From positions 10,668 through 74,667 of the forward strand of contig CAYLKH010000001.1 of NCBI GenBank assembly GCA_964384255.1: DNA of 64,000 nt, given 5' to 3'. Shown here piece after piece: positions 1 through 64,000 of the stretch; the stretch's first letter is position 1; every line of letters begins with the position of its first letter. Under the pieces are notes generated by a model. That model was not told the origin of the DNA. It searched no databases and saw only the letters and a program-made list of their open reading frames with translations. The translations under genes and the position numbers were made by a program. Origin of the DNA: an uncultured Oscillospiraceae bacterium. GTDB lineage: Bacteria > Bacillota > Clostridia > Oscillospirales > Oscillospiraceae.

Positions 1-959
1 TAGAATTCCTTGTTGATGATGCCGTCGGCGTAAAGCTGAGCCAGCAGCTGGATGTATTCGCGATAACCGTCGGTGGTCATGCCGCTGATAAGGGTATCGC
101 CCTCACGGAACATGGCGATATCGGTGCCGGAAACGCCGAAAATGGCTGTGCCGTAGGCAGAGCTGGCGAAGTCGATGGAGCAGCCGGGGCCAACGGTGAT
201 GGTATGGGTGCAGCCGTAAGTTTCTTTAAGGGTGTAGGCCAGGTCGATCATGTCGGCAAAGGTGTTGGGCAGTTCAAGCCCCAGCTCATCCAGCCAGTCG
301 CCACGGGTCCACATACCGCTGTCGGACATACTGCTCTTTTTGAAGGAGGCCAGGTTAAGGAATCTTCCGTCAACAGTGGCGGCGGTCATGCCGTCGACAC
401 CGTAGGTTTGCAGCTCAGCCCAGAAATCGGGGGCGTGTTCTTCAACGATGTCGCTCAGGTCGATAATGACTTCGTCAATAAAAGCCTGAGCCATACCGCC
501 GGTGTAGTTGCTGCAAGGCAGGAAGTCGGTGTAGTCGCCACCGGCGATCATCAGGTTATACTGTTCGGTAGATACGGTGCTGCTGACCTCCTGGAATTTC
601 AGCAGAACGCCGGTCTGCTCCTGAACGTATTTAACGGTGGGCTTGTCGTTAAAGGAGCTGTAGAAGTTGCCAAAAGCGTTGGAGTCGAAGGATGCCCACA
701 TGGTAAGCACGTCGTTTTCGCCGTCGCCAATGGGATACTGGATAACGTACTGGGGTTCTTCTTCCACCGCCGCCTCTTCCGCGGCGGGAGCATCCTCTGC
801 GGGGGCTTCGTCCCCGGCGGACTCAGCTGCCGGAGCAGCAGAGACTTCTTCCACGGCGGTGTCACTGGCTTCGGTGGATGATTCGCCGGAGGAGCAGCCT
901 GCCATGAGACAGAAGAGCATCACGAGGGCAAGAAGCAATGCAAGCAGTTTTCTTTTCAT
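1..959 (-). CDS. ABC transporter extracellular solute-binding lipoprotein (family 1, sugar/oligosaccharide type); N-terminus present, C-terminal part runs off the left edge
   Basis: Absent from the ORF track because it is open to the window edge. Reverse translation from ATG 959-957 gives MKRKLLALLLALVMLFCLMAGCSSGESS (signal peptide plus lipobox), an acidic Ala/Glu linker, then ...QYNLMIAGGDYTDF...GMWTRGDWLDELGL... The listed + ORF 204..881 is its antisense shadow. Confidence 0.7.
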   Translation of the reverse strand, partial: MKRKLLALLLALVMLFCLMAGCSSGESSTEASDTAVEEVSAAPAAESAGDEAPAEDAPAAEEAAVEEEPQYVIQYPIGDGENDVLTMWASFDSNAFGNFYSSFNDKPTVKYVQEQTGVLLKFQEVSSTVSTEQYNLMIAGGDYTDFLPCSNYTGGMAQAFIDEVIIDLSDIVEEHAPDFWAELQTYGVDGMTAATVDGRFLNLASFKKSSMSDSGMWTRGDWLDELGLELPNTFADMIDLAYTLKETYGCTHTITVGPGCSIDFASSAYGTAIFGVSGTDIAMFREGDTLISGMTTDGYREYIQLLAQLYADGIINKEF

Positions 960-981
960 TTTTTTCTCTTCCTTTCTTCAA

Positions 982-1001
982 TTTAGCAAAATTTTGCTAA
1001 A
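982..1001. promoter_or_regulatory. Perfect 20-bp palindrome, candidate operator upstream of the binding-protein gene
   Basis: TTTAGCAAAATTTTGCTAAA is its own reverse complement. It lies about 23 nt upstream of the start codon at 959, in the divergent region shared with tctB. Confidence 0.35.
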
Positions 1002-1203
1002 CTAATTTTACCATAAACCGAAAGCTTTTCAACACAAAATCGTTTCAAAAACTTCGTCAAATCATCAAAAAACCATGGCAAAAGTTTGGTTAATTTAGCC
1101 GACAGCATATCCGAATCCCTCTGGATGCTGCTCATTGAGGTAAGGAGCAAAGGTGCTATTGTGGTCATAATGCGCCTTTGCTGTTTAATTTGTGCTTAAT
1201 CTA

Positions 1204-1232
1204 TTGACCTTGGTATTATACCATGGTTTAAT
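1204..1232 (+). promoter_or_regulatory. Candidate sigma-A promoter for tctBAC
   Basis: TTGACC (1204-1209), 17-nt spacer, TTTAAT (1227-1232). Confidence 0.4.
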
Positions 1233-1265
1233 ATATAAAGTTTATACATATGAGGAGGAAGACCT

Positions 1266-1724
1266 GTGACGCTGAGTGAAAGCAAGTCCGAACGTATTCT
1301 GGGGGGGACGTTTTTGGTTGTGGGAATAGTGCTGTATTTTGTTATTATTCCCTGGCAAATCAAAGATGTTGGCGCGGAATTTCCTACTCCGCGCTCATTT
1401 CCAAACCTGCTGGCGGGAATTCTGGCTGTGTTGGGAGCGGTGATGCTGTGTTCAGGATACAGAAAAAAGGATCGGCCTGACGAAGCGACGTATTCCATGA
1501 CCCGGGCAGAAATTGGCCTGGTATTGGCGACGTTGGGACTGATGACGGTCTATGTCATATCTTTGTATTTTGTTCCATATATTCCCGCTACAATTGTAAT
1601 ACTGGCCCTTATGATGCTTATTTATGGTCAACGTGATCCACGCAAGCTGGTTATCACATCGTTGATAGTGCCGGTGGCAATTTTCCTGGCATTTACCTAC
1701 GTTCTTAAATTCAAAATGCCCTGA
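1266..1724 (+). CDS. tctB: Tripartite tricarboxylate transporter small membrane subunit (TctB family)
   Basis: 152 aa with about 4 hydrophobic helices, GTG start preceded by GAGGAGG, directly upstream of TctA and TctC homologues. Confidence 0.7.
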   Translation: MTLSESKSERILGGTFLVVGIVLYFVIIPWQIKDVGAEFPTPRSFPNLLAGILAVLGAVMLCSGYRKKDRPDEATYSMTRAEIGLVLATLGLMTVYVISLYFVPYIPATIVILALMMLIYGQRDPRKLVITSLIVPVAIFLAFTYVLKFKMP

Positions 1725-1738
1725 AGGAGGTCTGACCG

Positions 1739-3250
1739 TTGGACGTTTTAGCTGCTCTTGCTACCGGATTTGGCGAGGTCATGCAGTTTTCCAATCTGAT
1801 ATACCTGGTCATAGGTGTTGTGGTAGGTGTGATAATGGGAGCCATACCCGGGTTGACAGCCACTATGGCCATTACTCTGATCATCCCCCTGACTTATTAC
1901 CTCACTCCAACCCAGTCGCTTATTATGCTGCTGGCTGCTTATAATGCGGGTAATTTTGGCGGATCCATATCCGCAATACTGATTTCGACCCCCGGCACTC
2001 CCGCCGCCGCTGCAACTGTGGCCGATGGTTATGGGCTTGCCCGGAAGGGACAGGGGGCAAAGGCTATAAAAGCTGCCCTTTACAGCTCGTGCTTTGGATG
2101 CCTTTTCAGTTCTATTGTTCTCATTCTGATAGCTCAGCCGATCGCTAAATATGCACTCAAATTTGGTCCCGCCGAATACACTGTGCTTATGGTGTTTTCC
2201 CTTACTATAATTGCTTCTGCTGCTCAAAGATCTATGGTCAAGGGGCTTATAGGAGGAGTATTGGGTCTGCTGTTTGGCTGTGTTGGAACCGATTCCATGT
2301 ATACGATTCCTCGTCTGAGCTTTGGAGTTTTGAAGCTTTACAGCGGTATTGACTTGGTGGTCATGCTCATAGGATCGCTGGCAGTTTCTCAGCTGCTTGT
2401 TCAAATCGAGAAGGTTGCTTCCGGATGGAAGGAGGCTCAGCTGCCTCCTGCATCATGCAGGGACGATAAGCGCTTTACCCTGGCAGACCTTAAAACCTGC
2501 TTCAAAACCTGGCTCAGGTCATCAGCCATTGGATGTGCTATCGGCGCTTTGCCGGGGCTTGGCCCGGCGCTTGCCTGCTACGTTGGCTATGATGCGGCAA
2601 AGCGAAGCTCCAAAACCCCGGAAAAGTTCGGCACTGGCTATATCGAGGGCGTTGCCGCTGCCGAGGCCGCTAACAATGCCGTGGTGGGAGCCAACATGAT
2701 CCCTCTGCTTTCTCTTGGGGTTCCGGGGGACACCGGTGCTGCGGTGCTTATTGGTGCGTTCCTTGTTCAGGGGCTGACTCCCGGACCACTTATCTTTACC
2801 GAATCGCCCCAAACGGTATACAACGTCTACGCCGGGCTTATTATCTGCAATCTGGTATTGCTGGTAGTAGTGCTGGCAACATACAGGTTGTTTGTCCGCC
2901 TGTGCAGTCTTGAAACAACCATAATTTTCCCCGTTGTGGCAATCTTTTGCATCATTGGAGTTTATGCTCTCAATTCGACTTTTGCTGATGTGTGGATAAT
3001 GATGTTTTTTGCAGTTATTGGATACATACTTATAAAGTTCGATTTTCCAACCACTACCATGCTGGTAGGCTTTATACTTTCGCCTCTTTTCGAAAAGAAT
3101 TTTCGCCGGGCGCTGACGCTTTCTGATGGAGATTTTTCCACCTTCTTTTCGTCACCGCTGTGCTGGATATTCTGGATAATAACTGCTGTTTCCCTTGTCT
3201 GCATTATCAGAAGCAAAAGAAAAAACAAGAATCTTAGCAACGGACTGTAA
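1739..3250 (+). CDS. tctA: Tripartite tricarboxylate transporter large permease (TctA family)
   Basis: 503-aa polytopic protein. N-terminal GAIPGLTATMAITLIIPLTYYL and later GALPGLGPALACYVGYDAAKR blocks are typical of TctA. TTG start with GAAGGAGG 8 nt upstream. Confidence 0.88.
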   Translation: MDVLAALATGFGEVMQFSNLIYLVIGVVVGVIMGAIPGLTATMAITLIIPLTYYLTPTQSLIMLLAAYNAGNFGGSISAILISTPGTPAAAATVADGYGLARKGQGAKAIKAALYSSCFGCLFSSIVLILIAQPIAKYALKFGPAEYTVLMVFSLTIIASAAQRSMVKGLIGGVLGLLFGCVGTDSMYTIPRLSFGVLKLYSGIDLVVMLIGSLAVSQLLVQIEKVASGWKEAQLPPASCRDDKRFTLADLKTCFKTWLRSSAIGCAIGALPGLGPALACYVGYDAAKRSSKTPEKFGTGYIEGVAAAEAANNAVVGANMIPLLSLGVPGDTGAAVLIGAFLVQGLTPGPLIFTESPQTVYNVYAGLIICNLVLLVVVLATYRLFVRLCSLETTIIFPVVAIFCIIGVYALNSTFADVWIMMFFAVIGYILIKFDFPTTTMLVGFILSPLFEKNFRRALTLSDGDFSTFFSSPLCWIFWIITAVSLVCIIRSKRKNKNLSNGL

Positions 3251-3311
3251 AGCTGAGTGATCGATGATGTAATCAGGGTTACCTGGAATATGCAATATAA
3301 GGAGAATGAAC

Positions 3312-4250
3312 ATGAAAAAGCTTTTATCTGGCCTTTTGGCGTGCCTTATTACCCTTGCGCTTTGCTCTGGCTGTTCTGCTGACACGGATATCTATCCAAA
3401 CGGCAATATCACCATGATAGTTAATTACAGCGCCGGTGGCGGCACCGATATTGCTGCCCGGGCGATGGCAGATGTTGCAGCAAAGGAGCTTGGGGTCGCA
3501 ATAACTGCAAGCAATGTTACCGGAGGCACCGGAACGGTTGGGGTTGCCGAACTGGCTAACAGAAAAAACGATGGCTACACTATTGGGGTTGCCTCACTGT
3601 CGCCTCTGGCGCTGTTGCCGTGGGTCCTTGAGGTGCCGTATACCCCCGATGATTTTGAATATATCTGCGCCTTTGGACAATATGGTTTTGGAATCGTTGT
3701 AGGGAAGGATTCGCCCTATGACACCCTTGACCAGCTTCTGGAGGCTGCCAGAGACGGTGAGATCAAATGCGGAGCTACCGGTTATCCCCAGCCATTTACT
3801 ATGGACGAACTTAATGAAGCAAGTGGCAGCCAGCTTTCTTTTGTGTCCTATCCAAGTACTACCGATCTGATCACCGATGTGCTGGGCGGGTTTATACCCT
3901 GCGCCATATGCGATGAAGCGTCCTTTACTACCTATGTTGAGGACGGGTCGATGAAGCTGCTGGCATCTGCTACTGATAAACCCTGGGCCTGCGCTCCAGA
4001 GGTTCCGACTCTTCTAGATCTGGGATATGACATCAGTATCATGTCGTATATGGGCCTTTGCGTCCCTGCCGGGACCGACGAAGCGATAGTTACTCAGCTT
4101 CGTGAGGTTTTTGAACTGGCCTGCAAGGACGAAACCTTTATCGAAACCATCGAAAACGGAAACCTTGTTCCCACATATATGAGCGGGCAGGAATATGAAA
4201 GCCTGGTATACGAAAAATACGAAGAATACAGGACGCTGCTGGCGGACTGA
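3312..4250 (+). CDS. tctC: Tripartite tricarboxylate transporter substrate-binding lipoprotein (TctC/Bug family)
   Basis: MKKLLSGLLACLITLALCSGC lipobox, then NGNITMIVNYSAGGGTDIAARAMA, typical of the Bug/TctC fold. Second ATG chosen because AAGGAGA lies 7 nt upstream; the ORF track starts at 3306. Confidence 0.82.
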   Translation: MKKLLSGLLACLITLALCSGCSADTDIYPNGNITMIVNYSAGGGTDIAARAMADVAAKELGVAITASNVTGGTGTVGVAELANRKNDGYTIGVASLSPLALLPWVLEVPYTPDDFEYICAFGQYGFGIVVGKDSPYDTLDQLLEAARDGEIKCGATGYPQPFTMDELNEASGSQLSFVSYPSTTDLITDVLGGFIPCAICDEASFTTYVEDGSMKLLASATDKPWACAPEVPTLLDLGYDISIMSYMGLCVPAGTDEAIVTQLREVFELACKDETFIETIENGNLVPTYMSGQEYESLVYEKYEEYRTLLAD

Positions 4251-4268
4251 GCTGGAGAAAATATTTTT

Positions 4269-4312
4269 ATCGGGAAAGCCTTCGATTAAGGTTGAAGCTT
4301 TCCCGATTTTCT
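4269..4312 (+). terminator. Intrinsic terminator after tctC
   Basis: ATCGGGAAAGC ... GCTTTCCCGAT stem followed by TTTT. Confidence 0.55.
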
Positions 4313-4358
4313 GCTAAAATATTTAGTATTGAAAAGAAAATCAGAAAGGATGAAATCA

Positions 4359-6416
4359 ATGGCAACTGCATATCCAAACCTTACCAAACCCATAAAGATC
4401 GGAACCTCCATGGTAAAGTCCCGGTTTCTCTATCCCTGCGCCCAGCCTCATTTCCTCCAGGGCCCGGAGCTTTATCCCGCAGACCCTGTAACCAGCTATT
4501 ATGCGTCGCTGGCCAAAAACGGCGCGGGCATCATGCTTTTCCACGATCTGGCCAACGACTATCAGCGCTCAACCGGCGGCTTCGATATCGTCCACTTCGC
4601 CATGTATGATATCAACGACAAGGGCTGCCAGAACTATTTTACCCATTTTACCCACATGGTCCATTATTACGGCGGCAAGATAATTTCTTCCATGAACACC
4701 GACATGACCGTGTCATACACCGTCAACGATCCTGCGTCGTCACCCATGGGCCACGGTATGCCGTCCGAACCTCCCTATGACCCCAATGACGAAGACGCTC
4801 TGCAATTTACCTTTGGCTCCCTTGTGGGACCCGAGGGGGTCGACCCGTCCCTGAAATCTCTGGGCAATTCCGCCCCGCCGTCCATGTTCACCGCCGAGAC
4901 TATCGACGAATACATAACCATGTGGATAGACCGGGCAAAGCTGTATAAGAGCCTGGGCTTCGACGGCGGCCTGATTGAGCTGGGGCGCTTCATCGGTCAG
5001 TTCTTCCGGGAAAGCTCTAACCACCGCACTGACGAATACGGCGGCAGCAGAGAAAACCGCGAACGTTTTGTCCATCAGTTCCTGGGCCGTGTGCGCAAGG
5101 AGCTGGGCAAGGACTTTATGGTAGTTGCCAGCTGCCCCGGCATAGCTATCGAGGGCGTTAAGCCCGGCCACGGCGAGATATGGCCTCTGGACGAGCTGGT
5201 GGATCTGCTTAAGGTCGTTACCCCATATGTCGATCTGCTTAATATTCGCCTGAGCAACAGCGAAAACCTGAGCGAAGAAGAAGCCGCCATGTATCCCTGC
5301 GCTTCCGCTATCGTTGGCCGTAAGCTGAAAGACGCAGGCGTTACTATCCCCATTGCCGGCAGCACCACATATTACGATCTGGAAACCAACGAAAAAACTC
5401 TCGCCTCCGGCGATCTTGACCTTATCTGCTCCAACCATATGTTCATGTGCAACGAGCATCTGGGCGATATCCTCAAATCCGGCCGCGGGCAGGACCTGAA
5501 CCCATGTATTCTCTGCCACCAGTGCCGCGGCGTTAGCTGGACCGGCCACTGGATGAGCCATTGTACTCTGAACCCCGAAATGGGTATGGAATACCGGAAG
5601 GATAAGATGATCGCTCCGGTAACAAAGCAGAAAAAAGTCGCCATTATCGGCGGCGGCCCCGGCGGCATGAAGGCTGCCATGTATCTTAAGGACAGGGGAC
5701 ACACCCCCGTCATATTTGAAAAATCCGATGCCCTTGGCGGCCAGATTAAGGCGGTGGAATCCCTTGACTTCAAGTGGAGACTGAACCGCTATCGCAAATT
5801 CCTGATTAACCAGATGAGCGAAAAGAATATCGAGGTCCGTCTGGGTGTTGAAGCAACTCCGGAAATGATCGAAGCCGAAGGCTTTGACGTATGTATCGCC
5901 GCCGTGGGCGCAACCGCCGCACTTCCCGCTATCGAAGGCGCGGAGACTGCACGGTGGACAGCCTTCAGCGTTCTTGGCCACGAAGCCGAGGTGGGCAAAA
6001 ACGTAGTGGTCGTCGGCGGCGCATCCACCGCTGCGGAGGCCGCTATCTACCTTGCCAGAGCCGGTCATAACGTGACCCAGATCTGCCGCAAGAATATCGT
6101 TGCCTACGAGCTGAACCCCATCCGCGAACGGGGCAATGTTAACCAGATGTCTCTGGATGCCGGGGTCAAGCATAAGAGACTTTGCACCACCACCAGGATC
6201 GAACCCGGCAAGGTCACCTATGTTGACCGCCACGGAGTGGAGCATACCATCGAATGTGACGACGTGGTGATCTCCGGCGGTACCGAGCCGTCTATCGAGC
6301 TGGCCGCATCATTCCATGGCTGCGCTCCCGAGTATTATGCCATCGGCGACTGCCGCCAGAGCGGAAATATGCGCGATGCCATATTCGACGCTTATGCGAC
6401 CTGTATGCAGATATAA
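4359..6416 (+). CDS. OYE-like FMN domain fused to an FAD/NAD(P)-binding domain (2-enoate reductase / 2,4-dienoyl-CoA reductase family)
   Basis: N-terminal TIM-barrel OYE-like region, CILCHQCRGVSWTGHWMSHCTLNP (4Fe-4S Cx2Cx2C...C motif), then KVAIIGGGPGGMKAAMYLKDRGH and VVVVGGASTAAEAAIYLARAGH dinucleotide folds. Start ATG 4359 follows AGGA; the ORF track starts at TTG 4329. Confidence 0.85.
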   Translation: MATAYPNLTKPIKIGTSMVKSRFLYPCAQPHFLQGPELYPADPVTSYYASLAKNGAGIMLFHDLANDYQRSTGGFDIVHFAMYDINDKGCQNYFTHFTHMVHYYGGKIISSMNTDMTVSYTVNDPASSPMGHGMPSEPPYDPNDEDALQFTFGSLVGPEGVDPSLKSLGNSAPPSMFTAETIDEYITMWIDRAKLYKSLGFDGGLIELGRFIGQFFRESSNHRTDEYGGSRENRERFVHQFLGRVRKELGKDFMVVASCPGIAIEGVKPGHGEIWPLDELVDLLKVVTPYVDLLNIRLSNSENLSEEEAAMYPCASAIVGRKLKDAGVTIPIAGSTTYYDLETNEKTLASGDLDLICSNHMFMCNEHLGDILKSGRGQDLNPCILCHQCRGVSWTGHWMSHCTLNPEMGMEYRKDKMIAPVTKQKKVAIIGGGPGGMKAAMYLKDRGHTPVIFEKSDALGGQIKAVESLDFKWRLNRYRKFLINQMSEKNIEVRLGVEATPEMIEAEGFDVCIAAVGATAALPAIEGAETARWTAFSVLGHEAEVGKNVVVVGGASTAAEAAIYLARAGHNVTQICRKNIVAYELNPIRERGNVNQMSLDAGVKHKRLCTTTRIEPGKVTYVDRHGVEHTIECDDVVISGGTEPSIELAASFHGCAPEYYAIGDCRQSGNMRDAIFDAYATCMQI

Positions 6417-6431
6417 TCAACAAATAACACC

Positions 6432-6465
6432 AAAAAGGCTGCCTCACTAAAGAGGCAGCCTTTTT
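6432..6465. terminator. Bidirectional terminator between convergent genes
   Basis: AAAAAGGCTGCCTC actaaa GAGGCAGCCTTTTT, a 14-bp stem flanked by an A-run and a T-run. Confidence 0.7.
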
Positions 6466-6474
6466 GCGCTCTGG

Positions 6475-8421
6475 TTATTCAATATCGAGAGTAATAAGCC
6501 CTGTATAGGTGCCTGGGACGGCGTCCACAGCAGCGCCGTCAACGGTCATGGTCAGCTTTTTGCCGCCCTGGCCGACTATCTGACAATCCTGGCCGATGGT
6601 CAGCCCGGTCAGCAGGCTTTTGCCGGTGACTTCCCATATTGCCCCGTTTTCCAGCTTTACTATAACGCCGTTGTTCAGAGGGGCGGAGGGAGTGATGTCT
6701 ACCACGCCCAGATACTGGGGATCGGTGTACCATATGCCGTAGCCTGCAAGGGGCAGGGTCTGGCCGTCGTCGGAATATTTGAATCCGCCATTTCCGTCTT
6801 CCACAGGCAGGGTATATTCCTTGGGCATTTTGCCAAACAGAAGGTCTTCAACAGTTTCGGTCACATATTTTCTGCCGTCCTTATCGGTGCAGACCTTTTT
6901 GCCGTCGCCGTCATAGGCGATGCCATAGGAGAAATCCCTGTGGCGATAATCGGCGGAGGATATGATGCCGGTGAGCTTTGTCCTGTCAAATACCAGAGAA
7001 AGGTTTTGACCGTTGATATATTTGGTGTTATAAAAATCGCCGGTAAGCTCCATGTTTTTGTAGCAGGAGTGGACAGTGCCTTCGGCGTTTTCGTCGGTAA
7101 TGTTGAAATTTTCCACTTTTTTGCGTTCAAAGAAGAATTCGCCGTTGGGCGCCCAGCACTTGTCGTGGGTCCGCACACCCATGCCCGGGTCGTCGCTTTC
7201 CATCAGATGGAGAATGACCGGAGATTTGATGGTGACACCGTCGCACAAAATGGTGGGGCTGTTGAGCCGCTGATCGCTCTTGATAAGGAAGGCAGCTTCC
7301 CCCGCTTCGATAACGGTGCCGGGACGGATGTCAAAGGTACCGGTGGACTGGTGGTGCCACATACCGGCAAAACGTTTTGTTTTGATGACGCAGGGCTTTT
7401 CTTCCACGTTTTCAAGGCCGACTTCGCTGTCCAGCTGAGCCAGAAGCTCGGCCCGTTCTTTCAGGTTTTCCTGACTGCTGGGACCGACGATGGCGAGATT
7501 TTCGTTGCCGCCAACGGAGAAAACGTAGTCCGGTACGTCAAATTCGCAGCCCAGGAAGGTAGAGGTGGTGCCGCCCAGAATGTAGGCGCAGTAGCCGCTG
7601 GCATAGCCTTTGTCGCCGGGGATAGATGCCTTGACGTTTATCATATTATGGACAGCGCCCCTGGTGCCGTCTACCGAAAGGACGCCCCAGCCGTTGCAGG
7701 TCAGGCGGGTATTGTAATAGGTGACGTTGGCCGCTTCAAGAACATTGGTTGCCCGGAGAGTTCCCCGCAGACCAAGGACCCAGGGTACCTCAGACAGATG
7801 GGGGTGCTTTGCGTACCAGTCGGCGTTGTCGGTGCCTTCGCATTCGATGGTGCTGTCTTTAACCAGAACCTTTGACTGACCGGCGGCAGCAACGGCGGTG
7901 GCGATAACGCCTCTGGTCCTGATATCGGTGTTGGAAACAATAACTTCCGCGTCGCCCCCAACGGCTATGGCGCTGCCCCAAAGCTGGAAATCGTCGCCGC
8001 CATTGCCGGTATAATCCATCACGGTTCCGTCCACAGTGATTTTGCCGCCGTCGGCAGAAACGCAATTGAAGCAGTTGCCTTTAACAGTTATCTTGCCGCC
8101 GGAAATGCCGCTGTCGCTGATGGAAGCGCCGGATATGGCGGGCAGGACAGAGGCCGAACGCATCAGACCGTCGCTGCCGAACATGGCGGCACTGCGATAG
8201 GAGTTTTCAAATCCGCACCAGCTGTCCACCGCGTCCGCAACGGTGATGACGATATTGCCTTCATAGCTGCCGGGAACAAAGTCGGCCAAAGCTCCGTTGA
8301 CAGTCATAATGGCGCACTTGCCCTCGGGGGCGGTTATTTCGCCGCCGTCTTCAATGGTCAGGCCACCTAAGGTGGTGGAGCTTTCTACCAGCCAGGTCTC
8401 GCCTTTTTTAATGGTTTTCAT
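6475..8421 (-). CDS. Beta-helix family protein, paralogue P1 (no Gly/Pro cassette), function unknown
   Basis: 648 aa with no signal peptide. Shares blocks with 52833..54947 and 61369..62826: GGDDFQLWGSAIAV, VPWVLGLRGTLRAT, NGWGVLSVDGTRG, LMESDDPGMG, and a C-terminal module NGAIWEVTGKSLLTGLTI...VDGAAVDAVPGTYTGLITL. Confidence 0.8.
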   Translation of the reverse strand: MKTIKKGETWLVESSTTLGGLTIEDGGEITAPEGKCAIMTVNGALADFVPGSYEGNIVITVADAVDSWCGFENSYRSAAMFGSDGLMRSASVLPAISGASISDSGISGGKITVKGNCFNCVSADGGKITVDGTVMDYTGNGGDDFQLWGSAIAVGGDAEVIVSNTDIRTRGVIATAVAAAGQSKVLVKDSTIECEGTDNADWYAKHPHLSEVPWVLGLRGTLRATNVLEAANVTYYNTRLTCNGWGVLSVDGTRGAVHNMINVKASIPGDKGYASGYCAYILGGTTSTFLGCEFDVPDYVFSVGGNENLAIVGPSSQENLKERAELLAQLDSEVGLENVEEKPCVIKTKRFAGMWHHQSTGTFDIRPGTVIEAGEAAFLIKSDQRLNSPTILCDGVTIKSPVILHLMESDDPGMGVRTHDKCWAPNGEFFFERKKVENFNITDENAEGTVHSCYKNMELTGDFYNTKYINGQNLSLVFDRTKLTGIISSADYRHRDFSYGIAYDGDGKKVCTDKDGRKYVTETVEDLLFGKMPKEYTLPVEDGNGGFKYSDDGQTLPLAGYGIWYTDPQYLGVVDITPSAPLNNGVIVKLENGAIWEVTGKSLLTGLTIGQDCQIVGQGGKKLTMTVDGAAVDAVPGTYTGLITLDIE

Positions 8422-8457
8422 ATTGCAGTTCCTTTCTTTTCAATCAACTTCACTATT

Positions 8458-8486
8458 AATATATCAGGGCTGAATAAGGTTGTCAA
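8458..8486 (-). promoter_or_regulatory. Candidate sigma-A promoter for P1
   Basis: On the minus strand: TTGACA (8486-8481), 17 nt, TATATT (8463-8458). Confidence 0.45.
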
Positions 8487-8496
8487 ATTCTATTAG

Positions 8497-8764
8497 AGGT
8501 TAGGATTCAGGATTTAGGGGTTAGGGAAAATAGCCGATAGCCAGTGCGTTTGACGCAGCGATGAAGTCACGCAAGGGGGAAAATCGTCACGGCGATTTGC
8601 CCTTGCAGTCAAATAAATCGGGTCAGGATAAGGTTGTCAATTTGTATGTTTTAGAGTATTATGGGGGTCAGGGATGCACGCCGGATAACAGATAACAGAT
8701 AACAGATGAGGTGTGCCTGCGGCACAGATTTGATTTTTTCTCTTCCCTATTCCCTAACCCCTAA
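8497..8764. repeat. TTAGGG-arm inverted-repeat element, copy A
   Basis: Left arm GAGGTTAGGATTCAGGATTTAGGGGTTAGGG (8497-8526), right arm CCCTATTCCCTAACCCCTAA (8745-8764). The core has a diverged CGCAAGGGGGAAAATCGTCACGGCG block (8570-8594), GATAACA x3 (8685-8705) and a GTGCCTGCGGCAC hairpin. Confidence 0.6.
8634..8662 (+). promoter_or_regulatory. Candidate promoter for alaX-L, inside repeat copy A
   Basis: TTGTCA, 17 nt, TATTAT. The resulting ~105-nt 5' UTR contains GGGGTCAGGGA, which can pair with TCCCTAACCCC next to the RBS. Confidence 0.4.
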
Positions 8765-8775
8765 AGGAGTATACC

Positions 8776-9921
8776 ATGACAGAAAAATTATACTATATCG
8801 ACAGCCATATGAAGACATTTACAGCTCGCGTCATAGCCTGCGACCCCGGCAAAAACGGGTTCCAGGTGATGCTTGACCGCACGGCGTTTTTCCCCGAAGG
8901 CGGCGGTCAGGGAGCGGACACGGGGACTTTGGGCGATGCCCGGGTGCTGGATGCCAGAGAAAAGGGGAGTGAGGTCGTCCATATAACCGATAAAGCCCTG
9001 ACCGTTGGCGAGACGGTCAGGGGCGAGATAGACTGGACATTGCGGTTTTCCCGGATGCAGCTCCACTCCGGCGAGCATATAGTATCGGGCATTATCCACC
9101 GACTTTATGGATATGAAAACGTGGGATTTCATATGAACGGGTCGGAAGCGACTCTTGACGCTGATGGATATCTGGACGAGGATCAGGTGCGCCTGGTGGA
9201 GCGAATGGCAAATGGCGCGGTTTGGGAAAACGTGCCTGTCAAAGCCGGATTCCCTGAGCCGGAGATATTGAAGACCATGGAATACCGCAGCAAGCTGGCT
9301 TTGACCGAAGGGGTGCGCATAGTCGAGATCGAGGGCTACGACCGCTGCGCCTGCTGCGCTCCCCACGTAAGCTTTACCGGAGAGATAGGGCAGATACGGC
9401 TGCTGACCCATATGCGCCATCGGGGCGGCACCCGGATGACCATGGTTTGCGGCGGAGGCGCTCTGGACGAAGCGGTTGCCAAATATTCGGCGGTGGCAGA
9501 GATATCCGCATCCCTGTCGGTGAAGCATCATCAGGCGGCGGAGGCGGTGCAGCGATTGAAGGACGAGGCGGCCCAGGCCAGATATGAGCTTAACCGGCTT
9601 CGTAAGGCTCAGGCGTTGAAGCAGCTGGATGGCCTTGAATATACCGACGGTAACCTTTGCTTTTTCGCCGAAGGGCTTGACAGCGATAGTCTGCGTACCC
9701 TTGTAAATGGAGCGGTGAGCCTGTGCGGTGGCATTGCTGCGGCTTTTTCAAAAAACGAAAAGGGCTGGAATTATATTATGGCCAGCAATACGGTAGACCT
9801 GAGGGCGAGCGCAAAGGACATCAACAGCGCCATCTCCGGCAAGGGCGGCGGCAGCAGCACCATGATCCAGGGCAGCTGCACCGCCGACCGGGAGGAGATA
9901 GAAAGGTATTTTAGGGGTTAG
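8776..9921 (+). CDS. alaX: Alanyl-tRNA editing protein AlaX-L (AlaRS editing domain plus DHHA1-like C-terminus)
   Basis: HSGEHIVSG (HxxxH) and CACCAPH (CxxxH) zinc motifs of the Thr/Ala-tRNA synthetase second additional domain. C-terminal GKGGGSSTMIQG is typical of DHHA1. AAGGAG RBS. Confidence 0.82.
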   Translation: MTEKLYYIDSHMKTFTARVIACDPGKNGFQVMLDRTAFFPEGGGQGADTGTLGDARVLDAREKGSEVVHITDKALTVGETVRGEIDWTLRFSRMQLHSGEHIVSGIIHRLYGYENVGFHMNGSEATLDADGYLDEDQVRLVERMANGAVWENVPVKAGFPEPEILKTMEYRSKLALTEGVRIVEIEGYDRCACCAPHVSFTGEIGQIRLLTHMRHRGGTRMTMVCGGGALDEAVAKYSAVAEISASLSVKHHQAAEAVQRLKDEAAQARYELNRLRKAQALKQLDGLEYTDGNLCFFAEGLDSDSLRTLVNGAVSLCGGIAAAFSKNEKGWNYIMASNTVDLRASAKDINSAISGKGGGSSTMIQGSCTADREEIERYFRG

Positions 9922-10298
9922 GATTTAGGGATTAGGGGCGCTTCCCGCAAGATTTATGCAATACTTGGGTAGTGCGCCGTAGGGGTCGGCGTCCTCGACG
10001 ACCCGCACGTTGCGTGATTGAGTTGTTGTGTCATGCGCACAGCGTCGCGCAACCACCCGTAGGGGACGCAAAAAATTGCTTCGCAATTTTTTGCGTCCCC
10101 TACGGCGCTCCCCGCAAGTTTTCGCAAAAATCTCGCGGGGAGCGCCCCTAATCCCTAGATCCTAAATCCTGACCCCTACTATGAGATTGCCACGTCGGCC
10201 TGTGGCCTCCTCGCAATGACATAAAGGGAACTGCGCTCCTCGCAATGACAGGCGGGGAGCGCCCCTGATTCCTGCCCCCTGAATCCTGAATCCTAACC
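9911..10298. repeat. TTAGGG-arm inverted-repeat element, copy B (composite: one full element plus a second core and right arm)
   Basis: Left arm AGGGGTTAGGATTTAGGGATTAGGGGCGCTTCCCGC (9913-9948) pairs with GCGGGGAGCGCCCCTAATCCCTAGATCCTAAATCCTGACCCCT (10135-10177). Inside are a 23-bp perfect hairpin at 10057..10105 and a second hairpin at 10106..10144. The second core 10183..10249 and right arm 10250..10298 follow. Confidence 0.72.
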
Positions 10299-11321
10299 CA
10301 TATTATCGATCGTTCCGCCACCAAGAACGGTATCGCCCACATAAAATACGGCTGCCTGACCGGCGGCGGGCGCCCGCTGAGGGGAATCGAACTTCAAAAC
10401 AGCGCTCCTGCCGTCGGTGGACAGGGTGGCCGGCTGGGGCTTTTGACTGTAGCGAAGACGGGCGGTAACGCTTACCGGCTCTGTGGGGACGTTGCCGGAA
10501 ACAAAGGTCACGTCCCGGACATAAACAGTGTCGGTCATTAATTCGGCCTCGGTCCCTACGGTGACGGTGCCTTTCGCCGGGTCCTTGCCGATAACATACA
10601 CCCGTTGGCCCATAGGCAGATCGAGGCCCCGGCGCTGGCCGATGGTATAGGCGGCAACGCCCCTGTGGGTCCCCAGTATTTTGCCGCTGCTGTCCACAAA
10701 GCTTCCGGGTTCCAGCTCCCGGCCGGTGTAGCGGGTTATAAAGCCCGGGTAATCTCCGTCAGGAATAAAGCAGATATCCTGACTTTCGGCCTTGTGGGCG
10801 GCCTCCAGCCCCAGAGAAAGAGCAATATCCCGAACCTGATCTTTAGTAAGCTCACCCAGAGGAAACAGCAGCCGATCCAGCTGGCTCTGGGTCAGGTTAT
10901 ACAGTACGTAGCTCTGGTCCTTTTTTGCGTCGGCGGCGGTGGAGATAGCCCAGTGACCCGGGCTGCCGGTTTTTCTTACGTAATGCCCGGTGGCCAGATA
11001 CTGGCATCCCAGCCTGTCGGCCAGGTCGAACAGAGCGCCGAATTTCAGGGCCTTGTTGCAGCTGATGCAGGGGTTTGGGGTCTCGCCCCGCAGATATGAA
11101 TCCACAAAGGGAGAAACTACGCATTTGTCAAATAGATCACGCATATCCACAGCGTGAAATTCTATGCCAAGACTGTTGCAGGCGCTTTCGGCGGACTGGG
11201 CTTCTGAACTGTCGGAAAGGAGCATGGTGGCCCCCACTACCTCATATCCCATATCCATAAGCAGCGCGGCGCAGACCGAGCTGTCAACTCCGCCGCTCAT
11301 GGCGGCTAAAACTTTGCTCAT
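10293..11321 (-). CDS. mnmA: tRNA-specific 2-thiouridylase MnmA
   Basis: AAMSGGVDSSVCAALL PP-loop, CISCN and ATGHY blocks. ATG 11321 follows GGAGG by 5 nt; the ORF track TTG at 11333 is less likely. Confidence 0.92.
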   Translation of the reverse strand: MSKVLAAMSGGVDSSVCAALLMDMGYEVVGATMLLSDSSEAQSAESACNSLGIEFHAVDMRDLFDKCVVSPFVDSYLRGETPNPCISCNKALKFGALFDLADRLGCQYLATGHYVRKTGSPGHWAISTAADAKKDQSYVLYNLTQSQLDRLLFPLGELTKDQVRDIALSLGLEAAHKAESQDICFIPDGDYPGFITRYTGRELEPGSFVDSSGKILGTHRGVAAYTIGQRRGLDLPMGQRVYVIGKDPAKGTVTVGTEAELMTDTVYVRDVTFVSGNVPTEPVSVTARLRYSQKPQPATLSTDGRSAVLKFDSPQRAPAAGQAAVFYVGDTVLGGGTIDNMG

Positions 11322-11350
11322 ATAGTCCTCCAAAAAATCATAAAAAAGTA

Positions 11351-11379
11351 TTGAAAAAACAATAGCTGTTGGTTATACT
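11351..11379 (+). promoter_or_regulatory. Candidate promoter for acpP
   Basis: TTGAAA, 17 nt, TATACT. Confidence 0.45.
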
Positions 11380-11421
11380 AGGCCATAGCGTGAACAGAAA
11401 CTAAAATTGGGAGGTGCTGTA

Positions 11422-11649
11422 ATGATCCTTGAAAAGGTTATTTCCCTGCTGGCGGACCAGCTGGGCTTCGACGAAGACTCTATCAACGAAAACACCGACA
11501 TCGCTGAGGAGCTGGGCGCCGACTCTCTTGACCTGGTTGAGCTTATGATGAGCGCAGAAGAGGAATTTGGTATCACAGTTGTTGATGACGATCTTGCCAA
11601 GCTGAAAACTGTTGCCGATATCGTTAAATATATCGAAGAGAATATGTGA
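11422..11649 (+). CDS. acpP: Acyl carrier protein
   Basis: 75 aa with LGADSLDLVELMMSAEEEFG (phosphopantetheine Ser in DSL). GGGAGG RBS. Stand-alone, with no fab genes nearby. Confidence 0.85.
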   Translation: MILEKVISLLADQLGFDEDSINENTDIAEELGADSLDLVELMMSAEEEFGITVVDDDLAKLKTVADIVKYIEENM

Positions 11650-11691
11650 GCGCCATGAGCCGCGACCCGTCGGCTCGCTCCACCAACCTCA

Positions 11692-11753
11692 AAAGGGCTG
11701 CCATCGGCAGCCCTTTCAGCGTGTCAAAATAGTCCGTTGGACTATTTTGACAC
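11692..11753. repeat. Hairpin pair: AAAGGGCTGCC/GGCAGCCCTTT stem, then conserved GTGTCAAAATAGTCC hairpin (copy H1)
   Basis: 11692-11716 is an 11-bp stem with a 3-nt loop. 11721-11753 is GTGTCAAAATAGTCC gtt GGACTATTTTGACAC, a 15-bp perfect stem. Lies just after the acpP stop. Confidence 0.7.
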
Positions 11754-11920
11754 GGGTTTTTGCGGCCTTCGGCAGCGCACTCAAAAGGCCGATATTCGGC
11801 CTTTTTCGCACGTTTGAAGGCCGAGCGGAGAAATTTTCGACGTACATGCCGCCGGAAATTTCATATGTGATTTAATTCGCCGCTCACGCGGCGAACTCTA
11901 CGAGGTTTTTTGACAGTCTC

Positions 11921-11945
11921 AAAGGGCTGCCATCGGCAGCCCTTT
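11921..11945. terminator. Second, identical copy of the AAAGGGCTGCC atc GGCAGCCCTTT hairpin, just 3' of rlmH
   Basis: The 25-nt sequence is identical to 11692-11716 and sits 3 nt from the rlmH stop (11949). Confidence 0.6.
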
Positions 11946-11948
11946 GAT

Positions 11949-12428
11949 TCATTTGTGGTAGCGACTTCCCTGATTTATTTTTTCTGCCCGGTACAGCTGC
12001 TCCAGCAGCATGACCCGCGCCAGATGGTGGGGAAAAGTCATGTCCGACATGGACAGCCGCAGGTCGGCCTGACGCTTAAGCTCTTCGTCAAGGCCAAAGG
12101 AGCCGCCGATCAGAAATACAAATCCGGATACGCCGCCGCTTTTCAGGGCGGCGATTTTTTTGGCCAGAGCTTCGGAGGATATCTTCTGACCCTCCACACA
12201 CATGGCCACCATAAAGGCGTTTTTAGGTATTTTTGCCCGAATGGCCGCAGCTTCTTTTGCAAGGGCGGCAGATATTTCGGCGGCAGACGGGTCGTCTGAC
12301 AGACGCTGCTCCGGCAGCTCCACCACTGTTGCCCCGCCAAAGGCGGACATACGCTTAATGTATTCGTCACAGGCTGATTTAAAATGGGCTTCTTTCAGCT
12401 TGCCCACGGCAATGATGCTATATGTCAT
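11949..12428 (-). CDS. rlmH: 23S rRNA (pseudouridine1915-N3)-methyltransferase RlmH
   Basis: MTYSIIAVGKLKE...FLIGGSFGLDEELKRQADLRLSMSDMTFPHHLARVMLLEQLYRA, a SPOUT RlmH signature. Start taken at MTYSI; overlaps the upstream stop by 11 nt. Confidence 0.9.
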   Translation of the reverse strand: MTYSIIAVGKLKEAHFKSACDEYIKRMSAFGGATVVELPEQRLSDDPSAAEISAALAKEAAAIRAKIPKNAFMVAMCVEGQKISSEALAKKIAALKSGGVSGFVFLIGGSFGLDEELKRQADLRLSMSDMTFPHHLARVMLLEQLYRAEKINQGSRYHK

Positions 12429-13695
12429 CTTCGTCCTTTTCCGTCTCCCTGACAACAACGCTCAGCTCGGTGACCCGAAGGTCGTCAGTTTCGGTAACGG
12501 TGATGGTCAGGTTTTCGTAGTCAAAGCTGTCCCCTGCGTTGGGATATCCCCCAAGCATTTCGATCGCCCAGCCGCCGAGGGTGGTATAATCGCCCTCAAA
12601 ATGGTCGGAATCGTGGCCGACCTCGTCGAGAAAGTCGTAAATGCTCATGTCGCCGCTGACCTCATAGCGATTGGGTTCGACCTCTTCAAACTCGGGTTCG
12701 ATATCGTCAGTCTCGTCCCAGATCTCGCCTACCAGCTGTTCAAGAACGTCTTCCATTGTCAGTATGCCCATTGTTCCGCCATATTCGTCGGTAACAACTG
12801 CCATATGCACCCGGCGGCGTTTCAGCTCAGCAAGAACCGCCGGCAGCTTCATGGATTTGTGGATAAAGCAGACCTCCATCAGCTGATCCCGGATGGATAC
12901 GTTGGGGTCGTCTACCAGCTGCTTATAAAAATGGTTAAGGAACAGTATGCCGATAATGTTGTCAACCGTACCTTCATATACCGGGATGCGGGAAAACTGA
13001 GAGGATGATGCGATGTGGAGAATGGTGTCCATATCGTCGTCGATATCGATAGCCACCATGTCGACCCGGTGAGTTATTATCTCCTGGGCAGTGATCTCGG
13101 CAAAGTCGATAGCGGATTGGATAAGGTCGCTTTGCTCCTCGTCGATAACGCCCTCGTCCTCAACGGTTTCGATGATGGAAACCAGCTCTTCTTCGGTGAC
13201 CGAGGGGCCGGTATCGCCATCGCCGGTCCATAGCCGGGACGCAAGGTCGATAAATTTTGAGACGACAAAAACGAAGGGATAGGTCAGCCACATCAGGAAC
13301 CTGAGGGGCAGAGATACTGCAACGGCAAAACTGTCGCAATTGGCGCTGGCCAGTATCTTTGGCAAAATCTCGCCAAAGATAAGGATAAGGACGGTCATAA
13401 CGACGCCGGACAGAGCAGCGCCCCGGGAACCGAACAGCCTGACCATTACCACCGCCGCCACAGATGAGGCGGCCAGGTTGACCAGAGTATTGCCAATAAG
13501 GATGGTGGACAGGGCTTTGCCGTAATTGTCGTAGATATAGCAGGCTGTTTGGAGCCGGATGCCGCCGTCTTCTTCGGCAGATTTTTTGAGCCGACGATGG
13601 TTGACAGAAGCGTAGGCTATCTCAGAGCCTGAAAAAAAGGCAGACAGGGCAATTAATACCACTATGCCTATATAGGGCAGGTACTCACTGTTCAT
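12418..13695 (-). CDS. CNNM/CorB-type membrane protein (DUF21 + CBS pair + CorC_HlyC), so-called hemolysin family
   Basis: N-terminal 4-TM DUF21 (GSEIAYASVN...LIGNTLVNL), a CBS pair, and a C-terminal transporter-associated domain. Confidence 0.85.
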   Translation of the reverse strand: MNSEYLPYIGIVVLIALSAFFSGSEIAYASVNHRRLKKSAEEDGGIRLQTACYIYDNYGKALSTILIGNTLVNLAASSVAAVVMVRLFGSRGAALSGVVMTVLILIFGEILPKILASANCDSFAVAVSLPLRFLMWLTYPFVFVVSKFIDLASRLWTGDGDTGPSVTEEELVSIIETVEDEGVIDEEQSDLIQSAIDFAEITAQEIITHRVDMVAIDIDDDMDTILHIASSSQFSRIPVYEGTVDNIIGILFLNHFYKQLVDDPNVSIRDQLMEVCFIHKSMKLPAVLAELKRRRVHMAVVTDEYGGTMGILTMEDVLEQLVGEIWDETDDIEPEFEEVEPNRYEVSGDMSIYDFLDEVGHDSDHFEGDYTTLGGWAIEMLGGYPNAGDSFDYENLTITVTETDDLRVTELSVVVRETEKDEDDI

Positions 13696-14950
13696 CGGTA
13701 TCCTCCCTTTTTATAATGAGCTTTGTGATGCGCATATTGCGAATCCGGGTGACAGTGATGGTCATATCAGCATATTTGAAGCTGCTGCCGTCGGAAGGAA
13801 CGTAGTCAAAGTTTTCCAGCGCCCAGGCGTTCATGGTGCGGTGACCCAGCTCATCCCGGTCGTAATCGTCGTATCCGATGGCGTCAAAGGCTTCGCGGAC
13901 CTGAAGCTCGCCGCTGACCTCATATCGGTTCTGGCCTATGGGCTTGAAGGTGTCTTTCACCTCGTCGTCCTCGTCCCAGATCTCGCCTACCAGCTCTTCG
14001 AGAATATCCTCGATGGTGACGATGCCCATAACGCCGCCGTAATCGTCGGTGACGATGGCCATGTGGCGTTTTTTGGTTTGCATATTGCGCAAAAGCTCGT
14101 CGATAAGCATACTTTTATGTACAAACAAAGGCTCGTCGATCAGGGATTTCAGGTCGACACTGCCGCCCTGGTCCATATAAGCCTTGAGGTATTTGCGTAT
14201 GCCCAGTATGCCGATGATGTTGTCGACAGTATCTTCATAAACAGGGATCCGGGAATGGCGGCTGTTTTTGATAAGGTCGACTATCTCCTCGCTGGAAAGC
14301 TGGCAGTCGATGGCTACCAGGTCGACCCGGGAGGTAAGAATGTCGGCGACGGTGATATCGTCGAAATCCAGGGCGGAGCGGATAAGACCGCTGCGCTGTT
14401 GATCCATGGTGCCTTCCTCGGCTATCTCGTCGATAATGTCGTAAAGCTCATCCTCAGTCACGGTGGGTTCAGCTCCGGAGCGGAACAGCTTTGCCAGAAG
14501 CCCGGACACCGAAGAAAAGATAAAGGTCACCGGGGTCAGCAGACGCATAAGGAAGAACAGGGACCCCGACGTTGCCAGAGAAAAGCTCTCGGCTTTGGAC
14601 TTGGCATAGCTTTTGGGGAGCATTTCGCTGAACAGGAACACTACCACCGAAAGGATGATGGTGGAAAGGGTAACTGCCCAGTCGCCCCAGAGACGGACCA
14701 CAATGACGGTGGCCAGGGTGCTGGCTCCGATATGCATAATGTTGTTGCCTATGAGAAGGGTGGTCAGAGCCTTGTCAAAATGGTTAAGAATGTAGGTGAC
14801 TCGCTTGGCACGCCGGTCGCCGGAATCGGCCATGGTTTTGATGCGGATTTTGTTAGACGACGCCAAAGCGATCTCGGTTGCAGCAAAGTATCCGCCGCCG
14901 ACGATCAGCAGCAGAAGAATAAAAAGCAACAACCAACTGTCGCTGTCCAC
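13685..14950 (-). CDS. CNNM/CorB-type membrane protein, tandem paralogue
   Basis: Same architecture as 12418..13695 (ATEIALASSN...LIGNNIMHI, CBS pair, CorC_HlyC). GTG start; overlaps the downstream paralogue by 11 nt. Confidence 0.85.
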   Translation of the reverse strand: MDSDSWLLLFILLLLIVGGGYFAATEIALASSNKIRIKTMADSGDRRAKRVTYILNHFDKALTTLLIGNNIMHIGASTLATVIVVRLWGDWAVTLSTIILSVVVFLFSEMLPKSYAKSKAESFSLATSGSLFFLMRLLTPVTFIFSSVSGLLAKLFRSGAEPTVTEDELYDIIDEIAEEGTMDQQRSGLIRSALDFDDITVADILTSRVDLVAIDCQLSSEEIVDLIKNSRHSRIPVYEDTVDNIIGILGIRKYLKAYMDQGGSVDLKSLIDEPLFVHKSMLIDELLRNMQTKKRHMAIVTDDYGGVMGIVTIEDILEELVGEIWDEDDEVKDTFKPIGQNRYEVSGELQVREAFDAIGYDDYDRDELGHRTMNAWALENFDYVPSDGSSFKYADMTITVTRIRNMRITKLIIKREDTDEQ

Positions 14951-14980
14951 TAAATGATCAACTCCTGTTAATAGTTTAAT

Positions 14981-15107
14981 AGGGGTTAGAGGTTAGAATT
15001 TAGGATTTAGGGTCGCATGAGGGAAGTTATTTGAGCTGCGGGTCAGAACAGTTATCCCACAAACGCAGTAACTATCCCATATGGACACTAAATTACTAAT
15101 CCCTAAC
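14981..15107. repeat. TTAGGG-arm inverted-repeat element, copy C (short)
   Basis: Left arm AGGGGTTAGAGGTTAGAATTTAGGATTTAGGG (14981-15013), right arm CTAAATTACTAATCCCTAAC (15088-15107). Lies between the predicted promoter and the start codon of the CorB operon. Confidence 0.5.
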
Positions 15108-15119
15108 GTATTTCTATCT

Positions 15120-15147
15120 ATTATACCGTAATCACAAATATTGTCAA
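15120..15147 (-). promoter_or_regulatory. Candidate promoter for the CorB-paralogue operon
   Basis: On the minus strand: TTGACA (15147-15142), 16 nt, TATAAT (15125-15120). Confidence 0.5.
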
Positions 15148-15180
15148 TATGCCATAAAGGCATAAAATCACCATCGCTCA

Positions 15181-15217
15181 CAAATAAACCAAAGCGGAGC
15201 TTTGATAAAAGCTCCGC
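15181..15217 (-). terminator. Intrinsic terminator ending the riboswitch-led operon
   Basis: GCGGAGCTTT gata AAAGCTCCGC stem, followed on the minus strand by TTTGGTTTATTTG. Confidence 0.6.
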
Positions 15218-15226
15218 CTGGGGGTC

Positions 15227-15778
15227 TTATTCGTTCAGCCATCGGGCGATGGCCATAACGTCGGCAATAGCCTGGCTGTCCTGCTGAGCAGGGACGGTGT
15301 CAGTGTTGGGGGAACAGGCCATGTGTTCACGGAAGCCCTGAGCATTGACCATGCGGAAAAAGGCGCTTAAATGGTGCCGCGCGTTTTCGTGATTGCCCTT
15401 GCTGCCGGCGGTCAGTATGGCTGCGGATTTTTTAGGCCGCAGCTGCAACGGCTGATTTAGAAAATATTTTGCCGCGTGCCAGGGCTGCAACCGGCTCATA
15501 AGGCTCAGTACCGACCCGGGCAGAGTGCCATAATACACCGGCGACGCAATGACAATATTGTCAAAATCGTCGTCATAAATGACTTGCATCCCGTCCTCTA
15601 CCACGCATTTTGCGGTTTCCCAGCAGCCACGGCAGTCAACACAGGGAGCGATGCCGGAGCGGAAGGCAGAGACTTCAATTACCTCGCCCTCCAGATGCTC
15701 ACGAAGGACGCTGATAAGGTAAGCGGAATTGCCGTTCGGCCGGGGAGAGCCGTTGATTATCAATGTCTTTTTGCTCAT
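15227..15778 (-). CDS. Flavodoxin-fold iron-sulfur flavoprotein (Isf-like, NADPH-dependent FMN reductase family)
   Basis: MSKKTLIINGSPRPNGNS (FMN-binding loop) and CVDCRGCWETAKC, the compact Cx2Cx2Cx5C cluster motif described for Isf. ATGA overlap with the upstream gene. Confidence 0.75.
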   Translation of the reverse strand: MSKKTLIINGSPRPNGNSAYLISVLREHLEGEVIEVSAFRSGIAPCVDCRGCWETAKCVVEDGMQVIYDDDFDNIVIASPVYYGTLPGSVLSLMSRLQPWHAAKYFLNQPLQLRPKKSAAILTAGSKGNHENARHHLSAFFRMVNAQGFREHMACSPNTDTVPAQQDSQAIADVMAIARWLNE

Positions 15779-16311
15779 TTTTCTTCTCCAGTTAACTGAC
15801 TGCGTACAAAATCCAGCACCTGAGGATACAGTTCGTCGCGGTTTTCTTCGGTGATATAAAAGCACTTTGCCTTTGGATGGCTGCGCACCGCCTGCAAAAA
15901 CGGAGTGTCCCTGGTTTTTACGGCGGCGATGACCGGTATATCACCGTCCAGCAGCTCAAGCACAGCAGAGCAGAAATCTTTTGCTTTGGACTCCATAAAT
16001 CCCAGCTCGTCCAGCAGGATGATACCGCCTTCCGGCACAGGCTGACGGAGCTTTGGGGCAAAGCGGTCGAACACCTGGGCGGACGCATCAAATCGGTGGT
16101 TTTTGCAATAACCCACCAGATTTTCTTCCGAGCGGCTCCGCTGCTGCCATGCGCTGTAGATATACACGGGACTGCCCAAGGCTTCATCGGCCAGAGCGTC
16201 CTCTTTCTTCGTTTCAAAACCGTAAACCGGCCGGCCGCAGGCTTTAAGCACCCTGTTTATAAGGGTGCTTTTGCCTACGCCCCGTTCACCAATAATAAGC
16301 GTATGCATCAT
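15775..16311 (-). CDS. P-loop NTPase, THEP1/DUF265-like
   Basis: MMHTLIIGERGVGKSTL Walker A, ILLDELG Walker B-like. 178 aa; 4-nt overlaps on both sides. Confidence 0.6.
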   Translation of the reverse strand: MMHTLIIGERGVGKSTLINRVLKACGRPVYGFETKKEDALADEALGSPVYIYSAWQQRSRSEENLVGYCKNHRFDASAQVFDRFAPKLRQPVPEGGIILLDELGFMESKAKDFCSAVLELLDGDIPVIAAVKTRDTPFLQAVRSHPKAKCFYITEENRDELYPQVLDFVRSQLTGEEK

Positions 16312-17444
16312 TTGAAAAAGGCGTTTGCGGTCAGGGTGGCATACTGCTCGTCGGTCAGGGTAACGCCATAGAACAGCTCGTAGTATTCGGTGACTTCTTC
16401 CTGAAGGTCATAGTCGCAGTATTCGGGATAGAGGATGCTGGGCAGCCACAGCAGCGCCAGATAGCGCTGGCAGGCGGGAGGAGCTACGGTCCAGTTGTGG
16501 GGCGAAGCGGGGGATTCCACGTACTTGCCGTTAACGATGGCGCTGATCTGGCTCCACACAGGGTCTTCGGTGGCGGTTTCATATACGCTGCCGTCGCCAA
16601 AGACGACGAATTCCGGATCCCACAGAGCTATCTGCTCCATATTGACAGTGTTGCCCGTGCCTTTACCGCTGGCGTTTTCGATAACTGCCAGATTGTTGAA
16701 CACCAGATTTATGACCTCGGCCTGAGACTGGCTTTCGGCAATAACGTTCAGACCGTCGTCACCCAGAGCGTAGATACCGTTGACCTTGTTGTCGCCTACC
16801 TGGTCCATAATGTCAAGAGCGCGCTGATAAACATCTTCGCACCATGAGGCCATTTCTTCGGCCTTTTCTTCACGGCCCAGCAGCTGACCCAGCTTGCGCA
16901 AGGCTTCGCCGTAATTGTCAAGACCTGCTTCGATGAAGACGCAGGTGATGCCGGTCAGCTCTTCGGTGGTGGCCAGTTCCTCTTCATAACCGGTCTTGGT
17001 ATAACCCATGTCGATGACCAGCTGAGCGTTGGTGGAGGCAAGGGCTTCTACATCAAGGTCGGCAGCACCCAGAACGGAGCCGAAATAGGTCAGCTGAGAC
17101 AGACGGTCATAGTCGGGGATGTATTCGGCCATATCGTCATACAGCTTGCCGCCCAGACCTGCTATCAGGTCGGGAGCAACACCCAGCAGCATGACCTGAG
17201 CCAGCTGGCCGGAGGGAACGACAGCGGTCAGGGGTTCGGTTATCTGAATCTCATGCCCCAGATCGTCTACAAAGGTGTATGGCTGGAAGCCTTCTTCAAC
17301 AGGTTCGGCAGCTTCTTCCACCGGGGTGGACACAGCAGGTTCGGACGAAGCTTCTGCTTCGGTGGTTTCGGCGGTGTTGGCACAGGCGGCAAGACTGAAA
17401 AGCATTGCGAAAGTCAGCAGCAGCGCCAAAAGTCTGGTTTTCAT
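16308..17444 (-). CDS. ABC transporter substrate-binding lipoprotein (cluster A / FecB-BtuF-MolA type)
   Basis: MKTRLLALLLTFAMLFSLAACAN lipobox, an acidic linker, then a periplasmic-binding-protein type 2 body. GAGGAGG RBS. Confidence 0.82.
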   Translation of the reverse strand: MKTRLLALLLTFAMLFSLAACANTAETTEAEASSEPAVSTPVEEAAEPVEEGFQPYTFVDDLGHEIQITEPLTAVVPSGQLAQVMLLGVAPDLIAGLGGKLYDDMAEYIPDYDRLSQLTYFGSVLGAADLDVEALASTNAQLVIDMGYTKTGYEEELATTEELTGITCVFIEAGLDNYGEALRKLGQLLGREEKAEEMASWCEDVYQRALDIMDQVGDNKVNGIYALGDDGLNVIAESQSQAEVINLVFNNLAVIENASGKGTGNTVNMEQIALWDPEFVVFGDGSVYETATEDPVWSQISAIVNGKYVESPASPHNWTVAPPACQRYLALLWLPSILYPEYCDYDLQEEVTEYYELFYGVTLTDEQYATLTANAFFK

Positions 17445-17502
17445 GGTTGGTTCCTCCTCGTTTAAATAAAATATGTTAAGCTTGTTGCTTACGTATTAGC
17501 AG

Positions 17503-17772
17503 TGGGTCAGGGGATATGGAACAGAGAACAGATGGTGAGTGCCTTCGGCACGGATTAAATCATATAAGTCGTTGTGTAGAGCGTTTTGCCATTGCGAGGA
17601 GCGCAGTACCCGTTTTGTCATTGCGAGGAGGCCAAAGGCCGACGCGGCAATCTCACCCCTTGCGAATTCGAGAAGTATCGATAAAACGCAACAGGCTTGG
17701 GTCAACAGTGTAAAATTTAAATATGTGCCGCAGGCACTAATCATCTGTTATCTGACCCCTGACCCCTGAATC
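17503..17772. repeat. TTAGGG-arm inverted-repeat element, copy D, inserted between two genes of one operon
   Basis: Left arm GGGTCAGGGGATATGGAACAGAGAACAGATGGTGAGTGCCTTCGGCAC, right arm GTGCCGCAGGCACTAATCATCTGTTATCTGACCCCTGACCCCTGAATC. Core 17588..17654 is 61/67 identical to the reverse complement of 10183..10249. Confidence 0.72.
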
Positions 17773-18533
17773 GGTACGCATACACGTACTCTGTCGTCGC
17801 TGAGACTGTGTATCTCAACATCGATGCCATAGAGCCTTGACATAAGCTCCGGCTGCATGACCTGCTGGGGAGTTCCCCAGGCCAGGACCTGACCGTCATG
17901 CATGGCAAGGATCCTGTCGGAATACATAAATGCCTGCTCCGGGTCGTGGGTGGTCTGCACAACGGCATAGCCGTCGGCCACAAGCCCCTTGACGGTCTGC
18001 ATGACCCGGATGCGGTTTCCAAAGTCCAGACTGGCAGAAGGCTCGTCCATCACCAGTATTTTTGCCTGCTGAGCAATGGCCCGGGCCAGCAGACAAAGCT
18101 GCTTTTCGCCCCCGGAGCAGAAGCCGTAGGGATGCTCTGCCAGATGGGAGATGTTCATCTTTGCCAATGCGCTGTGGGCAATCTCGATCTGCGCTTTGCC
18201 CGGAGTTGCCAGAGGGCCAAGCTGAGACGCCGTTCCCATAAGCACCATGTCCAGAACGGAATAATTGAAGGTGGGGTTATGGTACTGGGGGATATAGGCG
18301 ATGGAGCGGGCCAGCTCCTGAGCTGACATTTCGGCGACGTTCCGGCCGTCTATCTCGATGGTCCCGGACCTGGGCTTAAGCAGATTCAGAATGCAGCGAA
18401 ACAGGGTGCTTTTGCCAACTCCGTTGGGACCCAGTATGGACAGGAATTCCCCCCGGTGGGCCTCAAAGCTGATGTCCTTTAAAATCTGGCGTTTGCCAAA
18501 ATAAAAATCCAGATGCTGGACCTTTAAACTCAC
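17748..18533 (-). CDS. ABC transporter ATP-binding protein (FepC/BtuD/MolC type)
   Basis: GPNGVGKSTL Walker A, CSGGEKQL signature, ILVMDEP Walker B. The last 7 codons plus stop (IQGSGVR*) lie in the right arm of repeat D. Confidence 0.9.
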   Translation of the reverse strand: MSLKVQHLDFYFGKRQILKDISFEAHRGEFLSILGPNGVGKSTLFRCILNLLKPRSGTIEIDGRNVAEMSAQELARSIAYIPQYHNPTFNYSVLDMVLMGTASQLGPLATPGKAQIEIAHSALAKMNISHLAEHPYGFCSGGEKQLCLLARAIAQQAKILVMDEPSASLDFGNRIRVMQTVKGLVADGYAVVQTTHDPEQAFMYSDRILAMHDGQVLAWGTPQQVMQPELMSRLYGIDVEIHSLSDDRVRVCVPIQGSGVR

Positions 18534-19555
18534 AGCTTGTCACCCTCCTTCATAATGAGATAGATGAAAAACGGAGCACCCACAAAGGACGTGAGTATGC
18601 CGATAGGCAGGTCGGTGGCCCAGACGTTGCGGCAGATATTGTCCACCAGCAGCATGAATATTGAGCCGAAAAGCATGGTGGAGGGGATAAGCTTTTTATA
18701 GTCGTTGCCTACCACCCGGCGTGCCATGTGGGGGATGACCAGACCTACCCAGCCGATAATACCGCTGACAGCCACACTGGCGGCGGTTATAAGGGCTGAG
18801 CATATTATTATGATGACGCGCAGACGCCTGGCGTTGATGCCAAGGGTGCGGGCCTCGTCGTCGCCAAGAGACAGGATGTTTATCCTCCAGCGCAGGGCAA
18901 AGATGGGGATAAGGCCTATAGCCATGGGTATGGCCGCAAAGCCGATATCCCGCATATTGGCCCCGTTAAAGCTGCCCATGAGCCAGTAGGTTATGGCAGG
19001 CAGCTGGTCCTCAGTGTCGGCAATGAGCTTTAAAAAAGAGGTGCAGGAGGACACCAGACTGCTTATCATAACTCCGGCCAGTATCAGCCCAACTACCCGG
19101 TTGCCTCTGGCGCGGTTGCCTACGAAAATGACCAGAGCGACCGTACCCAGACTGAATACAAAGGCCATGATGCTGACGACATAATTGATGTAGCCCAGTA
19201 TAATAGCCAGAGCCGCGCCCAGAGCTGCGCCGGAGCTGGCTCCCAGAATATCGGGAGCGGCCATGGGGTTTTGGAACACGCCCTGATAGCAGGCGCCGGC
19301 GGTGGACAGACAGCAGCCTACCAGACAGGCCAGCAGTATCCGGGGTACCCGGTGCTTTAAAAACAGGGCCTCCTGAGTCTGGGACCAGAAAGGTTCAATG
19401 TCGGTAAAGGGCAGCTTTGACAGGGCAATCCCCCACAGCTCTTTCAGGCTGATGGGATATCTGCCCAAAGTGGTGGACAGGATGCACGCCGCCACCAGCC
19501 CGCCGAACAGGATAAGCATCACCGCCCAGAAGGGGAGTTTGTTTGTCTTTTTCAT
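18530..19555 (-). CDS. ABC transporter permease, FecCD/BtuC family (type II importer)
   Basis: Start taken at MKKTNKLPFWAVMLILFGG. About 10 TM helices, with the FecCD-typical GASSGAALGAALAII and LSLGDDEARTLGIN blocks. Confidence 0.9.
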   Translation of the reverse strand: MKKTNKLPFWAVMLILFGGLVAACILSTTLGRYPISLKELWGIALSKLPFTDIEPFWSQTQEALFLKHRVPRILLACLVGCCLSTAGACYQGVFQNPMAAPDILGASSGAALGAALAIILGYINYVVSIMAFVFSLGTVALVIFVGNRARGNRVVGLILAGVMISSLVSSCTSFLKLIADTEDQLPAITYWLMGSFNGANMRDIGFAAIPMAIGLIPIFALRWRINILSLGDDEARTLGINARRLRVIIIICSALITAASVAVSGIIGWVGLVIPHMARRVVGNDYKKLIPSTMLFGSIFMLLVDNICRNVWATDLPIGILTSFVGAPFFIYLIMKEGDKL

Positions 19556-19559
19556 TGGT

Positions 19560-20102
19560 TTACCTTTTATAATAGTCTCCACCGGCGCAGCCCTTGCACA
19601 GGGTCTTACTGTCAACGACAACGTGACGGTTATCGGAAACCTCTTCGCCACAGACTTCGCAGGTGACGATGGCGACCGGAGGCCCGGGCATATCCCCGGG
19701 AGCAAGGTCGACGGTGACTTCGGTGGCTTCCAGCCAGCCTTCTTCGGGGAGATTTTCGTAAAAATCGGTCAGATCTTCGCCGTTTTCGGGATGGATATGG
19801 TTTGCCCGGACCACCCGGACGGCTTTGCCGGTATCGAGATTTACGAAGGTGGCAGCGGTTTTGCCAAAGTCGTGGAAATAGAAGGTGCGTTTCCCCGGCG
19901 AGGTGCCGGTTGTTATCATAATGGAGTCTGCGGGGCAGCGGTTACACTCCACAAAAACCATCAGCTTCTTCCGGTCGCGCTCGTTGTCCAGCCCAAGCAG
20001 ACGCAGACCCATGTGGGCCATGCGCACTCCCAGACACTGGCCGGAGCAGAGGTGACCGTGAAAGGCCACGGCCCGGTCAAGATCTTCTCTAAATGTCCTC
20101 AT
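19560..20102 (-). CDS. FmdE-family protein with C-terminal zinc ribbon
   Basis: FHGHLCSGQCLGVRM (FmdE core motif) and CEVCGEEV...CKGC. ATG 20102 is 6 nt after GGAGGG; the ORF track start at 20108 is an alternative. Confidence 0.72.
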   Translation of the reverse strand: MRTFREDLDRAVAFHGHLCSGQCLGVRMAHMGLRLLGLDNERDRKKLMVFVECNRCPADSIMITTGTSPGKRTFYFHDFGKTAATFVNLDTGKAVRVVRANHIHPENGEDLTDFYENLPEEGWLEATEVTVDLAPGDMPGPPVAIVTCEVCGEEVSDNRHVVVDSKTLCKGCAGGDYYKR

Positions 20103-20805
20103 TTTCATCCCTCCGAATTACAAATATTCCAAATTCCTTCAGGTTTGGCAGATAGTACGGCCATTTTTCGTGGCCGGTATTTTCCATCCTGTCTGCCAGA
20201 TATTTTTCCAACACCTCGTCGCTCATGGGACGGGAATATGCCCGGGCAAAGGCTCTCGCTTCGTCCATATCTGCCAGCGGCTGACCGTATTCCAGGGAAA
20301 CACTTTCAAGGGTATATCTGACCCCAAGCCCATCCAGATATTCGCTGACGCTGGCAATATCAGAGCATTTTACCACCTGGTGACCTTCAGGGCCAAATTT
20401 GCCTTTTCGGGTCTTGTGGACCAGGATGATAAACTGCTGCTTCGCCAGACGAAAGTACTTTTCATAAAACTGGCTGCCGCCGAAGAAAAGGGCGGTCACA
20501 GTGTCCCATGAGCTTTCGAGAGTGGAGCAGTCGGCACATACGGTGTCCATGTTGCTGATGCCCCGGAGCAATGCACCGCTTTGAACAGCGGCAATAGCCT
20601 CGGGAGAAACGTCCACACAGGTGATACGGCTGCAATGGTCGGCCATTTCAAAATCCAACAGGCCTGCGCCGCAGCCTATGTCGCACAGGCTGCTGCCGAA
20701 GGGGATATATTTTTTCAGCATTTCGGCCAGTTTCCTGTTGTAGCCCGTATATTCCGATGCGTTTTCAAACCATTTGATGGACTGATCGTTCCATTTAATA
20801 TACAC
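20089..20805 (-). CDS. Class I SAM-dependent methyltransferase
   Basis: LCDIGCGAGLLDFEMA (motif I) and VDVSPEAI (motif II). GTG start with AGGAG upstream. Confidence 0.75.
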   Translation of the reverse strand: MYIKWNDQSIKWFENASEYTGYNRKLAEMLKKYIPFGSSLCDIGCGAGLLDFEMADHCSRITCVDVSPEAIAAVQSGALLRGISNMDTVCADCSTLESSWDTVTALFFGGSQFYEKYFRLAKQQFIILVHKTRKGKFGPEGHQVVKCSDIASVSEYLDGLGVRYTLESVSLEYGQPLADMDEARAFARAYSRPMSDEVLEKYLADRMENTGHEKWPYYLPNLKEFGIFVIRRDENEDI

Positions 20806-20809
20806 AGTT

Positions 20810-21919
20810 TCAAGCTCCTGTCAGGTCAACAGATAAGTATTTTAAAATAAATTCCATTATGGCGTCGATATCCTCCAGACCGAAGTGGGGGATATCCCCA
20901 TCTACCTCCATATCAGTCACCACGGCGACGAACCGGCTTATTTCGGCGGTAAAGCCCTTTCCCGTAGCGGAGCGGGCGATGCCTATCTGGGGCAGGTCGC
21001 CGTTTTTGTAGCCCTCGACCAGAATCAAATCAACGTCGTGGCACATGGCCATCTGCCGGTCAAGGGTCAGGGGACGGGATTCAATATAGGCGATTTTTTC
21101 CTTTGAGCCTATCATGGAGATGTCGGCTCCGGCGTGGGTAAAGCGCCATGAGTCCTTGCCCTGGTAGTCGATCTCAAATTTGTGGCCGTCGTGCTTGATG
21201 ACCGCCAGACGCAGACCCTTTTGCTTCATGGCGACGATCAGCTTTTCTATAAGGGTCGTTTTCCCGGTGCCGGAATAGGCGGCAAAGGCGATAGCGGGTA
21301 TGGCGGTTTTGTCCTCAGCTTTTTGCACAGGCAGGGGATGGTATTCGGCATCCCATTTCCGGCCGGAGTGTCCTTGCCTGAGCTTGCCCCGTTCGGGGTC
21401 GTTATAGTAGATGCGGTTGTTTTCAATAAGCTGTTCCAGGGTGACCGGGCGATAATCGTTGATATCCACCCCCGCGTTCAGCACCCGGGGCAGCTGCTGC
21501 AATATGCGGAAGGTTTCTTTCCTGGTGTTGTGGAGATGGCCGTGGATCATGCAGCCCCCCTGAATGTACACCAGTGGATAGTGACACAGAGTAATGTGGC
21601 GGTCGCCGTCGTCGATTTCCAGAAAGTCGGTCACCGTCTCAAAATAGTCCAACAGCTCCTGCTGGTTGGGGATGCAGGTATCGTGATTGCCCCGGATAAG
21701 GTGCTTGTGGCCCCGCAGGCGGCTGAGCTGCTGAGCCGGAAAAGGGGTGCGGTAGCTCCCTATGTCGCCGATGAGGTAAACAGTGTCGTCATCAGAAACG
21801 ACCTCGTTCCAGTTATTAATTAAAGCCTCGTCCATCTCCTCCACCGAGGCGAAGGGACGGGTGGTGGACTCGATAATGTGTTCATAACCAAAATGCTGGT
21901 CAGCAGTATAATAAATCAT
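20810..21919 (-). CDS. Fusion protein: calcineurin-like metallophosphoesterase (N) + MobB-like molybdopterin-guanine dinucleotide biosynthesis GTPase (C)
   Basis: N-terminal YYTADQHFGY...YLIGDIG...RGNHD...GHLH phosphoesterase motifs. C-terminal AYSGTGKTTLIEKLIVAMKQKGLRLAVIKHDGHKFEIDYQGKDSWRFTHAGA is a canonical MobB signature. Confidence 0.8.
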   Translation of the reverse strand: MIYYTADQHFGYEHIIESTTRPFASVEEMDEALINNWNEVVSDDDTVYLIGDIGSYRTPFPAQQLSRLRGHKHLIRGNHDTCIPNQQELLDYFETVTDFLEIDDGDRHITLCHYPLVYIQGGCMIHGHLHNTRKETFRILQQLPRVLNAGVDINDYRPVTLEQLIENNRIYYNDPERGKLRQGHSGRKWDAEYHPLPVQKAEDKTAIPAIAFAAYSGTGKTTLIEKLIVAMKQKGLRLAVIKHDGHKFEIDYQGKDSWRFTHAGADISMIGSKEKIAYIESRPLTLDRQMAMCHDVDLILVEGYKNGDLPQIGIARSATGKGFTAEISRFVAVVTDMEVDGDIPHFGLEDIDAIMEFILKYLSVDLTGA

Positions 21920-21929
21920 ATTCCTCCAA

Positions 21930-21969
21930 ATAAAAACAAAAAAGGCTGCCTTGAAAACAAGACAGCCTT
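21930..21969 (-). terminator. Leader terminator (attenuator) between the riboswitch-like element and the first gene
   Basis: Minus-strand AAGGCUGUCUUG uuuu CAAGGCAGCCUU (12-bp stem) followed by UUUUUUGUUUUU, then GGAGG and ATG 21919. A weaker hairpin plus U-run lies just upstream (about 21975..22015). Confidence 0.65.
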
Positions 21970-22044
21970 AAGCATACCAAAACCAGCCTCGCCAAAACAA
22001 GGCGAAGCAAAAAACGGTCCTGTCTCCTTCTCAAATACGGAAAG

Positions 22045-22173
22045 CCATGTCGTTTCCAACATAACTCAGTGAGGGCGAAATGCATCCCCTCAGGCCGCTG
22101 GTCATAGCTCAGGTAACCCCTGATTTAATCATCGGTCACTTAGGCCTTAGACTCCACGGCTCGGAAACATATG
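22045..22173 (-). promoter_or_regulatory. Riboswitch-like structured leader; class unresolved, best guess Moco/Tuco RNA motif
   Basis: Minus-strand RNA: GUUUCC-GAGCC-GUGG...(long imperfect helix)...CCAGCGGC-CUGAGGGGAUGCAUUUCGCCCUCACUGAG...GGAAAC. The outer GUUUCC/GGAAAC helix, CCGAGCC junction, GGCCUGA and CACU elements match my recollection of RF01055. No B12 box. Confidence 0.45.
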
Positions 22174-22185
22174 TAATTATCAAAA

Positions 22186-22214
22186 ATTGTAACACCAGAT
22201 TTGGAGAATGTCAA
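22186..22214 (-). promoter_or_regulatory. Near-consensus sigma-A promoter for the riboswitch-led operon
   Basis: On the minus strand: TTGACA (22214-22209), 17 nt, TACAAT (22191-22186), preceded by TGt (extended -10). Confidence 0.6.
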
Positions 22215-22303
22215 CATTTTTCCCCGGCGACCCACGAGGGTGACGGAGACTGGACCCCAATAAGGGCTGATATTCGGGCCGGAACGCTGATACCTCCGCG
22301 GTC

Positions 22304-22930
22304 TTATGCCTTCACATCTTCCCGCAGAGCGTTGGCTCTGGCGTTTTTGCTCAGCTTTTCCACCTCAAGGCCATAGTCATCCATAAGCTGATGGCAGATA
22401 TGGGGCAGCACAGAGCTGTCGCCAAACAGAAGCTCCAGCTCGACCTCGATAATAGGAAGGCGCCTGCTCCCGGCATAGAGTACGCCCACGTCACCGGCCA
22501 GCTCGATGCGGACCCCGTCGTCAAGGTAGAGGAAGTTGGTCCGGCGTTCAAATTCGGCGCCGCAAACCTCGATCAGTTTGCGGGTTTTGAGCAGATGGTC
22601 AAGCTCCCGGGGTGCGCCGATGGCCAAAAGGGCGGGGATGGCCTTTTCGATGGAGTCGGCTAAGCATTGCCACTCGTTGCGGGTAAAGACCTCGCCGTCG
22701 AAGCTGTTGGCGGTTTTGAGGGCGGCGACGGACTGGTCACCTTCTTTGCGCAGACGAAGGGTCCAGCGCCGGGAGGACAGCAGGCCGTCTTCGGTGTCAA
22801 AGTAGACTGAATGGAATTTTTTAACAGCAAATTCGTCCCGCATATACTGGGTGAGGTTGGGGTCAGCCAGTACGCGGTCAAGGGTTTGCCTGTCGGGTAC
22901 ACGAAGCTTCATTTCGATTTCGGTTGCCAT
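22304..22930 (-). CDS. CYTH-domain protein (triphosphate tunnel metalloenzyme / class IV adenylate cyclase fold)
   Basis: N-terminal MATEIEMKLRV contains the ExExK signature; 208 aa. Confidence 0.78.
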   Translation of the reverse strand: MATEIEMKLRVPDRQTLDRVLADPNLTQYMRDEFAVKKFHSVYFDTEDGLLSSRRWTLRLRKEGDQSVAALKTANSFDGEVFTRNEWQCLADSIEKAIPALLAIGAPRELDHLLKTRKLIEVCGAEFERRTNFLYLDDGVRIELAGDVGVLYAGSRRLPIIEVELELLFGDSSVLPHICHQLMDDYGLEVEKLSKNARANALREDVKA

Positions 22931-22995
22931 GGCGAAACCTCCTGATAAGTTATCTCACGGGTATATTTTATATCATTGCCGGGAAAATATCAATA

Positions 22996-23255
22996 GGATC
23001 CAGGGGTTAGGATTTAGGGGATAGGGATCAGGATTTAGAAACTGGAGATTAAGGAGCGTAACTGCAAGCATTTGCATTTAACACAACATTGTGGTTACGC
23101 AAGGGGAGAGATTACCACGTCGCACAGCTTCCTCGCAATGGCAGTCTCGGAAGTATCTGTTCTCTGCTCTGTGGTCAAACTGGGCAGTATCGGCAATACG
23201 CATAACCTCTCCCACACAGTCCCTAACCCCTGGATCCTAATCTCTAACCCCTGAA
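22996..23255. repeat. TTAGGG-arm inverted-repeat element, copy E
   Basis: GGATCCAGGGGTTAGG (22996-23011) is the exact reverse complement of CCTAACCCCTGGATCC (23222-23237). Core has CGCAAGGGGAGAGATTACCACGTCG (23098-23122) and CCTCGCAATGG (23130-23140), i.e. the shared core in inverted orientation. Confidence 0.72.
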
Positions 23256-23263
23256 ATTACTGT

Positions 23264-23292
23264 TTGCTATTTACATAAAACCGTGCTATAAT
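23264..23292 (+). promoter_or_regulatory. Candidate promoter for murA
   Basis: TTGCTA, 17 nt, TATAAT with TGc extended -10. Confidence 0.5.
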
Positions 23293-23355
23293 CTATGGGC
23301 TGGAGCTGTGCCTTCTCAGCGTCCGGCAATCTGTTAGTGATTCAGGGTATTAATT

Positions 23356-24642
23356 ATGGCTAAATATATTATAAACGGCGGCCGTCCCCTTTCCGGCGAG
23401 GTCACCATCAGCGGCGCCAAAAACGCTGCCGTTGCGATCATCCCCGCCGCCCTTCTGGTTGACGGCGTCTGCCGGATAGAAAATGTTCCCGCCATTTCTG
23501 ACGTCAGCCTTTATTTAAAAATATTCCAGCAGATGGGAGCCACCATCCGCAGGATCGACCGTTCGACCATCGAGATGGACTGCCGCGGCGTCCGCAGCCA
23601 TCGCCCTCCCTTTGATATCGTGTCCCGGTTCAGGGCTTCGTCCTACCTTATCGGCGCTATGCTTGGCCGTTTTGGCGAGGCTGAGGTGGCTCTCCCCGGG
23701 GGATGCGACTTTGGTCAGCGCCCTATTGACCAGCACATCAAGGGCTTTACCGCCATGGGCGCAGACGTTGAATTTTCCGGCGCTGCCGTTCACGCTAAGG
23801 CCAACGGCAAGCTCAGGGGCAATTATTGCAGACTTGATCTGGTTTCCGTTGGCGCCACAATGAACCTTATGATAGCGGCTGTACTGGCCGAGGGGACCAC
23901 CATCATCGAACCCGCTGCCAAGGAGCCTCATATTGTCGACCTGGCCAACTTCCTCAACGCCATGGGAGCCGATGTCTGGGGCGCTGGTACCGACACTATC
24001 AAGGTCAGGGGCGTTAAAAGGCTCCACGGCGGTACCTATTCCATCATTCCGGACCAGATCGAGGCCGGGACCTATCTGACTGCGGTGACCGCAGCCGGTG
24101 GCGAGGCCCTTGTTAAAAACGTTATTCCCAAGCATCTCGAATGCATCACCGGAAAGCTTATCGAAATGGGTGCCGAGGTGACCGAATATGACGATTCTGT
24201 CCTTATTCGCCGCACCGGCAGGCTGAAAAGAGCCAACATCAAAACAATGCCATATCCCGGATATCCCACGGATATGCAGCCTCAGGCAGGGGTGTGCCTT
24301 GCATTGGCCGAAGGCACGTCTATCATTACCGAAGGCGTTTTTGACAACCGGTACAAATATGTTGGCGAGCTTGTCAAAATGGGCGCTCAGATCCAGGTCG
24401 ACGGAAAGGTCGCCATAATCGAGGGCGTGGATTCCCTCAAAGGTTGCCCCATCAAAGCCTGCGATCTCCGGGCCGGGGCGGCAATGGTCATCGCTGCTCT
24501 GGCTGCCCATGGGCAGAGCGTGGTGGACGATGTGTTCCATATCGAGCGGGGATACGAAACCTTTGTTGAAAAGCTCAGCGGCCTTGGTGCCGACATCAGG
24601 CGGGTGGAAGATCTGCCTCCCGCAAGGGCGAAGGTATCCTGA
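23356..24642 (+). CDS. murA: UDP-N-acetylglucosamine 1-carboxyvinyltransferase
   Basis: MAKYIINGGRPLSGEVTISGAKNAAVAIIPAALL, an active-site loop LPGGCDFGQRPIDQH with Cys, and the two-domain EPSP-like length (428 aa). Confidence 0.93.
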   Translation: MAKYIINGGRPLSGEVTISGAKNAAVAIIPAALLVDGVCRIENVPAISDVSLYLKIFQQMGATIRRIDRSTIEMDCRGVRSHRPPFDIVSRFRASSYLIGAMLGRFGEAEVALPGGCDFGQRPIDQHIKGFTAMGADVEFSGAAVHAKANGKLRGNYCRLDLVSVGATMNLMIAAVLAEGTTIIEPAAKEPHIVDLANFLNAMGADVWGAGTDTIKVRGVKRLHGGTYSIIPDQIEAGTYLTAVTAAGGEALVKNVIPKHLECITGKLIEMGAEVTEYDDSVLIRRTGRLKRANIKTMPYPGYPTDMQPQAGVCLALAEGTSIITEGVFDNRYKYVGELVKMGAQIQVDGKVAIIEGVDSLKGCPIKACDLRAGAAMVIAALAAHGQSVVDDVFHIERGYETFVEKLSGLGADIRRVEDLPPARAKVS

Positions 24643-24667
24643 CTCCCCGGTTTTAAATCAATAAATC

Positions 24668-24703
24668 AGCCCCCACAGAGCTTAAGAACGCTCTGTGGGG
24701 GCT
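24668..24703. terminator. Bidirectional terminator between murA and the cupin operon
   Basis: AGCCCCCACAGAGC ttaagaac GCTCTGTGGGGGCT, a 14-bp stem with T-rich sequence after it. Confidence 0.7.
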
Positions 24704-24725
24704 TTAGCCATTTTTGGCAAATAAT

Positions 24726-25058
24726 TTACTGCATCGGTATGGCTGCCCAGAAAACAAGATCCTCGTCGCCGTCATTAATAAGACTGTGACTGTGACCTTT
24801 GGGGCAGTAATGGCAGCAGCCGGCGAAGATGCGCTCTTCACCATCGTCATAAAGGGCCTTACCGCTGCCGCTGAGGACGAACACGATCTCGCAGTTAACA
24901 TCGTGGGTATGCATACCTATGGACGCGCCGGGAACAAGGCGGCCGTGCATTATGCGGTTGCCCCCGTCGTCAAGAAACATTTTTGCCATGGTTTCCTTTT
25001 CGCCGCCCTTGAACTGGGGAAAGGCTTCCTCGTTCATTTTGCTGAAATCAATAACCAT
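24726..25058 (-). CDS. Cupin-domain protein
   Basis: 110 aa with GASIGMHTHDVNCEIVFVLSG...CPKGHSHSLIN, the two cupin His-containing motifs. Confidence 0.75.
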   Translation of the reverse strand: MVIDFSKMNEEAFPQFKGGEKETMAKMFLDDGGNRIMHGRLVPGASIGMHTHDVNCEIVFVLSGSGKALYDDGEERIFAGCCHYCPKGHSHSLINDGDEDLVFWAAIPMQ

Positions 25059-25081
25059 TTTTCTTCTCCTTTTAGCCTCTT

Positions 25082-25837
25082 TTACTCCTTGACAGCCTGA
25101 AGACCTTCGGTAACGTCGGTCACGTGCATGGTGATACTTATGGTGTCGCCGTCAACGCTGCCCACAAAGCGGAACAGGGAACCCTGGGCGGTAACGGTAT
25201 GCAGTTCAAAGGAACAGCCGTCCTTTTTACCGAAGGAAAAAACATTTACGTCGGTTTTGTCGCCAACCTTCATGGGCGGCATGGGAGGCATACCACCGGG
25301 ACCACCGGAACCACCGGGACCGCCAGGACCGCCAGGACCACCGGGACCACCAGGGCCACCAGGGCCACCGGGACCACCAGGACCGCCGGACATTTCGCCC
25401 ATCATCTGAGCCATCTGAGCCATAGACTCCTCGGTCACCAGACCGAACATTTCGCCGCTGAGCTCATCGCCGTTTTCCTCAATGACCAGATGGTTTTCTT
25501 TAACTCCGCCGGGAGAGTAGACACCCACGAGATATTCGCCCTGAACCTGACCGGAAACGCCGGATATCCTTTTTCCGGGTTGAAGCACAATAGTCTCGTT
25601 GGTGGTAAGGGTCAGGTTGGACAGGCTGCCGGAAAAGGTATATTCTGTCCGGCCGACCATAGCCTTGAAGGAAAGCTCGCCGCCGGAGGAGGAGCCGTCG
25701 AATATCTCCAGCTGAGCGCTGGGGTCATAGGGGTTTGAAACAAAGCCGGTGACAACGCCGGAGGTTTCCTCAAGCGTCAGCACGCAGTCCCGTTTTCCAC
25801 CGGGCAGTGACAGAGAAACAGTGTATTTGTCTGACAT
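25082..25837 (-). CDS. Small beta-rich protein split by a (GGP)n / Met-rich cassette, function unknown
   Basis: 251 aa with no signal peptide. ...[49 protein letters not shown]... is inserted between two beta-strand-rich segments. AAGGAA RBS. Confidence 0.7.
   Translation of the reverse strand: [251 protein letters not shown]
25271..25393. repeat. Tandem 9-nt (GGP-coding) repeat tract
   Basis: (GGN CCN CCN)-type units on the + strand, about 8 consecutive GGP codon triplets plus Met-rich flanks. Confidence 0.85.
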
Positions 25838-25886
25838 TCATAATCATTCCTTTTCAATATTTCGTTATATTTTGGGAGAGATATTG

Positions 25887-26456
25887 CTAAATAGCAATGA
25901 TCCCCAGATGCTCTAAAAGGATCTTCAGGCCAATAAGACATAGTACGGTGCCGCCCAGCAGCCCTGCTTTTTTCTGAAAACGGGAGCCAAAGCGGAAGCC
26001 TATTGCGACCCCGGCCAGAGAAAGCAGGAAGGTGACGACCCCGATAATGGCGGCAGAAACGGCGATGGATACCCGCAGGAAGGCAAAGGTTATGCCCACT
26101 GCCAGCGCGTCGATACTGGTAGCGATAGCCATCATCAGAAGCTCCCTGTGGTCAAGCCGGAACTCCCCCGGGTCTTCGTCGCTCTCGTGAAGAGTTTCGT
26201 AAATCATCTTGCCGCCAATGATGACAAGCAGACCAAAGGCTATCCAGTGGTCGATAGTTGTTATGTAAACCTCGAACTGCTTGCCCAGCAGCCATCCTAT
26301 AAAGGGCATAAGGGCCTGAAACCCGCCGAAATAAAGGGCGATGATCGCTCCGTGGCGCAGGCTGAGTTTTTTCATGCTCAGCCCCTTGCACATGGCGATG
26401 GCGCAGGCATCCATGCTCAGGCTGATACCGATAAGTATAAGCTCTATAAGTGACAT
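25887..26456 (-). CDS. mntP: Manganese efflux pump MntP
   Basis: MSLIELILIGISLSMDACAIAMCKG and the second half IATSIDALAVGITFA, the duplicated DUF204 motifs of MntP. Start taken at ATG 26456. Confidence 0.85.
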   Translation of the reverse strand: MSLIELILIGISLSMDACAIAMCKGLSMKKLSLRHGAIIALYFGGFQALMPFIGWLLGKQFEVYITTIDHWIAFGLLVIIGGKMIYETLHESDEDPGEFRLDHRELLMMAIATSIDALAVGITFAFLRVSIAVSAAIIGVVTFLLSLAGVAIGFRFGSRFQKKAGLLGGTVLCLIGLKILLEHLGIIAI

Positions 26457-26470
26457 TTTATCATCTCCAG

Positions 26471-27241
26471 TTAAAACTCGATGGGCGAACCCATTTCCGG
26501 CGGGGATACGTGGATACTTACTCCGTCGATATTTCCCAGGGCTTCCATGGCAGAGCTGTGGGCCAGCTGGGGGGTGTTGTTTTCTTTTGACAGATGGGCC
26601 AGAATAAAGGCAGAGGTCCCCCGCTGAGCCAGCCACAGGGCGGCTTCGGCCGCTGCCGTATTGGAAAGGTGGCCCCGGTCAGACATGATGCGCTGCTTGA
26701 GGTGGTAGGGATAAGGCCCGGCCAGCAGCCGGGGAATATCGTGATTGAACTCGATAACGATCGCCCGAACGCCCTCCATGCCCTTGAGAATATTTGGAGG
26801 GACATAGCCCAGGTCGGTCATTACCCCCAGATCGCCCTGAGAACAGCTTATCCGATAGCACACGCTGCCGTCGCTGTCGTGAGGGGTCGAAAACGAGGTG
26901 ACGCCAAATCCCTTGAGGTTGAAGGAGGAGCCTTCTTCAAAAACGATCAGATTACGCCGGGCTTCGGGACAGCAGCAGGTTATGCCCTGGGCTGTTGCCC
27001 GGGTACAGAGGATGGGAACGGCCCATTTTTTTGACAGGGTGTTAAGCCCGGAGATATGGTCGGTGTGGCTGTGGGTGATAAGAATTCCGGAAAGGTCGCC
27101 TACGGTCAGACCCAGCTGAGCCAGGGCAGCGGAAGTCTTTTTAAGGGATATTCCCATATCCACAAGGATATGCCTGCCGCAGTCAGACAGAAGGACGCTG
27201 TTGCCGCTGCTGCCGCTGGCAAGAGTACAGACCCTGGCCAT
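26471..27241 (-). CDS. MBL-fold metallo-hydrolase
   Basis: MARVCTLASGSSGNSVLL...ILITHSHTDHISGL (HxHxDH). The start overlaps the upstream stop by 1 nt. Confidence 0.8.
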   Translation of the reverse strand: MARVCTLASGSSGNSVLLSDCGRHILVDMGISLKKTSAALAQLGLTVGDLSGILITHSHTDHISGLNTLSKKWAVPILCTRATAQGITCCCPEARRNLIVFEEGSSFNLKGFGVTSFSTPHDSDGSVCYRISCSQGDLGVMTDLGYVPPNILKGMEGVRAIVIEFNHDIPRLLAGPYPYHLKQRIMSDRGHLSNTAAAEAALWLAQRGTSAFILAHLSKENNTPQLAHSSAMEALGNIDGVSIHVSPPEMGSPIEF

Positions 27242-27954
27242 CAGCTGCGGGACGCGGCATCCACCAGAAGGTGGAATATGGCCCTTGCGTGGTGATATTC
27301 CGGCCAGAGAAATTCCGGGTGCCACTGGACACCGAAATAGCATCCGGCAGTTTTGTGTTCAAGGGCTTCTACCAGACCGTCGGCTGAACGGGCCGCAACG
27401 GCAAAGCACTCAGGCACGTCCTTCACCGCCTGATGGTGCATGCTGTTGACCATTATGGAGCTTTCACCAATGGCGCTGTGAAGCCCGGTGCCGGGGACCA
27501 GCTCCACGCTGTGGAACGGTCTGGTGAACTCCATCTTTTCCATCTGGGCATGATCTACAGCCGTCCCAAACTGAGAGGGAAGATCCTGATACATGGTCCC
27601 GCCGCAGGCAACATTCATCATCTGTATCCCGCGGCAGATGCCGAGACAGGGCTTGTCCAGCTCCAGCAGCCGCCTGAGCATAAACAGCTCCTGAGTGTCC
27701 CGTCGGGGCGCCTGATAGGAGCATTGGGGTATTTTCTCTTCGCCATAAAGGGCAGGCTCCACGTCCTGGCCGCCGGTAAACAGATATCCGTCAAACTGGT
27801 GGCAAAGAAGCTCCAGCTCGTTTTCGTCGTCCAGCAGGGGGAGCAGATAGGGTATACCTCCGGCGGCGACGATACCGTCGAAGTAATAATGGTTGATCCA
27901 GAGGTTTTCGTCCCCCTGGTGAAATAGCGGCAGAACACCGATGCGTGGTTTCAT
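27241..27954 (-). CDS. Class I glutamine amidotransferase, peptidase C26 (gamma-glutamyl-GABA hydrolase-like)
   Basis: MKPRIGVLPL..., LGICRGIQMMNVACGG (nucleophile Cys), SMHHQAV. Start taken at ATG 27954. Confidence 0.85.
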   Translation of the reverse strand: MKPRIGVLPLFHQGDENLWINHYYFDGIVAAGGIPYLLPLLDDENELELLCHQFDGYLFTGGQDVEPALYGEEKIPQCSYQAPRRDTQELFMLRRLLELDKPCLGICRGIQMMNVACGGTMYQDLPSQFGTAVDHAQMEKMEFTRPFHSVELVPGTGLHSAIGESSIMVNSMHHQAVKDVPECFAVAARSADGLVEALEHKTAGCYFGVQWHPEFLWPEYHHARAIFHLLVDAASRS

Positions 27955-28027
27955 TTTGTTTCTCTTTTCTTTACGTATTTGGGGACAGGTGAGTTGGTGC
28001 GTAGATGGAAAGATATTGAAAATCATG

Positions 28028-28248
28028 GTCAGAGGGTCAGGGATCAGGGGCCGTAATTGTAAGCAATTGCGAAATATTTGAGGTTTTCAGTAGAACTGTC
28101 GTTGTGAAGCGGCAAAGCCGACGTGGCAATCTCACCCCTTGCGTGATTGCACGCGGTAGTTAAACGCATAGCTTTGCAGCTACGGACACTTAATTACCAA
28201 TCCCTAATTTCTAACCCCTGATTCTATCTGTTATCTGTATATCTGACC
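28028..28248. repeat. TTAGGG-arm inverted-repeat element, copy F
   Basis: Left arm GGTCAGAGGGTCAGGGATCAGGGG, right arm CCAATCCCTAATTTCTAACCCCTGATTCTATCTGTTATCTGTATATCTGACC. Core AGCCGACGTGGCAATCTCACCCCTTGCG (28116-28143). Abuts the stop codon at 28249. Confidence 0.7.
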
Positions 28249-29055
28249 TCAGGCATCCCGCGGCACGGTGTCGCGAACAAGGATAATGTGATCTGACACA
28301 GTGGCGGAGATGGTTTTGCTCTGGCCCACAGGGTCGCCGTCGTAGGTGTAGCGGTCAACGGCGCAGTCGGAATAATCCCGGCCATGGGCGATCTTGAGAT
28401 AACCGTCCTCTATCCGGGTGTTAAGGGTGGGGTCAAAAGCTATCCATTTGTTGTCCACATAGACCTCGGCCCAGACATGGGCTCTGGAAACCCCCTTGGC
28501 CAGACCGATAACGTACCTGGCCGGGATCCCGGACATGCGGCAGAAGGTGATGAATACCTGAACGTAGTCCCGGCTGACACCCCGGGCAGAGCGGAATGCT
28601 TCGGCTGCGGTGGTGGAGACGGCGGTTTCGCCGGGGGCATAGGTCATCATATTGTGGACAGTTTCCATCAGGCACTGGACCCGGGCATAAGGAACGGCGG
28701 GCAGCTGAAGATCCATCAAAAAGCGTTGCATTTCGCTGCTGGGGTTGGTAAAGCGGGAAGGATAAAGGAAGATGCGGTCCAGCTCTTCGTGGATCATATA
28801 TTTGCTGCAAAGCACGAATCCGGAGGCGGTGAAGCTGAAAGAGGTGTGATTTTTGTCGATACTGCCGCTGTAGGTCAGGTTGCCATAGCTGTCATATGCG
28901 GTGCTGACAGCGGCCTTGGGAGAAAGGGACAGAGTATGGCCATAGGTACGCTGGAATGGATAGGTGCCGGGCATACAGCGAAGCAGAAAATGGTGGCGCT
29001 TAACGGGGGCATCGAACACCCAGTTACAGCTGAAACTGAATTCATATTTTTTCAT
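28249..29055 (-). CDS. Transglutaminase-like (papain-fold) protein with Ser in place of the catalytic Cys
   Basis: RGVSRDYVQVFITFCRMSGIPARYVIG...AHVWAEVYVDNKWIAFDPT aligns to the usual GVCRDFA...GIPARYV...HAW.E.Y...W..FDPT core. AGGAGGG RBS. Confidence 0.8.
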   Translation of the reverse strand: MKKYEFSFSCNWVFDAPVKRHHFLLRCMPGTYPFQRTYGHTLSLSPKAAVSTAYDSYGNLTYSGSIDKNHTSFSFTASGFVLCSKYMIHEELDRIFLYPSRFTNPSSEMQRFLMDLQLPAVPYARVQCLMETVHNMMTYAPGETAVSTTAAEAFRSARGVSRDYVQVFITFCRMSGIPARYVIGLAKGVSRAHVWAEVYVDNKWIAFDPTLNTRIEDGYLKIAHGRDYSDCAVDRYTYDGDPVGQSKTISATVSDHIILVRDTVPRDA

Positions 29056-29066
29056 TTTGCGCCCTC

Positions 29067-30407
29067 CTATCTGGACATTATCCAGGTGTCTTTATACCCG
29101 CTGTGGCGGGATCCGTCGGCAGCGGTGTGGCTGAATTTGGTCAGACCGCCCATCCAGACCCGTATGCTGTCACAGTGGATAACAAAGGCGCGGTAATCGG
29201 CCTTGCAGGTAACTATCCGGGTACCGTCGGCAGATAAGGCATCCATAGGAGCCAGATCGACAATATCCTGGGCAACATATCGGCGGGGTTCGGCGGCAAG
29301 CCGTGCCTTAAGGTCGCTGAGCTGGGATCTGGTAAGGCCGGAACCCATAATGGAGGTAACTGCCTTGGGACCGTTGACGTGCTTGACTATGAGCCGGTCG
29401 AGATTGTCGAAAATGTATTTGCGCTCGTCCTCGCGATAGGGCAGATAGGTGGGAGTGTTCTCCAGCAGAGGCTCTTCGCCGAGATAATAGCGTATAGCGT
29501 CGGGAATATAGCAGAACAGGCCCTTGTCATCGGCAACGCCCGAGCCGGGAGCGTTAATGATCGCGACCTTGCCCTTGCGATAGCATTCCATCAGGTGGGC
29601 AACGCCGGTTTTGGAGTTTACATCAAAGGCCAGAGGGTCGAGACTGTTGTCAGAAATGTGGCGGTGGATGACCGCGACCTTCTGGAATCCGCCGCCTTCG
29701 GCAGGCCGATAATAGACAGTATCGTCCATGACCGTCAGCTCTTTGGATGTGGCGCAGACAGCGCCGGTCAGCTCGGCCAGATAATTCAGCTCAAAGTGGG
29801 AAAAGCTGCCTTCCCCGGGAGAGAGGATGACCGTGATCCCGTCCTTATTGTCCATTCCGTTGGTGACATCGCGGTAAAGCCGGTTCAGCAGAATGTTGTA
29901 GCCGTTGTTGTCGCACAGATTATCCTCGGGATAAAGGTCGGGGCTTACAGATCGGGAAAGCTTTCGGGCAAATATGGGATAGGCGGCGCCGGAAGGAAGA
30001 GCAAGATGATCCTCCATAACGTACCATTTGCCGTCAGCCGCACAGGCCAGGTCAACGGCGGTGATATGGTTATAAAGGCTCTTGACAGGGGTGAAACCAA
30101 CGCAGGGGATATGAAAATCAGAAGAGGAATAGACAAAATCCTCGGGGATGACCCCGTCCTTGATTATCATCCTTTTGCCGTAAAGGTCGTTCAAAAGCAG
30201 GTTGATGGCGTTAACCCGCTGCATCAGGCCCCGTTCAAGACGGGTAAAACGGTCGCCGGGGATCACGTGGGGGATGGGGTCAAAGGGGGAAGACAGGATC
30301 TCGGTCTTTCCGTGACGAAGCAGGGCAAAGCCGGCATTGTTTTTGTCCATCCATGAATTGACCCTGTCCCGGGATCGAACCAGGCTTTGCATATTGGTGG
30401 TGTCCAT
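29067..30407 (-). CDS. Circularly permuted type-2 ATP-grasp protein (COG2308 family)
   Basis: PFDPIPHVIPGDRFTRLERGLMQRVNAINLLLNDLYG...VIHRHISDNSLDPLAF... matches the family as I recall it. ATG 30407 follows AAGGAGG by 7 nt; the ORF track TTG is at 30425. Confidence 0.78.
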   Translation of the reverse strand: MDTTNMQSLVRSRDRVNSWMDKNNAGFALLRHGKTEILSSPFDPIPHVIPGDRFTRLERGLMQRVNAINLLLNDLYGKRMIIKDGVIPEDFVYSSSDFHIPCVGFTPVKSLYNHITAVDLACAADGKWYVMEDHLALPSGAAYPIFARKLSRSVSPDLYPEDNLCDNNGYNILLNRLYRDVTNGMDNKDGITVILSPGEGSFSHFELNYLAELTGAVCATSKELTVMDDTVYYRPAEGGGFQKVAVIHRHISDNSLDPLAFDVNSKTGVAHLMECYRKGKVAIINAPGSGVADDKGLFCYIPDAIRYYLGEEPLLENTPTYLPYREDERKYIFDNLDRLIVKHVNGPKAVTSIMGSGLTRSQLSDLKARLAAEPRRYVAQDIVDLAPMDALSADGTRIVTCKADYRAFVIHCDSIRVWMGGLTKFSHTAADGSRHSGYKDTWIMSR

Positions 30408-30436
30408 AAGCGTTTCCTCCTTCAAAAAAAGTGCGG

Positions 30437-32716
30437 TCAGTCGATCAGCGCCGAAACGGCCCGGACATACAGCTGGTTGCTGTCGCTGAGCTGGACCGGT
30501 GTCATCAGGCTGCTGCCGGCTTCGATAAATGCGTCGTATAGCTCTATTATCCTTTCGGCCTGACTGGCCTCGAGAACGGTAACAGGCAGATAGTTCGATA
30601 TGATGTCAAAATAATCGTTCCATGTCTGGCTGTCCGACCTGTTGCCCATGGCGCCAAATATGGCGCAGTCAAAGGCGCTGTCGTACATCTGCTTTTCCAG
30701 ATAATATTGCAGCAATATGCTGCTTATGGAGTTGGAACGGACGGTCGAAAGCTCCTGGGCATACTGCCGGGCCTGATCGTCATAAGCGCCGGAGTCTGAC
30801 CCCAGGCTGTTGTAAACATAAGAGATCTTGTAATCGTTGTATTCAAAGGGGTCCGCTGACGCAGCTCTGCTCAGCGCGTGCATAAAGGAGCTGTAGCTGT
30901 ATTGCGAGCGGTCTACCATATCTGCGGCCCACAGGTTGAGGCACACAAGGACGGTAAAAACTGCGTATATCCCGCCACAGCTCCATCCGAATACCTTTGA
31001 CGCGGCTCCGGAGCATGGCCTGTCCCCGGCCCCGGCCATGGCAAACACGCCAAAGGCAAAGGGAAGATACACGGACATACTCATGGAAACCTCCATAACA
31101 CTGTGTCCGATTATCATGAACAGGCAGGCTCCAAGGGCGGCTGACTGGGGTCCGGGATGCCTGACAAGGCTGACGATCAACAGAACAAGAACAGCCAGAT
31201 AGGCGGCCAGCCCCAAAGCTCCGCAGTCGGTCAGCAGCTGGATATAGTGGTTGTGGACATATCTGGTTTCGTAATAATATGACTGGACCGAGCAGGCAGC
31301 GCTTTCGAAGCTGCCATAGCCGTTGCCCAGAACGGGGCTTTGCAAAAACAGCTTAAGCCCGTCTTTAAAAAACACAGTTCGCTGGACAGCGTTCTGGCTT
31401 TTGAATATTCCCTGAAGCCGGTTGGCAATAAAGTCGGGCAGCAGCTTGTGATCCAGCTTGACACTGATGCTGCCGTCGACAACTACGCTTTCCAGCACAG
31501 AACCCTCCCTGGCCCACAGGACAAAATGCTGGACCTGAGAACCTTCGGGAACGGTGAACCGGATGGTCTGCCCGTCCTCCATCCAGCAGGAAAGGCAGGA
31601 CGATCTGGTGGCGGTCATTATTTCTCCGTCGGTCTGGCTGTAAACATTCAGCCCCAAAACGTCGCTGCAAGCTATGGTGACACTGTGCTCTCCCGGCGCG
31701 AGATACAGGCTCCGGCTGAAAGAACCGGTCTGGTCATAGCAATAAGCGCCGGATATGGAAAGGGCGGAGACGATGTATACGGCGGCGGCGGCCAGAGCAG
31801 CTCCCAGAATTATCAGGCTCCGGCGGCTGCTGGCAAAGAATGTAAGCAGCCTGCTGTGAAACAGCCGGAAAATGAGCAGGCTAAAACCGGCGGCTAAAAG
31901 CATCAGCAGAACAGGCACGGGAGAGGAGCCATTGTTGAAAAAAGGAAAAGCGCCAAAAGCAAAAACCGCCGCCGGCATAAAGAATTCGAGCATGGTCAGC
32001 AGCACGCTGCCCCGGTCTTTGCCGCTGAGCAGCAGATAAATCAGACAGGACAGGGCGAAAAACGCTGTTGCGCCGAGACTGAATGCAAGAACGAAGCAAA
32101 AGGTGCTGAAGCTCAGGGCCACGGCGCAGGGGCCAGCAAGGCTGCTTTCGCCGGAGGATATAAGGTGGATCGACAGAAGGATGCCTATAGCCAGAGCCGA
32201 AGCAAGAACATTGGGGTTTCCGAAAACGCCGGTGAGCCGCGTACCTTCCTCAAAACCGGTGCTGGTTGCGGTAAGACCGGTCAGGACGTTGAACAGTGGG
32301 CGAAGACAGGCGGTGCAGCCCAGCTCAACGCTGAAAAAGGCGAATACAGCTGCCATTATGCTGAGTATAAAGGCGCAGCGCGTTATTGCCCGCTTTCTGT
32401 CGCCGCTGGAAATAACGGCCAGAAATACGCAAAAGGCCATCAAAAGTTTTGAAAACTCTTTGAGAAAGAATTTACCGCTGATGGCGCTCAGCCCGGAAAG
32501 GGCAGAAACTGCCAGAAAAATCCCCATCGCCGCCGCTGCCGGAGAAAGCAGCAGCCTGCCCCGGCGGAGGATACATAAAGCAACAGCGGCCAGACAGAGG
32601 ACAAAAACCATCGCCCTGTAATGAACGCCGTAAAACATCAGGCATAGAAGGGCCAGCATTATGGCGCACAAAACCAGCAGCGGAGCAGCCGCCTCAGTCT
32701 TTTTTGTGCCGGTCAT
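30437..32716 (-). CDS. Wzy_C-domain polytopic membrane protein (O-antigen ligase / O-oligosaccharyltransferase-like) with a large external loop and a C-terminal helical-repeat domain
   Basis: 759 aa, more than 10 TM helices, VHNHYIQLLTDCGALGLAAYLAVLVLL (Wzy_C-type motif), and a ~170-aa soluble helical tail. AAGGAGG RBS. Confidence 0.72.
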   Translation of the reverse strand: MTGTKKTEAAAPLLVLCAIMLALLCLMFYGVHYRAMVFVLCLAAVALCILRRGRLLLSPAAAAMGIFLAVSALSGLSAISGKFFLKEFSKLLMAFCVFLAVISSGDRKRAITRCAFILSIMAAVFAFFSVELGCTACLRPLFNVLTGLTATSTGFEEGTRLTGVFGNPNVLASALAIGILLSIHLISSGESSLAGPCAVALSFSTFCFVLAFSLGATAFFALSCLIYLLLSGKDRGSVLLTMLEFFMPAAVFAFGAFPFFNNGSSPVPVLLMLLAAGFSLLIFRLFHSRLLTFFASSRRSLIILGAALAAAAVYIVSALSISGAYCYDQTGSFSRSLYLAPGEHSVTIACSDVLGLNVYSQTDGEIMTATRSSCLSCWMEDGQTIRFTVPEGSQVQHFVLWAREGSVLESVVVDGSISVKLDHKLLPDFIANRLQGIFKSQNAVQRTVFFKDGLKLFLQSPVLGNGYGSFESAACSVQSYYYETRYVHNHYIQLLTDCGALGLAAYLAVLVLLIVSLVRHPGPQSAALGACLFMIIGHSVMEVSMSMSVYLPFAFGVFAMAGAGDRPCSGAASKVFGWSCGGIYAVFTVLVCLNLWAADMVDRSQYSYSSFMHALSRAASADPFEYNDYKISYVYNSLGSDSGAYDDQARQYAQELSTVRSNSISSILLQYYLEKQMYDSAFDCAIFGAMGNRSDSQTWNDYFDIISNYLPVTVLEASQAERIIELYDAFIEAGSSLMTPVQLSDSNQLYVRAVSALID

Positions 32717-32728
32717 GCCAAAGCCTCC

Positions 32729-34111
32729 TTACCCGATTTTTTCTGAATTTACAAATCCCCTGAATACTGTCAGTATAAGGATCTTGATATCCAGCAGCAG
32801 GGACCAGTTTTCGATATAGAATATGTCGTGCCGTATGCGTTCGGGGATAGAGGTGTCGCCCCGGAACCCGCAGACCTGAGCCCAGCCGGTTATACCCGGC
32901 CGAACCTGATGCTTGACCATATACAGGGGTACGCTTTCTTTAAACTGGTCTACAAAATGGGGAAGCTCAGGACGGGGACCCACCAGACTCATATCGCCCT
33001 TGAGAACGTTGAAAAGCTGGGGCAGTTCGTCGATAGAGAATTTGCGGATAAAGGAGCCGAACCGGGTTTTCCTGGGGTCGGTGTCGGTGGTCCAGCCGGA
33101 GTTCTCGGCGGCGTTGACCCGCATGGAGCGGAATTTGTACATGGTAAAGTTTTTCTTGTTGCGTCCGACCCTGACCTGCCTGAAGATGACCGGCCCCGGA
33201 GAGGTGAGCTTGACACCCACAGCGGTAATGAGCATAATGGGCGACAGCAGGATCAGGGCACACAGGGAACCAAAAATGTCCATCACCCGTTTCAGAAAGG
33301 CGTTGGCCATATTGTCCAGCGGAATGCGACGGATATTGATAAGCTGGATCCCGCCGACCTCGTCGATATAAGGGTGGGCAGGCATGTATTCGAAGTAAAA
33401 CGGGATAAGCGACAGCTTGGTGCCGCTTTTTTCGCAGGCAGAGATTATGTCTCTGATCCTGTCCAGCTGGGATGCGTCCAGGGCGGCAATGACCTCGTCA
33501 AAATTGTTGCTGTCCAGCAGAGACTCAAGCTGGTCAAAGCCGCAGAGCCTTTTGATGCCGGAAGGAGGAGCGCCGTCGGTCACGCAGCCAACGATGGAAA
33601 AGCCAAGAGAGCTGTCGCTGTCGATAGCGGCGCGATATTTTTCGGCGGCGTGGCCGGAGCCTACCAGAAGCACGTGCTTGAGGTTATAGCCCTGGCTGCG
33701 ATAGGTACGGAGGATCCTCCGCAGAGCCAGCCGCTTCAGCCCCACCAGAACCGTTGAGCAGATGTAGTAAAAAATCAGGACCCAGCGGGAAATGTGGACA
33801 TCCTTGACAACGAACAGCCAGACCATATACAGCAGGGTGACGGCGGCGTTGGCGGCCAGCAGCTTTTCAAGCTCTTTATAAAATCGGACCGATCGGAAGG
33901 ATTCGTAAAGCCCCAGCAGGGCATAAACCAGCAAAAATACAGGGACCAGAAACAATGCGGCCCAAAGGTAGTGGGACAGGACCATATGGCTTGGGTCGCC
34001 GGTCAGTATCTTGAATCGGAGAGCATAGGCGGGGATGACGGATATGTAAACGATGACCGCGTCGCTGACGACGTTAAGCATATTCAAAACCCGCTGGTTT
34101 TCCTTTATCAA
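32729..34111 (-). CDS. Polyprenyl-phosphate hexose-1-phosphate transferase (WbaP/CpsE-type bacterial sugar transferase)
   Basis: C-terminal KRVMDIFGSLCALILLSPIMLI...PGPVIFRQVRVGRNKKNFTMYKFRSM...DELPQLFNVLKGDMSLVGPRP. N-terminal TM bundle plus a Rossmann-like linker. TTG start after GGAGGTG. Confidence 0.9.
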   Translation of the reverse strand: MIKENQRVLNMLNVVSDAVIVYISVIPAYALRFKILTGDPSHMVLSHYLWAALFLVPVFLLVYALLGLYESFRSVRFYKELEKLLAANAAVTLLYMVWLFVVKDVHISRWVLIFYYICSTVLVGLKRLALRRILRTYRSQGYNLKHVLLVGSGHAAEKYRAAIDSDSSLGFSIVGCVTDGAPPSGIKRLCGFDQLESLLDSNNFDEVIAALDASQLDRIRDIISACEKSGTKLSLIPFYFEYMPAHPYIDEVGGIQLINIRRIPLDNMANAFLKRVMDIFGSLCALILLSPIMLITAVGVKLTSPGPVIFRQVRVGRNKKNFTMYKFRSMRVNAAENSGWTTDTDPRKTRFGSFIRKFSIDELPQLFNVLKGDMSLVGPRPELPHFVDQFKESVPLYMVKHQVRPGITGWAQVCGFRGDTSIPERIRHDIFYIENWSLLLDIKILILTVFRGFVNSEKIG

Positions 34112-34124
34112 GACTTCACCTCCA

Positions 34125-34452
34125 TGTCAGGGGTTGCGGATCAGTAATTAGTGCGGGCAGTGCCTGCGGCATGACCTAATCAGGAGACGGGGCAGGAAAT
34201 CGGTTTTGCCCAATAACTGACCCCTGATAACTAACTCATATAACCTACCCATTATATCATATACACATGACAGTTTGCTAGACCAAAATGCGGTCAGGCA
34301 GCGGTTTTAATATTAAATAACGCTGCCGATTTCCAGATGATGGAAACCGGCAGCGTTTCAGCGTGTCAAAATGATCCGCTGGACTATTTTGACAGCCTCG
34401 ATATGATATGACTATTGGTTATCTGACAACTAACTACTGATAACTAATCCCT
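34125..34452. repeat. Composite repeat region, copy G: arm/core/arm element, variable hairpin, GTGTCAAAAT hairpin (H2), extra right arm
   Basis: Arms GTCAGGGGTTGCGGATCAGTAATTAG (34125-) and CAATAACTGACCCCTGATAACTAAC (34210-). Hairpin AACGCTGCCG...CGGCAGCGTT (34319-34357). H2 GTGTCAAAATGATCC gct GGACTATTTTGACAG (34363-34395). Arm GGTTATCTGACAACTAACTACTGATAACTAATCCCT (34417-34452) overlaps the galE stop. Confidence 0.55.
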
Positions 34453-35457
34453 GTCGACATATCCTTCCGGGTTTTTTATCTGCCAGTTCCAGGTGTCGCG
34501 GCACATATCTTCGATGGTCCTTTCTGCCTTCCATCCAAGAACACGCTGAGCCTTGGAGGGGTCGGCCAGAATAACGTCGATATCCCCGGGCCGCCTGGGG
34601 CCGATCCGGCACGGGATGTGGATACCGGTAGCTTTTTCAAATGCGGCTACCAGCTCAAGCACCGTGGTGCCTTCGCCGGTACCCAGATTGATGGCGTCGC
34701 ACCCGGGCTTCATCTGCTCCATGGCCATAACATGGCCACGGGCCAGATCCATAATGTGCAGATAATCCCTCAGCCCGGTGCCGTCACGGGTGTCGTAATC
34801 GGTGCCATATACGTTGAGGTATGGCCGACGACCGATGGCGACCTGGGTGATATATGGCATCAGGTTCCCCGGTACGCCGGAGGGGTCTTCCCCAATCAGC
34901 CCGCTTTCGTGGGCGCCGATGGGATTGAAGTAGCGCAGCAGAACAGCGTCGATAAGTCCGGCGTCGCAGGCATCGGATATTATCTGCTCCATCATCTGCT
35001 TGCTCCTGCCATAGGGGTGAGAAGGCTGAGAAAGCTTCATAGTCTCGATAAAGGGAGCGGGCAGCTGGCTGCCATAGACCGTGGCAGAGGAGCTGAAAAC
35101 AAAGCTCCGGCAGCCGTGAGCAGCCATGGACTCCATGACCGTTATGGCTCCGCCAATGTTGTTGCGGTAATATTCCAGCGGATGAGCCACAGAGGCCGGT
35201 ACGGATTTAAGGGCGGCAAAGTGGATAACGGCGGTTATTTCGTTTTCGTCAAAAACAGTATCTACGGCTACGGGGTCAGTGATGTCGATCTTATACAGCT
35301 TTGGCGAGACTCCGGTTATCCGGGCGATGCGCTGGGCGACGATATCCGAGCTGTTGCGAAGGTCGTCTGCCAGAATAACGTCGTATCCCGAGTTTATCAG
35401 TTCAACGGCGGTGTGGGAGCCGATGTATCCGCAACCGCCAGTAAGCAAAACAGACAT
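34444..35457 (-). CDS. galE: UDP-glucose 4-epimerase
   Basis: MSVLLTGGCGYIGSHT (GxxGxxG), SSSATVYG, and YGRSK (YxxxK). Start taken at ATG 35457. Confidence 0.9.
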   Translation of the reverse strand: MSVLLTGGCGYIGSHTAVELINSGYDVILADDLRNSSDIVAQRIARITGVSPKLYKIDITDPVAVDTVFDENEITAVIHFAALKSVPASVAHPLEYYRNNIGGAITVMESMAAHGCRSFVFSSSATVYGSQLPAPFIETMKLSQPSHPYGRSKQMMEQIISDACDAGLIDAVLLRYFNPIGAHESGLIGEDPSGVPGNLMPYITQVAIGRRPYLNVYGTDYDTRDGTGLRDYLHIMDLARGHVMAMEQMKPGCDAINLGTGEGTTVLELVAAFEKATGIHIPCRIGPRRPGDIDVILADPSKAQRVLGWKAERTIEDMCRDTWNWQIKNPEGYVDRD

Positions 35458-35563
35458 GGTAAAGGTCCTTTCGTTGTTTATAAGGTGATATCGACAAAAA
35501 GTACGGTCGGGGGAGCTTTTGCCCCTGATGCGGTCATCGTTCACCTGAGTGGATAAGGCAGAC

Positions 35564-37315
35564 CTATTTGCCGGGAGTTCCGGTTATCACAGGTTCCAGC
35601 ACCTGCTGGATCTTATAGTGCAGATAGCTGGGGTCGGCCCTGGTGGTAAGCTGCTCGATTATGCGCTTTTTTGAAGCGGATTCAAGAAAATTGTCAATGC
35701 TGTAAAACAGATATTGCTTACCGGGCCGCTCGGTAAAGGCGGCTTCCACAGAACCGTCATCAGAAAAATACAGCTTGACAGTCCGGTCGGAAACGGTCTC
35801 GCAGAAGGCTATGTCCAGTATAAGGACCAGACGGCCGTTTTCGTCGGTGGCGAATCTGCCCATACAGCCGACGATATATGGCTCGCCATGGCAGACGATA
35901 GTGCTGTATTCCGGAGCGAAAAAGCCGACCGATACCCGGTGAGTTTCGTCAGCTTCGGCAAACTCGGCGGTCAGGCTGTATTTACTGCCGGAAAAGCTGA
36001 GGGAACGCAGACCCCTGGTATAGTTGTTTTGAAGCGCCTGGGAAAACAGCGGGAGCAATCCCACCGAAGATGCGTCAGTCCTGGAAAAACGCCAGCTTCT
36101 GCCCCACAGGCGGGACAGCTGCTTTTTGAGCTTGAGCCGCTGAGAGAATGAATATGCCGCCGTTTTCCGGCTGAGATAAAGGGAGGATTCAAGGTCCCGG
36201 AGATTTTTAAGCTCCAGCGGGTCCTCGGCCAGCTTATCCCCGGGCGCATACTCGGGGCCGAAATATTTTCTGGTGATGGTAAAAAAGTTGCTTTGCTGGA
36301 AAAGCTCGTCGTTTCCCGCGTTGGAAACGATTATCACGCCGGTGTCTTTATATCCTATAACGTTTTGGCCAAACATACCGTTGAACAGAAAACTGTTCTG
36401 GTTGCGGCCTACCCAGATCTGGTAGCCGTAGTTAAAGTCACCGCAGCTTTCCGGGACGGTGATCTTGAACGAGGTGGCCTGTTGGATAAATTCCTCTGAT
36501 ATCAGCTGCTTCCCGTTCCACCGGCCGCCGTTCAGGACCAGCTGACCCAGCTTGGCGGCATCTTCGGCGTGGATATACAGGCCCCATCCGCCCTTGGATA
36601 TGCCGGTGGGTGAGCGCTCCCAGTGGTGAGCGGTTATGCCCAGCGGCTCCCACAGACGGGGAGCAAGATAGTCGTCAATGTCCATGCCCGCAAGCTCTTT
36701 GACTATGCAGGAGAGCATATAGGTGTTCATGCTGTTATAAGAGAATCTGCTCCCGGTTTCAAAAAGCGAAACGGATTCAAGATAGGCCGCCTGCCAGTCT
36801 TCCTCGCTGACAGAACCGGCTTCGTTGAAGGCAACTCCCGTAGACATGGTCAGCAGATGGCGGACAGTGAAGGATGCTTTCAGCAGCCTGAGTATGCCGC
36901 TTCGCATATTGAAAATATCCACCAGCCGGTCGTCCAGAGAGAGCTTGCCTTCGTCTATGAGCATACCTATAGCCAGAACGGTCACGCTTTTGGACATGGA
37001 ATAGCAGATGTGCCAGAGGTCCTTCCGCCGGGGACCGAACCAGCCCTCGGAGATAACGTGGCCGTTTCTGAGGACAAGGATATCGTGCATATCCAGGCTG
37101 GCGTCAGAATTCAGCTCGGAAAGATACTGGCGGAGGTAGGCAGAGCTTATTCCCTGGGCCTCCGGCGAGCTGCGGGGAAAGGGCTGGGATATGGAGCAGC
37201 CCTCGTCGCAGGCGATTTTTTGGGGATAATATGGGATAACGGCCTCGGTGCTGACCTTGTGGTCGAATATTCGGGCCAGAAGCTTGATGGCGTTACTGTG
37301 ATTTTTTAGTTCCAT
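35564..37315 (-). CDS. Serine hydrolase, beta-lactamase/transpeptidase-like family, with an extra C-terminal domain
   Basis: YSMSKSVTVLAIGMLIDEG (SxxK). 583 aa. ATG 37315 follows AGGAGG by 7 nt. Confidence 0.78.
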   Translation of the reverse strand: MELKNHSNAIKLLARIFDHKVSTEAVIPYYPQKIACDEGCSISQPFPRSSPEAQGISSAYLRQYLSELNSDASLDMHDILVLRNGHVISEGWFGPRRKDLWHICYSMSKSVTVLAIGMLIDEGKLSLDDRLVDIFNMRSGILRLLKASFTVRHLLTMSTGVAFNEAGSVSEEDWQAAYLESVSLFETGSRFSYNSMNTYMLSCIVKELAGMDIDDYLAPRLWEPLGITAHHWERSPTGISKGGWGLYIHAEDAAKLGQLVLNGGRWNGKQLISEEFIQQATSFKITVPESCGDFNYGYQIWVGRNQNSFLFNGMFGQNVIGYKDTGVIIVSNAGNDELFQQSNFFTITRKYFGPEYAPGDKLAEDPLELKNLRDLESSLYLSRKTAAYSFSQRLKLKKQLSRLWGRSWRFSRTDASSVGLLPLFSQALQNNYTRGLRSLSFSGSKYSLTAEFAEADETHRVSVGFFAPEYSTIVCHGEPYIVGCMGRFATDENGRLVLILDIAFCETVSDRTVKLYFSDDGSVEAAFTERPGKQYLFYSIDNFLESASKKRIIEQLTTRADPSYLHYKIQQVLEPVITGTPGK

Positions 37316-38078
37316 TTTTGCTCCTCCTTGGGGAAATATCAGGAACAGATTGGGTCCGGAGCTTTTCTCCATAAGCCCTCAGATGCTCGATAAAGGGTGT
37401 GTTGGTGTGCATGGTGAGGAAAAAACGGGCTTTCTCGTGGCTGAGCTTTCGGGCGATACGGATATGCTCCCGCAGATCTTCGTAGATGACCGTAAGCTCC
37501 TGCTCCCGTGCATAGCGGCGGATGGTGGGCAAAAGCTTTGCCGAGTAGGAAACGTCGATAATAAAAACGCCCATGTACAGTCCCACGAAAAACGAGAACG
37601 CCAGATTGTTTGACAGCCAGATAAGGGCATCCATAATGTGGGGATGGATAAGGAAATAATAGATGGCCGAAAGAATATACCAGTATACTGTGAACCGGAA
37701 ACAGATTATGCCCTTAATGTTCCACCGGAGGTTTGAATAATCCCAAAGACGGACATTGAGAAATCTTATGCAGAAAAGCCCCGTCAGATATTCAACGGCG
37801 GTTATGCAAAGGGCCATGATGGCGAACAATACGGTCTTTTTCAGCCAGGACCCATCGATCCCGATAACGGATTCAAGCCCCGCCAGAAGGAAAAGGATAA
37901 GCAGGCTGAAACCATAAAGCGGCAGACACGGCCCCACAAGAAAGCCGGGGTTTACCCAGTTGTGTTCGGGGTTCGAGCCGGAAAAGAATTTGCGAAAAAG
38001 GACTTCGATCCCCCACCCGACGGTGCTGCCGATAGCGAACAAAAAAGCCAGAATCAGGAAAAACGGCAAATGTGGCAC
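37293..38078 (-). CDS. Polytopic membrane protein (DUF1113 / putative ABC-transporter type IV-like)
   Basis: FAIGSTVGWGIEVLFRKFF...NPGFLVGPCLPLYGFS N-terminal block, about 6 TM helices. Start uncertain (GTG 38078 or TTG 38069). Confidence 0.55.
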   Translation of the reverse strand: MPHLPFFLILAFLFAIGSTVGWGIEVLFRKFFSGSNPEHNWVNPGFLVGPCLPLYGFSLLILFLLAGLESVIGIDGSWLKKTVLFAIMALCITAVEYLTGLFCIRFLNVRLWDYSNLRWNIKGIICFRFTVYWYILSAIYYFLIHPHIMDALIWLSNNLAFSFFVGLYMGVFIIDVSYSAKLLPTIRRYAREQELTVIYEDLREHIRIARKLSHEKARFFLTMHTNTPFIEHLRAYGEKLRTQSVPDISPRRSKNGTKKSQ

Positions 38079-38101
38079 CTCCCTAAGTTTATGGTAGGGA
38101 A

Positions 38102-38131
38102 ATTATAGCACGAAGCCGAACATCTTGGCAA
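38102..38131 (-). promoter_or_regulatory. Candidate promoter for the membrane protein / hydrolase / galE transcription unit
   Basis: On the minus strand: TTGCCA, 18 nt, TATAAT with TGc extended -10. Confidence 0.45.
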
Positions 38132-38294
38132 GAGGGGCAGACTCTCCAAAGGCTGTAATAAATGAAGCAGATATCCCATATGCTCCCCATAGCGCAGCGT
38201 CTGCACCATGGGGAGCATATGAGGTCACGGAGCATTATCCAGGCGCAGCCAAAGACAGACAGCTGCCCCAGCGGATAGAACGAACTTTACTGAA

Positions 38295-38334
38295 AACCTG
38301 AATCCAAAGACCTCCCGGCCTTTGGATTCAGGTT
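38295..38334 (-). terminator. Terminator-like hairpin after the MATE gene
   Basis: AACCTGAATCCAAAG (10-nt loop) CTTTGGATTCAGGTT, a 15-bp perfect stem followed on the minus strand by TTTCAG. Confidence 0.55.
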
Positions 38335-38337
38335 GTG

Positions 38338-39693
38338 TTATTCGGCGGCTTTGGTTTCGGCCAGAGCCTTTTTCTTCCAGCCGCCTGTGGTAAGGCGGAT
38401 GATGTACATAAGGGTGCCTACGGCAAAGTCGAGGCCCATGCATATGTAAATGGTCTTTCTGCCTACAGAAGGCCAGCCGGCCATCCAGTAAGCCAGGACT
38501 ATGCGCATGGCCAGAGTGGCGAAGGTGATGATGGTGCAGGTGGTAACGTCGCCTGCGCCCTGGAGCAGACCGCGGCTGGTGAACAGGACCATCATAAGGA
38601 CCAGAACACTGGCCATGAATTTCAGGTATTCAACACCGAAGGCAAGACTGTCGCCGGAGCAGCCGAACATGGCGGTCAGCGGGCCGGCAAAGATAATAAG
38701 CACGGTGCCGAGAGCGATACACAGGGAACATCCCATGACCAGACAGGCGAAATAACCCTTCCACACCCGCTTCATCTGGCCTGCGCCGATATTCTGGCCC
38801 ACATAGGTGGAAATACCTGAGGCGAAGGAGATGCCAGGCATGATGGCGAAGGATTCGACCTTGGACGCGGCGGCAACACCGGCCATGGTAGCTGAGCCGA
38901 AGCTGTTGATAAGGCGCTGAATAGCCAGAGAACCGGCAGAGGAGATTATGGTTTGCAGCATGACGGGTATGCCGAATTTGAGGATCATGCCGCACTGGCT
39001 GCTGTCGAAGGACAGGTCTTTAAGCTTCAGATCCAGCAGGGGATGCTTTTTGTGGATGTAGATAAGGCAGGTAATGGCGGATATGGCCTGAGAAAGCACC
39101 GTGCCGATGGCAACGCCCGCCACATCCCAATGGAAAACGATAACGAACACCAGGTCGAATATTACGTTGGCAATAGACGAGATGAGCAGAAACAGCATCG
39201 TCGCGCCGGAATCGCCCAAAGCCCGAAGCTCGGCGGCAAAGGCGTTGTAAGCAAACTGGAAAACCATGCCGATGAAGTAGATGCGCATATAGGTCATGGA
39301 ATAGTGGAGAATATCTTCCGGCACACCCAGAACACGGGTCAGCACTATGGACGCGGTGGCTTCGCCAACGATGGTTATGGCAAGACCAAGACCCAGCATG
39401 AGTATGAGCATGGTGGATATACAGCGCCGCACCGCCTCGCGGTTGCCTGCGCCATAAAGCTGGGCAATGACGATACCGCAGCCGGTGGACAGGCCGGTGG
39501 CTATGGCCAGCAGCACGTTGGAATAGCTGGTGGCCGAGTTCATAGCGCCCAGGGCGGTTTCGCTGACAAAGTTGCCCACAACGATGCCGTCAACGGTGGT
39601 ATACAGCAGCTGGAGCAGCATACCGCCCAAAATGGGCAGGGAAAACAGCAATATGTGCTTCCAGGGTGACCCCTGAGTCATGTTTTTTTCCAT
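38338..39693 (-). CDS. MATE family efflux transporter (1 of 4)
   Basis: 451 aa, 12 TM. The N-terminal ILLFSLPILGGMLLQLLYTTVDGIVVGNFV block is typical of MATE. Confidence 0.9.
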   Translation of the reverse strand: MEKNMTQGSPWKHILLFSLPILGGMLLQLLYTTVDGIVVGNFVSETALGAMNSATSYSNVLLAIATGLSTGCGIVIAQLYGAGNREAVRRCISTMLILMLGLGLAITIVGEATASIVLTRVLGVPEDILHYSMTYMRIYFIGMVFQFAYNAFAAELRALGDSGATMLFLLISSIANVIFDLVFVIVFHWDVAGVAIGTVLSQAISAITCLIYIHKKHPLLDLKLKDLSFDSSQCGMILKFGIPVMLQTIISSAGSLAIQRLINSFGSATMAGVAAASKVESFAIMPGISFASGISTYVGQNIGAGQMKRVWKGYFACLVMGCSLCIALGTVLIIFAGPLTAMFGCSGDSLAFGVEYLKFMASVLVLMMVLFTSRGLLQGAGDVTTCTIITFATLAMRIVLAYWMAGWPSVGRKTIYICMGLDFAVGTLMYIIRLTTGGWKKKALAETKAAE

Positions 39694-39762
39694 TTTCTTC
39701 TCTCCGTAATTGTTTTTTATTACATAGTATCATAGGGGCAGAAAAAAGGTCAAGCAAAGGTT

Positions 39763-39870
39763 GCACAACTTGTATACAAAGGCCCGATGGCCTTTGTATA
39801 CAAGTTGTGCGGAACGAACTGAAGTTCGTTCGAGCGTGTCAAAATAGTCTGTTGGACTATTTTGACACGC
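39763..39870. repeat. Three consecutive hairpins, the last being the conserved GTGTCAAAATAGTC hairpin (H3)
   Basis: 22-bp perfect stem GCACAACTTGTATACAAAGGCC cgat GGCCTTTGTATACAAGTTGTGC (39763-39810). GAACGAAC tgaa GTTCGTTC (39812-39831). GCGTGTCAAAATAGTCT gtt GGACTATTTTGACACGC (39834-39870). Confidence 0.7.
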
Positions 39871-41218
39871 TGACGTTGTTTACCTGCTTTTTCCAGCGGC
39901 CGCTGAAATAGTATACCACCATGACAACGGTGGATACTGCCGAGGATATGGGAGCGGCCAGACCAAGACCCAGAAGGCCGCCGCCCATGGCGATGGCAAA
40001 AACGTAGCTGGCGGGGACCCGGATAAATACCGACGAACACAGGCTGACCATGGATGGGAACAGGGTCCTGCCGGTGCCGAGGGCGAAGTTGATAAATGCG
40101 TTAAACACCGCAACGGCCAGATAGTCGAAACAGAAGGTCCGCAGATAAAGCACCGACGACGCGATAAGCTCCGGGTCGGAGGTAAAGATGGACGAAAGCT
40201 GGGCCGAAAACAGCTGGACAACGGTGAACAGAACGATGTTTATGCCAAGCCCCATGGCAAGACCTGTCCACATGGTTTTGACCGCCCGGTCCGGTTTGCC
40301 CGCGCCAAAGTTCTGGGCGCACATGGCCGTTATGGCGTTGCCCAGAGATATGACCGGCAGGATCGCAAAGCTGGTTATGCGCCCGCCGATGGCTGAGGCT
40401 GCCGACCCCATGACCCCCAGCTGGTTTGCAACTATCAGGATAACGGTGAAGGACAGGGAGGTTATTACGTTCTGGACCGTGGTGGGTATGCTTATGGTCA
40501 GCAGCGTTTTCAGAGTTTCTCCATGGATGCGGAAGGAAGAAGGTTTGAAATCAAAAACAAAATCCGCCCGCTTGAGATATATCACGCAAAGCACAACGCT
40601 CAATGCCTGGGATATAATGGTGGCGCCCGCTGCACCGGCGGCTCCCATACCCATAACCGCTACCGCTATCAGGTCGAGAACGATGTTGGTTATGCTGGCG
40701 ATAATGATGAAGATAAAGGGGTGGCGGCTGTCGCCCATGCCCCGGAACACCGCGCTGAAAATATTGTATCCAAAAATGAAAACGAATCCCGAAGCGCATA
40801 CCCGGAGATAGCTTTTCGCTTCGCTCAGGGCTTCGGCCGGGGTGTTGATAAGGTCGAAGATCCGGTCCATAAAGATGTGGACAACGAATGTGAAGATCAG
40901 CGCCGCGATGAACAGAAACGTTATCAGGGTACCCACCGTCTTTTTGATGGCGTCTCTGTTGCCGGAACCCAGCTGCCGGCCAATTAGGACGGTGGCCCCG
41001 GTGCAGAAGCCGACGGCGCAGTTGGTCACAAGGTTGACTATGTTGCCTGCGTTGTTGACACCCGAAAGGCTGTATGTGCCGGCAAACTGGCCCACGATAA
41101 TAAGGTCCACAGCGCTGTACAGATTCTGTATCATCGTGCTGACAATAAGGGGCAGAGCAAAGCTGATAAGCAGCCGCGGCACACTGCCCTCGGACAGGTT
41201 GCGTTCAAAATTTGCCAT
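39857..41218 (-). CDS. MATE family efflux transporter (2 of 4)
   Basis: 453 aa, 12 TM, LISFALPLIVSTMIQNLYSAVDLIIVGQF. The last codons VSK plus TAG lie inside hairpin H3. Confidence 0.9.
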   Translation of the reverse strand: MANFERNLSEGSVPRLLISFALPLIVSTMIQNLYSAVDLIIVGQFAGTYSLSGVNNAGNIVNLVTNCAVGFCTGATVLIGRQLGSGNRDAIKKTVGTLITFLFIAALIFTFVVHIFMDRIFDLINTPAEALSEAKSYLRVCASGFVFIFGYNIFSAVFRGMGDSRHPFIFIIIASITNIVLDLIAVAVMGMGAAGAAGATIISQALSVVLCVIYLKRADFVFDFKPSSFRIHGETLKTLLTISIPTTVQNVITSLSFTVILIVANQLGVMGSAASAIGGRITSFAILPVISLGNAITAMCAQNFGAGKPDRAVKTMWTGLAMGLGINIVLFTVVQLFSAQLSSIFTSDPELIASSVLYLRTFCFDYLAVAVFNAFINFALGTGRTLFPSMVSLCSSVFIRVPASYVFAIAMGGGLLGLGLAAPISSAVSTVVMVVYYFSGRWKKQVNNVSVSK

Positions 41219-41364
41219 ATGGGTCCTCCCGTAGATTTATTGATATTATCATATCATAATAATCTGGCCATTACCAGTTGTTTTTTTTGCCCTCAGCCGG
41301 GGCCTATGCAAACAGCCCGGTTCGTGATATACTGTTGGTAATAATATTCGGGAGATGACGCGTT

Positions 41365-42879
41365 ATGCCAGAATATGTCACCCTTCAGCAGGCGGCCGGA
41401 CTCATAAGCTCCGGCGATATGGTCGGGATAAATGCCTTCCTGGCTCTGGCCAATCCTGCCCAGCTTATTGAAGCCATTGGCCGCCGCTTTGAACAGACGG
41501 GAGAACCCCGGGACCTTTCCATCTATTGTACCACCGGCTTCGGCGGGTGGGCTCCGGATTCCCCCGTCGAGCTGCCTGTCAGGGCGGGAGCGGTGAAAAA
41601 GCTGATACTCAGCCATTATGCCACCATGCCGGATTCTGCCCGGATGGTGCTGAACAACGAGATAGAAGGCTATAATCTGCCTCTGGGGGTCATGAGCCAT
41701 ATGGTGCGGGCCGCCGCAGCCGGTCAGCCATATTATATTACAAAGGTGGGGTGCAACCTGTTTGTGGACCCCGCCATAGGCGGCAGCAGGCTGAACAGCC
41801 GTTCAAAGGACGATTGGGTGTCCGATATCGAAATCGACGGCCAGCGGTTTCTCCGCTACAAAACTCCCCGGTTTGACGTGGTGCTGATAAAAGGCTCCAG
41901 CGCCGACAGGTTTGGCAACATAAGCTTTGAAAACGAACCCACGACCCTTGATGCCCTGGCCACAGCTCAGGCGGCCAGAGCCAACGGGGGCAAGGTAATA
42001 GTCCAGGTGGCCCGCCAGGTGGAGGAAAAGCACCGCCCCTGGAACGTAATAATCCCCGGTGCGCTGGTAGACTATATTTGCATCTGCCCCGATCAGACTC
42101 AGGTATATGGCATAGACGGATACGACCCGTCGTTTTCCGGGGACCAGTTCATTGAGCCGGAAGAAATAGCAGGCTGGCTCCGCCAGCAGGCTGACAGCGG
42201 TGACGACACCGCCAGAAACCTGATCTCCCGGCGGGGAGTGAAGGAGCTGCGGCCCGGTCAGCTGGTAAACGTGGGGATAGGTATCCCCGAGGGCGTGTCC
42301 CGTGAGGCTGCCCGGACCGGGCTGATATCCCGGCTTACCATGACCGTAGAGTCCGGCGGCATGGGGGGTATGCCCACCTCCGGCAGGACCTTTGGCTCGA
42401 CCGTTGGCGCCCAGAGCATATTCAGCACAGCCCAGATGTTTGACTTTTACGACGGCGGAAGCCTGGACATATGCTTTATCGGCGCGCTGGAGGTCGATAA
42501 GGAAGGAAACGTTAACGGCCATTACAGCCCCAACAAGCTGGCGGGTATTGGCGGATTTGCCAATATTACCCAAAACGCCAAAAAGGTGGTTTTCTGCTGC
42601 ACCTTTTCCGCCGGAGGACTCCAGGTCCGGGAGGACAGCGGCCGGGTGACCGTGGTCAGCGAAGGCAGGTACCAGAAGTTTGTAAACAGGGTCAGCGCGG
42701 TCAGCTTTTCGGCGGCTAATGCCCATCGCCAGGGCCAGGAGGTTTTGTATATCACCGAGCGCTGCGTGTTCCGTCTGGGCAGCAGCGGCCTGGAGCTGGT
42801 GGAGGCAGCCCCCGGCATCGACATCCAAAGGGATATCCTTTCCCGGCTTCCTTTCGACGTAAAGATATGTATGGACTGA
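41365..42879 (+). CDS. Family I acyl-CoA transferase (propionate CoA-transferase / YdiF-like, fused alpha-beta)
   Basis: 504 aa. N-terminal SSGDMVGINAF, central LTMTVESGGMGGMP (catalytic-Glu ExG region), and overall COG4670-like length. Confidence 0.82.
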   Translation: MPEYVTLQQAAGLISSGDMVGINAFLALANPAQLIEAIGRRFEQTGEPRDLSIYCTTGFGGWAPDSPVELPVRAGAVKKLILSHYATMPDSARMVLNNEIEGYNLPLGVMSHMVRAAAAGQPYYITKVGCNLFVDPAIGGSRLNSRSKDDWVSDIEIDGQRFLRYKTPRFDVVLIKGSSADRFGNISFENEPTTLDALATAQAARANGGKVIVQVARQVEEKHRPWNVIIPGALVDYICICPDQTQVYGIDGYDPSFSGDQFIEPEEIAGWLRQQADSGDDTARNLISRRGVKELRPGQLVNVGIGIPEGVSREAARTGLISRLTMTVESGGMGGMPTSGRTFGSTVGAQSIFSTAQMFDFYDGGSLDICFIGALEVDKEGNVNGHYSPNKLAGIGGFANITQNAKKVVFCCTFSAGGLQVREDSGRVTVVSEGRYQKFVNRVSAVSFSAANAHRQGQEVLYITERCVFRLGSSGLELVEAAPGIDIQRDILSRLPFDVKICMD

Positions 42880-42884
42880 ATAAT

Positions 42885-42930
42885 AAAAACCGGCTGTGGT
42901 TGAGCTGATGCTCAGTCACAGCCGGTTTTT
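42885..42930. terminator. Bidirectional terminator between convergent genes
   Basis: AAAAACCGGCTGTG (18-nt loop) CACAGCCGGTTTTT. Confidence 0.7.
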
Positions 42931-44322
42931 TTATTCTCCCTGGCGGGTCAGGTTTTTCAGCCATTTATACCGGTTGCATACGATGAAGTTGGGTATGCAT
43001 TTCAAAACCTGGTCAAGCTTCAAAATGCAAAATACTGCCACAGGCGGCGCATTGAAAATAAAGGCCGCGGCAGCCGCGCCGGGGATGGTGAACAGCCACA
43101 TAAACAGGTTGTCGATTATGGCCTGATATTTGGGGTTTCCGCCGCCGGCTATAATGCCGCCCTCCACAGGATATTCATAGCAGGAGCCTATTGAGCTGAC
43201 GCTCAGCACCACAAGAAAATCCATAGCCATCAGCTTGGCTTCCTCTGACACGGAATAGAACGAAACTATTGCCTCGCGGCAAAGGAACATGGCCGCTCCG
43301 GAAACAAGCCCGATACACAGAAAGATGAATTGCAGCGTCCGGGAATAGGGGCGAACATCCTCCATCCGGCCTTCGCCTACGGTTTTGCCGATAGTGACCG
43401 ATGAAGCGCTGGCGCAGGACATGCCTACCACAACAAAAATCTGAAAAATGACCGAAGCGATGCTGTTGGCGGCAATGACCGTTGCATTAAGGTGGCCCAG
43501 TATCGCGGTCTGCGCTCCCTGAGAAACGCCCCACAGGGCGCCGGACACCATGACCGGCAGCGCAGCAGAAGCAAAGTCCTTCAGGTATCCAAAATCGATA
43601 CCGAAAATATGGCGGAGCCTGAGCTTAAGCTTTTTGTCAATAAAAAGGACGTAGATAAGGATTATGGCCAGCTCTACTATCCGGCTGGTAAGGGTGGCTA
43701 TGGCCGCGCCCCTTATGCCCAGCTGCGGGAAACCGAAGTTGCCATAGATCAGGCAATAGTTAAGGCAGACGTTGATAAATATGGTGGACACCGACATGAC
43801 CGTTCCGATAAAGGCTGTTTCAACGCTTTGGAGAGAATACATCAGGGTATTGGCTACGGCAAAAACGATGTAGGTCCAGCACATGATCTCCAGATATTTA
43901 ACAGCTTCGGCAATGACCGCCTCGTCGGCGGTGAAAAGCCCAACCACCGCTTCGGGAGCCAGCCGGGTGACCAGCAGAAAGATCAGGCCGATGACCAGGG
44001 CGAATTTAATGCCTACGGAGACGATGCGGCGGATAGGCTCGACCTGGCGCTTGCCCCAGTATTGGCTGCCCAAAACCGAAACCCCCAGACCGATTCCGTG
44101 GACCACCGACTGTAGAACAAACTGGATCTGGTTTACCAGAGTGGCTCCGGACAGAGCCAGCTCGGTATAGCGCCCAAGCATGATGTTGTCTGCCAGATTA
44201 ACGGTCAGAGATGCCAGCTGCTGGAGGGATATTACCAGCAGCAGGGGAAAAAAGGTTTTATATAGCCGCCTGTCCCGGGAAAAGAAGGGGCTTTCTGCAA
44301 CTTGTGATACCATGGTGTTCAC
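42931..44322 (-). CDS. MATE family efflux transporter (3 of 4)
   Basis: 463 aa, 12 TM, FFPLLLVISLQQLASLTVNLADNIMLGRY. Confidence 0.88.
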   Translation of the reverse strand: MNTMVSQVAESPFFSRDRRLYKTFFPLLLVISLQQLASLTVNLADNIMLGRYTELALSGATLVNQIQFVLQSVVHGIGLGVSVLGSQYWGKRQVEPIRRIVSVGIKFALVIGLIFLLVTRLAPEAVVGLFTADEAVIAEAVKYLEIMCWTYIVFAVANTLMYSLQSVETAFIGTVMSVSTIFINVCLNYCLIYGNFGFPQLGIRGAAIATLTSRIVELAIILIYVLFIDKKLKLRLRHIFGIDFGYLKDFASAALPVMVSGALWGVSQGAQTAILGHLNATVIAANSIASVIFQIFVVVGMSCASASSVTIGKTVGEGRMEDVRPYSRTLQFIFLCIGLVSGAAMFLCREAIVSFYSVSEEAKLMAMDFLVVLSVSSIGSCYEYPVEGGIIAGGGNPKYQAIIDNLFMWLFTIPGAAAAAFIFNAPPVAVFCILKLDQVLKCIPNFIVCNRYKWLKNLTRQGE

Positions 44323-44413
44323 CTTTCAGATTGTACTCGTTTTGCCGATCTCTGCGGCAAGCCGGTTGATTTTATCATTTATGTCAGCTATCGTCAAGGC
44401 TTTGTGAACCCTA

Positions 44414-44442
44414 TTGACTTAAGCTTAAGTATGCGTTATCAT
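44414..44442 (+). promoter_or_regulatory. Candidate promoter for the fourth MATE gene
   Basis: TTGACT, 17 nt, TATCAT. Confidence 0.45.
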
Positions 44443-44493
44443 TAACATATTAATAATTAGTACACTAAACTTTATGTATGCAAGGAAGGAATC

Positions 44494-45858
44494 ATGAAAA
44501 AAGAGAATAACATTATCCAGGACCTTACCTCGGGGAGCGTGACCAGGCTGCTTCTCGTATTCGCGTTCCCGATGCTGATGTCAAACCTGCTGCAAACGGT
44601 TTATAACATGGTCGATATGATAGTTATTGGCCAGTTTGTGGGCAGTGTCGGACTGTCGGCGGTATCTATCGGCGCCGATGTGCTTCACTTTCTGACCTTT
44701 GTGGGCATGGGCTTTGCCAATGCCGGTCAGGTCGTGCTGTCCCAGAATATCGGCGCAGGCAACAAAGACCGTATCCGGGGGACCATAGGCACCATGTTCA
44801 CCCTGATACTGGGCGTGTCCATCGTTATCAGCGTGGCCTGCCTGTTCTTTATCGACCCTATTCTGGAAGCCATGAACACTCCTCAGGAGGCGTTTGAGTA
44901 TGCCCGGCAGTATGGCATAACCTGTATGGCGGGCCTGTTCTTCATTTATGGCTACAATATGGTCAGCGCTATCCTCCGGGGCATGGGCGACTCAAAGCAC
45001 CCATTTATCATCATCGCCGTGGCGGCTGTTATCAACCTGGTGCTCGACCTGCTGTTTGTTGCCGGTTTTGGGATGGGTCCCTTTGGCGCTGCCCTGGCTA
45101 CCGTCATCGGTCAGGCAGTGAGCTTTATCTGGGCGGTCATCTTCCTTTACAGAAACCGGGAATCCTTTGGATTTGACTTCAAGCCCAGAAGCTTTATCCC
45201 CGACAGGGACGTTCTGCCGGGCTATGTAAAGCTGGCTCTGCCCATGTGCCTCCAATCCGCAGCTATCCATTTTTCGATGCTGTTTGTCAATTCCTATATC
45301 AATTCTTATGGCGTTGTGGCCTCTGCCGTTACCGGCATCGGCAACAAGCTGGGTTCCATCACCGCCGTGGTCACCAACGCTCTGTCCACCGCCGGAAGCT
45401 CCATGGTGGGCCAGAATCTGGGCGCGGGAAAGTACCACCGGGTCCCCAGGATCATCGGCGTGTCCATGGTGGCGGATCTGGCCTTTGCAGCCATATTGTC
45501 TGCCCTGACCATATTCTTCCCCAGAGCCATTTTTGGCATCTTCAATTCCGACCCCGAGGTTTTGGAAATGGCGATGACCTATATCCCCGTGGCTGTGCTG
45601 CTGTATCTGGGATTCGCCCTCAGGTCGCCCTTCTTCGCCCTTATTAACGGCTCCGGCAACGCAAAGCTTAACCTTTGCGTCGGACTGCTGGACGGCGTGG
45701 TTTGCCGTATCGGTCTGGCGATACTGCTGGGCGTTACCCTTGGAATGGGTATCAACGGCTTCTGGTATGGAAACGCCCTTGCGGGATATATGCCCTTTGT
45801 TATCGGCGGCGTGTTTTACGCCAGCGGAAAATGGAAAAAAGCAAAGGCTGTTGATTAA
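44494..45858 (+). CDS. MATE family efflux transporter (4 of 4)
   Basis: 454 aa, 12 TM, LLVFAFPMLMSNLLQTVYNMVDMIVIGQFVG. Confidence 0.9.
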   Translation: MKKENNIIQDLTSGSVTRLLLVFAFPMLMSNLLQTVYNMVDMIVIGQFVGSVGLSAVSIGADVLHFLTFVGMGFANAGQVVLSQNIGAGNKDRIRGTIGTMFTLILGVSIVISVACLFFIDPILEAMNTPQEAFEYARQYGITCMAGLFFIYGYNMVSAILRGMGDSKHPFIIIAVAAVINLVLDLLFVAGFGMGPFGAALATVIGQAVSFIWAVIFLYRNRESFGFDFKPRSFIPDRDVLPGYVKLALPMCLQSAAIHFSMLFVNSYINSYGVVASAVTGIGNKLGSITAVVTNALSTAGSSMVGQNLGAGKYHRVPRIIGVSMVADLAFAAILSALTIFFPRAIFGIFNSDPEVLEMAMTYIPVAVLLYLGFALRSPFFALINGSGNAKLNLCVGLLDGVVCRIGLAILLGVTLGMGINGFWYGNALAGYMPFVIGGVFYASGKWKKAKAVD

Positions 45859-45860
45859 TA

Positions 45861-45894
45861 AAAATCGCCGCGACAAATCGTCGCGGCGATTTTT
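45861..45894 (+). terminator. Intrinsic terminator after the MATE gene
   Basis: AAAATCGCCGCGAC aaatc GTCGCGGCGATTTT followed by T. Confidence 0.7.
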
Positions 45895-45898
45895 ATCC

Positions 45899-45933
45899 CG
45901 TGTCAAAATAGTCCATCGGACTATTTTGACACG
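45899..45933. repeat. Conserved GTGTCAAAATAGTCC hairpin, copy H4
   Basis: CGTGTCAAAATAGTCC atc GGACTATTTTGACACG, a 16-bp perfect stem directly after the terminator hairpin. Confidence 0.75.
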
Positions 45934-45953
45934 CTTTAAACACGATAAAAAAA

Positions 45954-46736
45954 CTAATCGAAGCTGCGGGAGAACACGACTCCGTCCTTTTGCATAAGCA
46001 CGTCCAGCCGGACCCGGTCGCCCCGAATAACGGAGCGGGTGAATTCAAAGACCTCGCCCCCTTCGGTGGCGCAGCGACGCTGATGGTAAAAGCCGAAATT
46101 GCAGCGCCTGCACTGCAAAAGCTCCACATCCTCCCGGCTCAGGCGGATGACCTCGTAGGTGTCTTCGGCAGTCCCCGGGACAATGCCTGCGTCAAACAGC
46201 AGAGAATACATGGAGTTTTCCTCGACCTGTTCTCTGGTCAGCCCGGGATAGATGTATTCCGGGTAATAGGATGTCTCCAGCATCAGGGGTTCGCCGTTGA
46301 CCCGGCGGATACGGGTAAATTTATAAACCTTTATGTCCGCCCGGGCCAGCTCCAGCTTACCGGCAATATCCAGCGCGGGGGTTATGAGTTCAAAGGAAAT
46401 CAGGGTGGAAGAGGGGGTCTTGCCCATGGCCGTTACCTCGGAGGTGAAGGACCATATGTTTTCCACCCTTCGGGTCAGAGCAGGCTCGGCCACAAAGGTC
46501 CCCCGTCCTCTTTTTCGGACAATAAGACCTTCTTCCTCCAGCGCGCCCATAGCCCGACGGACAGTGGAACGGCTTATGCCAAAAAATTCAATCATTTCCG
46601 CCTCGGATGGCAAAAGGTCGCCTGCTGCCAGCAGACCGGAGGAGATGCTGCGCTTGATTACGTTAATAAGCTGGGAATACAGGGGGATGTTCCCGTCGTC
46701 GGTCAGACGGGTTTTGAAGATCGGGTTTAACTCCAT
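45954..46736 (-). CDS. GntR-family transcriptional regulator, HutC/UTRA subfamily
   Basis: IPLYSQLINVIKRSISSGLLAAGDLLPSEAEMIEFFGISRSTVRRAMGALEEEGLIVRKRGRGTFV winged helix, followed by a UTRA-like effector domain. Confidence 0.88.
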   Translation of the reverse strand: MELNPIFKTRLTDDGNIPLYSQLINVIKRSISSGLLAAGDLLPSEAEMIEFFGISRSTVRRAMGALEEEGLIVRKRGRGTFVAEPALTRRVENIWSFTSEVTAMGKTPSSTLISFELITPALDIAGKLELARADIKVYKFTRIRRVNGEPLMLETSYYPEYIYPGLTREQVEENSMYSLLFDAGIVPGTAEDTYEVIRLSREDVELLQCRRCNFGFYHQRRCATEGGEVFEFTRSVIRGDRVRLDVLMQKDGVVFSRSFD

Positions 46737-46759
46737 GGATACCTCCGGAATGTGCTGAC

Positions 46760-47998
46760 TTAAGATGGGCTGCCTGAGTCCTCGCCGCCGGGAAGCAACG
46801 GGGCGGCCATAGGGTCAAGCTGGGTCAGACTGTGCTGAAAAACCGCGTCGCACCGCTTAAGGCTTGCCCGGAGCTTCCGGGTGACTGACAAAACAGTTTT
46901 CAGCCCGTCTTCCCGGCTCGTTTCGGGCAAAAGGATAAGATACTGCCTCATGCTGTATTGGGTGTATGCGCAGTTGATGGGCAAAAGGTTGCCAAGCCCT
47001 TTTTTGACAGTGTCCATGACCCGCTTTGTGGGCTGGTCGCCGTCGGCGGTAGAGACTGTCAGCAACGCCAGCTGGGCCGCCGAATTGGGGTCAAGGCTTT
47101 CGCGGATCTTGAAATGAAGGATGTCGATAAAAACGGTCAGCCCGCAGAACATGGCTCCCTCAGGGCGGGATATCCCCGGCAGCGAACGAAGAACAAGGTT
47201 GACATCTCCTTCAAAGCTGCGTATGTCGGCGCATATGTCTTTATAAAGGCTCATCAGCTGCTCTGACGGGACCTTGCCATAATGGATATACCAGGATTCG
47301 CAGATGGACCGATAATATGCCAGAGCCTTTTCCTGCTGACCGGTTCGTGAAAGGGCGCGGATATACAGCACGTGGAGAGTTTCGACAGTGACCCCCAGCT
47401 TGAGGGCAGGCTCGACCAGGGCCAAAAGCTGGTCATAGCGCCCCACAGAGTCGAGAATGTTTGCACAGTTGAGACAAAATTCCGTAAAACGGAGATGGAA
47501 GCTTTCGTTAAGGGATGCAGCCCAGGGATAAGCCGTGGATTCCGGCAGAAACCGGCCCTTATACAGGTTGATGGCCTCTATGGACCAGTTGACCAGGGAT
47601 TCTCCGGTTTTTCTGATGGCTTCGAGATACATCCGGTCGAAGCTCTCGCAGTCGACCACGGTGGGGATGCTGCTGTTCCATCGGTATGTACCCTGCTGAT
47701 TAATAATAATATCCTTGCCGGTGTATACGCCCAGTCTGTCAAGCTCGGCCCTTGCCCGGTGGACCAGAATTTTCAGGGCGTTGGCGGACGAATCTCCCGA
47801 TTCATCGGGCCAGAATACATGGCAAAGCTCCGCCACGGTCAGGGCCCGGTCCCGGTTGATTACAAGGTATTGAATAAATGGGAACAGCTTTTTGCTTCGG
47901 CCACCGGCCCGCACAACGCCGCAGCTTTCCTCCGGCGCGTTCACGACGGATATGGTAAATTCGCCAAATGTGGTCACGCGTAAAGCATATGGCTCCAT
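46760..47998 (-). CDS. SARP-like regulator: OmpR-type winged helix + BTAD domain fused to a degenerate GGDEF-like domain
   Basis: LRVTTFGEFTISV...KKLFPFIQYLVINRDRALTVAELCHVFWPDE...ILVHRARAEL (wHTH), then a helical BTAD (LYIRALSRTGQQEKALAYYRSI). The C-terminus GLTVFIDILHFKIRE...TQYSMRQYLILLPETSRED aligns to GGDEF domains with SMRQY in place of GGDEF. ATG 47998 follows GGGAGG. Confidence 0.72.
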   Translation of the reverse strand: MEPYALRVTTFGEFTISVVNAPEESCGVVRAGGRSKKLFPFIQYLVINRDRALTVAELCHVFWPDESGDSSANALKILVHRARAELDRLGVYTGKDIIINQQGTYRWNSSIPTVVDCESFDRMYLEAIRKTGESLVNWSIEAINLYKGRFLPESTAYPWAASLNESFHLRFTEFCLNCANILDSVGRYDQLLALVEPALKLGVTVETLHVLYIRALSRTGQQEKALAYYRSICESWYIHYGKVPSEQLMSLYKDICADIRSFEGDVNLVLRSLPGISRPEGAMFCGLTVFIDILHFKIRESLDPNSAAQLALLTVSTADGDQPTKRVMDTVKKGLGNLLPINCAYTQYSMRQYLILLPETSREDGLKTVLSVTRKLRASLKRCDAVFQHSLTQLDPMAAPLLPGGEDSGSPS

Positions 47999-48105
47999 CT
48001 GAAATAACCTCCCGGGGCGGATCAACAGCTGGCCAGTGCCGCTCAGCGCCGCCAATCATTCGATACAAAGTTCGCAGTATGAAGACAAAGGTCTTCGATA
48101 CGGCA

Positions 48106-48134
48106 ATTATATGTCAAAATTTACATATTTTCAA
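48106..48134 (-). promoter_or_regulatory. Candidate promoter for the SARP-like / GntR unit
   Basis: On the minus strand: TTGAAA, 17 nt, TATAAT. The palindrome GAAGAC aaag GTCTTC (48081-48096) lies downstream. Confidence 0.5.
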
Positions 48135-48162
48135 TACGCATTTTCGATTTAATGTGAAAAAA

Positions 48163-48196
48163 TTGGAGCCATAAAGCAAAAACTTTATGGCTCCAA
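48163..48196 (-). terminator. Intrinsic terminator of beta-helix gene P2
   Basis: TTGGAGCCATAAAG caaaaa CTTTATGGCTCCAA, followed on the minus strand by TTTTTTCAC. Confidence 0.68.
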
Positions 48197-48204
48197 AAGG
48201 AGGA

Positions 48205-49890
48205 TCAGTGATTTCTGGGCATGAAGTGAGCGCCGCCCATAACGGGAGTGTCTTCGGACAGGGCGCTGCCTTCGCCGGTGAAGCTTACGGTACACCAGCC
48301 GCCGGGAGAATCGGGTACACGGCCGGGGCCGCGAAGTCCCGCAGGAACGGCATCACCGGTGAGGGTGCCGATACCGGCATCACTGGTATAGGTCATCTGA
48401 GCGCCGTTGACAAGCTCGAGATCAAGGCCGTCGAACTTGCCCACAGCGATGGTGTTGTCCAGAATGACCTTGAATTTGCAGCCACGCTGCAATCCCATAT
48501 CGCCGAAAATGACGGAGTTTTTGATGGTCAGGGTGCATTCGCCGATTTCACCGGGGCGCTCCTCGCCATTGATGCAAACCGCCAGAGCCTGACCGTTGGG
48601 GACGATTAGGTTGCAGTGGTCGAGGACGATATCGCAGTAGCCGCCGTCGACTATGATGGCGCTGCCTTCGGTGGCGACCAGAGTGGTGTCCTTCGCTTCG
48701 AACAGAGCCTTGTTGCCAACGCGGAAACGGACGCGCAGAGCGTTCTTGCCCTTGACAACGCAGTCGTCCAGCTTAATGTGGCCGTCGTTGCAGATGATGG
48801 CGCCTTCGTCGTTAACGGCTTCGAAGTAGCTTTTGCTGAAAACCACGTTGCTGCCGCCGTCGCAGTAGATACCGGCAGAAGCGGGGCCATAGCTGACAGC
48901 GATGGACTTGCTGCCGTCGATATCGGCACCGGGGTTGTCGGTAGCTACGACAGAGCCGTTGTTGCCGGATGTGGTCATATAGGTGTTGTCCACATGGATG
49001 GTGCCGAAGCTGGTGTTGTAAACGCCGTGGCCGAAGCTGGCATCGGAGCGGACGATACAGCCGTCAAGGTCGGCATGACCCTTAAATACAGTAAATACGC
49101 CGTGAGCTGCGTCCAGCTTTTTGTCGCCGGCAACACAGTTGGCAAACATACAGGTGTTTTTCAGGCTGATTTTTGAGCCTTCGCCGGTGGCCAGAACAAC
49201 AGAGTTGACGCCGTTGCTCATGCCGGGACCCGTAAGGCCTTCGGGCTTTTTGTAAGCGCCGTCCACCTTGTCCAGCATACAGCCTTCTACAAATATCTCC
49301 TTACCGCCGCCTTCAAAAATGACGGATTCGTTTTCGGCGGTGGACTGGATGTAGGAATCCTTAACAGTGCGCCCGGAGATATCGCCGCCGTAGACCTTTT
49401 CGTCAATAAGCTTCAGACCGTCCCCATCGCCATAAACGGTGGAAGTAAGAACAGCCATATAAGCTTCGGGCATTTCGGTGGGCAGGGGAGGCATTTCCAT
49501 AGGCTCGCCGCCGGGCATTCCACCGGGCATTCCGCCACCGGGACCGCCGGGACCACCGGGTCCGCCTGCTGCCTTGGCAGCTTCGGCCCGCTGACGCTGC
49601 TGCTCGGCATAGGTTTCCAGAATGGTGTCATCGGGGCCGTTGGGGAGCTTGGCTTCGGGAGCCTCGGGATATCCGCAGATGTTGGGGATGCCTTCGGGCT
49701 TCTGCATTTCGCCGCCACCACCAGGACCGCCAGGACCGCCAGGACCACCGGGCATTCCGCCACCGGGACCACCGGGACCACCGGGCATTCCGCCACCGGG
49801 ACCGCCGGGACCACCGGGCATTCCGCCGCCGGGACCGCCGGGACCACCGGGTCCGCCGCCGCCAAACATACTCAGTTCAGACAGTTTCAT
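48205..49890 (-). CDS. Beta-helix family protein, paralogue P2, with two Gly/Pro/Met cassettes at the N-terminus
   Basis: MKLSELSMFGGGG-(PGGPGGPGGGM)x3..., a helical AEQQRQRAEAAKAA spacer, a second GGPGGPGGPGGGMPGGMPGGEPMEMPP cassette, then rungs such as LKNTCMFANC, LDGCIVRS, LDDCVVKG, LDHCNLIV. ATG 49890 is 8 nt after GGAGG. No signal peptide. Confidence 0.8.
   Translation of the reverse strand: MKLSELSMFGGGGPGGPGGPGGGMPGGPGGPGGGMPGGPGGPGGGMPGGPGGPGGPGGGGEMQKPEGIPNICGYPEAPEAKLPNGPDDTILETYAEQQRQRAEAAKAAGGPGGPGGPGGGMPGGMPGGEPMEMPPLPTEMPEAYMAVLTSTVYGDGDGLKLIDEKVYGGDISGRTVKDSYIQSTAENESVIFEGGGKEIFVEGCMLDKVDGAYKKPEGLTGPGMSNGVNSVVLATGEGSKISLKNTCMFANCVAGDKKLDAAHGVFTVFKGHADLDGCIVRSDASFGHGVYNTSFGTIHVDNTYMTTSGNNGSVVATDNPGADIDGSKSIAVSYGPASAGIYCDGGSNVVFSKSYFEAVNDEGAIICNDGHIKLDDCVVKGKNALRVRFRVGNKALFEAKDTTLVATEGSAIIVDGGYCDIVLDHCNLIVPNGQALAVCINGEERPGEIGECTLTIKNSVIFGDMGLQRGCKFKVILDNTIAVGKFDGLDLELVNGAQMTYTSDAGIGTLTGDAVPAGLRGPGRVPDSPGGWCTVSFTGEGSALSEDTPVMGGAHFMPRNH
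49507..49568. repeat. Gly/Pro/Met-coding low-complexity tract (second cassette of P2)
   Basis: Codes GGPGGPGGPGGGMPGGMPGG on the minus strand. Confidence 0.8.
49711..49866. repeat. Tandem 33-nt repeat x3 plus flanking GGP units (first cassette of P2)
   Basis: GGCATTCC recurs at 49751, 49784 and 49817, a 33-nt period equal to 11 codons (GGPGGPGGGMP). Confidence 0.88.
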
Positions 49891-49952
49891 ATTATTGACC
49901 TCCAATTCATTTCATTTTCTTCAAATCGCAGTTTACACAGATCGATGGAACA

Positions 49953-49981
49953 ATTATATTGCTAAATAATGGAATAGTCAA
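49953..49981 (-). promoter_or_regulatory. Near-consensus sigma-A promoter for P2
   Basis: On the minus strand: TTGACT (49981-49976), 17 nt, TATAAT (49958-49953). Confidence 0.55.
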
Positions 49982-50010
49982 TAATCAACGTGATAATTCC
50001 CGGGGCAAGC

Positions 50011-50045
50011 TCCGGTCCGGCCAGTGGTCATCCGGGTCCCGGCCC
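50011..50045. promoter_or_regulatory. GC-rich direct repeat in the P2 / MerR divergent region, candidate regulator-binding site
   Basis: TCCGGTCCGGCCAG (50011-) and TCCGGGTCCCGGCCCCAG (50031-), starts 20 nt apart, in otherwise AT-rich DNA and about 30 nt upstream of the P2 -35. The second unit contains the palindrome CCGGGTCCCGG. Confidence 0.3.
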
Positions 50046-50152
50046 CAGCTGCTGGCCGGAGGAAATTTGTGGATATTACGCTTTTTTTGCTTATATCTAT
50101 TGACATTACATCTGGTGTATATGCTAATCTAAAGCTGGAAAGGGGGATGACC

Positions 50153-51268
50153 ATGAAGATAAAAGAGGCAGCTGCCATCACCGGACTGGCGGAACGCACG
50201 ATCCGCTTTTATGAAGAAGAGGGGCTGTTTGAACCACGGAAAAAATATTCCAATGGCCGCTACTATCGGGATTATTCCGACGACGATATCCGGGACCTGA
50301 AAACTCTGGCGACACTGCGTCGGGCGGGATTTACCATGGATGAGATACGTCGGATGCAAAACGAAGACGATGTTATTGGCCCAATACTTACTGACCTTGG
50401 CCTGAGACTGGAACGCCAGAAGGGATCGGCCGAGGCTATGGCAAAAATAATCGGTTCTGTCACCGGCGCTGATAAGATGGACATCTACCAGCTTTCCGAC
50501 AGGATAACATCCGGTATCGAAACCGCTCACGCTCCGGATATCCAGCTCAGGTTTGGCAGGATGGACGGAGTGGACGACGCTCAGCGGGCTGCTGAATATG
50601 AGCGCTTCGCCAAAAGACGTGACCGAAAAAGGCCAAATATGGCTGCTGTGCTGGCGGTAATTTTTGGCGTTCTTGCGCTGCTGCTTTCTTTCGCGCTGGC
50701 ATATGTTATAATGGAGCAGCGATATACCGTTCCGCCCGCAGCGGGGCTTACGGCAGATTGGGAATATCGCGTTGACATGGAAGAGGGCAGCGGCCTGCTG
50801 GAGATATATGGCAAAAAGGATGGAGCGGAAAAGCTTATCTACAGCCAGGAGACTGCTTCGGCTTATGCGAACTTTAATTATTTCGTGGGCAGCAGCCACC
50901 TTTATATCTATCTTGAAGATCGCCTGTTTTCCCTCAATGCCGACGGCAGCGGCTATCACAGGATATATTCAAAAAGCGGCAGCACGGCGGTGATACTGGG
51001 AGAATTTGGCCAGAATCTGGTGTTTTATGGCCCCAGCGGCTATGGAAAAAGCCTTATGTACGTTCCTATTGAGGGCGGTCGGGTCAAAAAGCTGCTAAAC
51101 GGCATTAACGGTCAGGTCACGGTGACGAATGACACTGTGTTTGCTCTTGTGAGCGGCAGGGGATATTATGCCGTTGATTTATACAGCCTTGAAAAGCAGG
51201 CGCTGGGCCGCAGAGATCAACAATTGAACGATATTATCAACGACTATTTTCAGGAGGTCGAGCCATGA
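50153..51268 (+). CDS. Membrane-anchored MerR-family regulator with an extracytoplasmic beta-propeller-like (DUF5050-like) domain
   Basis: MKIKEAAAITGLAERTIRFYEEEGLFEP...YYRDYSDDDIRDLKTLATLRRAGFTMDEIRRM (MerR HTH plus start of the coiled coil), one TM (MAAVLAVIFGVLALLLSFALAYVIM), then ~190 aa with HLYIYLEDRLFSLNADGSGYHRIY-type repeats. ATG 50153 is 6 nt after GGGGG. Confidence 0.78.
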   Translation: MKIKEAAAITGLAERTIRFYEEEGLFEPRKKYSNGRYYRDYSDDDIRDLKTLATLRRAGFTMDEIRRMQNEDDVIGPILTDLGLRLERQKGSAEAMAKIIGSVTGADKMDIYQLSDRITSGIETAHAPDIQLRFGRMDGVDDAQRAAEYERFAKRRDRKRPNMAAVLAVIFGVLALLLSFALAYVIMEQRYTVPPAAGLTADWEYRVDMEEGSGLLEIYGKKDGAEKLIYSQETASAYANFNYFVGSSHLYIYLEDRLFSLNADGSGYHRIYSKSGSTAVILGEFGQNLVFYGPSGYGKSLMYVPIEGGRVKKLLNGINGQVTVTNDTVFALVSGRGYYAVDLYSLEKQALGRRDQQLNDIINDYFQEVEP

Positions 51269-51489
51269 ACTTGAATATGAACAATAACTATCAGCAGTCT
51301 CCCAACCAGCCCCATATCAATTATGACGCTGTTGACAAGCTCCAGATGCAGCAGGTGCAGCAGGCTATGGAGTCAAACAGCTTTGGCAAAACCCGGGCGC
51401 GCAAAAAAAGCGGAAACGACTGGAAAACGCTGGTTATCGCCATAGGCATTGTGGCGGTTATAGTCCTGGGGATAATAATTCTGCTGTAA
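51265..51489 (+). CDS. Small Gln/Asn-rich protein with a C-terminal TM anchor
   Basis: 74 aa. ATGA start/stop overlap with the MerR-like gene. KTLVIAIGIVAVIVLGIIILL is the tail anchor. Confidence 0.5.
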   Translation: MNLNMNNNYQQSPNQPHINYDAVDKLQMQQVQQAMESNSFGKTRARKKSGNDWKTLVIAIGIVAVIVLGIIILL

Positions 51490-51495
51490 ATAGCG

Positions 51496-51545
51496 GCAGC
51501 GTGCCGAAAACCATCAGCTGATGGCTCCGGCACGCTGCTTTTTTG
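51496..51545 (+). terminator. Intrinsic terminator
   Basis: GCAGCGTGCCG ... CGGCACGCTGC stem followed by TTTTTT. Confidence 0.6.
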
Positions 51546-51552
51546 CGGCCAT

Positions 51553-51954
51553 TTATCTTGCGGCGGTGCCGCCGGTGGTGCCTTCGTTGCCAACATGGCC
51601 GTCGCTGTCGCTGACAACGCCGTCGTGAGCATCGTTGCCCTTTTCTGCGCCGTCAATGGCTCCGTCCACAGCGCCCTCAACAGCTCCGGCAACTCCACCA
51701 ACAACTCCGTCGACTGCGTCGCCTATGGCGGTCCCGGTGTCGGTCCTGTCGTTTGTGTCAGGAGTGGTTACATTGTCGTCGGCAGGATCGTTGTCAGCGG
51801 GGGTAGTCACGGTGACAGAGGGGGATGGGCTTGCGCTTTCCGATACCTGGGGAGATACGGTGGTGTCGGATCCTTCTTTTTCTTTGCCTGTACAGGCTGA
51901 AAAACCGCACATCATCATGGCGGCAATAATCAGAACTGCGGTGGTTCTTTTCAT
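51553..51954 (-). CDS. Low-complexity lipoprotein
   Basis: MKRTTAVLIIAAMMMCGFSACTG lipobox, followed by a Ser/Thr/Pro/Asp-rich region and then a Gly/Ala/Val/Asp-rich region. Confidence 0.6.
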   Translation of the reverse strand: MKRTTAVLIIAAMMMCGFSACTGKEKEGSDTTVSPQVSESASPSPSVTVTTPADNDPADDNVTTPDTNDRTDTGTAIGDAVDGVVGGVAGAVEGAVDGAIDGAEKGNDAHDGVVSDSDGHVGNEGTTGGTAAR

Positions 51955-52096
51955 TATTGATTCCTCCGGTCGATCTTGTTCGGCAGCTGCCGGTCAGGCG
52001 GTGGTCAGATCCCAGCCGGAGCTGTCCATAATCCTGACCCGCAGTTGCCCTGTGAAAAGTATTATTAGCAGTTATTTAAAAAATATAAAAAACCTC

Positions 52097-52144
52097 TTGC
52101 AATTTATTTAAAATGTGCTAATATAAAAAACAGGAATGATTCTT
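52097..52144 (+). promoter_or_regulatory. Candidate rubrerythrin promoter with a Fur/PerR-like inverted repeat just downstream
   Basis: TTGCAA, 16 nt, TAATAT (TGc extended -10), then AGGAATGATTCTT (52132-52144; GAAT-g-ATTC core palindrome). Confidence 0.35.
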
Positions 52145-52190
52145 ATTTTTGAAATAAACTAAAAATCTGTACTTTTATGGAGGAAACAAT

Positions 52191-52724
52191 ATGGAACTTA
52201 AAGGCAGCAAAACCGAAGCCAATCTGCTTTTTGCATTTGCAGGCGAATCTCAGGCCAGAAATAAATACACTTACTTTGCTTCCGTCGCTAAAAAAGAGGG
52301 CTATGAGCAGATAGCCGCCATTTTCCAGGAAACTGCCGACAACGAAAAAGAACACGCAAAACTGTGGTTCAAGCAGCTGGGCGGCATCGGCGACACCCGT
52401 GCCAACCTCATCGCCGCCGCCGAGGGCGAAAACGAAGAATGGACTTCCATGTATAAAGAATTTGCCGAGGTCGCCAAAGAAGAGGGCTTTGACCACATCG
52501 CTTATCTGTTTTCCGAGGTGGGCAAGATCGAAAAGCACCACGAAGAACGCTATCTGAAACTGGTCGCCAACCTGGACGACGAACTGGTGTTCGCCCGCGG
52601 CGAAGAGCAGATCTGGATCTGCCGCAACTGTGGCCATATCGTCAAGGGCGCTTCCGCACCCAGGATGTGTCCCGTCTGCGCTCATCCCCAGTCTTATTTT
52701 GAACTTTACAGCTCAAATTATTAA
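52191..52724 (+). CDS. rbr: Rubrerythrin
   Basis: MELKGSKTEANLLFAFAGESQARNKYTYFA (ferritin-like diiron ExxH motifs) plus a C-terminal rubredoxin, WICRNCGH...CPVCAHP. Confidence 0.93.
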   Translation: MELKGSKTEANLLFAFAGESQARNKYTYFASVAKKEGYEQIAAIFQETADNEKEHAKLWFKQLGGIGDTRANLIAAAEGENEEWTSMYKEFAEVAKEEGFDHIAYLFSEVGKIEKHHEERYLKLVANLDDELVFARGEEQIWICRNCGHIVKGASAPRMCPVCAHPQSYFELYSSNY

Positions 52725-52738
52725 TTTATCAAACCTTT

Positions 52739-52770
52739 AAGGGCCGCGAGCTAAACTGCTCGCGGCCCTT
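52739..52770. terminator. Bidirectional terminator between rbr and P3
   Basis: AAGGGCCGCGAGC taaact GCTCGCGGCCCTT, a 13-bp stem followed by TTGG. Confidence 0.7.
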
Positions 52771-52832
52771 TTGGCGTGATTTATGAATCGTGTTGTCGGC
52801 TGGCGGATGAGTTATCCGGCCACCGGGGCGGA

Positions 52833-54947
52833 TCAGCCCTTAACGAGGATCTTGCCGGTGTATACCCTGCCGGGTTCCACAGCGACTTCAGCGCCGTCCA
52901 TCAGGACAGTACCCTTGATGGCGCAGCCGGCTTCTACTTCCAGCCTGCTGATAAAGCTGTCGCCAACAGGAGTCCAGACGGAACCGTTCTTCAATGATAC
53001 CCAAACGCCGTTGTTTACGGTGGGAGATGGGGTGTTGCTCAGGTTGCCCAGAAGGGTGGCATCGGCAGAAACGATGTGGCCTTCGTCAGCGGTGAGCTTT
53101 TCGGTGCCGATAACGATGGTCTTGCCGTTGGCGTCCAGCTCGGGAGTGAATGCCCAGGCAGGCTCAGCCATCATCATGGGCATCATGCCGCCCATATCAG
53201 GCATACCGCCCATATCAGGCATACCACCCATATCGGGACCGCCGGGGCCGCCGGGCATACCGCCGCCGGGAGCGCCGCCGCCCATGCCGGGCATCTTGCT
53301 CTTGGGTTTTTCCCAGGTACCCCTGATCTCGTAGCCATCAGCGTTGATGGCGATAGCGCCGTATTCGTTGTCGGCCTTGGCGGTGAAGAAGGAGTATTCG
53401 TCGTGCAGTGCGGTGGAGGAGGAGCAGGCGCCTTCGATCTCGCAGTTGTCGAAGCTGAGAATGAGGTTCTGACCCCACCATTTCATGCCTTCGCCTTCGG
53501 TCTCGACGGTGATGCTGTTGAAGAAATTGCCCTTAAGAGCGGTCTCGCCCCTGCAGTCCTTGAAGCTGGCCTGAACGTCGCCAATAAAGCCGTTGACATC
53601 GAACTTGCGGAAGAAGCTCTGGTTTCTCAGATTGTAGTCATAGGGGTTATACTTGGGATCGGCTTCCACGGGAGCGGAAGTATCCATTTTTTCCTTGAAA
53701 GCGGAGCTGCCCATGCCGGGGTCGTCGCAGACCATCAGCTGAACGATAACGCCCTTTTCGGAATTGAATTTGCTGTTTACGACTTCGATAACAGGAACGC
53801 AGGCCTTGACCAGGAAAGCAGCGCCGTAGGTATTGAAGGTAGAGTCCTTGACCTCGGTAATGCCGCAGGGAGCGAACTGGCCTTCGGTGCCGGGTACCCA
53901 GCGGACGTTGCCGGTCTTGTGGTACATAACGCCGTACTTGGTGGTGACGTTGCAGCCGTCGTACCAGCCTGCGCTGGCGTGTTCGTTGGCCACAACGGCG
54001 GCGTAGGTCATGCCGTACTTTTTGGTGCTGTAGTTATAGTCAACACCGGTATCCTTTAAACCGGCCTTGAGAGCCTTGAAGGCATCGGAATCAGCGGCGT
54101 TGCCTACGGTGCAGCCGTAGAATTTGTTAAAGCAGCCGCCGATGGAATAGGTGGCGTAGCAGCTGGGGTCGGGGGTGCTGTCGGTAGTAACGTCGATAAC
54201 GCTGCCGCGAACGTTCATGTCGATGGAATATGCGCCCCAGTTAACGGTGTCGCCGGTGTCGTCGACAGACAGAACGCCCCAACCATCGGACAGAAGGATA
54301 TCGTTTTCGTAGTTAACGGTAGAGTAGCCGTCGCACATGGTGGCTCTGGCATGACCGTTGGCGCTGATACCCAGCATCCAGGGGCAGCTGGACATACCTT
54401 CGGCAAAGGATTCGTGCCTGGAGCCGTCGGCACGGACGAAGGAGTTCTTAACGGTAACGTTCAGCTTGTCTTCAGCCTTGGTGCCACCGGCAAAAACGCC
54501 GTGACGGACAGCACCGGATGCATCGAAAACATAGCCGTCGGCCACAACGTTGGATTTGCCATAGCAGGCAATACCTGCGCCAAAGCCCTTAAAGTCGTTG
54601 CCGCCGGAGCCGTGGGCGGTCATGGTAAGGCCGCTTACGGTGTAGTCGGTGTCGTTGATCATAACGCCGTTGAAGTGCCGGTTTTCGGATTTGATAACGC
54701 CGCCTTCCAGCTTTGCGCCATCGAAGGAGCCGCCGCTGATGGCGGCGGTAACGGACTGGGACTCGGATACCTTGCCGCCGTCGATAAACAGGGCGGTGCG
54801 ATAGTCGGCGCTGCCTTTGGTCATGCCGCCGTTATACAGGCCGGTTTCGGGAGCGATAGCTCCGGTTTCGTACAAAACGGCGCCAGCGGTGCCTTCGGGG
54901 ACCTCAACGCCGTCTTTAAGCCAGGTGCTGAGCTTTTTAACATCCAT
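52833..54947 (-). CDS. Beta-helix family protein, paralogue P3, with a Met/Gly/Pro cassette near the C-terminus
   Basis: 704 aa with no signal peptide. GGNDFKGFGAGIAC, CPWMLGISANGHARAT, DGWGVLSVDDTGD and LMVCDDPGMG match P1. The cassette KMPGMGGGAPGGGMPGGPGGPDMGGMPDMGGMPDMGGMMPMMM precedes the shared C-terminal module. Confidence 0.8.
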   Translation of the reverse strand: MDVKKLSTWLKDGVEVPEGTAGAVLYETGAIAPETGLYNGGMTKGSADYRTALFIDGGKVSESQSVTAAISGGSFDGAKLEGGVIKSENRHFNGVMINDTDYTVSGLTMTAHGSGGNDFKGFGAGIACYGKSNVVADGYVFDASGAVRHGVFAGGTKAEDKLNVTVKNSFVRADGSRHESFAEGMSSCPWMLGISANGHARATMCDGYSTVNYENDILLSDGWGVLSVDDTGDTVNWGAYSIDMNVRGSVIDVTTDSTPDPSCYATYSIGGCFNKFYGCTVGNAADSDAFKALKAGLKDTGVDYNYSTKKYGMTYAAVVANEHASAGWYDGCNVTTKYGVMYHKTGNVRWVPGTEGQFAPCGITEVKDSTFNTYGAAFLVKACVPVIEVVNSKFNSEKGVIVQLMVCDDPGMGSSAFKEKMDTSAPVEADPKYNPYDYNLRNQSFFRKFDVNGFIGDVQASFKDCRGETALKGNFFNSITVETEGEGMKWWGQNLILSFDNCEIEGACSSSTALHDEYSFFTAKADNEYGAIAINADGYEIRGTWEKPKSKMPGMGGGAPGGGMPGGPGGPDMGGMPDMGGMPDMGGMMPMMMAEPAWAFTPELDANGKTIVIGTEKLTADEGHIVSADATLLGNLSNTPSPTVNNGVWVSLKNGSVWTPVGDSFISRLEVEAGCAIKGTVLMDGAEVAVEPGRVYTGKILVKG
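53168..53300. repeat. Tandem 18-nt repeat (DMGGMP x3) plus Gly/Pro/Met tract in P3
   Basis: CATATCAGGCATACCGCC / CATATCAGGCATACCACC / CATATCGGGACCGCC on the + strand. Confidence 0.85.
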
Positions 54948-54994
54948 GGTTTGTGGTTCCTTTCATTTTCGTATTGTTTAGTATTCTGACAATA

Positions 54995-55023
54995 ATTGTA
55001 TGACAAACCAAAACTGATGTCAA
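54995..55023 (-). promoter_or_regulatory. Near-consensus sigma-A promoter for P3
   Basis: On the minus strand: TTGACA (55023-55018), 17 nt, TACAAT (55000-54995). Confidence 0.55.
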
Positions 55024-55049
55024 GCAAATGGCCGCAATTGTTGAAGGCG

Positions 55050-55862
55050 CTACTTTCCGATGGTTATGGTCAGCACCAGAGCGTCGTCGGTTTCACTGCG
55101 CTGCATATGGGCGCATATGCCTGCATCCTGCATGGTCCGCAGATTATTCTTGACAGAGTTGAGAAAGAATCTTACGTCCTTCAATAGCAGGGTGCGGGTC
55201 TGGCCGGGGGATTTTTCTGCCGATGGGGCAAGCAGCGAATCGATATATTGCTCGGTTTTGGCGACAGTCAGGTCGTTGGCGATAACATATTGCAGCGCCT
55301 GCCAGCGGTCAGCTTCGTCATCGATGCGAAGCAGCGCCCTTGCATGGCGCTCGGAAAGCCCGCTTTCCCGCATGGCCTGCAATATCCGGGGCGAATGCTT
55401 AAGCAGCCTGAGCTTGTTGGCAACGGCAGACTGGGAACGGCCTACTTTGGCGGCGGCCTGCTCCTGACTCAGGCCATATAGCTTCATCAGTCGGGCCAGC
55501 CCCTGAGCCTCCTCGATAAAATCCAGATCCCTGCGTTGAAGATTTTCCACCAGGGCGATCATGCCGGACTGCTGACTGTCCACCGACAGCACGATACATG
55601 GGACATCGCTCAATCCGGCCAGAGCGGCGGCCCTGAGCCTGCGCTCCCCGGCCACCAGCTCATAACCTCCGGACCTTTTTCTTACCGAAAGGGGCTGGAT
55701 GATGCCATAGCTTTTGATGCTGTTGGCCAGCTCCTCCAGGGCCTGACGTTCAAAAATCTTTCGGGGCTGATCCGGATTGGGAGATATGTCCCTGATGGGG
55801 ATATAAACCACGCGATTGTTTTCAAAAAAAGTTCGTCTTCTGAAAGGTTCCATTTGCTCCAC
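55050..55862 (-). CDS. ParB-family protein, Noc-like (nucleoid occlusion type)
   Basis: ISPNPDQPRKIF, GIIQPLSV, YELVAGERRLRAA (ParB box), HTH GLSQEQAAAKVGRSQSAVANKLRLL, LSERHARALL. The C-terminal KDVRFFLNSVKNNLRTMQDAG...LTITIGK resembles the B. subtilis Noc tail. The N-terminal FRRRTFF could be an amphipathic membrane tag. Confidence 0.75.
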   Translation of the reverse strand: MEQMEPFRRRTFFENNRVVYIPIRDISPNPDQPRKIFERQALEELANSIKSYGIIQPLSVRKRSGGYELVAGERRLRAAALAGLSDVPCIVLSVDSQQSGMIALVENLQRRDLDFIEEAQGLARLMKLYGLSQEQAAAKVGRSQSAVANKLRLLKHSPRILQAMRESGLSERHARALLRIDDEADRWQALQYVIANDLTVAKTEQYIDSLLAPSAEKSPGQTRTLLLKDVRFFLNSVKNNLRTMQDAGICAHMQRSETDDALVLTITIGK

Positions 55863-55965
55863 CTCGAAATGTAAATAATTTCCATATTATGTATACCTAT
55901 TGTACACCCGGGACCCGGTGGATAATAGTGAAAGCTGTCGGGGGCCCGGCCTTTGCAAATTATGG

Positions 55966-55994
55966 TTGAAACCGGCCCGATGTTGCGATATTAT
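55966..55994 (+). promoter_or_regulatory. Candidate promoter for the GH3 operon
   Basis: TTGAAA, 17 nt, TATTAT. Confidence 0.4.
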
Positions 55995-56036
55995 ATATTG
56001 TAAGAAAACATAAATTTCATTGAAGGCGGAAATAAT

Positions 56037-58601
56037 ATGGCTACAATAAGAAATACTCTGCTTACCGGTCCCGCCCGGGAAGCCTTCTGCGCCCAGGTGT
56101 CCCGGCTGGCGGCTGCCGAAAGCATGGTCCTGATGAAAAACGAAAACGGACTGCTGCCCCTTGCATCCGACCAGGGGAAATATCCCATAGCCGTTTTCGG
56201 TATTGGGCAGATATATTCGGTCAAGGGCGGCACCGGCTCAGGAGAAGTAAATAATGTCAACAATGTGAACATACTGGAAGGGCTTACTGCCTGCGGATCG
56301 CTGGAGGTCGACCGGCTGGTAGCCTCCAAATACGAAGCCTGGGTGGCTAACCACCCCAAAAAGGAAGCGAACTTCCTTGCGCCCGACGTGTTTTCTCAGG
56401 AAGAAATGCCCCTGAGCATCGTCAATGTTGAGCTGGCTGCTCAGCGTAACAGCGCGGCGGTCATCGTCATTTCCCGGGTCGCCGGTGAAGGGGCTGACAT
56501 GCCCGGAAGCCGGGGAGACTATTTCCTCAGCCCCGGCGAAGAAGACATGATAGACCAGGTCTGCACCCACTTTGAAAACGTTGTGCTGCTGCTGAACACC
56601 TCCGGCGTTATTGATACCTCCTTTATCGACAGCCGTATCGGCGCGGTGCTTTTTACCTCCCTGCCCGGACAGGAGGGGGGACACGCTGTGGCCGACGTGC
56701 TTTGCGGCGCGGTGGTTCCCTCCGGCAAGCTGACCGACAGCTGGACAAAACACATTGAGGACTACCCCTCTTATCGCAATTTCGGCACCGGTAAGAAAAA
56801 CGGCCTTGAGTTCCCTGCCATGGGTCCCGGAGGAAACGGAGGCATGGAGCAGCAGTGCTACATCAACTATGAAGAAAGCATTTTCGTCGGCTATCGCTAT
56901 TTCGATACCTTTGGGGTAGACGTGGCCTTCCCCTTTGGCCACGGACTGTCCTACGCAGACTTTGAGACAACTGACTGCGCCATGGAGGTGGACAGCGGAC
57001 GCATAACCGTCAGGACTACTGTCGCCAACATCAGCGACCGGTATTGCGGCAAGGATGTTCTGGAGGTTTATTTCTCCGCCCCCGACGGAAAGCTGGAAAA
57101 GCCATATCAGGAGCTGGCAGGATTTGCCAAAACCGGTCTGCTGGCTCCCGGCGAGAGCCAGCAGCTCAGCGTGACCTTTGACGTGAACGACATGGCTTCT
57201 TACAGCCAGGAGGATTCCGCATATATCCTTGAAAGCGGGTATTACTATATCCGGGCGGGCAGAAGCTCGAGAGATACCTTTATCGTCGGCGCCGTATACA
57301 TCGACCGCGAGGTCAGGACCCTTACCCTTTCCGGCCGGCTGAAAATGCTCCCCGGCGGCGACTTTAAGGCTGTCAGCAAGCAGGGAGCCATCCCCCTGAC
57401 CTATGACGGCGAGGAGCTTCAGATGGAGGCGGCGCGGAAGATGGCCGTCCGGCTCAGCTCAAAAAGCTTTAAACCCAGGACCGTTCATTACAGGGGCGAA
57501 CCAAAGCTTTGCGCCGCCAGTGAAGGGGAAGGACTCACCCTTGACGACGTAAGAGCGGGAAAATGCACCGTGGCAAATCTGGTGGCTCAGATGACTGTTG
57601 AGGAAATGGCGTCCCTGTGCTGCGGTACCGGCATGGATATGTCTGCCATGCCTGCGGATATATTCGAGAATATGCCAAAGGGCGACGACGGCGAAGCATC
57701 CCACATGGGGGTTGGGGGCATGGATGCGGGAGAACCCAATTCCGTCCCCGGAGCTGCCGGTCAGACCGTTGACATGACCGAAAAATACGGTATCCGTCGT
57801 ATCATTCTGGCCGACGGCCCTGCGGGAGTTCGCATAACCCGTGAGATAAAAGACGACGAGGGCCAGGTGGTCAAACGCCAGAACTGCACTGCCTTCCCGG
57901 TGGGTACCCTTCTGGCTTCCAGCTGGGACACAGAGCTTATTCGTTCTGTTGGCGCTGCCGTCGGCATGGAAATGCTGGAATACAAGATCGACCTGTGGCT
58001 TGCGCCGGGTATGAATATCCATCGCCATCCCTATTGCGGCAGAAACTTTGAATACTATTCCGAAGATCCCCGCCTTGCGGGCGCTGTGGCCGCGGCCATG
58101 ACCGAAGGCGTCCAGTCCCGTGGGGTCGGCGTGACCCTTAAGCATTTTGCCTGCAACAACCAGGAGGATCAGCGCACAAACTCCAACTCTGTCGTTGACC
58201 AGCGGGCGCTGAGAGAGATATATCTCAAGGGCTTTGAGGTGGCGGTCAAAAAGGCATCGCCTATGGCTATCATGACCTCTTATAACGACATTAACGGCGT
58301 TCCTGCTGCGGACAACTACGACCTGTGTACCGCCATAACAAGGGACGAATGGGGCTTCAAGGGCATTATCATGACCGACTGGGGCGGCGGCAATTCCAGC
58401 CCTGCCATAAGCATGTATGCCGGTAACGACATGATCCAGCCCGGCGGACATTCCAGCGTTAGGGCCATAATTGACGGCGTGGAAAGCAGCGACCCTGTTA
58501 CCTCAAAGGGTCAGGCGGCAAAGCAGGTAACCGTTACCCGGGCCATGCTGGAAAGGTCTGTATGCCATATCCTTAATGTTCTGCTCAGATTGCCTGAATA
58601 A
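56037..58601 (+). CDS. Glycoside hydrolase family 3 beta-glucosidase-like enzyme with permuted domain order
   Basis: The GH3 C-terminal alpha/beta sandwich comes first (SMVLMKNENGLLPL...GTGSGEV), then an Fn3-like domain (LEVYFSAPDGKLEKPYQELAGFAKT), then the GH3 N-terminal barrel (GPAGVRI..., KHFACNNQE, SYNDINGVPA, GIIMTDWGG). No signal peptide. Confidence 0.88.
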   Translation: MATIRNTLLTGPAREAFCAQVSRLAAAESMVLMKNENGLLPLASDQGKYPIAVFGIGQIYSVKGGTGSGEVNNVNNVNILEGLTACGSLEVDRLVASKYEAWVANHPKKEANFLAPDVFSQEEMPLSIVNVELAAQRNSAAVIVISRVAGEGADMPGSRGDYFLSPGEEDMIDQVCTHFENVVLLLNTSGVIDTSFIDSRIGAVLFTSLPGQEGGHAVADVLCGAVVPSGKLTDSWTKHIEDYPSYRNFGTGKKNGLEFPAMGPGGNGGMEQQCYINYEESIFVGYRYFDTFGVDVAFPFGHGLSYADFETTDCAMEVDSGRITVRTTVANISDRYCGKDVLEVYFSAPDGKLEKPYQELAGFAKTGLLAPGESQQLSVTFDVNDMASYSQEDSAYILESGYYYIRAGRSSRDTFIVGAVYIDREVRTLTLSGRLKMLPGGDFKAVSKQGAIPLTYDGEELQMEAARKMAVRLSSKSFKPRTVHYRGEPKLCAASEGEGLTLDDVRAGKCTVANLVAQMTVEEMASLCCGTGMDMSAMPADIFENMPKGDDGEASHMGVGGMDAGEPNSVPGAAGQTVDMTEKYGIRRIILADGPAGVRITREIKDDEGQVVKRQNCTAFPVGTLLASSWDTELIRSVGAAVGMEMLEYKIDLWLAPGMNIHRHPYCGRNFEYYSEDPRLAGAVAAAMTEGVQSRGVGVTLKHFACNNQEDQRTNSNSVVDQRALREIYLKGFEVAVKKASPMAIMTSYNDINGVPAADNYDLCTAITRDEWGFKGIIMTDWGGGNSSPAISMYAGNDMIQPGGHSSVRAIIDGVESSDPVTSKGQAAKQVTVTRAMLERSVCHILNVLLRLPE

Positions 58602-58702
58602 CCGCTGACCTGATCGTCGGTTACACGAATCAAATAATCGGCCGCCGGGGTCGGCGAGCCGGGAAAGGACGCTTTTATCAAAAAGCGACAGAATAGATAC
58701 CT

Positions 58703-60091
58703 ATGACTGATAATATCGTTATTGTCGGAGCCGGTCCTGCGGGTATATTTACTGCGGTTGAAATGCTCCGCAAAGGAAGTAAAAAGAAGATAACCATCGT
58801 CGAAAAGGGCAGAGCCGTTGAAAACCGGGTATGCCCCAAGGCAAAAACCGGCAAATGCATGAGCTGCAAGCCCTATTGCCATATCACCACCGGATTTTCC
58901 GGAGCGGGAGCTTTTTCTGACGGTAAGCTTTCCCTGAGCTATGAGGTCGGCGGGGATCTGCCCAGCCTCATTGGCGAAAATCTGGCCCAGGATACTATCG
59001 ACTATGCCGACAAAATTTATCTCGAATTTGGGGCCGACACCCATGTTGAGGGGGTTGGAGATCCGGAGGAGGTAAAAGATATCCGCCGCCGGGCCATCAA
59101 CGCCGGATTGAAGCTGGTGGATTGCCCCATACGCCATATGGGTACCGAAAAGGCTCAGGATATTTATTATCGCATTGAGCAATATCTGGTAGACAACGGC
59201 GTTGAGCTTATTTTTGGATGGGAGTGTACCGACCTTATCCTTGAAAGCGGCTGCTGCAAGGGCGTACGGATCACCAATGGCGGCAACACCCGGGAGCTTT
59301 CTGCTGCCCACACTATCGTGGCTACCGGCCGCAGAGGAGCCGACTGGCTGGAAAAAATATGCGCCGAATATGGTATCGCCCATCAGCCCGGGACCGTGGA
59401 TATCGGCGTCCGGGTCGAGGTGCGCAACGAGATAATGGAAACCGTCAACAAGGTCCTTTATGAATCCAAGCTTATTGGATATCCTCAGCCCTTTAAGAAC
59501 AAGGTCCGCACCTTCTGCCAGAATCCCGGCGGATTTGTCAGCCAGGAAAATTACGACAACGATCTGGCTGTGGTCAACGGACATTCCTTTAAGGACACCA
59601 AGTCCAACAATACCAACCTGGCTATCCTCTGCTCCCACAACTTTGTTTATCCCTTCAATCAGCCTATTGCCTATGCCCAGAAGATCGGCGAGCTGACAAA
59701 TATGCTGGGAGCGGGGCATATTCTGGTCCAGCGCTTTGGGGATATTCTCGACGGAAAACGCACCTGGGAAAAGGAGCTTAGCCAGTCAAACGTCCGGCCC
59801 ACCCTGCCTGATGCCGTGGCCGGTGACATAACCGCCGCCATGCCTTATCGGGCTATGATAAATATTATCAACTTCATCAAGGCTGTGGACCATGTTGTTC
59901 CCGGCTTTGCGGCCAACGAGACTCTGCTGTATTCCCCCGAGCTTAAGTTCTATTCCAACAGGGTGAAGATGGACGAGAACTTCAACACCAATGTTGAAGG
60001 ACTCCACTGCCTTGGCGATTCCAGCGGCTGGACAAGAGGTCTGATGATGGCATCGGTCATGGGCGTGCTTATGGGCCGTAAGCTGGTTTAA
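58703..60091 (+). CDS. FAD-dependent protein (COG2509 family, uncharacterised oxidoreductase)
   Basis: IVIVGAGPAGIFTAVEM dinucleotide fold, GFSGAGAFSDGKL, and C-terminal GLHCLGDSSGWTRGLMMA. Confidence 0.78.
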   Translation: MTDNIVIVGAGPAGIFTAVEMLRKGSKKKITIVEKGRAVENRVCPKAKTGKCMSCKPYCHITTGFSGAGAFSDGKLSLSYEVGGDLPSLIGENLAQDTIDYADKIYLEFGADTHVEGVGDPEEVKDIRRRAINAGLKLVDCPIRHMGTEKAQDIYYRIEQYLVDNGVELIFGWECTDLILESGCCKGVRITNGGNTRELSAAHTIVATGRRGADWLEKICAEYGIAHQPGTVDIGVRVEVRNEIMETVNKVLYESKLIGYPQPFKNKVRTFCQNPGGFVSQENYDNDLAVVNGHSFKDTKSNNTNLAILCSHNFVYPFNQPIAYAQKIGELTNMLGAGHILVQRFGDILDGKRTWEKELSQSNVRPTLPDAVAGDITAAMPYRAMINIINFIKAVDHVVPGFAANETLLYSPELKFYSNRVKMDENFNTNVEGLHCLGDSSGWTRGLMMASVMGVLMGRKLV

Positions 60092-60121
60092 TGTAATCAA
60101 TTTAAGAGTTAAGGTATAGAT

Positions 60122-61330
60122 ATGCTGATAAATAAAGAGGTTGCTGCCCTTTTGGATTATGCTGTCAAAACCAGAAGGGAGCTGCACAAAATACCCGAGG
60201 TGGGTTTTGAGCTTTACAAAACCCACCGGTTCGTTGTGTCCGAGCTGGAAAAGCTTAAGCCTGACGTGCTGGAAACCATGGCGGATACCGGGGTGAAGGC
60301 CGTCTGGTTTGCCCGGGAGCCTGTGGATACCATCGCTTTCCGGGCGGATATGGACGGGCTTAACGTCCTTGAACAGAACGAAACTGACTACGTTTCTTCC
60401 CATGTGGGGAAGATGCATGGCTGCGGCCACGACGGCCACATGACCATGCTGCTGATGCTGGCAAAGCTGGTGGACAGTCACCGGGATCAGCTTAAGAACA
60501 ATGTTGTGCTGCTGTTCCAGCCGGCGGAAGAAGGCTGGGGCGGCGCCGCCGCCATGATAGAAGACGGCGCGCTGGAAGATCCCCGTGTAGACCGCATTTA
60601 TGGCATCCACCTGTGGCCCACTGTCCCCAAGGGCAGGATCGGTATCCGCTGGGGATACATGATGGCCCGCAGCTGCGAATTCGATATTTATGCTCAGGGC
60701 ATCAGCGCTCACGGAGCCAGCCCCCAGATGGGGGTCGATGCCATCGTTGCGGCTGCCGAGCTGATAATCATGCTGCAAAGCGCCATAACCCGGTCGGTAG
60801 ATCCCCATCAGGACGCTTTGTTAACAATAGGCCGCGTTAATGGCGGCAGCGCAAGAAACGTTATTGCCGACCAGGTGGAAATGAATGGGACACTCAGAGT
60901 TTTTTCTTCCGAGGTTTATGACAACCTGATGGCCCGTATCCACGCCATGACCGAAGGAGTGGCCCTTGCCACGGGGGCAAGGTTCAATATTTTCGAGCGG
61001 ATGCAGTATCCCAGCGTTGAAAACCCCCGGCCCATGGTGGAAGACCTTTATACATACACCGGTATGGAGGATATTGTGCTGGTTGAGCCTGCCATGGCGG
61101 CAGAGGATTTTGCCTGTTATCAGCAGAAGGTCCCGGGGATCTTTATGTGGCTGGGTATCCAGGGTGGCAAAAATCAGCAGCCGCTTCACAACTGCCGGTT
61201 CGATTTTGACGAGGACGTTCTGCTGGTGGGGGTCGAGGTTTATAGAAGACTGCTGGGGATATGCCAGCAGGCGGACATATTTGACTGCAAATCACCGAAT
61301 GTGGCAATTGCGGACAGAACAGGCCTGTGA
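60122..61330 (+). CDS. M20D-family amidohydrolase (N-acyl-amino acid / hippurate hydrolase-like)
   Basis: FRADMDGL, HGCGHDGHMTMLL, FQPAEEGWGGA, and GISAHGASPQMGVDAI. Confidence 0.87.
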   Translation: MLINKEVAALLDYAVKTRRELHKIPEVGFELYKTHRFVVSELEKLKPDVLETMADTGVKAVWFAREPVDTIAFRADMDGLNVLEQNETDYVSSHVGKMHGCGHDGHMTMLLMLAKLVDSHRDQLKNNVVLLFQPAEEGWGGAAAMIEDGALEDPRVDRIYGIHLWPTVPKGRIGIRWGYMMARSCEFDIYAQGISAHGASPQMGVDAIVAAAELIIMLQSAITRSVDPHQDALLTIGRVNGGSARNVIADQVEMNGTLRVFSSEVYDNLMARIHAMTEGVALATGARFNIFERMQYPSVENPRPMVEDLYTYTGMEDIVLVEPAMAAEDFACYQQKVPGIFMWLGIQGGKNQQPLHNCRFDFDEDVLLVGVEVYRRLLGICQQADIFDCKSPNVAIADRTGL

Positions 61331-61368
61331 TATGCTGATATAAGTAAATACAGGAAAGGAAATGCGAA

Positions 61369-62826
61369 ATGAAAATAATCGGAATCCCTGACGAAGAATA
61401 TGTCAGAAGCCCTTATGTAAAAATGCAGCCCCATCCCGAAGGCGAAGGCGGACCTGACGGCCCCGGCGGCCCGGGAGGTCCCGGCGGCCCCGGTGGAGAA
61501 GGTGGTCCCGGCGGACCCGGCGGAGAAGGCATGATGATGGAGCAGAAGCCCACCTTTGCCTGCGTGGAGGTCATTGACGGAACCCTTCGGCCCGGTGCCG
61601 AAGAAACGAAGGCGGCTTTCCTGGGCGGCACTGTGACCGCTACCGGGGGCGATATGGTCGAGATCCTGTCCTCCAACAGCTCTGTGGGCGGAGTTTATGT
61701 TTCCGGCGAAGGCAGCGACTTTACTCTTTCAAACGCTGTTATCAGGCTTTCCGGCGAAGGTGCCGGACTTGGTGGAAAAATATCCGGCGCCAGCGTTGAG
61801 GATCATGGCGTGCTTACCCTGAAAAACTGCTTTATCAATATGGACGGCAAGCTGCGCTGCGCCACCTCCTGCGGCGGCAATTCCCTGCTTAAGGTCTATG
61901 ATTCCATGCTGGTGTCCCACGGGGATCCGTGGCCCGTAGACGTAAAAGAGGTCACGTGGGTAATGGGGCCGGGTATGGCGAAGCCCCCTGTTTTCCTCGA
62001 GATCGAGGGCAATATGCGCACCCACTGCACCGTGATGGACTCCGAAAGCTATTTCTATAATTCAACGATCATTGCCGACAGCTGGGCAGCTCTGTCTACC
62101 GATGCCGGTGGCGACAGGGTATATCTTGAAGCTAACGACTGCAAGGTGATCACTACCCGCTCCGGATACGGCACCTATGCCGACACCATGTGCCACTGCG
62201 TCCTGAACCGGTGCGACCTGGAGGTTGCCAACATGGGCGCTATCATCGCAGGCGAGGCAGATGTCAGGTTCCATGATTGCCGGGCAAAATGCGGCAGCTA
62301 TCTGGCGCTTATCCATGTGGTGGGCGGCTCCAACACTCAGGTCAGCGGCCTTGACGTGGTGGGCGGAAATATCCGCACCAGAGACTGCGCCGTTATCGTC
62401 AAGAGCGAAAACGCCGATATCCTGTTTGACGGCGCTGAGGTCAGCTCCCTGGCGGGAGTCCTTGTCCGGTCAAAGATCAACGACGACCCCATGGCCGCAA
62501 AGGTGGGCAGCGACATAGTTTATGGCATCCATGTCAAGCTGCGCAATGTGGACACCGAAAACGATATTATCCATGGGGATACCCAGCGCCGCATGGTGGT
62601 ATATTTTGAAAACTCCAGGCTCAGAGGCGCTATAACCGGCGGCGCTGTCGTCAAAATGGACGAAGGCAGCTTCTGGTTTGCCGACAGGGACTCGGATGTG
62701 GTCCTTATGGGGAACGCAGACACCCAGAATATCGATGCGCCTGCCGGAGTCACTATCTCGGCAAAGGGTGCCGCTGCCGGAGAATTTGCCCTCGCTTCCG
62801 GCGGTGTTTTGAAAGTTACAGAATAA
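61369..62826 (+). CDS. Beta-helix family protein, paralogue P4, with an N-terminal Gly/Pro cassette
   Basis: MKIIGIPDEEYVRSPYVKMQPHPEGEGGPDGPGGPGGPGGPGGEGGPGGPGGEGMMME..., then LKNCFINMDG, DSWAALSTDAGGD, ANDCKVI, LNRCDLEV, FHDCRAKCG, TRDCAVIV rungs. 38 nt after the M20 gene, so possibly co-transcribed. Confidence 0.8.
   Translation: MKIIGIPDEEYVRSPYVKMQPHPEGEGGPDGPGGPGGPGGPGGEGGPGGPGGEGMMMEQKPTFACVEVIDGTLRPGAEETKAAFLGGTVTATGGDMVEILSSNSSVGGVYVSGEGSDFTLSNAVIRLSGEGAGLGGKISGASVEDHGVLTLKNCFINMDGKLRCATSCGGNSLLKVYDSMLVSHGDPWPVDVKEVTWVMGPGMAKPPVFLEIEGNMRTHCTVMDSESYFYNSTIIADSWAALSTDAGGDRVYLEANDCKVITTRSGYGTYADTMCHCVLNRCDLEVANMGAIIAGEADVRFHDCRAKCGSYLALIHVVGGSNTQVSGLDVVGGNIRTRDCAVIVKSENADILFDGAEVSSLAGVLVRSKINDDPMAAKVGSDIVYGIHVKLRNVDTENDIIHGDTQRRMVVYFENSRLRGAITGGAVVKMDEGSFWFADRDSDVVLMGNADTQNIDAPAGVTISAKGAAAGEFALASGGVLKVTE
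61438..61540. repeat. Gly/Pro-coding tract (GGP units) in P4
   Basis: GGCGGACCTGACGGCCCCGGCGGCCCGGGAGGTCCCGGCGGCCCCGGTGGAGAAGGTGGTCCCGGCGGACCCGGCGGAGAAGGCATGATGATG. Confidence 0.85.
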
Positions 62827-62878
62827 TCAGTCTGTAAACAACGGCAGAAGGTTGCCGTAACGGAAAGGAACGGACCAC

Positions 62879-62909
62879 GGGAGCGGATGTATTTTCCGCT
62901 CCCGTTTTT
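62879..62909 (+). terminator. Intrinsic terminator after P4
   Basis: GGGAGCGGA tgtattt TCCGCTCCC followed by GTTTTT. Confidence 0.65.
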
Positions 62910-62983
62910 CAGGGGGAAAGCAAAGTTCACACAATTTTCACGGTAAAACGATAATTAGAAACAATTTACTCCCTAATACGCTA

Positions 62984-63012
62984 TTGCGAAAATTAAAAAT
63001 GCCTGATATAAT
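62984..63012 (+). promoter_or_regulatory. Candidate promoter for the 116-aa gene
   Basis: TTGCGA, 17 nt, TATAAT. The 5' UTR contains the palindrome CCGGGCCAGGCCCGG (63037-63051). Confidence 0.5.
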
Positions 63013-63092
63013 TGATTTGTTTGCCAAGTGGATCATCCGGGCCAGGCCCGGTTATAAAACATAAAATGTTAACATTTAAGGAGAAGAACAAA

Positions 63093-63443
63093 ATGGCAAA
63101 AGCAGATGTACTTTTTGACAAAACTGAGTTCATCGTCCAGATCGCCGACAAGCAGGCCATGAGCATGAGCGTTAAGGCCGAGGACATCACCTCCATTACC
63201 TTCGAACCCTGCGAATACAAAAAACTGTTTGGCCTGAGCAAAGGCGTTACCGAACACATCGTTATCAAAACCAAAAGAATGCCCATCATGATCGACAAGA
63301 TCGCTGTGGAAAAGAAAAAGGCCGGCAACTGGGACAACATCAAATCCCAGATGGAAACCTTTGCCAAGAACAACAAGCTGTCTGTCTACCACGAAACTGA
63401 GGTCTGGAAGCTTCCTTCTCTGGGCAGCGACGGCATGGAATAA
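63093..63443 (+). CDS. Hypothetical 116-aa protein
   Basis: MAKADVLFDKTEFIVQIADKQ... AAGGAGA RBS 7 nt upstream; the ORF track start at 63012 is unlikely. Lower GC than its surroundings. No motif recognised. Confidence 0.55.
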   Translation: MAKADVLFDKTEFIVQIADKQAMSMSVKAEDITSITFEPCEYKKLFGLSKGVTEHIVIKTKRMPIMIDKIAVEKKKAGNWDNIKSQMETFAKNNKLSVYHETEVWKLPSLGSDGME

Positions 63444-63468
63444 TCGTCATCACTCAGCATAACAGGCA

Positions 63469-63496
63469 TCCCGGCAGAGCATCGGCTCTGCCGGGA
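63469..63496 (+). terminator. Intrinsic terminator
   Basis: TCCCGGCAGAGC atcg GCTCTGCCGGGA followed by ACTTGTTTTGTT. Confidence 0.6.
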
Positions 63497-63640
63497 ACTT
63501 GTTTTGTTGGGGCGGCTGTTTAATATTTGCCTGAACCGGCATATCTTCCAAACGGTAGGAATCCCCCCTTGATATGCAGCGGGATATTGAGTATAATTGA
63601 ACCGGAAAATTGTGATCTTTTCACAGCGGGGGATGGTTAT

Positions 63641-64000
63641 ATGCTTAATAACGGACCGGTTATTGACGAACCTTTGCAGGCAGTATTCAACAGCGCGCTG
63701 ACGGCTGATAGCAGGGAAGCTGTGGTCAAAAGCTTCTATGACCTGACCGGTATGCCCGCTGTTGTGGTGGATATGGCAAACCATGTTGCGGTTGCCTCCG
63801 GGAACGGGGAATGCGATTTCGGAACGATCGAAGATGAGCTTAGCAAGGCCGAATTGCCGCCGGATGTTTCGGGATGCCCCATCTCTCAGCCGGTGGTGAT
63901 CACCGCCGGTGGAGAAAACTCGTGGGCGCTGTGGGCCATTTATGACGGCTACCAATGCCTGATGAAGCTGGCTGTATGCGTTGGCCATGAGCCTGACCGC
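63641..64000 (+). CDS. Hypothetical protein, N-terminal 120 codons only (runs off the right edge)
   Basis: ATG 63641 after GGGGGATGG. The open frame MLNNGPVIDEPLQAVFNSALTADSREAVVKSFYDLTGMPAVVVD... continues to the window end. Absent from the ORF track because it is truncated. Confidence 0.4.
   Translation, partial: MLNNGPVIDEPLQAVFNSALTADSREAVVKSFYDLTGMPAVVVDMANHVAVASGNGECDFGTIEDELSKAELPPDVSGCPISQPVVITAGGENSWALWAIYDGYQCLMKLAVCVGHEPDR

Follow-up and report, generated by a model that had tools for sequence, protein, structure and literature searches.

Four long open reading frames, P1 to P4, in the 64,000-nucleotide stretch of Oscillospiraceae DNA analysed here (the window) were described by a first-pass annotation as mutually homologous beta-helix proteins that lack signal peptides and carry Gly/Pro/Met cassettes. 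This raises the question of whether they form one family, and what such proteins would do in this organism. All four frames are present:

6475..8421, minus strand: P1, 648 aa, type A1 beta-helix protein, without cassette or export signal
48205..49890, minus strand: P2, 561 aa, third sub-type, rare and divergent, carrying two cassettes
52833..54947, minus strand: P3, 704 aa, type A1 beta-helix protein carrying a single cassette
61369..62826, plus strand: P4, 485 aa, type A2 beta-helix protein

Kinship and fold

BLASTP among the four frames links P1 to P3 (E=1.9e-25, with the C-terminus matching separately at 7.6e-11) and both to P4 (6.7e-6 for P1, 1.3e-4 for P3), whereas P2 matches P4 weakly (0.003) and P1 and P3 without significance (0.69 and 0.055). 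Profile comparison joins A1 to A2 (hhalign, 100%, E=3.2e-46), P3 scoring 539.6 bits against the A1 HMM, and brings P2 to the P4 family (98.3%, E=1.6e-14) and, over the C-terminal 179 columns only, to the P1/P3 family (94.7%, E=6e-8). All the motif blocks said to be common to the four are present in P1, and P3 has GGNDF, DGWGVLSVD and LMVCDDPGMG, with a 5-residue gap inside CPWMLG…RAT; P4 has only DSWAALSTD, SGYG and DDP, and P2 none of these A1/A2 blocks, so the description does not hold for P2 and fits P4 only loosely. Judged by sequence, P1 and P3 are clear homologues and P4 a distant one, as had been proposed, but the kinship of P2 to the other three is remote and visible at profile level only. 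P1, P3, P4 and remotely P2 belong to a single superfamily of right-handed parallel beta-helices that had not been annotated before. It has three sub-types: A1 (P1, P3; about 600-700 aa, with copies of one end module, about 55 aa long, at both ends), A2 (P4; about 470 aa) and the rare third (P2). Distinct elements lie at the protein ends:

8224..8400, minus strand: P1 N-terminal end module (aa 8-66), a second copy of the C-terminal one
6481..6672, minus strand: P1 C-terminal end module (aa 584-647), NNGVIV…W.V.G…L..LtI…TMTVDG…PGTYTG.I.L
61369..61428, plus strand: P4 conserved N-terminal strand motif (aa 1-20), I.G(I/V)P…Y.R.PY.K

The profiles of the two modules match each other at 99.7% (hhalign, E=3.7e-25), and P3 has the C-terminal module too, which is weakly recognisable in the P4 family. 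In the P4 model the N-terminal motif has pLDDT 80-88, and its residues 2-4 form a beta-strand; it is predicted to dock against the body of the helix and is kept across the family, even downstream of signal peptides in exported members.

AlphaFold gives confident all-beta helices for P1 (pLDDT 96.2) and P4 (87.1), bearing out the fold first proposed from rung periodicity. Foldseek returned only generic right-handed beta-helices (TM ≤0.36, E-values ≥5e-4), namely carbohydrate-active enzymes, adhesins and tailspikes. P1, P3 and P4 have no Pfam or NCBIfam match at E≤1, P2 reaches 17.9 bits against Pfam Beta_helix, under the 25.9 cut-off, PHROGs gave no match naming the family, and profile and sequence searches of the PDB gave nothing relevant, in keeping with the earlier view that no characterised group fits beyond the level of fold. 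The 116 homologues of P1 and at least 286 of P4 are 'hypothetical protein' throughout, none of those of P1 being named. The family comprises 1,124 clusters (50% identity) at E≤1e-10 in many phyla, and in a homologue sample biased towards relatives of the queries we collected 139 family ORFs from 123 loci in Firmicutes, Actinomycetota, Acidobacteriota, Proteobacteria and Chloroflexi. Adjacent pairs are common, and so are fusions of 2-4 copies. This is a widespread new family of known fold, named in no database searched.

Gly/Pro/Met cassettes

Cassettes occur, as first described, in three of the four proteins and in one unrelated protein, 4 of the 50 ORFs in the window, and all are bordered by Met:

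49702..49872, minus strand: P2 N-terminal cassette (aa 7-63), GGPGGPGGGMP x3 and more; tandem repeat of period 33 x3.6, 95% matches
49489..49572, minus strand: P2 internal cassette (aa 107-134)
53175..53297, minus strand: P3 cassette (aa 551-591), including DMGGMP x3; tandem repeat of period 18 x2.8
61432..61539, plus strand: P4 cassette (aa 25-58) and disordered tether (together aa 22-57); tandem repeat of period 9/27
25082..25837, minus strand: 251-aa protein with (GGP)n at aa 145-189, no kinship to the beta-helix family

The last (tandem repeat at 25292-25389, period 9 x10.9) has no Pfam or PHROG match and no homologue in the fetched loci. In DNA the cassettes are tandem repeats of period 9, 18, 27 or 33. 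They were thought to sit at different positions in different proteins; they are instead a family-wide trait (29 of 141 family ORFs against 5 of 702 neighbouring ORFs) at few, fixed sites, either an N-terminal tether or the loop preceding the C-terminal end module, where the P3 cassette lies. Among A2 members 80 of 120 carry one, nearly all N-terminal (relative position 0.03-0.28), while about 80% of A1 members, P1 among them, have none and keep the conserved core. Length and sequence are free to vary between close orthologues: the P2 internal cassette is altered in length in a 91%-identical orthologue (P0117), and at the P3 site orthologue P0105 carries a different one. The P2 N-terminal cassette, which follows a conserved leader, MKLSE(L/I)(S/N)MFGG, is kept at the same position in P2 orthologues with at least 24 and about 14 GGP units; the leader is present in locus L129, and the L001 contig starts inside its repeat. 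An origin as assembly artefacts was rejected, because orthologues in independent assemblies retain the cassettes in frame at the same sites with different repeat numbers. The cassettes are predicted to be disordered, that of P4 with its tether having pLDDT <50.

Conserved residues and gene neighbourhoods

Nine polar or aromatic positions are near-invariant in A1 and A2 (R223, W245, S249, D251, Y277, Y280, K381, D410 and D411, P1 numbering), being conserved at 64-100% in 199 A1 and 120 A2 sequences, most of them above 85% and the lowest D410 and K381 in A2. This set persists among some 320 sequences despite 25-30% identity and points to an active site; R223, D251 and Y277-Y280, like K381 and D410, are about one rung apart (26-29 residues), a spacing in sequence which suggests that the conserved residues may line one groove. 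The constellation is wholly absent from P2.

P1 adjoins genes of the classes that recur beside its relatives:

3..752, minus strand: large SBP_bac_1-type solute-binding lipoprotein, a fragment at the window edge (tblastn with neighbour cluster c3, E=1.3e-23)
1266..4250, plus strand: genes for a tripartite carboxylate transporter (TctB, TctA, TctC), preceding the ene-reductase gene
4329..6416, plus strand: flavin ene-reductase-like gene adjoining P1 (Pfam Oxidored_FMN and Pyr_redox_2)

The Pfam TctA/B/C matches are to the same genes in an 80%-identical relative (L003), and lipoproteins of the SBP_bac_1 type recur beside family members. Neighbour clustering and gene maps, with labels checked by Pfam, identified as recurrent partners ene-reductases, SnoaL_4, glyoxalase-fold proteins, transporters or solute-binding proteins, and a second paralogue. 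SDR is the leading neighbour class by locus count overall, and ene-reductases lead among low-GC genomes (17 genes in 15 related loci). A Flexilinea (Chloroflexi) locus reads OYE–MFS–SnoaL_4–BH–BH (BH, beta-helix gene), its SnoaL_4 and BH genes all signal-less; a Lachnospiraceae locus reads MFS–BH(A2)–glyoxalase–BH(A1)–SBP–His kinase; C. puniceum has OYE, a LysR-like gene and BH(A2)–BH(A1); and in a deltaproteobacterial MAG three lipoprotein SnoaL_4 accompany a lipoprotein BH in the same compartment. Some or all of FAH–VOC–HisD–SDR–BH is found at about ten Streptomyces loci, with the full set in L103; the VOC is dioxygenase-like, and the terminal BH is Tat-signalled where its N-terminus can be read. 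Partner sets thus differ, being ene-reductase/NTF2-like in anaerobes, dioxygenase-like/FAH/HisD/SDR in Streptomyces and, at one locus, a monosaccharide ABC transporter following an exported P3-type gene, and 38 of 57 low-GC loci have no recurrent partner within their 8-kb stretches. The neighbourhoods are heterogeneous and indicate no single substrate. The genes noted between the family members are correctly identified (BTAD/SARP-like, MerR, GntR and ParB by Pfam, rubrerythrin by reading its translation), but SARP-like, MerR, GntR and ParB do not recur beside homologues elsewhere, nor do the immediate P2/P3 neighbours MerR, rubrerythrin, ParB and GH3.

Our tentative reading, to which we give a probability of about 0.45, is that these proteins, cytoplasmic here, are enzymes resembling lyases, hydrolases or epimerases, that their substrate is a carbohydrate, a uronate or some other organic compound of plant origin, and that the cassettes serve as spacers. 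The substrate would be imported by TctABC, SBP_bac_1 or MFS systems and then processed in the cytoplasm of this organism, at the groove lined by the conserved constellation, in partnership with flavin ene-reductases, SnoaL_4 (NTF2-like) and glyoxalase-fold proteins, often including an A2+A1 pair. As flexible spacers, the cassettes of P4 and probably P2 would keep a short, conserved strand from the N-terminus on a tether, from which it docks back onto the helix, and those of A1 proteins would loop out close to the end of the helix. Against this reading stand the absence of any sequence or structural match to a characterised enzyme and of a recognisable catalytic motif, the mixed neighbourhoods, the monocistronic look of P2 and P3, and the missing constellation in P2.

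A less probable alternative gives the proteins no catalytic role. They would be structural, binding or scaffold proteins, the helix serving as a rigid binding surface or self-associating unit; end modules and tethered strands would then drive head-to-tail or strand-swapped assembly, with the Gly/Pro/Met loops as steric caps or entropic bristles. The adhesin pertactin tops the Foldseek list for P1, the same module stands at both ends of the protein, the P4 strand is modelled as docking on the body, multi-copy fusions and adjacent pairs abound, and the catalytic motifs of GH28, PL1, PL6, PL9 and AlgG could not be recognised. A near-invariant R, D, DD, K, S and Y set is, however, sooner expected of a site for catalysis or ligand binding than of a scaffold, and the operons combine family genes with those for metabolic enzymes and transporters, not with cytoskeletal or surface-assembly genes.

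Compartment and remaining explanations

The four frames start at the first possible start codon or within 5 codons of it, which makes a hidden upstream signal peptide impossible, and they have no LPXTG or N-terminal hydrophobic stretch (maximum 19-residue Kyte-Doolittle hydropathy ≤1.35). The reported lack of export signals therefore holds for the window copies, but it is not intrinsic to the family, as in the biased sample about 43% of the A1 members, and 14% of the A2 members, have Sec, Tat or lipoprotein signals; many signal- or SLH-bearing homologues occur in Streptomyces, Acidobacteriota, Proteobacteria and Lachnospiraceae. The putative transcription signals are as follows, the promoters claimed for P1, P2 and P3 being borne out as sequence matches:

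8458..8486, minus strand: P1 promoter match TTGACA-17-TATATT with upstream TG, sigma-70-like, 11/12 positions, a consensus match only
49953..49981, minus strand: P2 promoter match TTGACT-17-TATAAT, sigma-70-like, 11/12 positions
54995..55023, minus strand: P3 promoter match TTGACA-17-TACAAT, sigma-70-like, 11/12 positions
6431..6466, minus strand: terminator-like hairpin 3' of P1, 15-bp stem, then T run
48163..48196, minus strand: terminator-like hairpin 3' of P2, 15-bp stem, then T run

P2, which has a Shine-Dalgarno GGAGG 8 nt ahead of its ATG, and P3 look monocistronic, each with its own promoter match; P4 starts 38 nt past an M20 peptidase gene and is thus probably co-transcribed with it.

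It is unlikely that the signal-less proteins are extracytoplasmic, through non-classical export or synthesis in the mother cell for the spore coat or exosporium on the model of signal-less collagen-like exosporium proteins, even though many of the sampled relatives elsewhere are exported, (GGP)n formally satisfies Gly-X-Y, and the host belongs to the Oscillospiraceae-type Firmicutes, among which spore formers are numerous. Triple-helix periodicity is broken by the 11-residue repeat unit in a cassette predicted to be disordered, the promoter matches are of the vegetative sigma-70 type and cysteine content is 2-2.5%. Partners are moreover compartment-matched: the signal-less Flexilinea proteins are encoded in one operon together with the signal-less SnoaL_4, an MFS importer and an NAD(P)H flavoenzyme of the cytoplasm, and the lipoprotein SnoaL_4 accompany a lipoprotein BH.

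Somewhat less likely still, the proteins could be ordinary, highly diverged members of a characterised glycoside hydrolase or polysaccharide lyase family. The fold, the Foldseek neighbours GH110, GH87, PL6, fucoidan lyase FdlA and AlgG, and the GH3 gene between P3 and P4 are consistent with this, but the low TM-scores, the barren Pfam, NCBIfam and PDB searches and the uniformly hypothetical names argue against it. There is little to recommend a role in Cu(I)/Ag(I) handling or as chaperones with the Met-rich cassettes as functional element, despite the Met borders, the MerR-family regulator between P2 and P3 and the Tat signals of some exported relatives: most A1 proteins dispense with cassettes that vary freely elsewhere, copper-resistance or chaperone genes do not recur nearby, and the cassettes, mostly Gly and Pro, lack the His/Cys/Met motifs of known Cu sites. 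The analogies first drawn with Hsp70 GGMP, GroEL, Cu(I) motifs and collagen are likenesses of composition only, and our tests gave no support for metal binding. Prophage tailspike or depolymerase remnants are very improbable, since the tailspikes and depolymerases that Foldseek returned on viral models match only the generic fold (TM ≤0.29), PHROG matches and nearby phage genes are absent in the window and related loci, and the family is chromosomally conserved with metabolic neighbours.

The family is thus probably one of catabolic enzymes, a new family on a known fold, and the window copies are the cytoplasmic branch of a family active on either side of the membrane.

Four related reading frames, their fold and conserved residues

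The first-pass annotation had described four long open reading frames as a family of mutually homologous beta-helix proteins, and an ORF check confirmed all four in place:

6475..8421, minus strand: P1, 648 aa
48205..49890, minus strand: P2, 561 aa
52833..54947, minus strand: P3, 704 aa
61369..62826, plus strand: P4, 485 aa

In all four the start lies no more than five codons from the earliest start codon past the upstream stop, and the P2 ATG has a Shine-Dalgarno sequence (GGAGG) 8 nt upstream. BLASTP relates P1 to P3 (E=1.9e-25, and additionally 7.6e-11 for the C-terminus) and P4 to both (E=6.7e-6 with P1, 1.3e-4 with P3); P2 gives a weak match to P4 (E=0.003) and no significant one to P1 (0.69) or P3 (0.055). 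Profile-profile comparison matches the P1/P3 family to the P4 family over 409 columns (probability 100%, E=3.2e-46), and P2 with its orthologues to the P4 family (98.3%, E=1.6e-14) and, in the C-terminal part only, to the P1/P3 family (94.7%, E=6e-8). By this profile comparison the four proteins are one superfamily with three sub-types, A1 (P1 and P3), A2 (P4) and a rare third (P2). The proposed homology therefore stands by BLASTP for P1, P3 and P4 and chiefly at profile level for P2, whose attachment to the superfamily is through profile similarity alone. Likewise, the motif blocks said to be common to all four are present in P1 and P3 and diverged in P4 (DSWAALSTD, SGYG, DDP), and P2 has none of them.

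AlphaFold models of P1 (51 homologues; pLDDT 96.2, pTM 0.94) and P4 (pLDDT 87.1) are all-beta with short regular strands, and Foldseek searches against PDB and viral models returned exclusively right-handed beta-helix proteins, at weak scores. On these models P1 and P4 have the right-handed parallel beta-helix (pectin-lyase-like) fold predicted for them earlier. In the PDB, P1 matched pertactin (E=4.8e-4), GH110, the HK620 tailspike, GH87 and the fucoidan lyase FdlA, and P4 matched AlgG (E=5.8e-3), with TM-scores of 0.2-0.36; the viral library gave generic tailspikes (TM at most 0.29). The fold itself is ordinary. The family, by comparison, is in none of the libraries queried, since the Foldseek matches are at fold level and the other searches were empty, in keeping with the initial failure to place it in a characterised group. 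Pfam-A at E<=1 gave no family for P1, P3 or P4, including GH28-type families and the Beta_helix (PF13229), NosD (PF05048), Cthe_2159 (PF14262) and pectate lyase families whose inspection had been proposed, and P2 reached 17.9 bits against PF13229, below the 25.9-bit gathering threshold. Scans of P1-P4 gave noise far under the cut-offs in NCBIfam and no match in PHROGs, PDB sequence searches with single sequences and profiles found nothing relevant, and an exact-sequence look-up of P3 found no record. Nearly all homologues are named 'hypothetical protein' at source, the exceptions bearing generic labels, and a literature search found nothing on the family or on bacterial (GGP)n inserts.

Alignment of 199 A1 and 120 A2 sequences to one HMM identified nine strongly conserved residues.

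Conservation of nine residues in the A1 and A2 sub-types (P1 numbering)
R223: A1 100%, A2 99%
W245: A1 99%, A2 99%
S249: A1 99%, A2 99%
D251: A1 92%, A2 93%
Y277: A1 99%, A2 99%
Y280: A1 86%, A2 99%
K381: A1 95%, A2 73%
D410: A1 99%, A2 64%
D411: A1 85%, A2 95%

All nine are present in P1, P3 and P4, as in the A1/A2 superfamily at large, and the constellation was not found in P2. Because R223, D251 and Y277/Y280, and likewise K381 and D410, follow each other at about one rung (26-29 residues), the spacing suggests that they are stacked along one face of the helix. A1 proteins are also bracketed by a duplicated module of about 55 residues (consensus W.V…L..LtI..g..i.AP.Gk..tmTVdG….pGtY.G.IvLtv), the N- and C-terminal profiles of which align at 99.7% probability (hhalign, E=3.7e-25). 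A2 proteins retain a weak version of the C-terminal module, and at their N-terminus the short conserved stretch I.G(I/V)p…y.R.PY.K precedes a cassette, the Gly/Pro/Met repeat insert considered below.

Distribution, export signals and cassettes

Word-indexed searches found 116 homologues of P1 and at least 286 of P4. When the A1 profile HMM was run exhaustively against 1.84 billion cluster representatives, 1,555 clusters scored E<=1e-3, 1,124 of them E<=1e-10 and 618 E<=1e-30. Some of the proteins have 2-4 copies in tandem; some polypeptides of 1,100-2,300 aa (among P0242-P0255) hold two to four full A1 units, a parallel to adjacent gene pairs. Loci were retrieved from species-representative genomes by matching a manually built degenerate DNA pattern for PW[VMI]LGxxGxxRxTN. 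The pattern was specific: it gave at least 119 genome stretches and, with seven fetched earlier, 123 of 126 loci encode a family member. A full-length search with P2, in which low-complexity words swamped the unmasked query, gave three true homologues, and two further P2-type loci, whose neighbours were uninformative, came from a later scan of metagenomes. The hosts include many gut and rumen Oscillospiraceae and Lachnospiraceae MAGs, actinobacteria (many Streptomyces, plus Nocardioides, Actinoplanes and Microbacterium), Acidobacteriota, Steroidobacteraceae, Pseudoxanthomonas, Hydrogenophaga, Derxia, Oceanobacter and Flexilinea, and the cultured anaerobes Clostridium puniceum DSM 2619, Eubacterium oxidoreducens DSM 3217 and Holophaga foetida DSM 6591. 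To judge by the label of the 80%-identical P1 orthologue, the window comes from an organism of Oscillospiraceae/Ruminococcaceae type.

P1-P4 have no hydrophobic N-terminus, membrane segment (maximum Kyte-Doolittle 19-residue mean at most 1.35) or LPXTG motif and, with their start sites checked, are as first described without signal peptide, transmembrane segment or wall anchor. By a crude heuristic, and in a sample biased to relatives of the queries, signal peptides occur in 89 of 206 full-length A1 and 17 of 120 A2 proteins. Exported members carry lipoboxes, twin-arginine signals (e.g. 'MTLTSRRSFLIAGS…' in Streptomyces), an SLH-domain fusion or a C-terminal membrane anchor. Judged by these predicted signals the family is not intrinsically signal-less, and the window copies belong to a large signal-less branch.

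A scan of 50 window ORFs found Gly/Pro/Met cassettes in four, P2 (which has two), P3, P4 and one protein outside the family, the very set reported at first:

25082..25837, minus strand: 251-aa (GGP)n protein

This last has no Pfam or PHROG match and no relative in any fetched locus. At DNA level the cassettes are tandem repeats, of period 33 in P2 (x3.6, 95% identity, an 11-residue unit GGPGGPGGGMP), 18 in P3 (including DMGGMP), 9/27 in P4 and 9 in the 251-aa gene (x10.9). Spurious long ORFs (poly-PPG, or poly-PVV/PAV in another frame) overlap them, opposite in strand or in other frames, at 49413..49969 and 61413..61676 (both strands), and gene callers could mis-annotate the two regions. Across the fetched loci cassettes occur in 29 of 141 family ORFs versus 5 of 702 neighbouring ORFs. 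One of the five is a GroEL GGM tail, and another is a flavin ene-reductase-like enzyme two genes upstream of a beta-helix gene, with a (GGP)15 loop insert (L005:2930-4954, plus strand). The ene-reductase gene of the window (4329..6416) encodes a Met/Pro-rich stretch at roughly the same place, so that cassettes may extend to partner proteins.

Cassettes had been thought to sit at different positions in different proteins; in fact their position is conserved among family members and their length is not. In A2 they are present in 80 of 120 members, nearly all N-terminally, and in A1 they occupy two zones, one close to the N-terminus and one at relative position 0.66-0.85, where they follow the DDPGMG motif or precede the C-terminal module. 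In P2 orthologues the site of the N-terminal cassette is unchanged and holds about 14 to at least 24 GGP units, as against 3 x 11 residues in P2, and the P2 leader MKLSE(L/I)(S/N)MFGG is conserved in the one orthologue with a complete N-terminus (L129). Orthologue contigs can break inside the cassette repeats, as does that of L001, which begins within its P2-type repeat and hence has no leader. P4 relatives vary from cassette-free to having a tether of about 70 residues. The P4 model gives the cassette, residues 22-57, a pLDDT below 50, and residues 1-20 form a strand at pLDDT 80-88; an N-terminal strand that packs against the helix body on a flexible tether would fit this. As spacers the cassettes are genuine and associated with the family, and they are predicted to be disordered.

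A resemblance to chaperone tails and Met-rich Cu(I) motifs had been proposed, and it holds for composition and goes no further. The Hsp70 GGMP repeats and GroEL GGM tail share the G, M and P content and predicted disorder of the cassettes, but they are C-terminal tails, whereas in the beta-helix proteins the (GGP)n-dominated cassettes form tethers at the N-terminus or loops within the chain; there is no sign that the two are related by descent or in function. In Plasmodium Hsp70-1 the GGMP repeats are described as affecting co-chaperone binding (PMC7926355). The Gly-X-Y periodicity also noted for (GGP)n is formally present in short pure runs, as in the 251-aa protein. A collagen-like triple helix nevertheless fails as an explanation because the P2 unit and the P3 DMGGMP repeat break register, and the P4 cassette is predicted disordered.

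Gene neighbourhoods

Neighbouring ORFs of all fetched loci were clustered, with labels checked by Pfam. A second family member is present in 14 of the at least 119 genome stretches, eight of these being A2+A1 pairs. The recurrent neighbours are ene-reductase-like flavoenzymes (Oxidored_FMN+Pyr_redox_2; 17 genes in 15 loci, and 9 of 210 neighbour ORFs of at least 150 aa in low-GC loci), large SBP_bac_1 solute-binding lipoproteins (nine loci), SnoaL_4 and small glyoxalase-fold proteins, MFS and ABC transporters, and LysR-like, AraC and two-component regulators; most 8-kb stretches (38 of 57 low-GC loci) lack them. Apparent operons run ene-reductase–MFS–SnoaL_4–beta-helix–beta-helix in Flexilinea and MFS–A2–glyoxalase–A1–solute-binding protein–His kinase in Lachnospiraceae; C. 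puniceum has ene-reductase, LysR-like and A2–A1 genes, and an uncultured metagenome contig (L005) with a 47%-identical P1 homologue has a same-strand run of solute-binding protein, ene-reductase, sulfatase and beta-helix genes. About ten Streptomyces loci (L013, L015, L024, L033, L057, L064, L075, L090, L103, L122) share a run of FAA_hydrolase (FAH), two-domain glyoxalase/dioxygenase-fold, Histidinol_dh-like, SDR and beta-helix genes. L103 has the whole run and the other 8-kb stretches have parts of it; the beta-helix protein is Tat-signalled where its N-terminus is readable, and some of these loci also have a divergent Amidohydro_2 gene. Elsewhere a monosaccharide-type ABC transporter is encoded after a P3-type gene whose product is exported. 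Beside beta-helix genes there also recurs an unannotated family of about 460-535 aa (L106:3034-6957, minus strand; L023:6176-7564, plus strand), Tat-signalled in Acidobacteriota, with a small Gly/Pro/Met stretch in one member. Three candidates for further paralogues, one gene of 583 aa in L003 and a pair of large ones in L128, were ruled out on checking.

In the window, P1 adjoins TctBAC, the ene-reductase gene and a truncated solute-binding protein gene, and the same neighbour set accompanies its 80%-identical relative in L003. P2, P3 and P4 are grouped within 15 kb, interleaved with genes for a BTAD regulator, MerR, rubrerythrin, ParB, GH3, an FAD protein and an M20 peptidase, none of which recurs elsewhere; a system formed by the SARP-like, MerR, GntR and ParB genes with the beta-helix family is rejected on this absence of recurrence beside homologues. 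Three of the interleaved genes have features of their own:

50024..51268, plus strand: unusual membrane-tethered MerR-family regulator (HTH at aa 44-113, membrane segment, C-terminal domain of about 170 aa without Pfam match)
55050..55862, minus strand: stand-alone ParB/Noc-like protein (ParB_N + HTH_ParB) between P3 and GH3, no ParA adjoining
56037..58601, plus strand: GH3 glycosidase between P3 and P4, without signal peptide and with permuted domains (Glyco_hydro_3_C and Fn3-like first, N-terminal catalytic domain last)

The near-consensus promoters reported for P1, P2 and P3 were recovered, each an 11/12 sigma-70-type match; P1 and P2 have strong terminator hairpins, and P4 starts 38 nt past the M20 gene.

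Two neighbourhoods bear on compartment. The apparent Flexilinea operon places two beta-helix proteins and a SnoaL_4 protein, all three signal-less, with an NAD(P)H flavoenzyme and an MFS transporter, and in a deltaproteobacterial MAG a lipoprotein beta-helix protein stands among three lipoprotein SnoaL_4 proteins. In both the partners thus share a compartment, and these gene contexts argue that the signal-less branch is truly cytoplasmic. One scaffold is in use on both sides of the membrane. That MAG also has a 578-aa UGSC-family (PF24696) protein encoded between lipoprotein SnoaL_4 and beta-helix genes (L031:2729-4465, plus strand).

Possible function and relation to known beta-helix proteins

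The reading we favour, at a probability of about 0.45, is that these proteins are enzymes whose active site is a groove. Beta-helix enzymes of the lyase, hydrolase and epimerase kinds (GH28, PL1/6/9) use Asp/Asp-Asp/Arg/Lys/Tyr compositions in their grooves, and an enzymatic role is proposed because the conserved residues, as a putative active site, have this composition. The proteins may act on an imported plant-derived carbohydrate, uronate or glycoconjugate, in a step that would be upstream of or alongside the ene-reductase, NTF2-like and glyoxalase-fold enzymes. It is a speculative extension, and one we consider quite unlikely, that the A2+A1 pair with its ene-reductase, SnoaL_4 and glyoxalase-fold partners forms a previously unrecognised plant-substrate catabolic module, inside or outside the cell according to lineage, with functional cassettes. 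Its substrate might be a glycoconjugate of a polyphenol or terpenoid, or else an unsaturated uronate; the cassettes might bind hydrophobic or phenolic ligands in the manner of proline-rich proteins, or alternatively tether terminal strands exchanged between protomers, giving hetero-oligomers.

A non-catalytic binding or self-assembling scaffold is an unlikely alternative with some evidence in its favour: the identical end modules, the tethered strand, and the fused copies and adjacent gene pairs would suit it, set beside the nine-residue constellation of A1 and A2. Non-classical export or a place in a spore layer would also suit window copies devoid of signals and is improbable, given the neighbourhoods that speak for a cytoplasmic branch.

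It is still less probable that the family is a diverged member of a known CAZy family. Pectin-lyase-like CAZymes (PL1/PL6/PL9, GH28, GH87, GH110, FdlA, AlgG) share the overall fold of the confident models, populate the Foldseek lists of P1 and P4, have groove residues akin in composition to the conserved set and resemble the family in that some homologues adjoin sugar transporters. However, the family has no sequence or profile similarity to them and no CAZyme signature motifs, alignments to solved structures are too poor for residue transfer (rmsd 10-20 Å, TM at most 0.36), the window copies are cytoplasmic-type, and the duplicated end modules, cassettes and neighbours, mainly redox enzymes rather than CAZymes, are distinctive. 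Pfam PF13229/NosD-CASH repeats have similar rung motifs (x-N/D-C/S/T-x-I/V) and a few homologues have precomputed PF13229 matches, but this is a generic repeat model and no functional family. Cthe_2159 (PF14262) of Clostridium thermocellum, a PL-like beta-helix binding protein from a Firmicute with uncertain catalytic status, is in the P1 Foldseek list (4phb, rank 47) at an insignificant E=0.27 and has no Pfam match here; it differs from the window proteins in being secreted and much shorter. Autotransporter passengers (pertactin, Vag8, UpaB), long single-stranded right-handed beta-helices, are among the best Foldseek matches (TM 0.21-0.36), but the host is Gram-positive-type, and the window proteins lack a signal peptide, a hydrophobic segment and a beta-barrel translocator, their C-terminus being the 55-aa end module.

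Metal handling through the Met-rich cassettes is very improbable, copper binding being rejected because most family members lack cassettes. A prophage remnant is barely credible, the phage tailspike or depolymerase comparison failing on the absence of a PHROG match, the low TM-scores of the viral library and the absence of phage genes nearby.

The favoured enzymatic reading does not yet make the family surprising at the level of mechanism, and if it proves a divergent branch of known lyases or hydrolases the outcome is useful annotation and no new biology. As far as checked, there is no earlier description of the family or its conserved site, of its use on either side of the membrane, of the A2+A1 pairing or of the specific (GGP)n/Met-rich association. 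More than 1,000 clusters at 50% identity, from gut and rumen Oscillospiraceae and Lachnospiraceae, Streptomyces, Acidobacteriota and Proteobacteria, have no Pfam, NCBIfam or PDB anchor, and the confident fold, sharply conserved putative active site and reproducible operon partners make it a well-defined target for enzyme discovery in the turnover of plant matter and xenobiotics in gut and soil. Disordered (GGP)n/Met-rich inserts are associated with this family at fixed sites to an unusual and specific degree, which also makes it a natural system for how repeat proteins tolerate or use tandem-repeat spacers.
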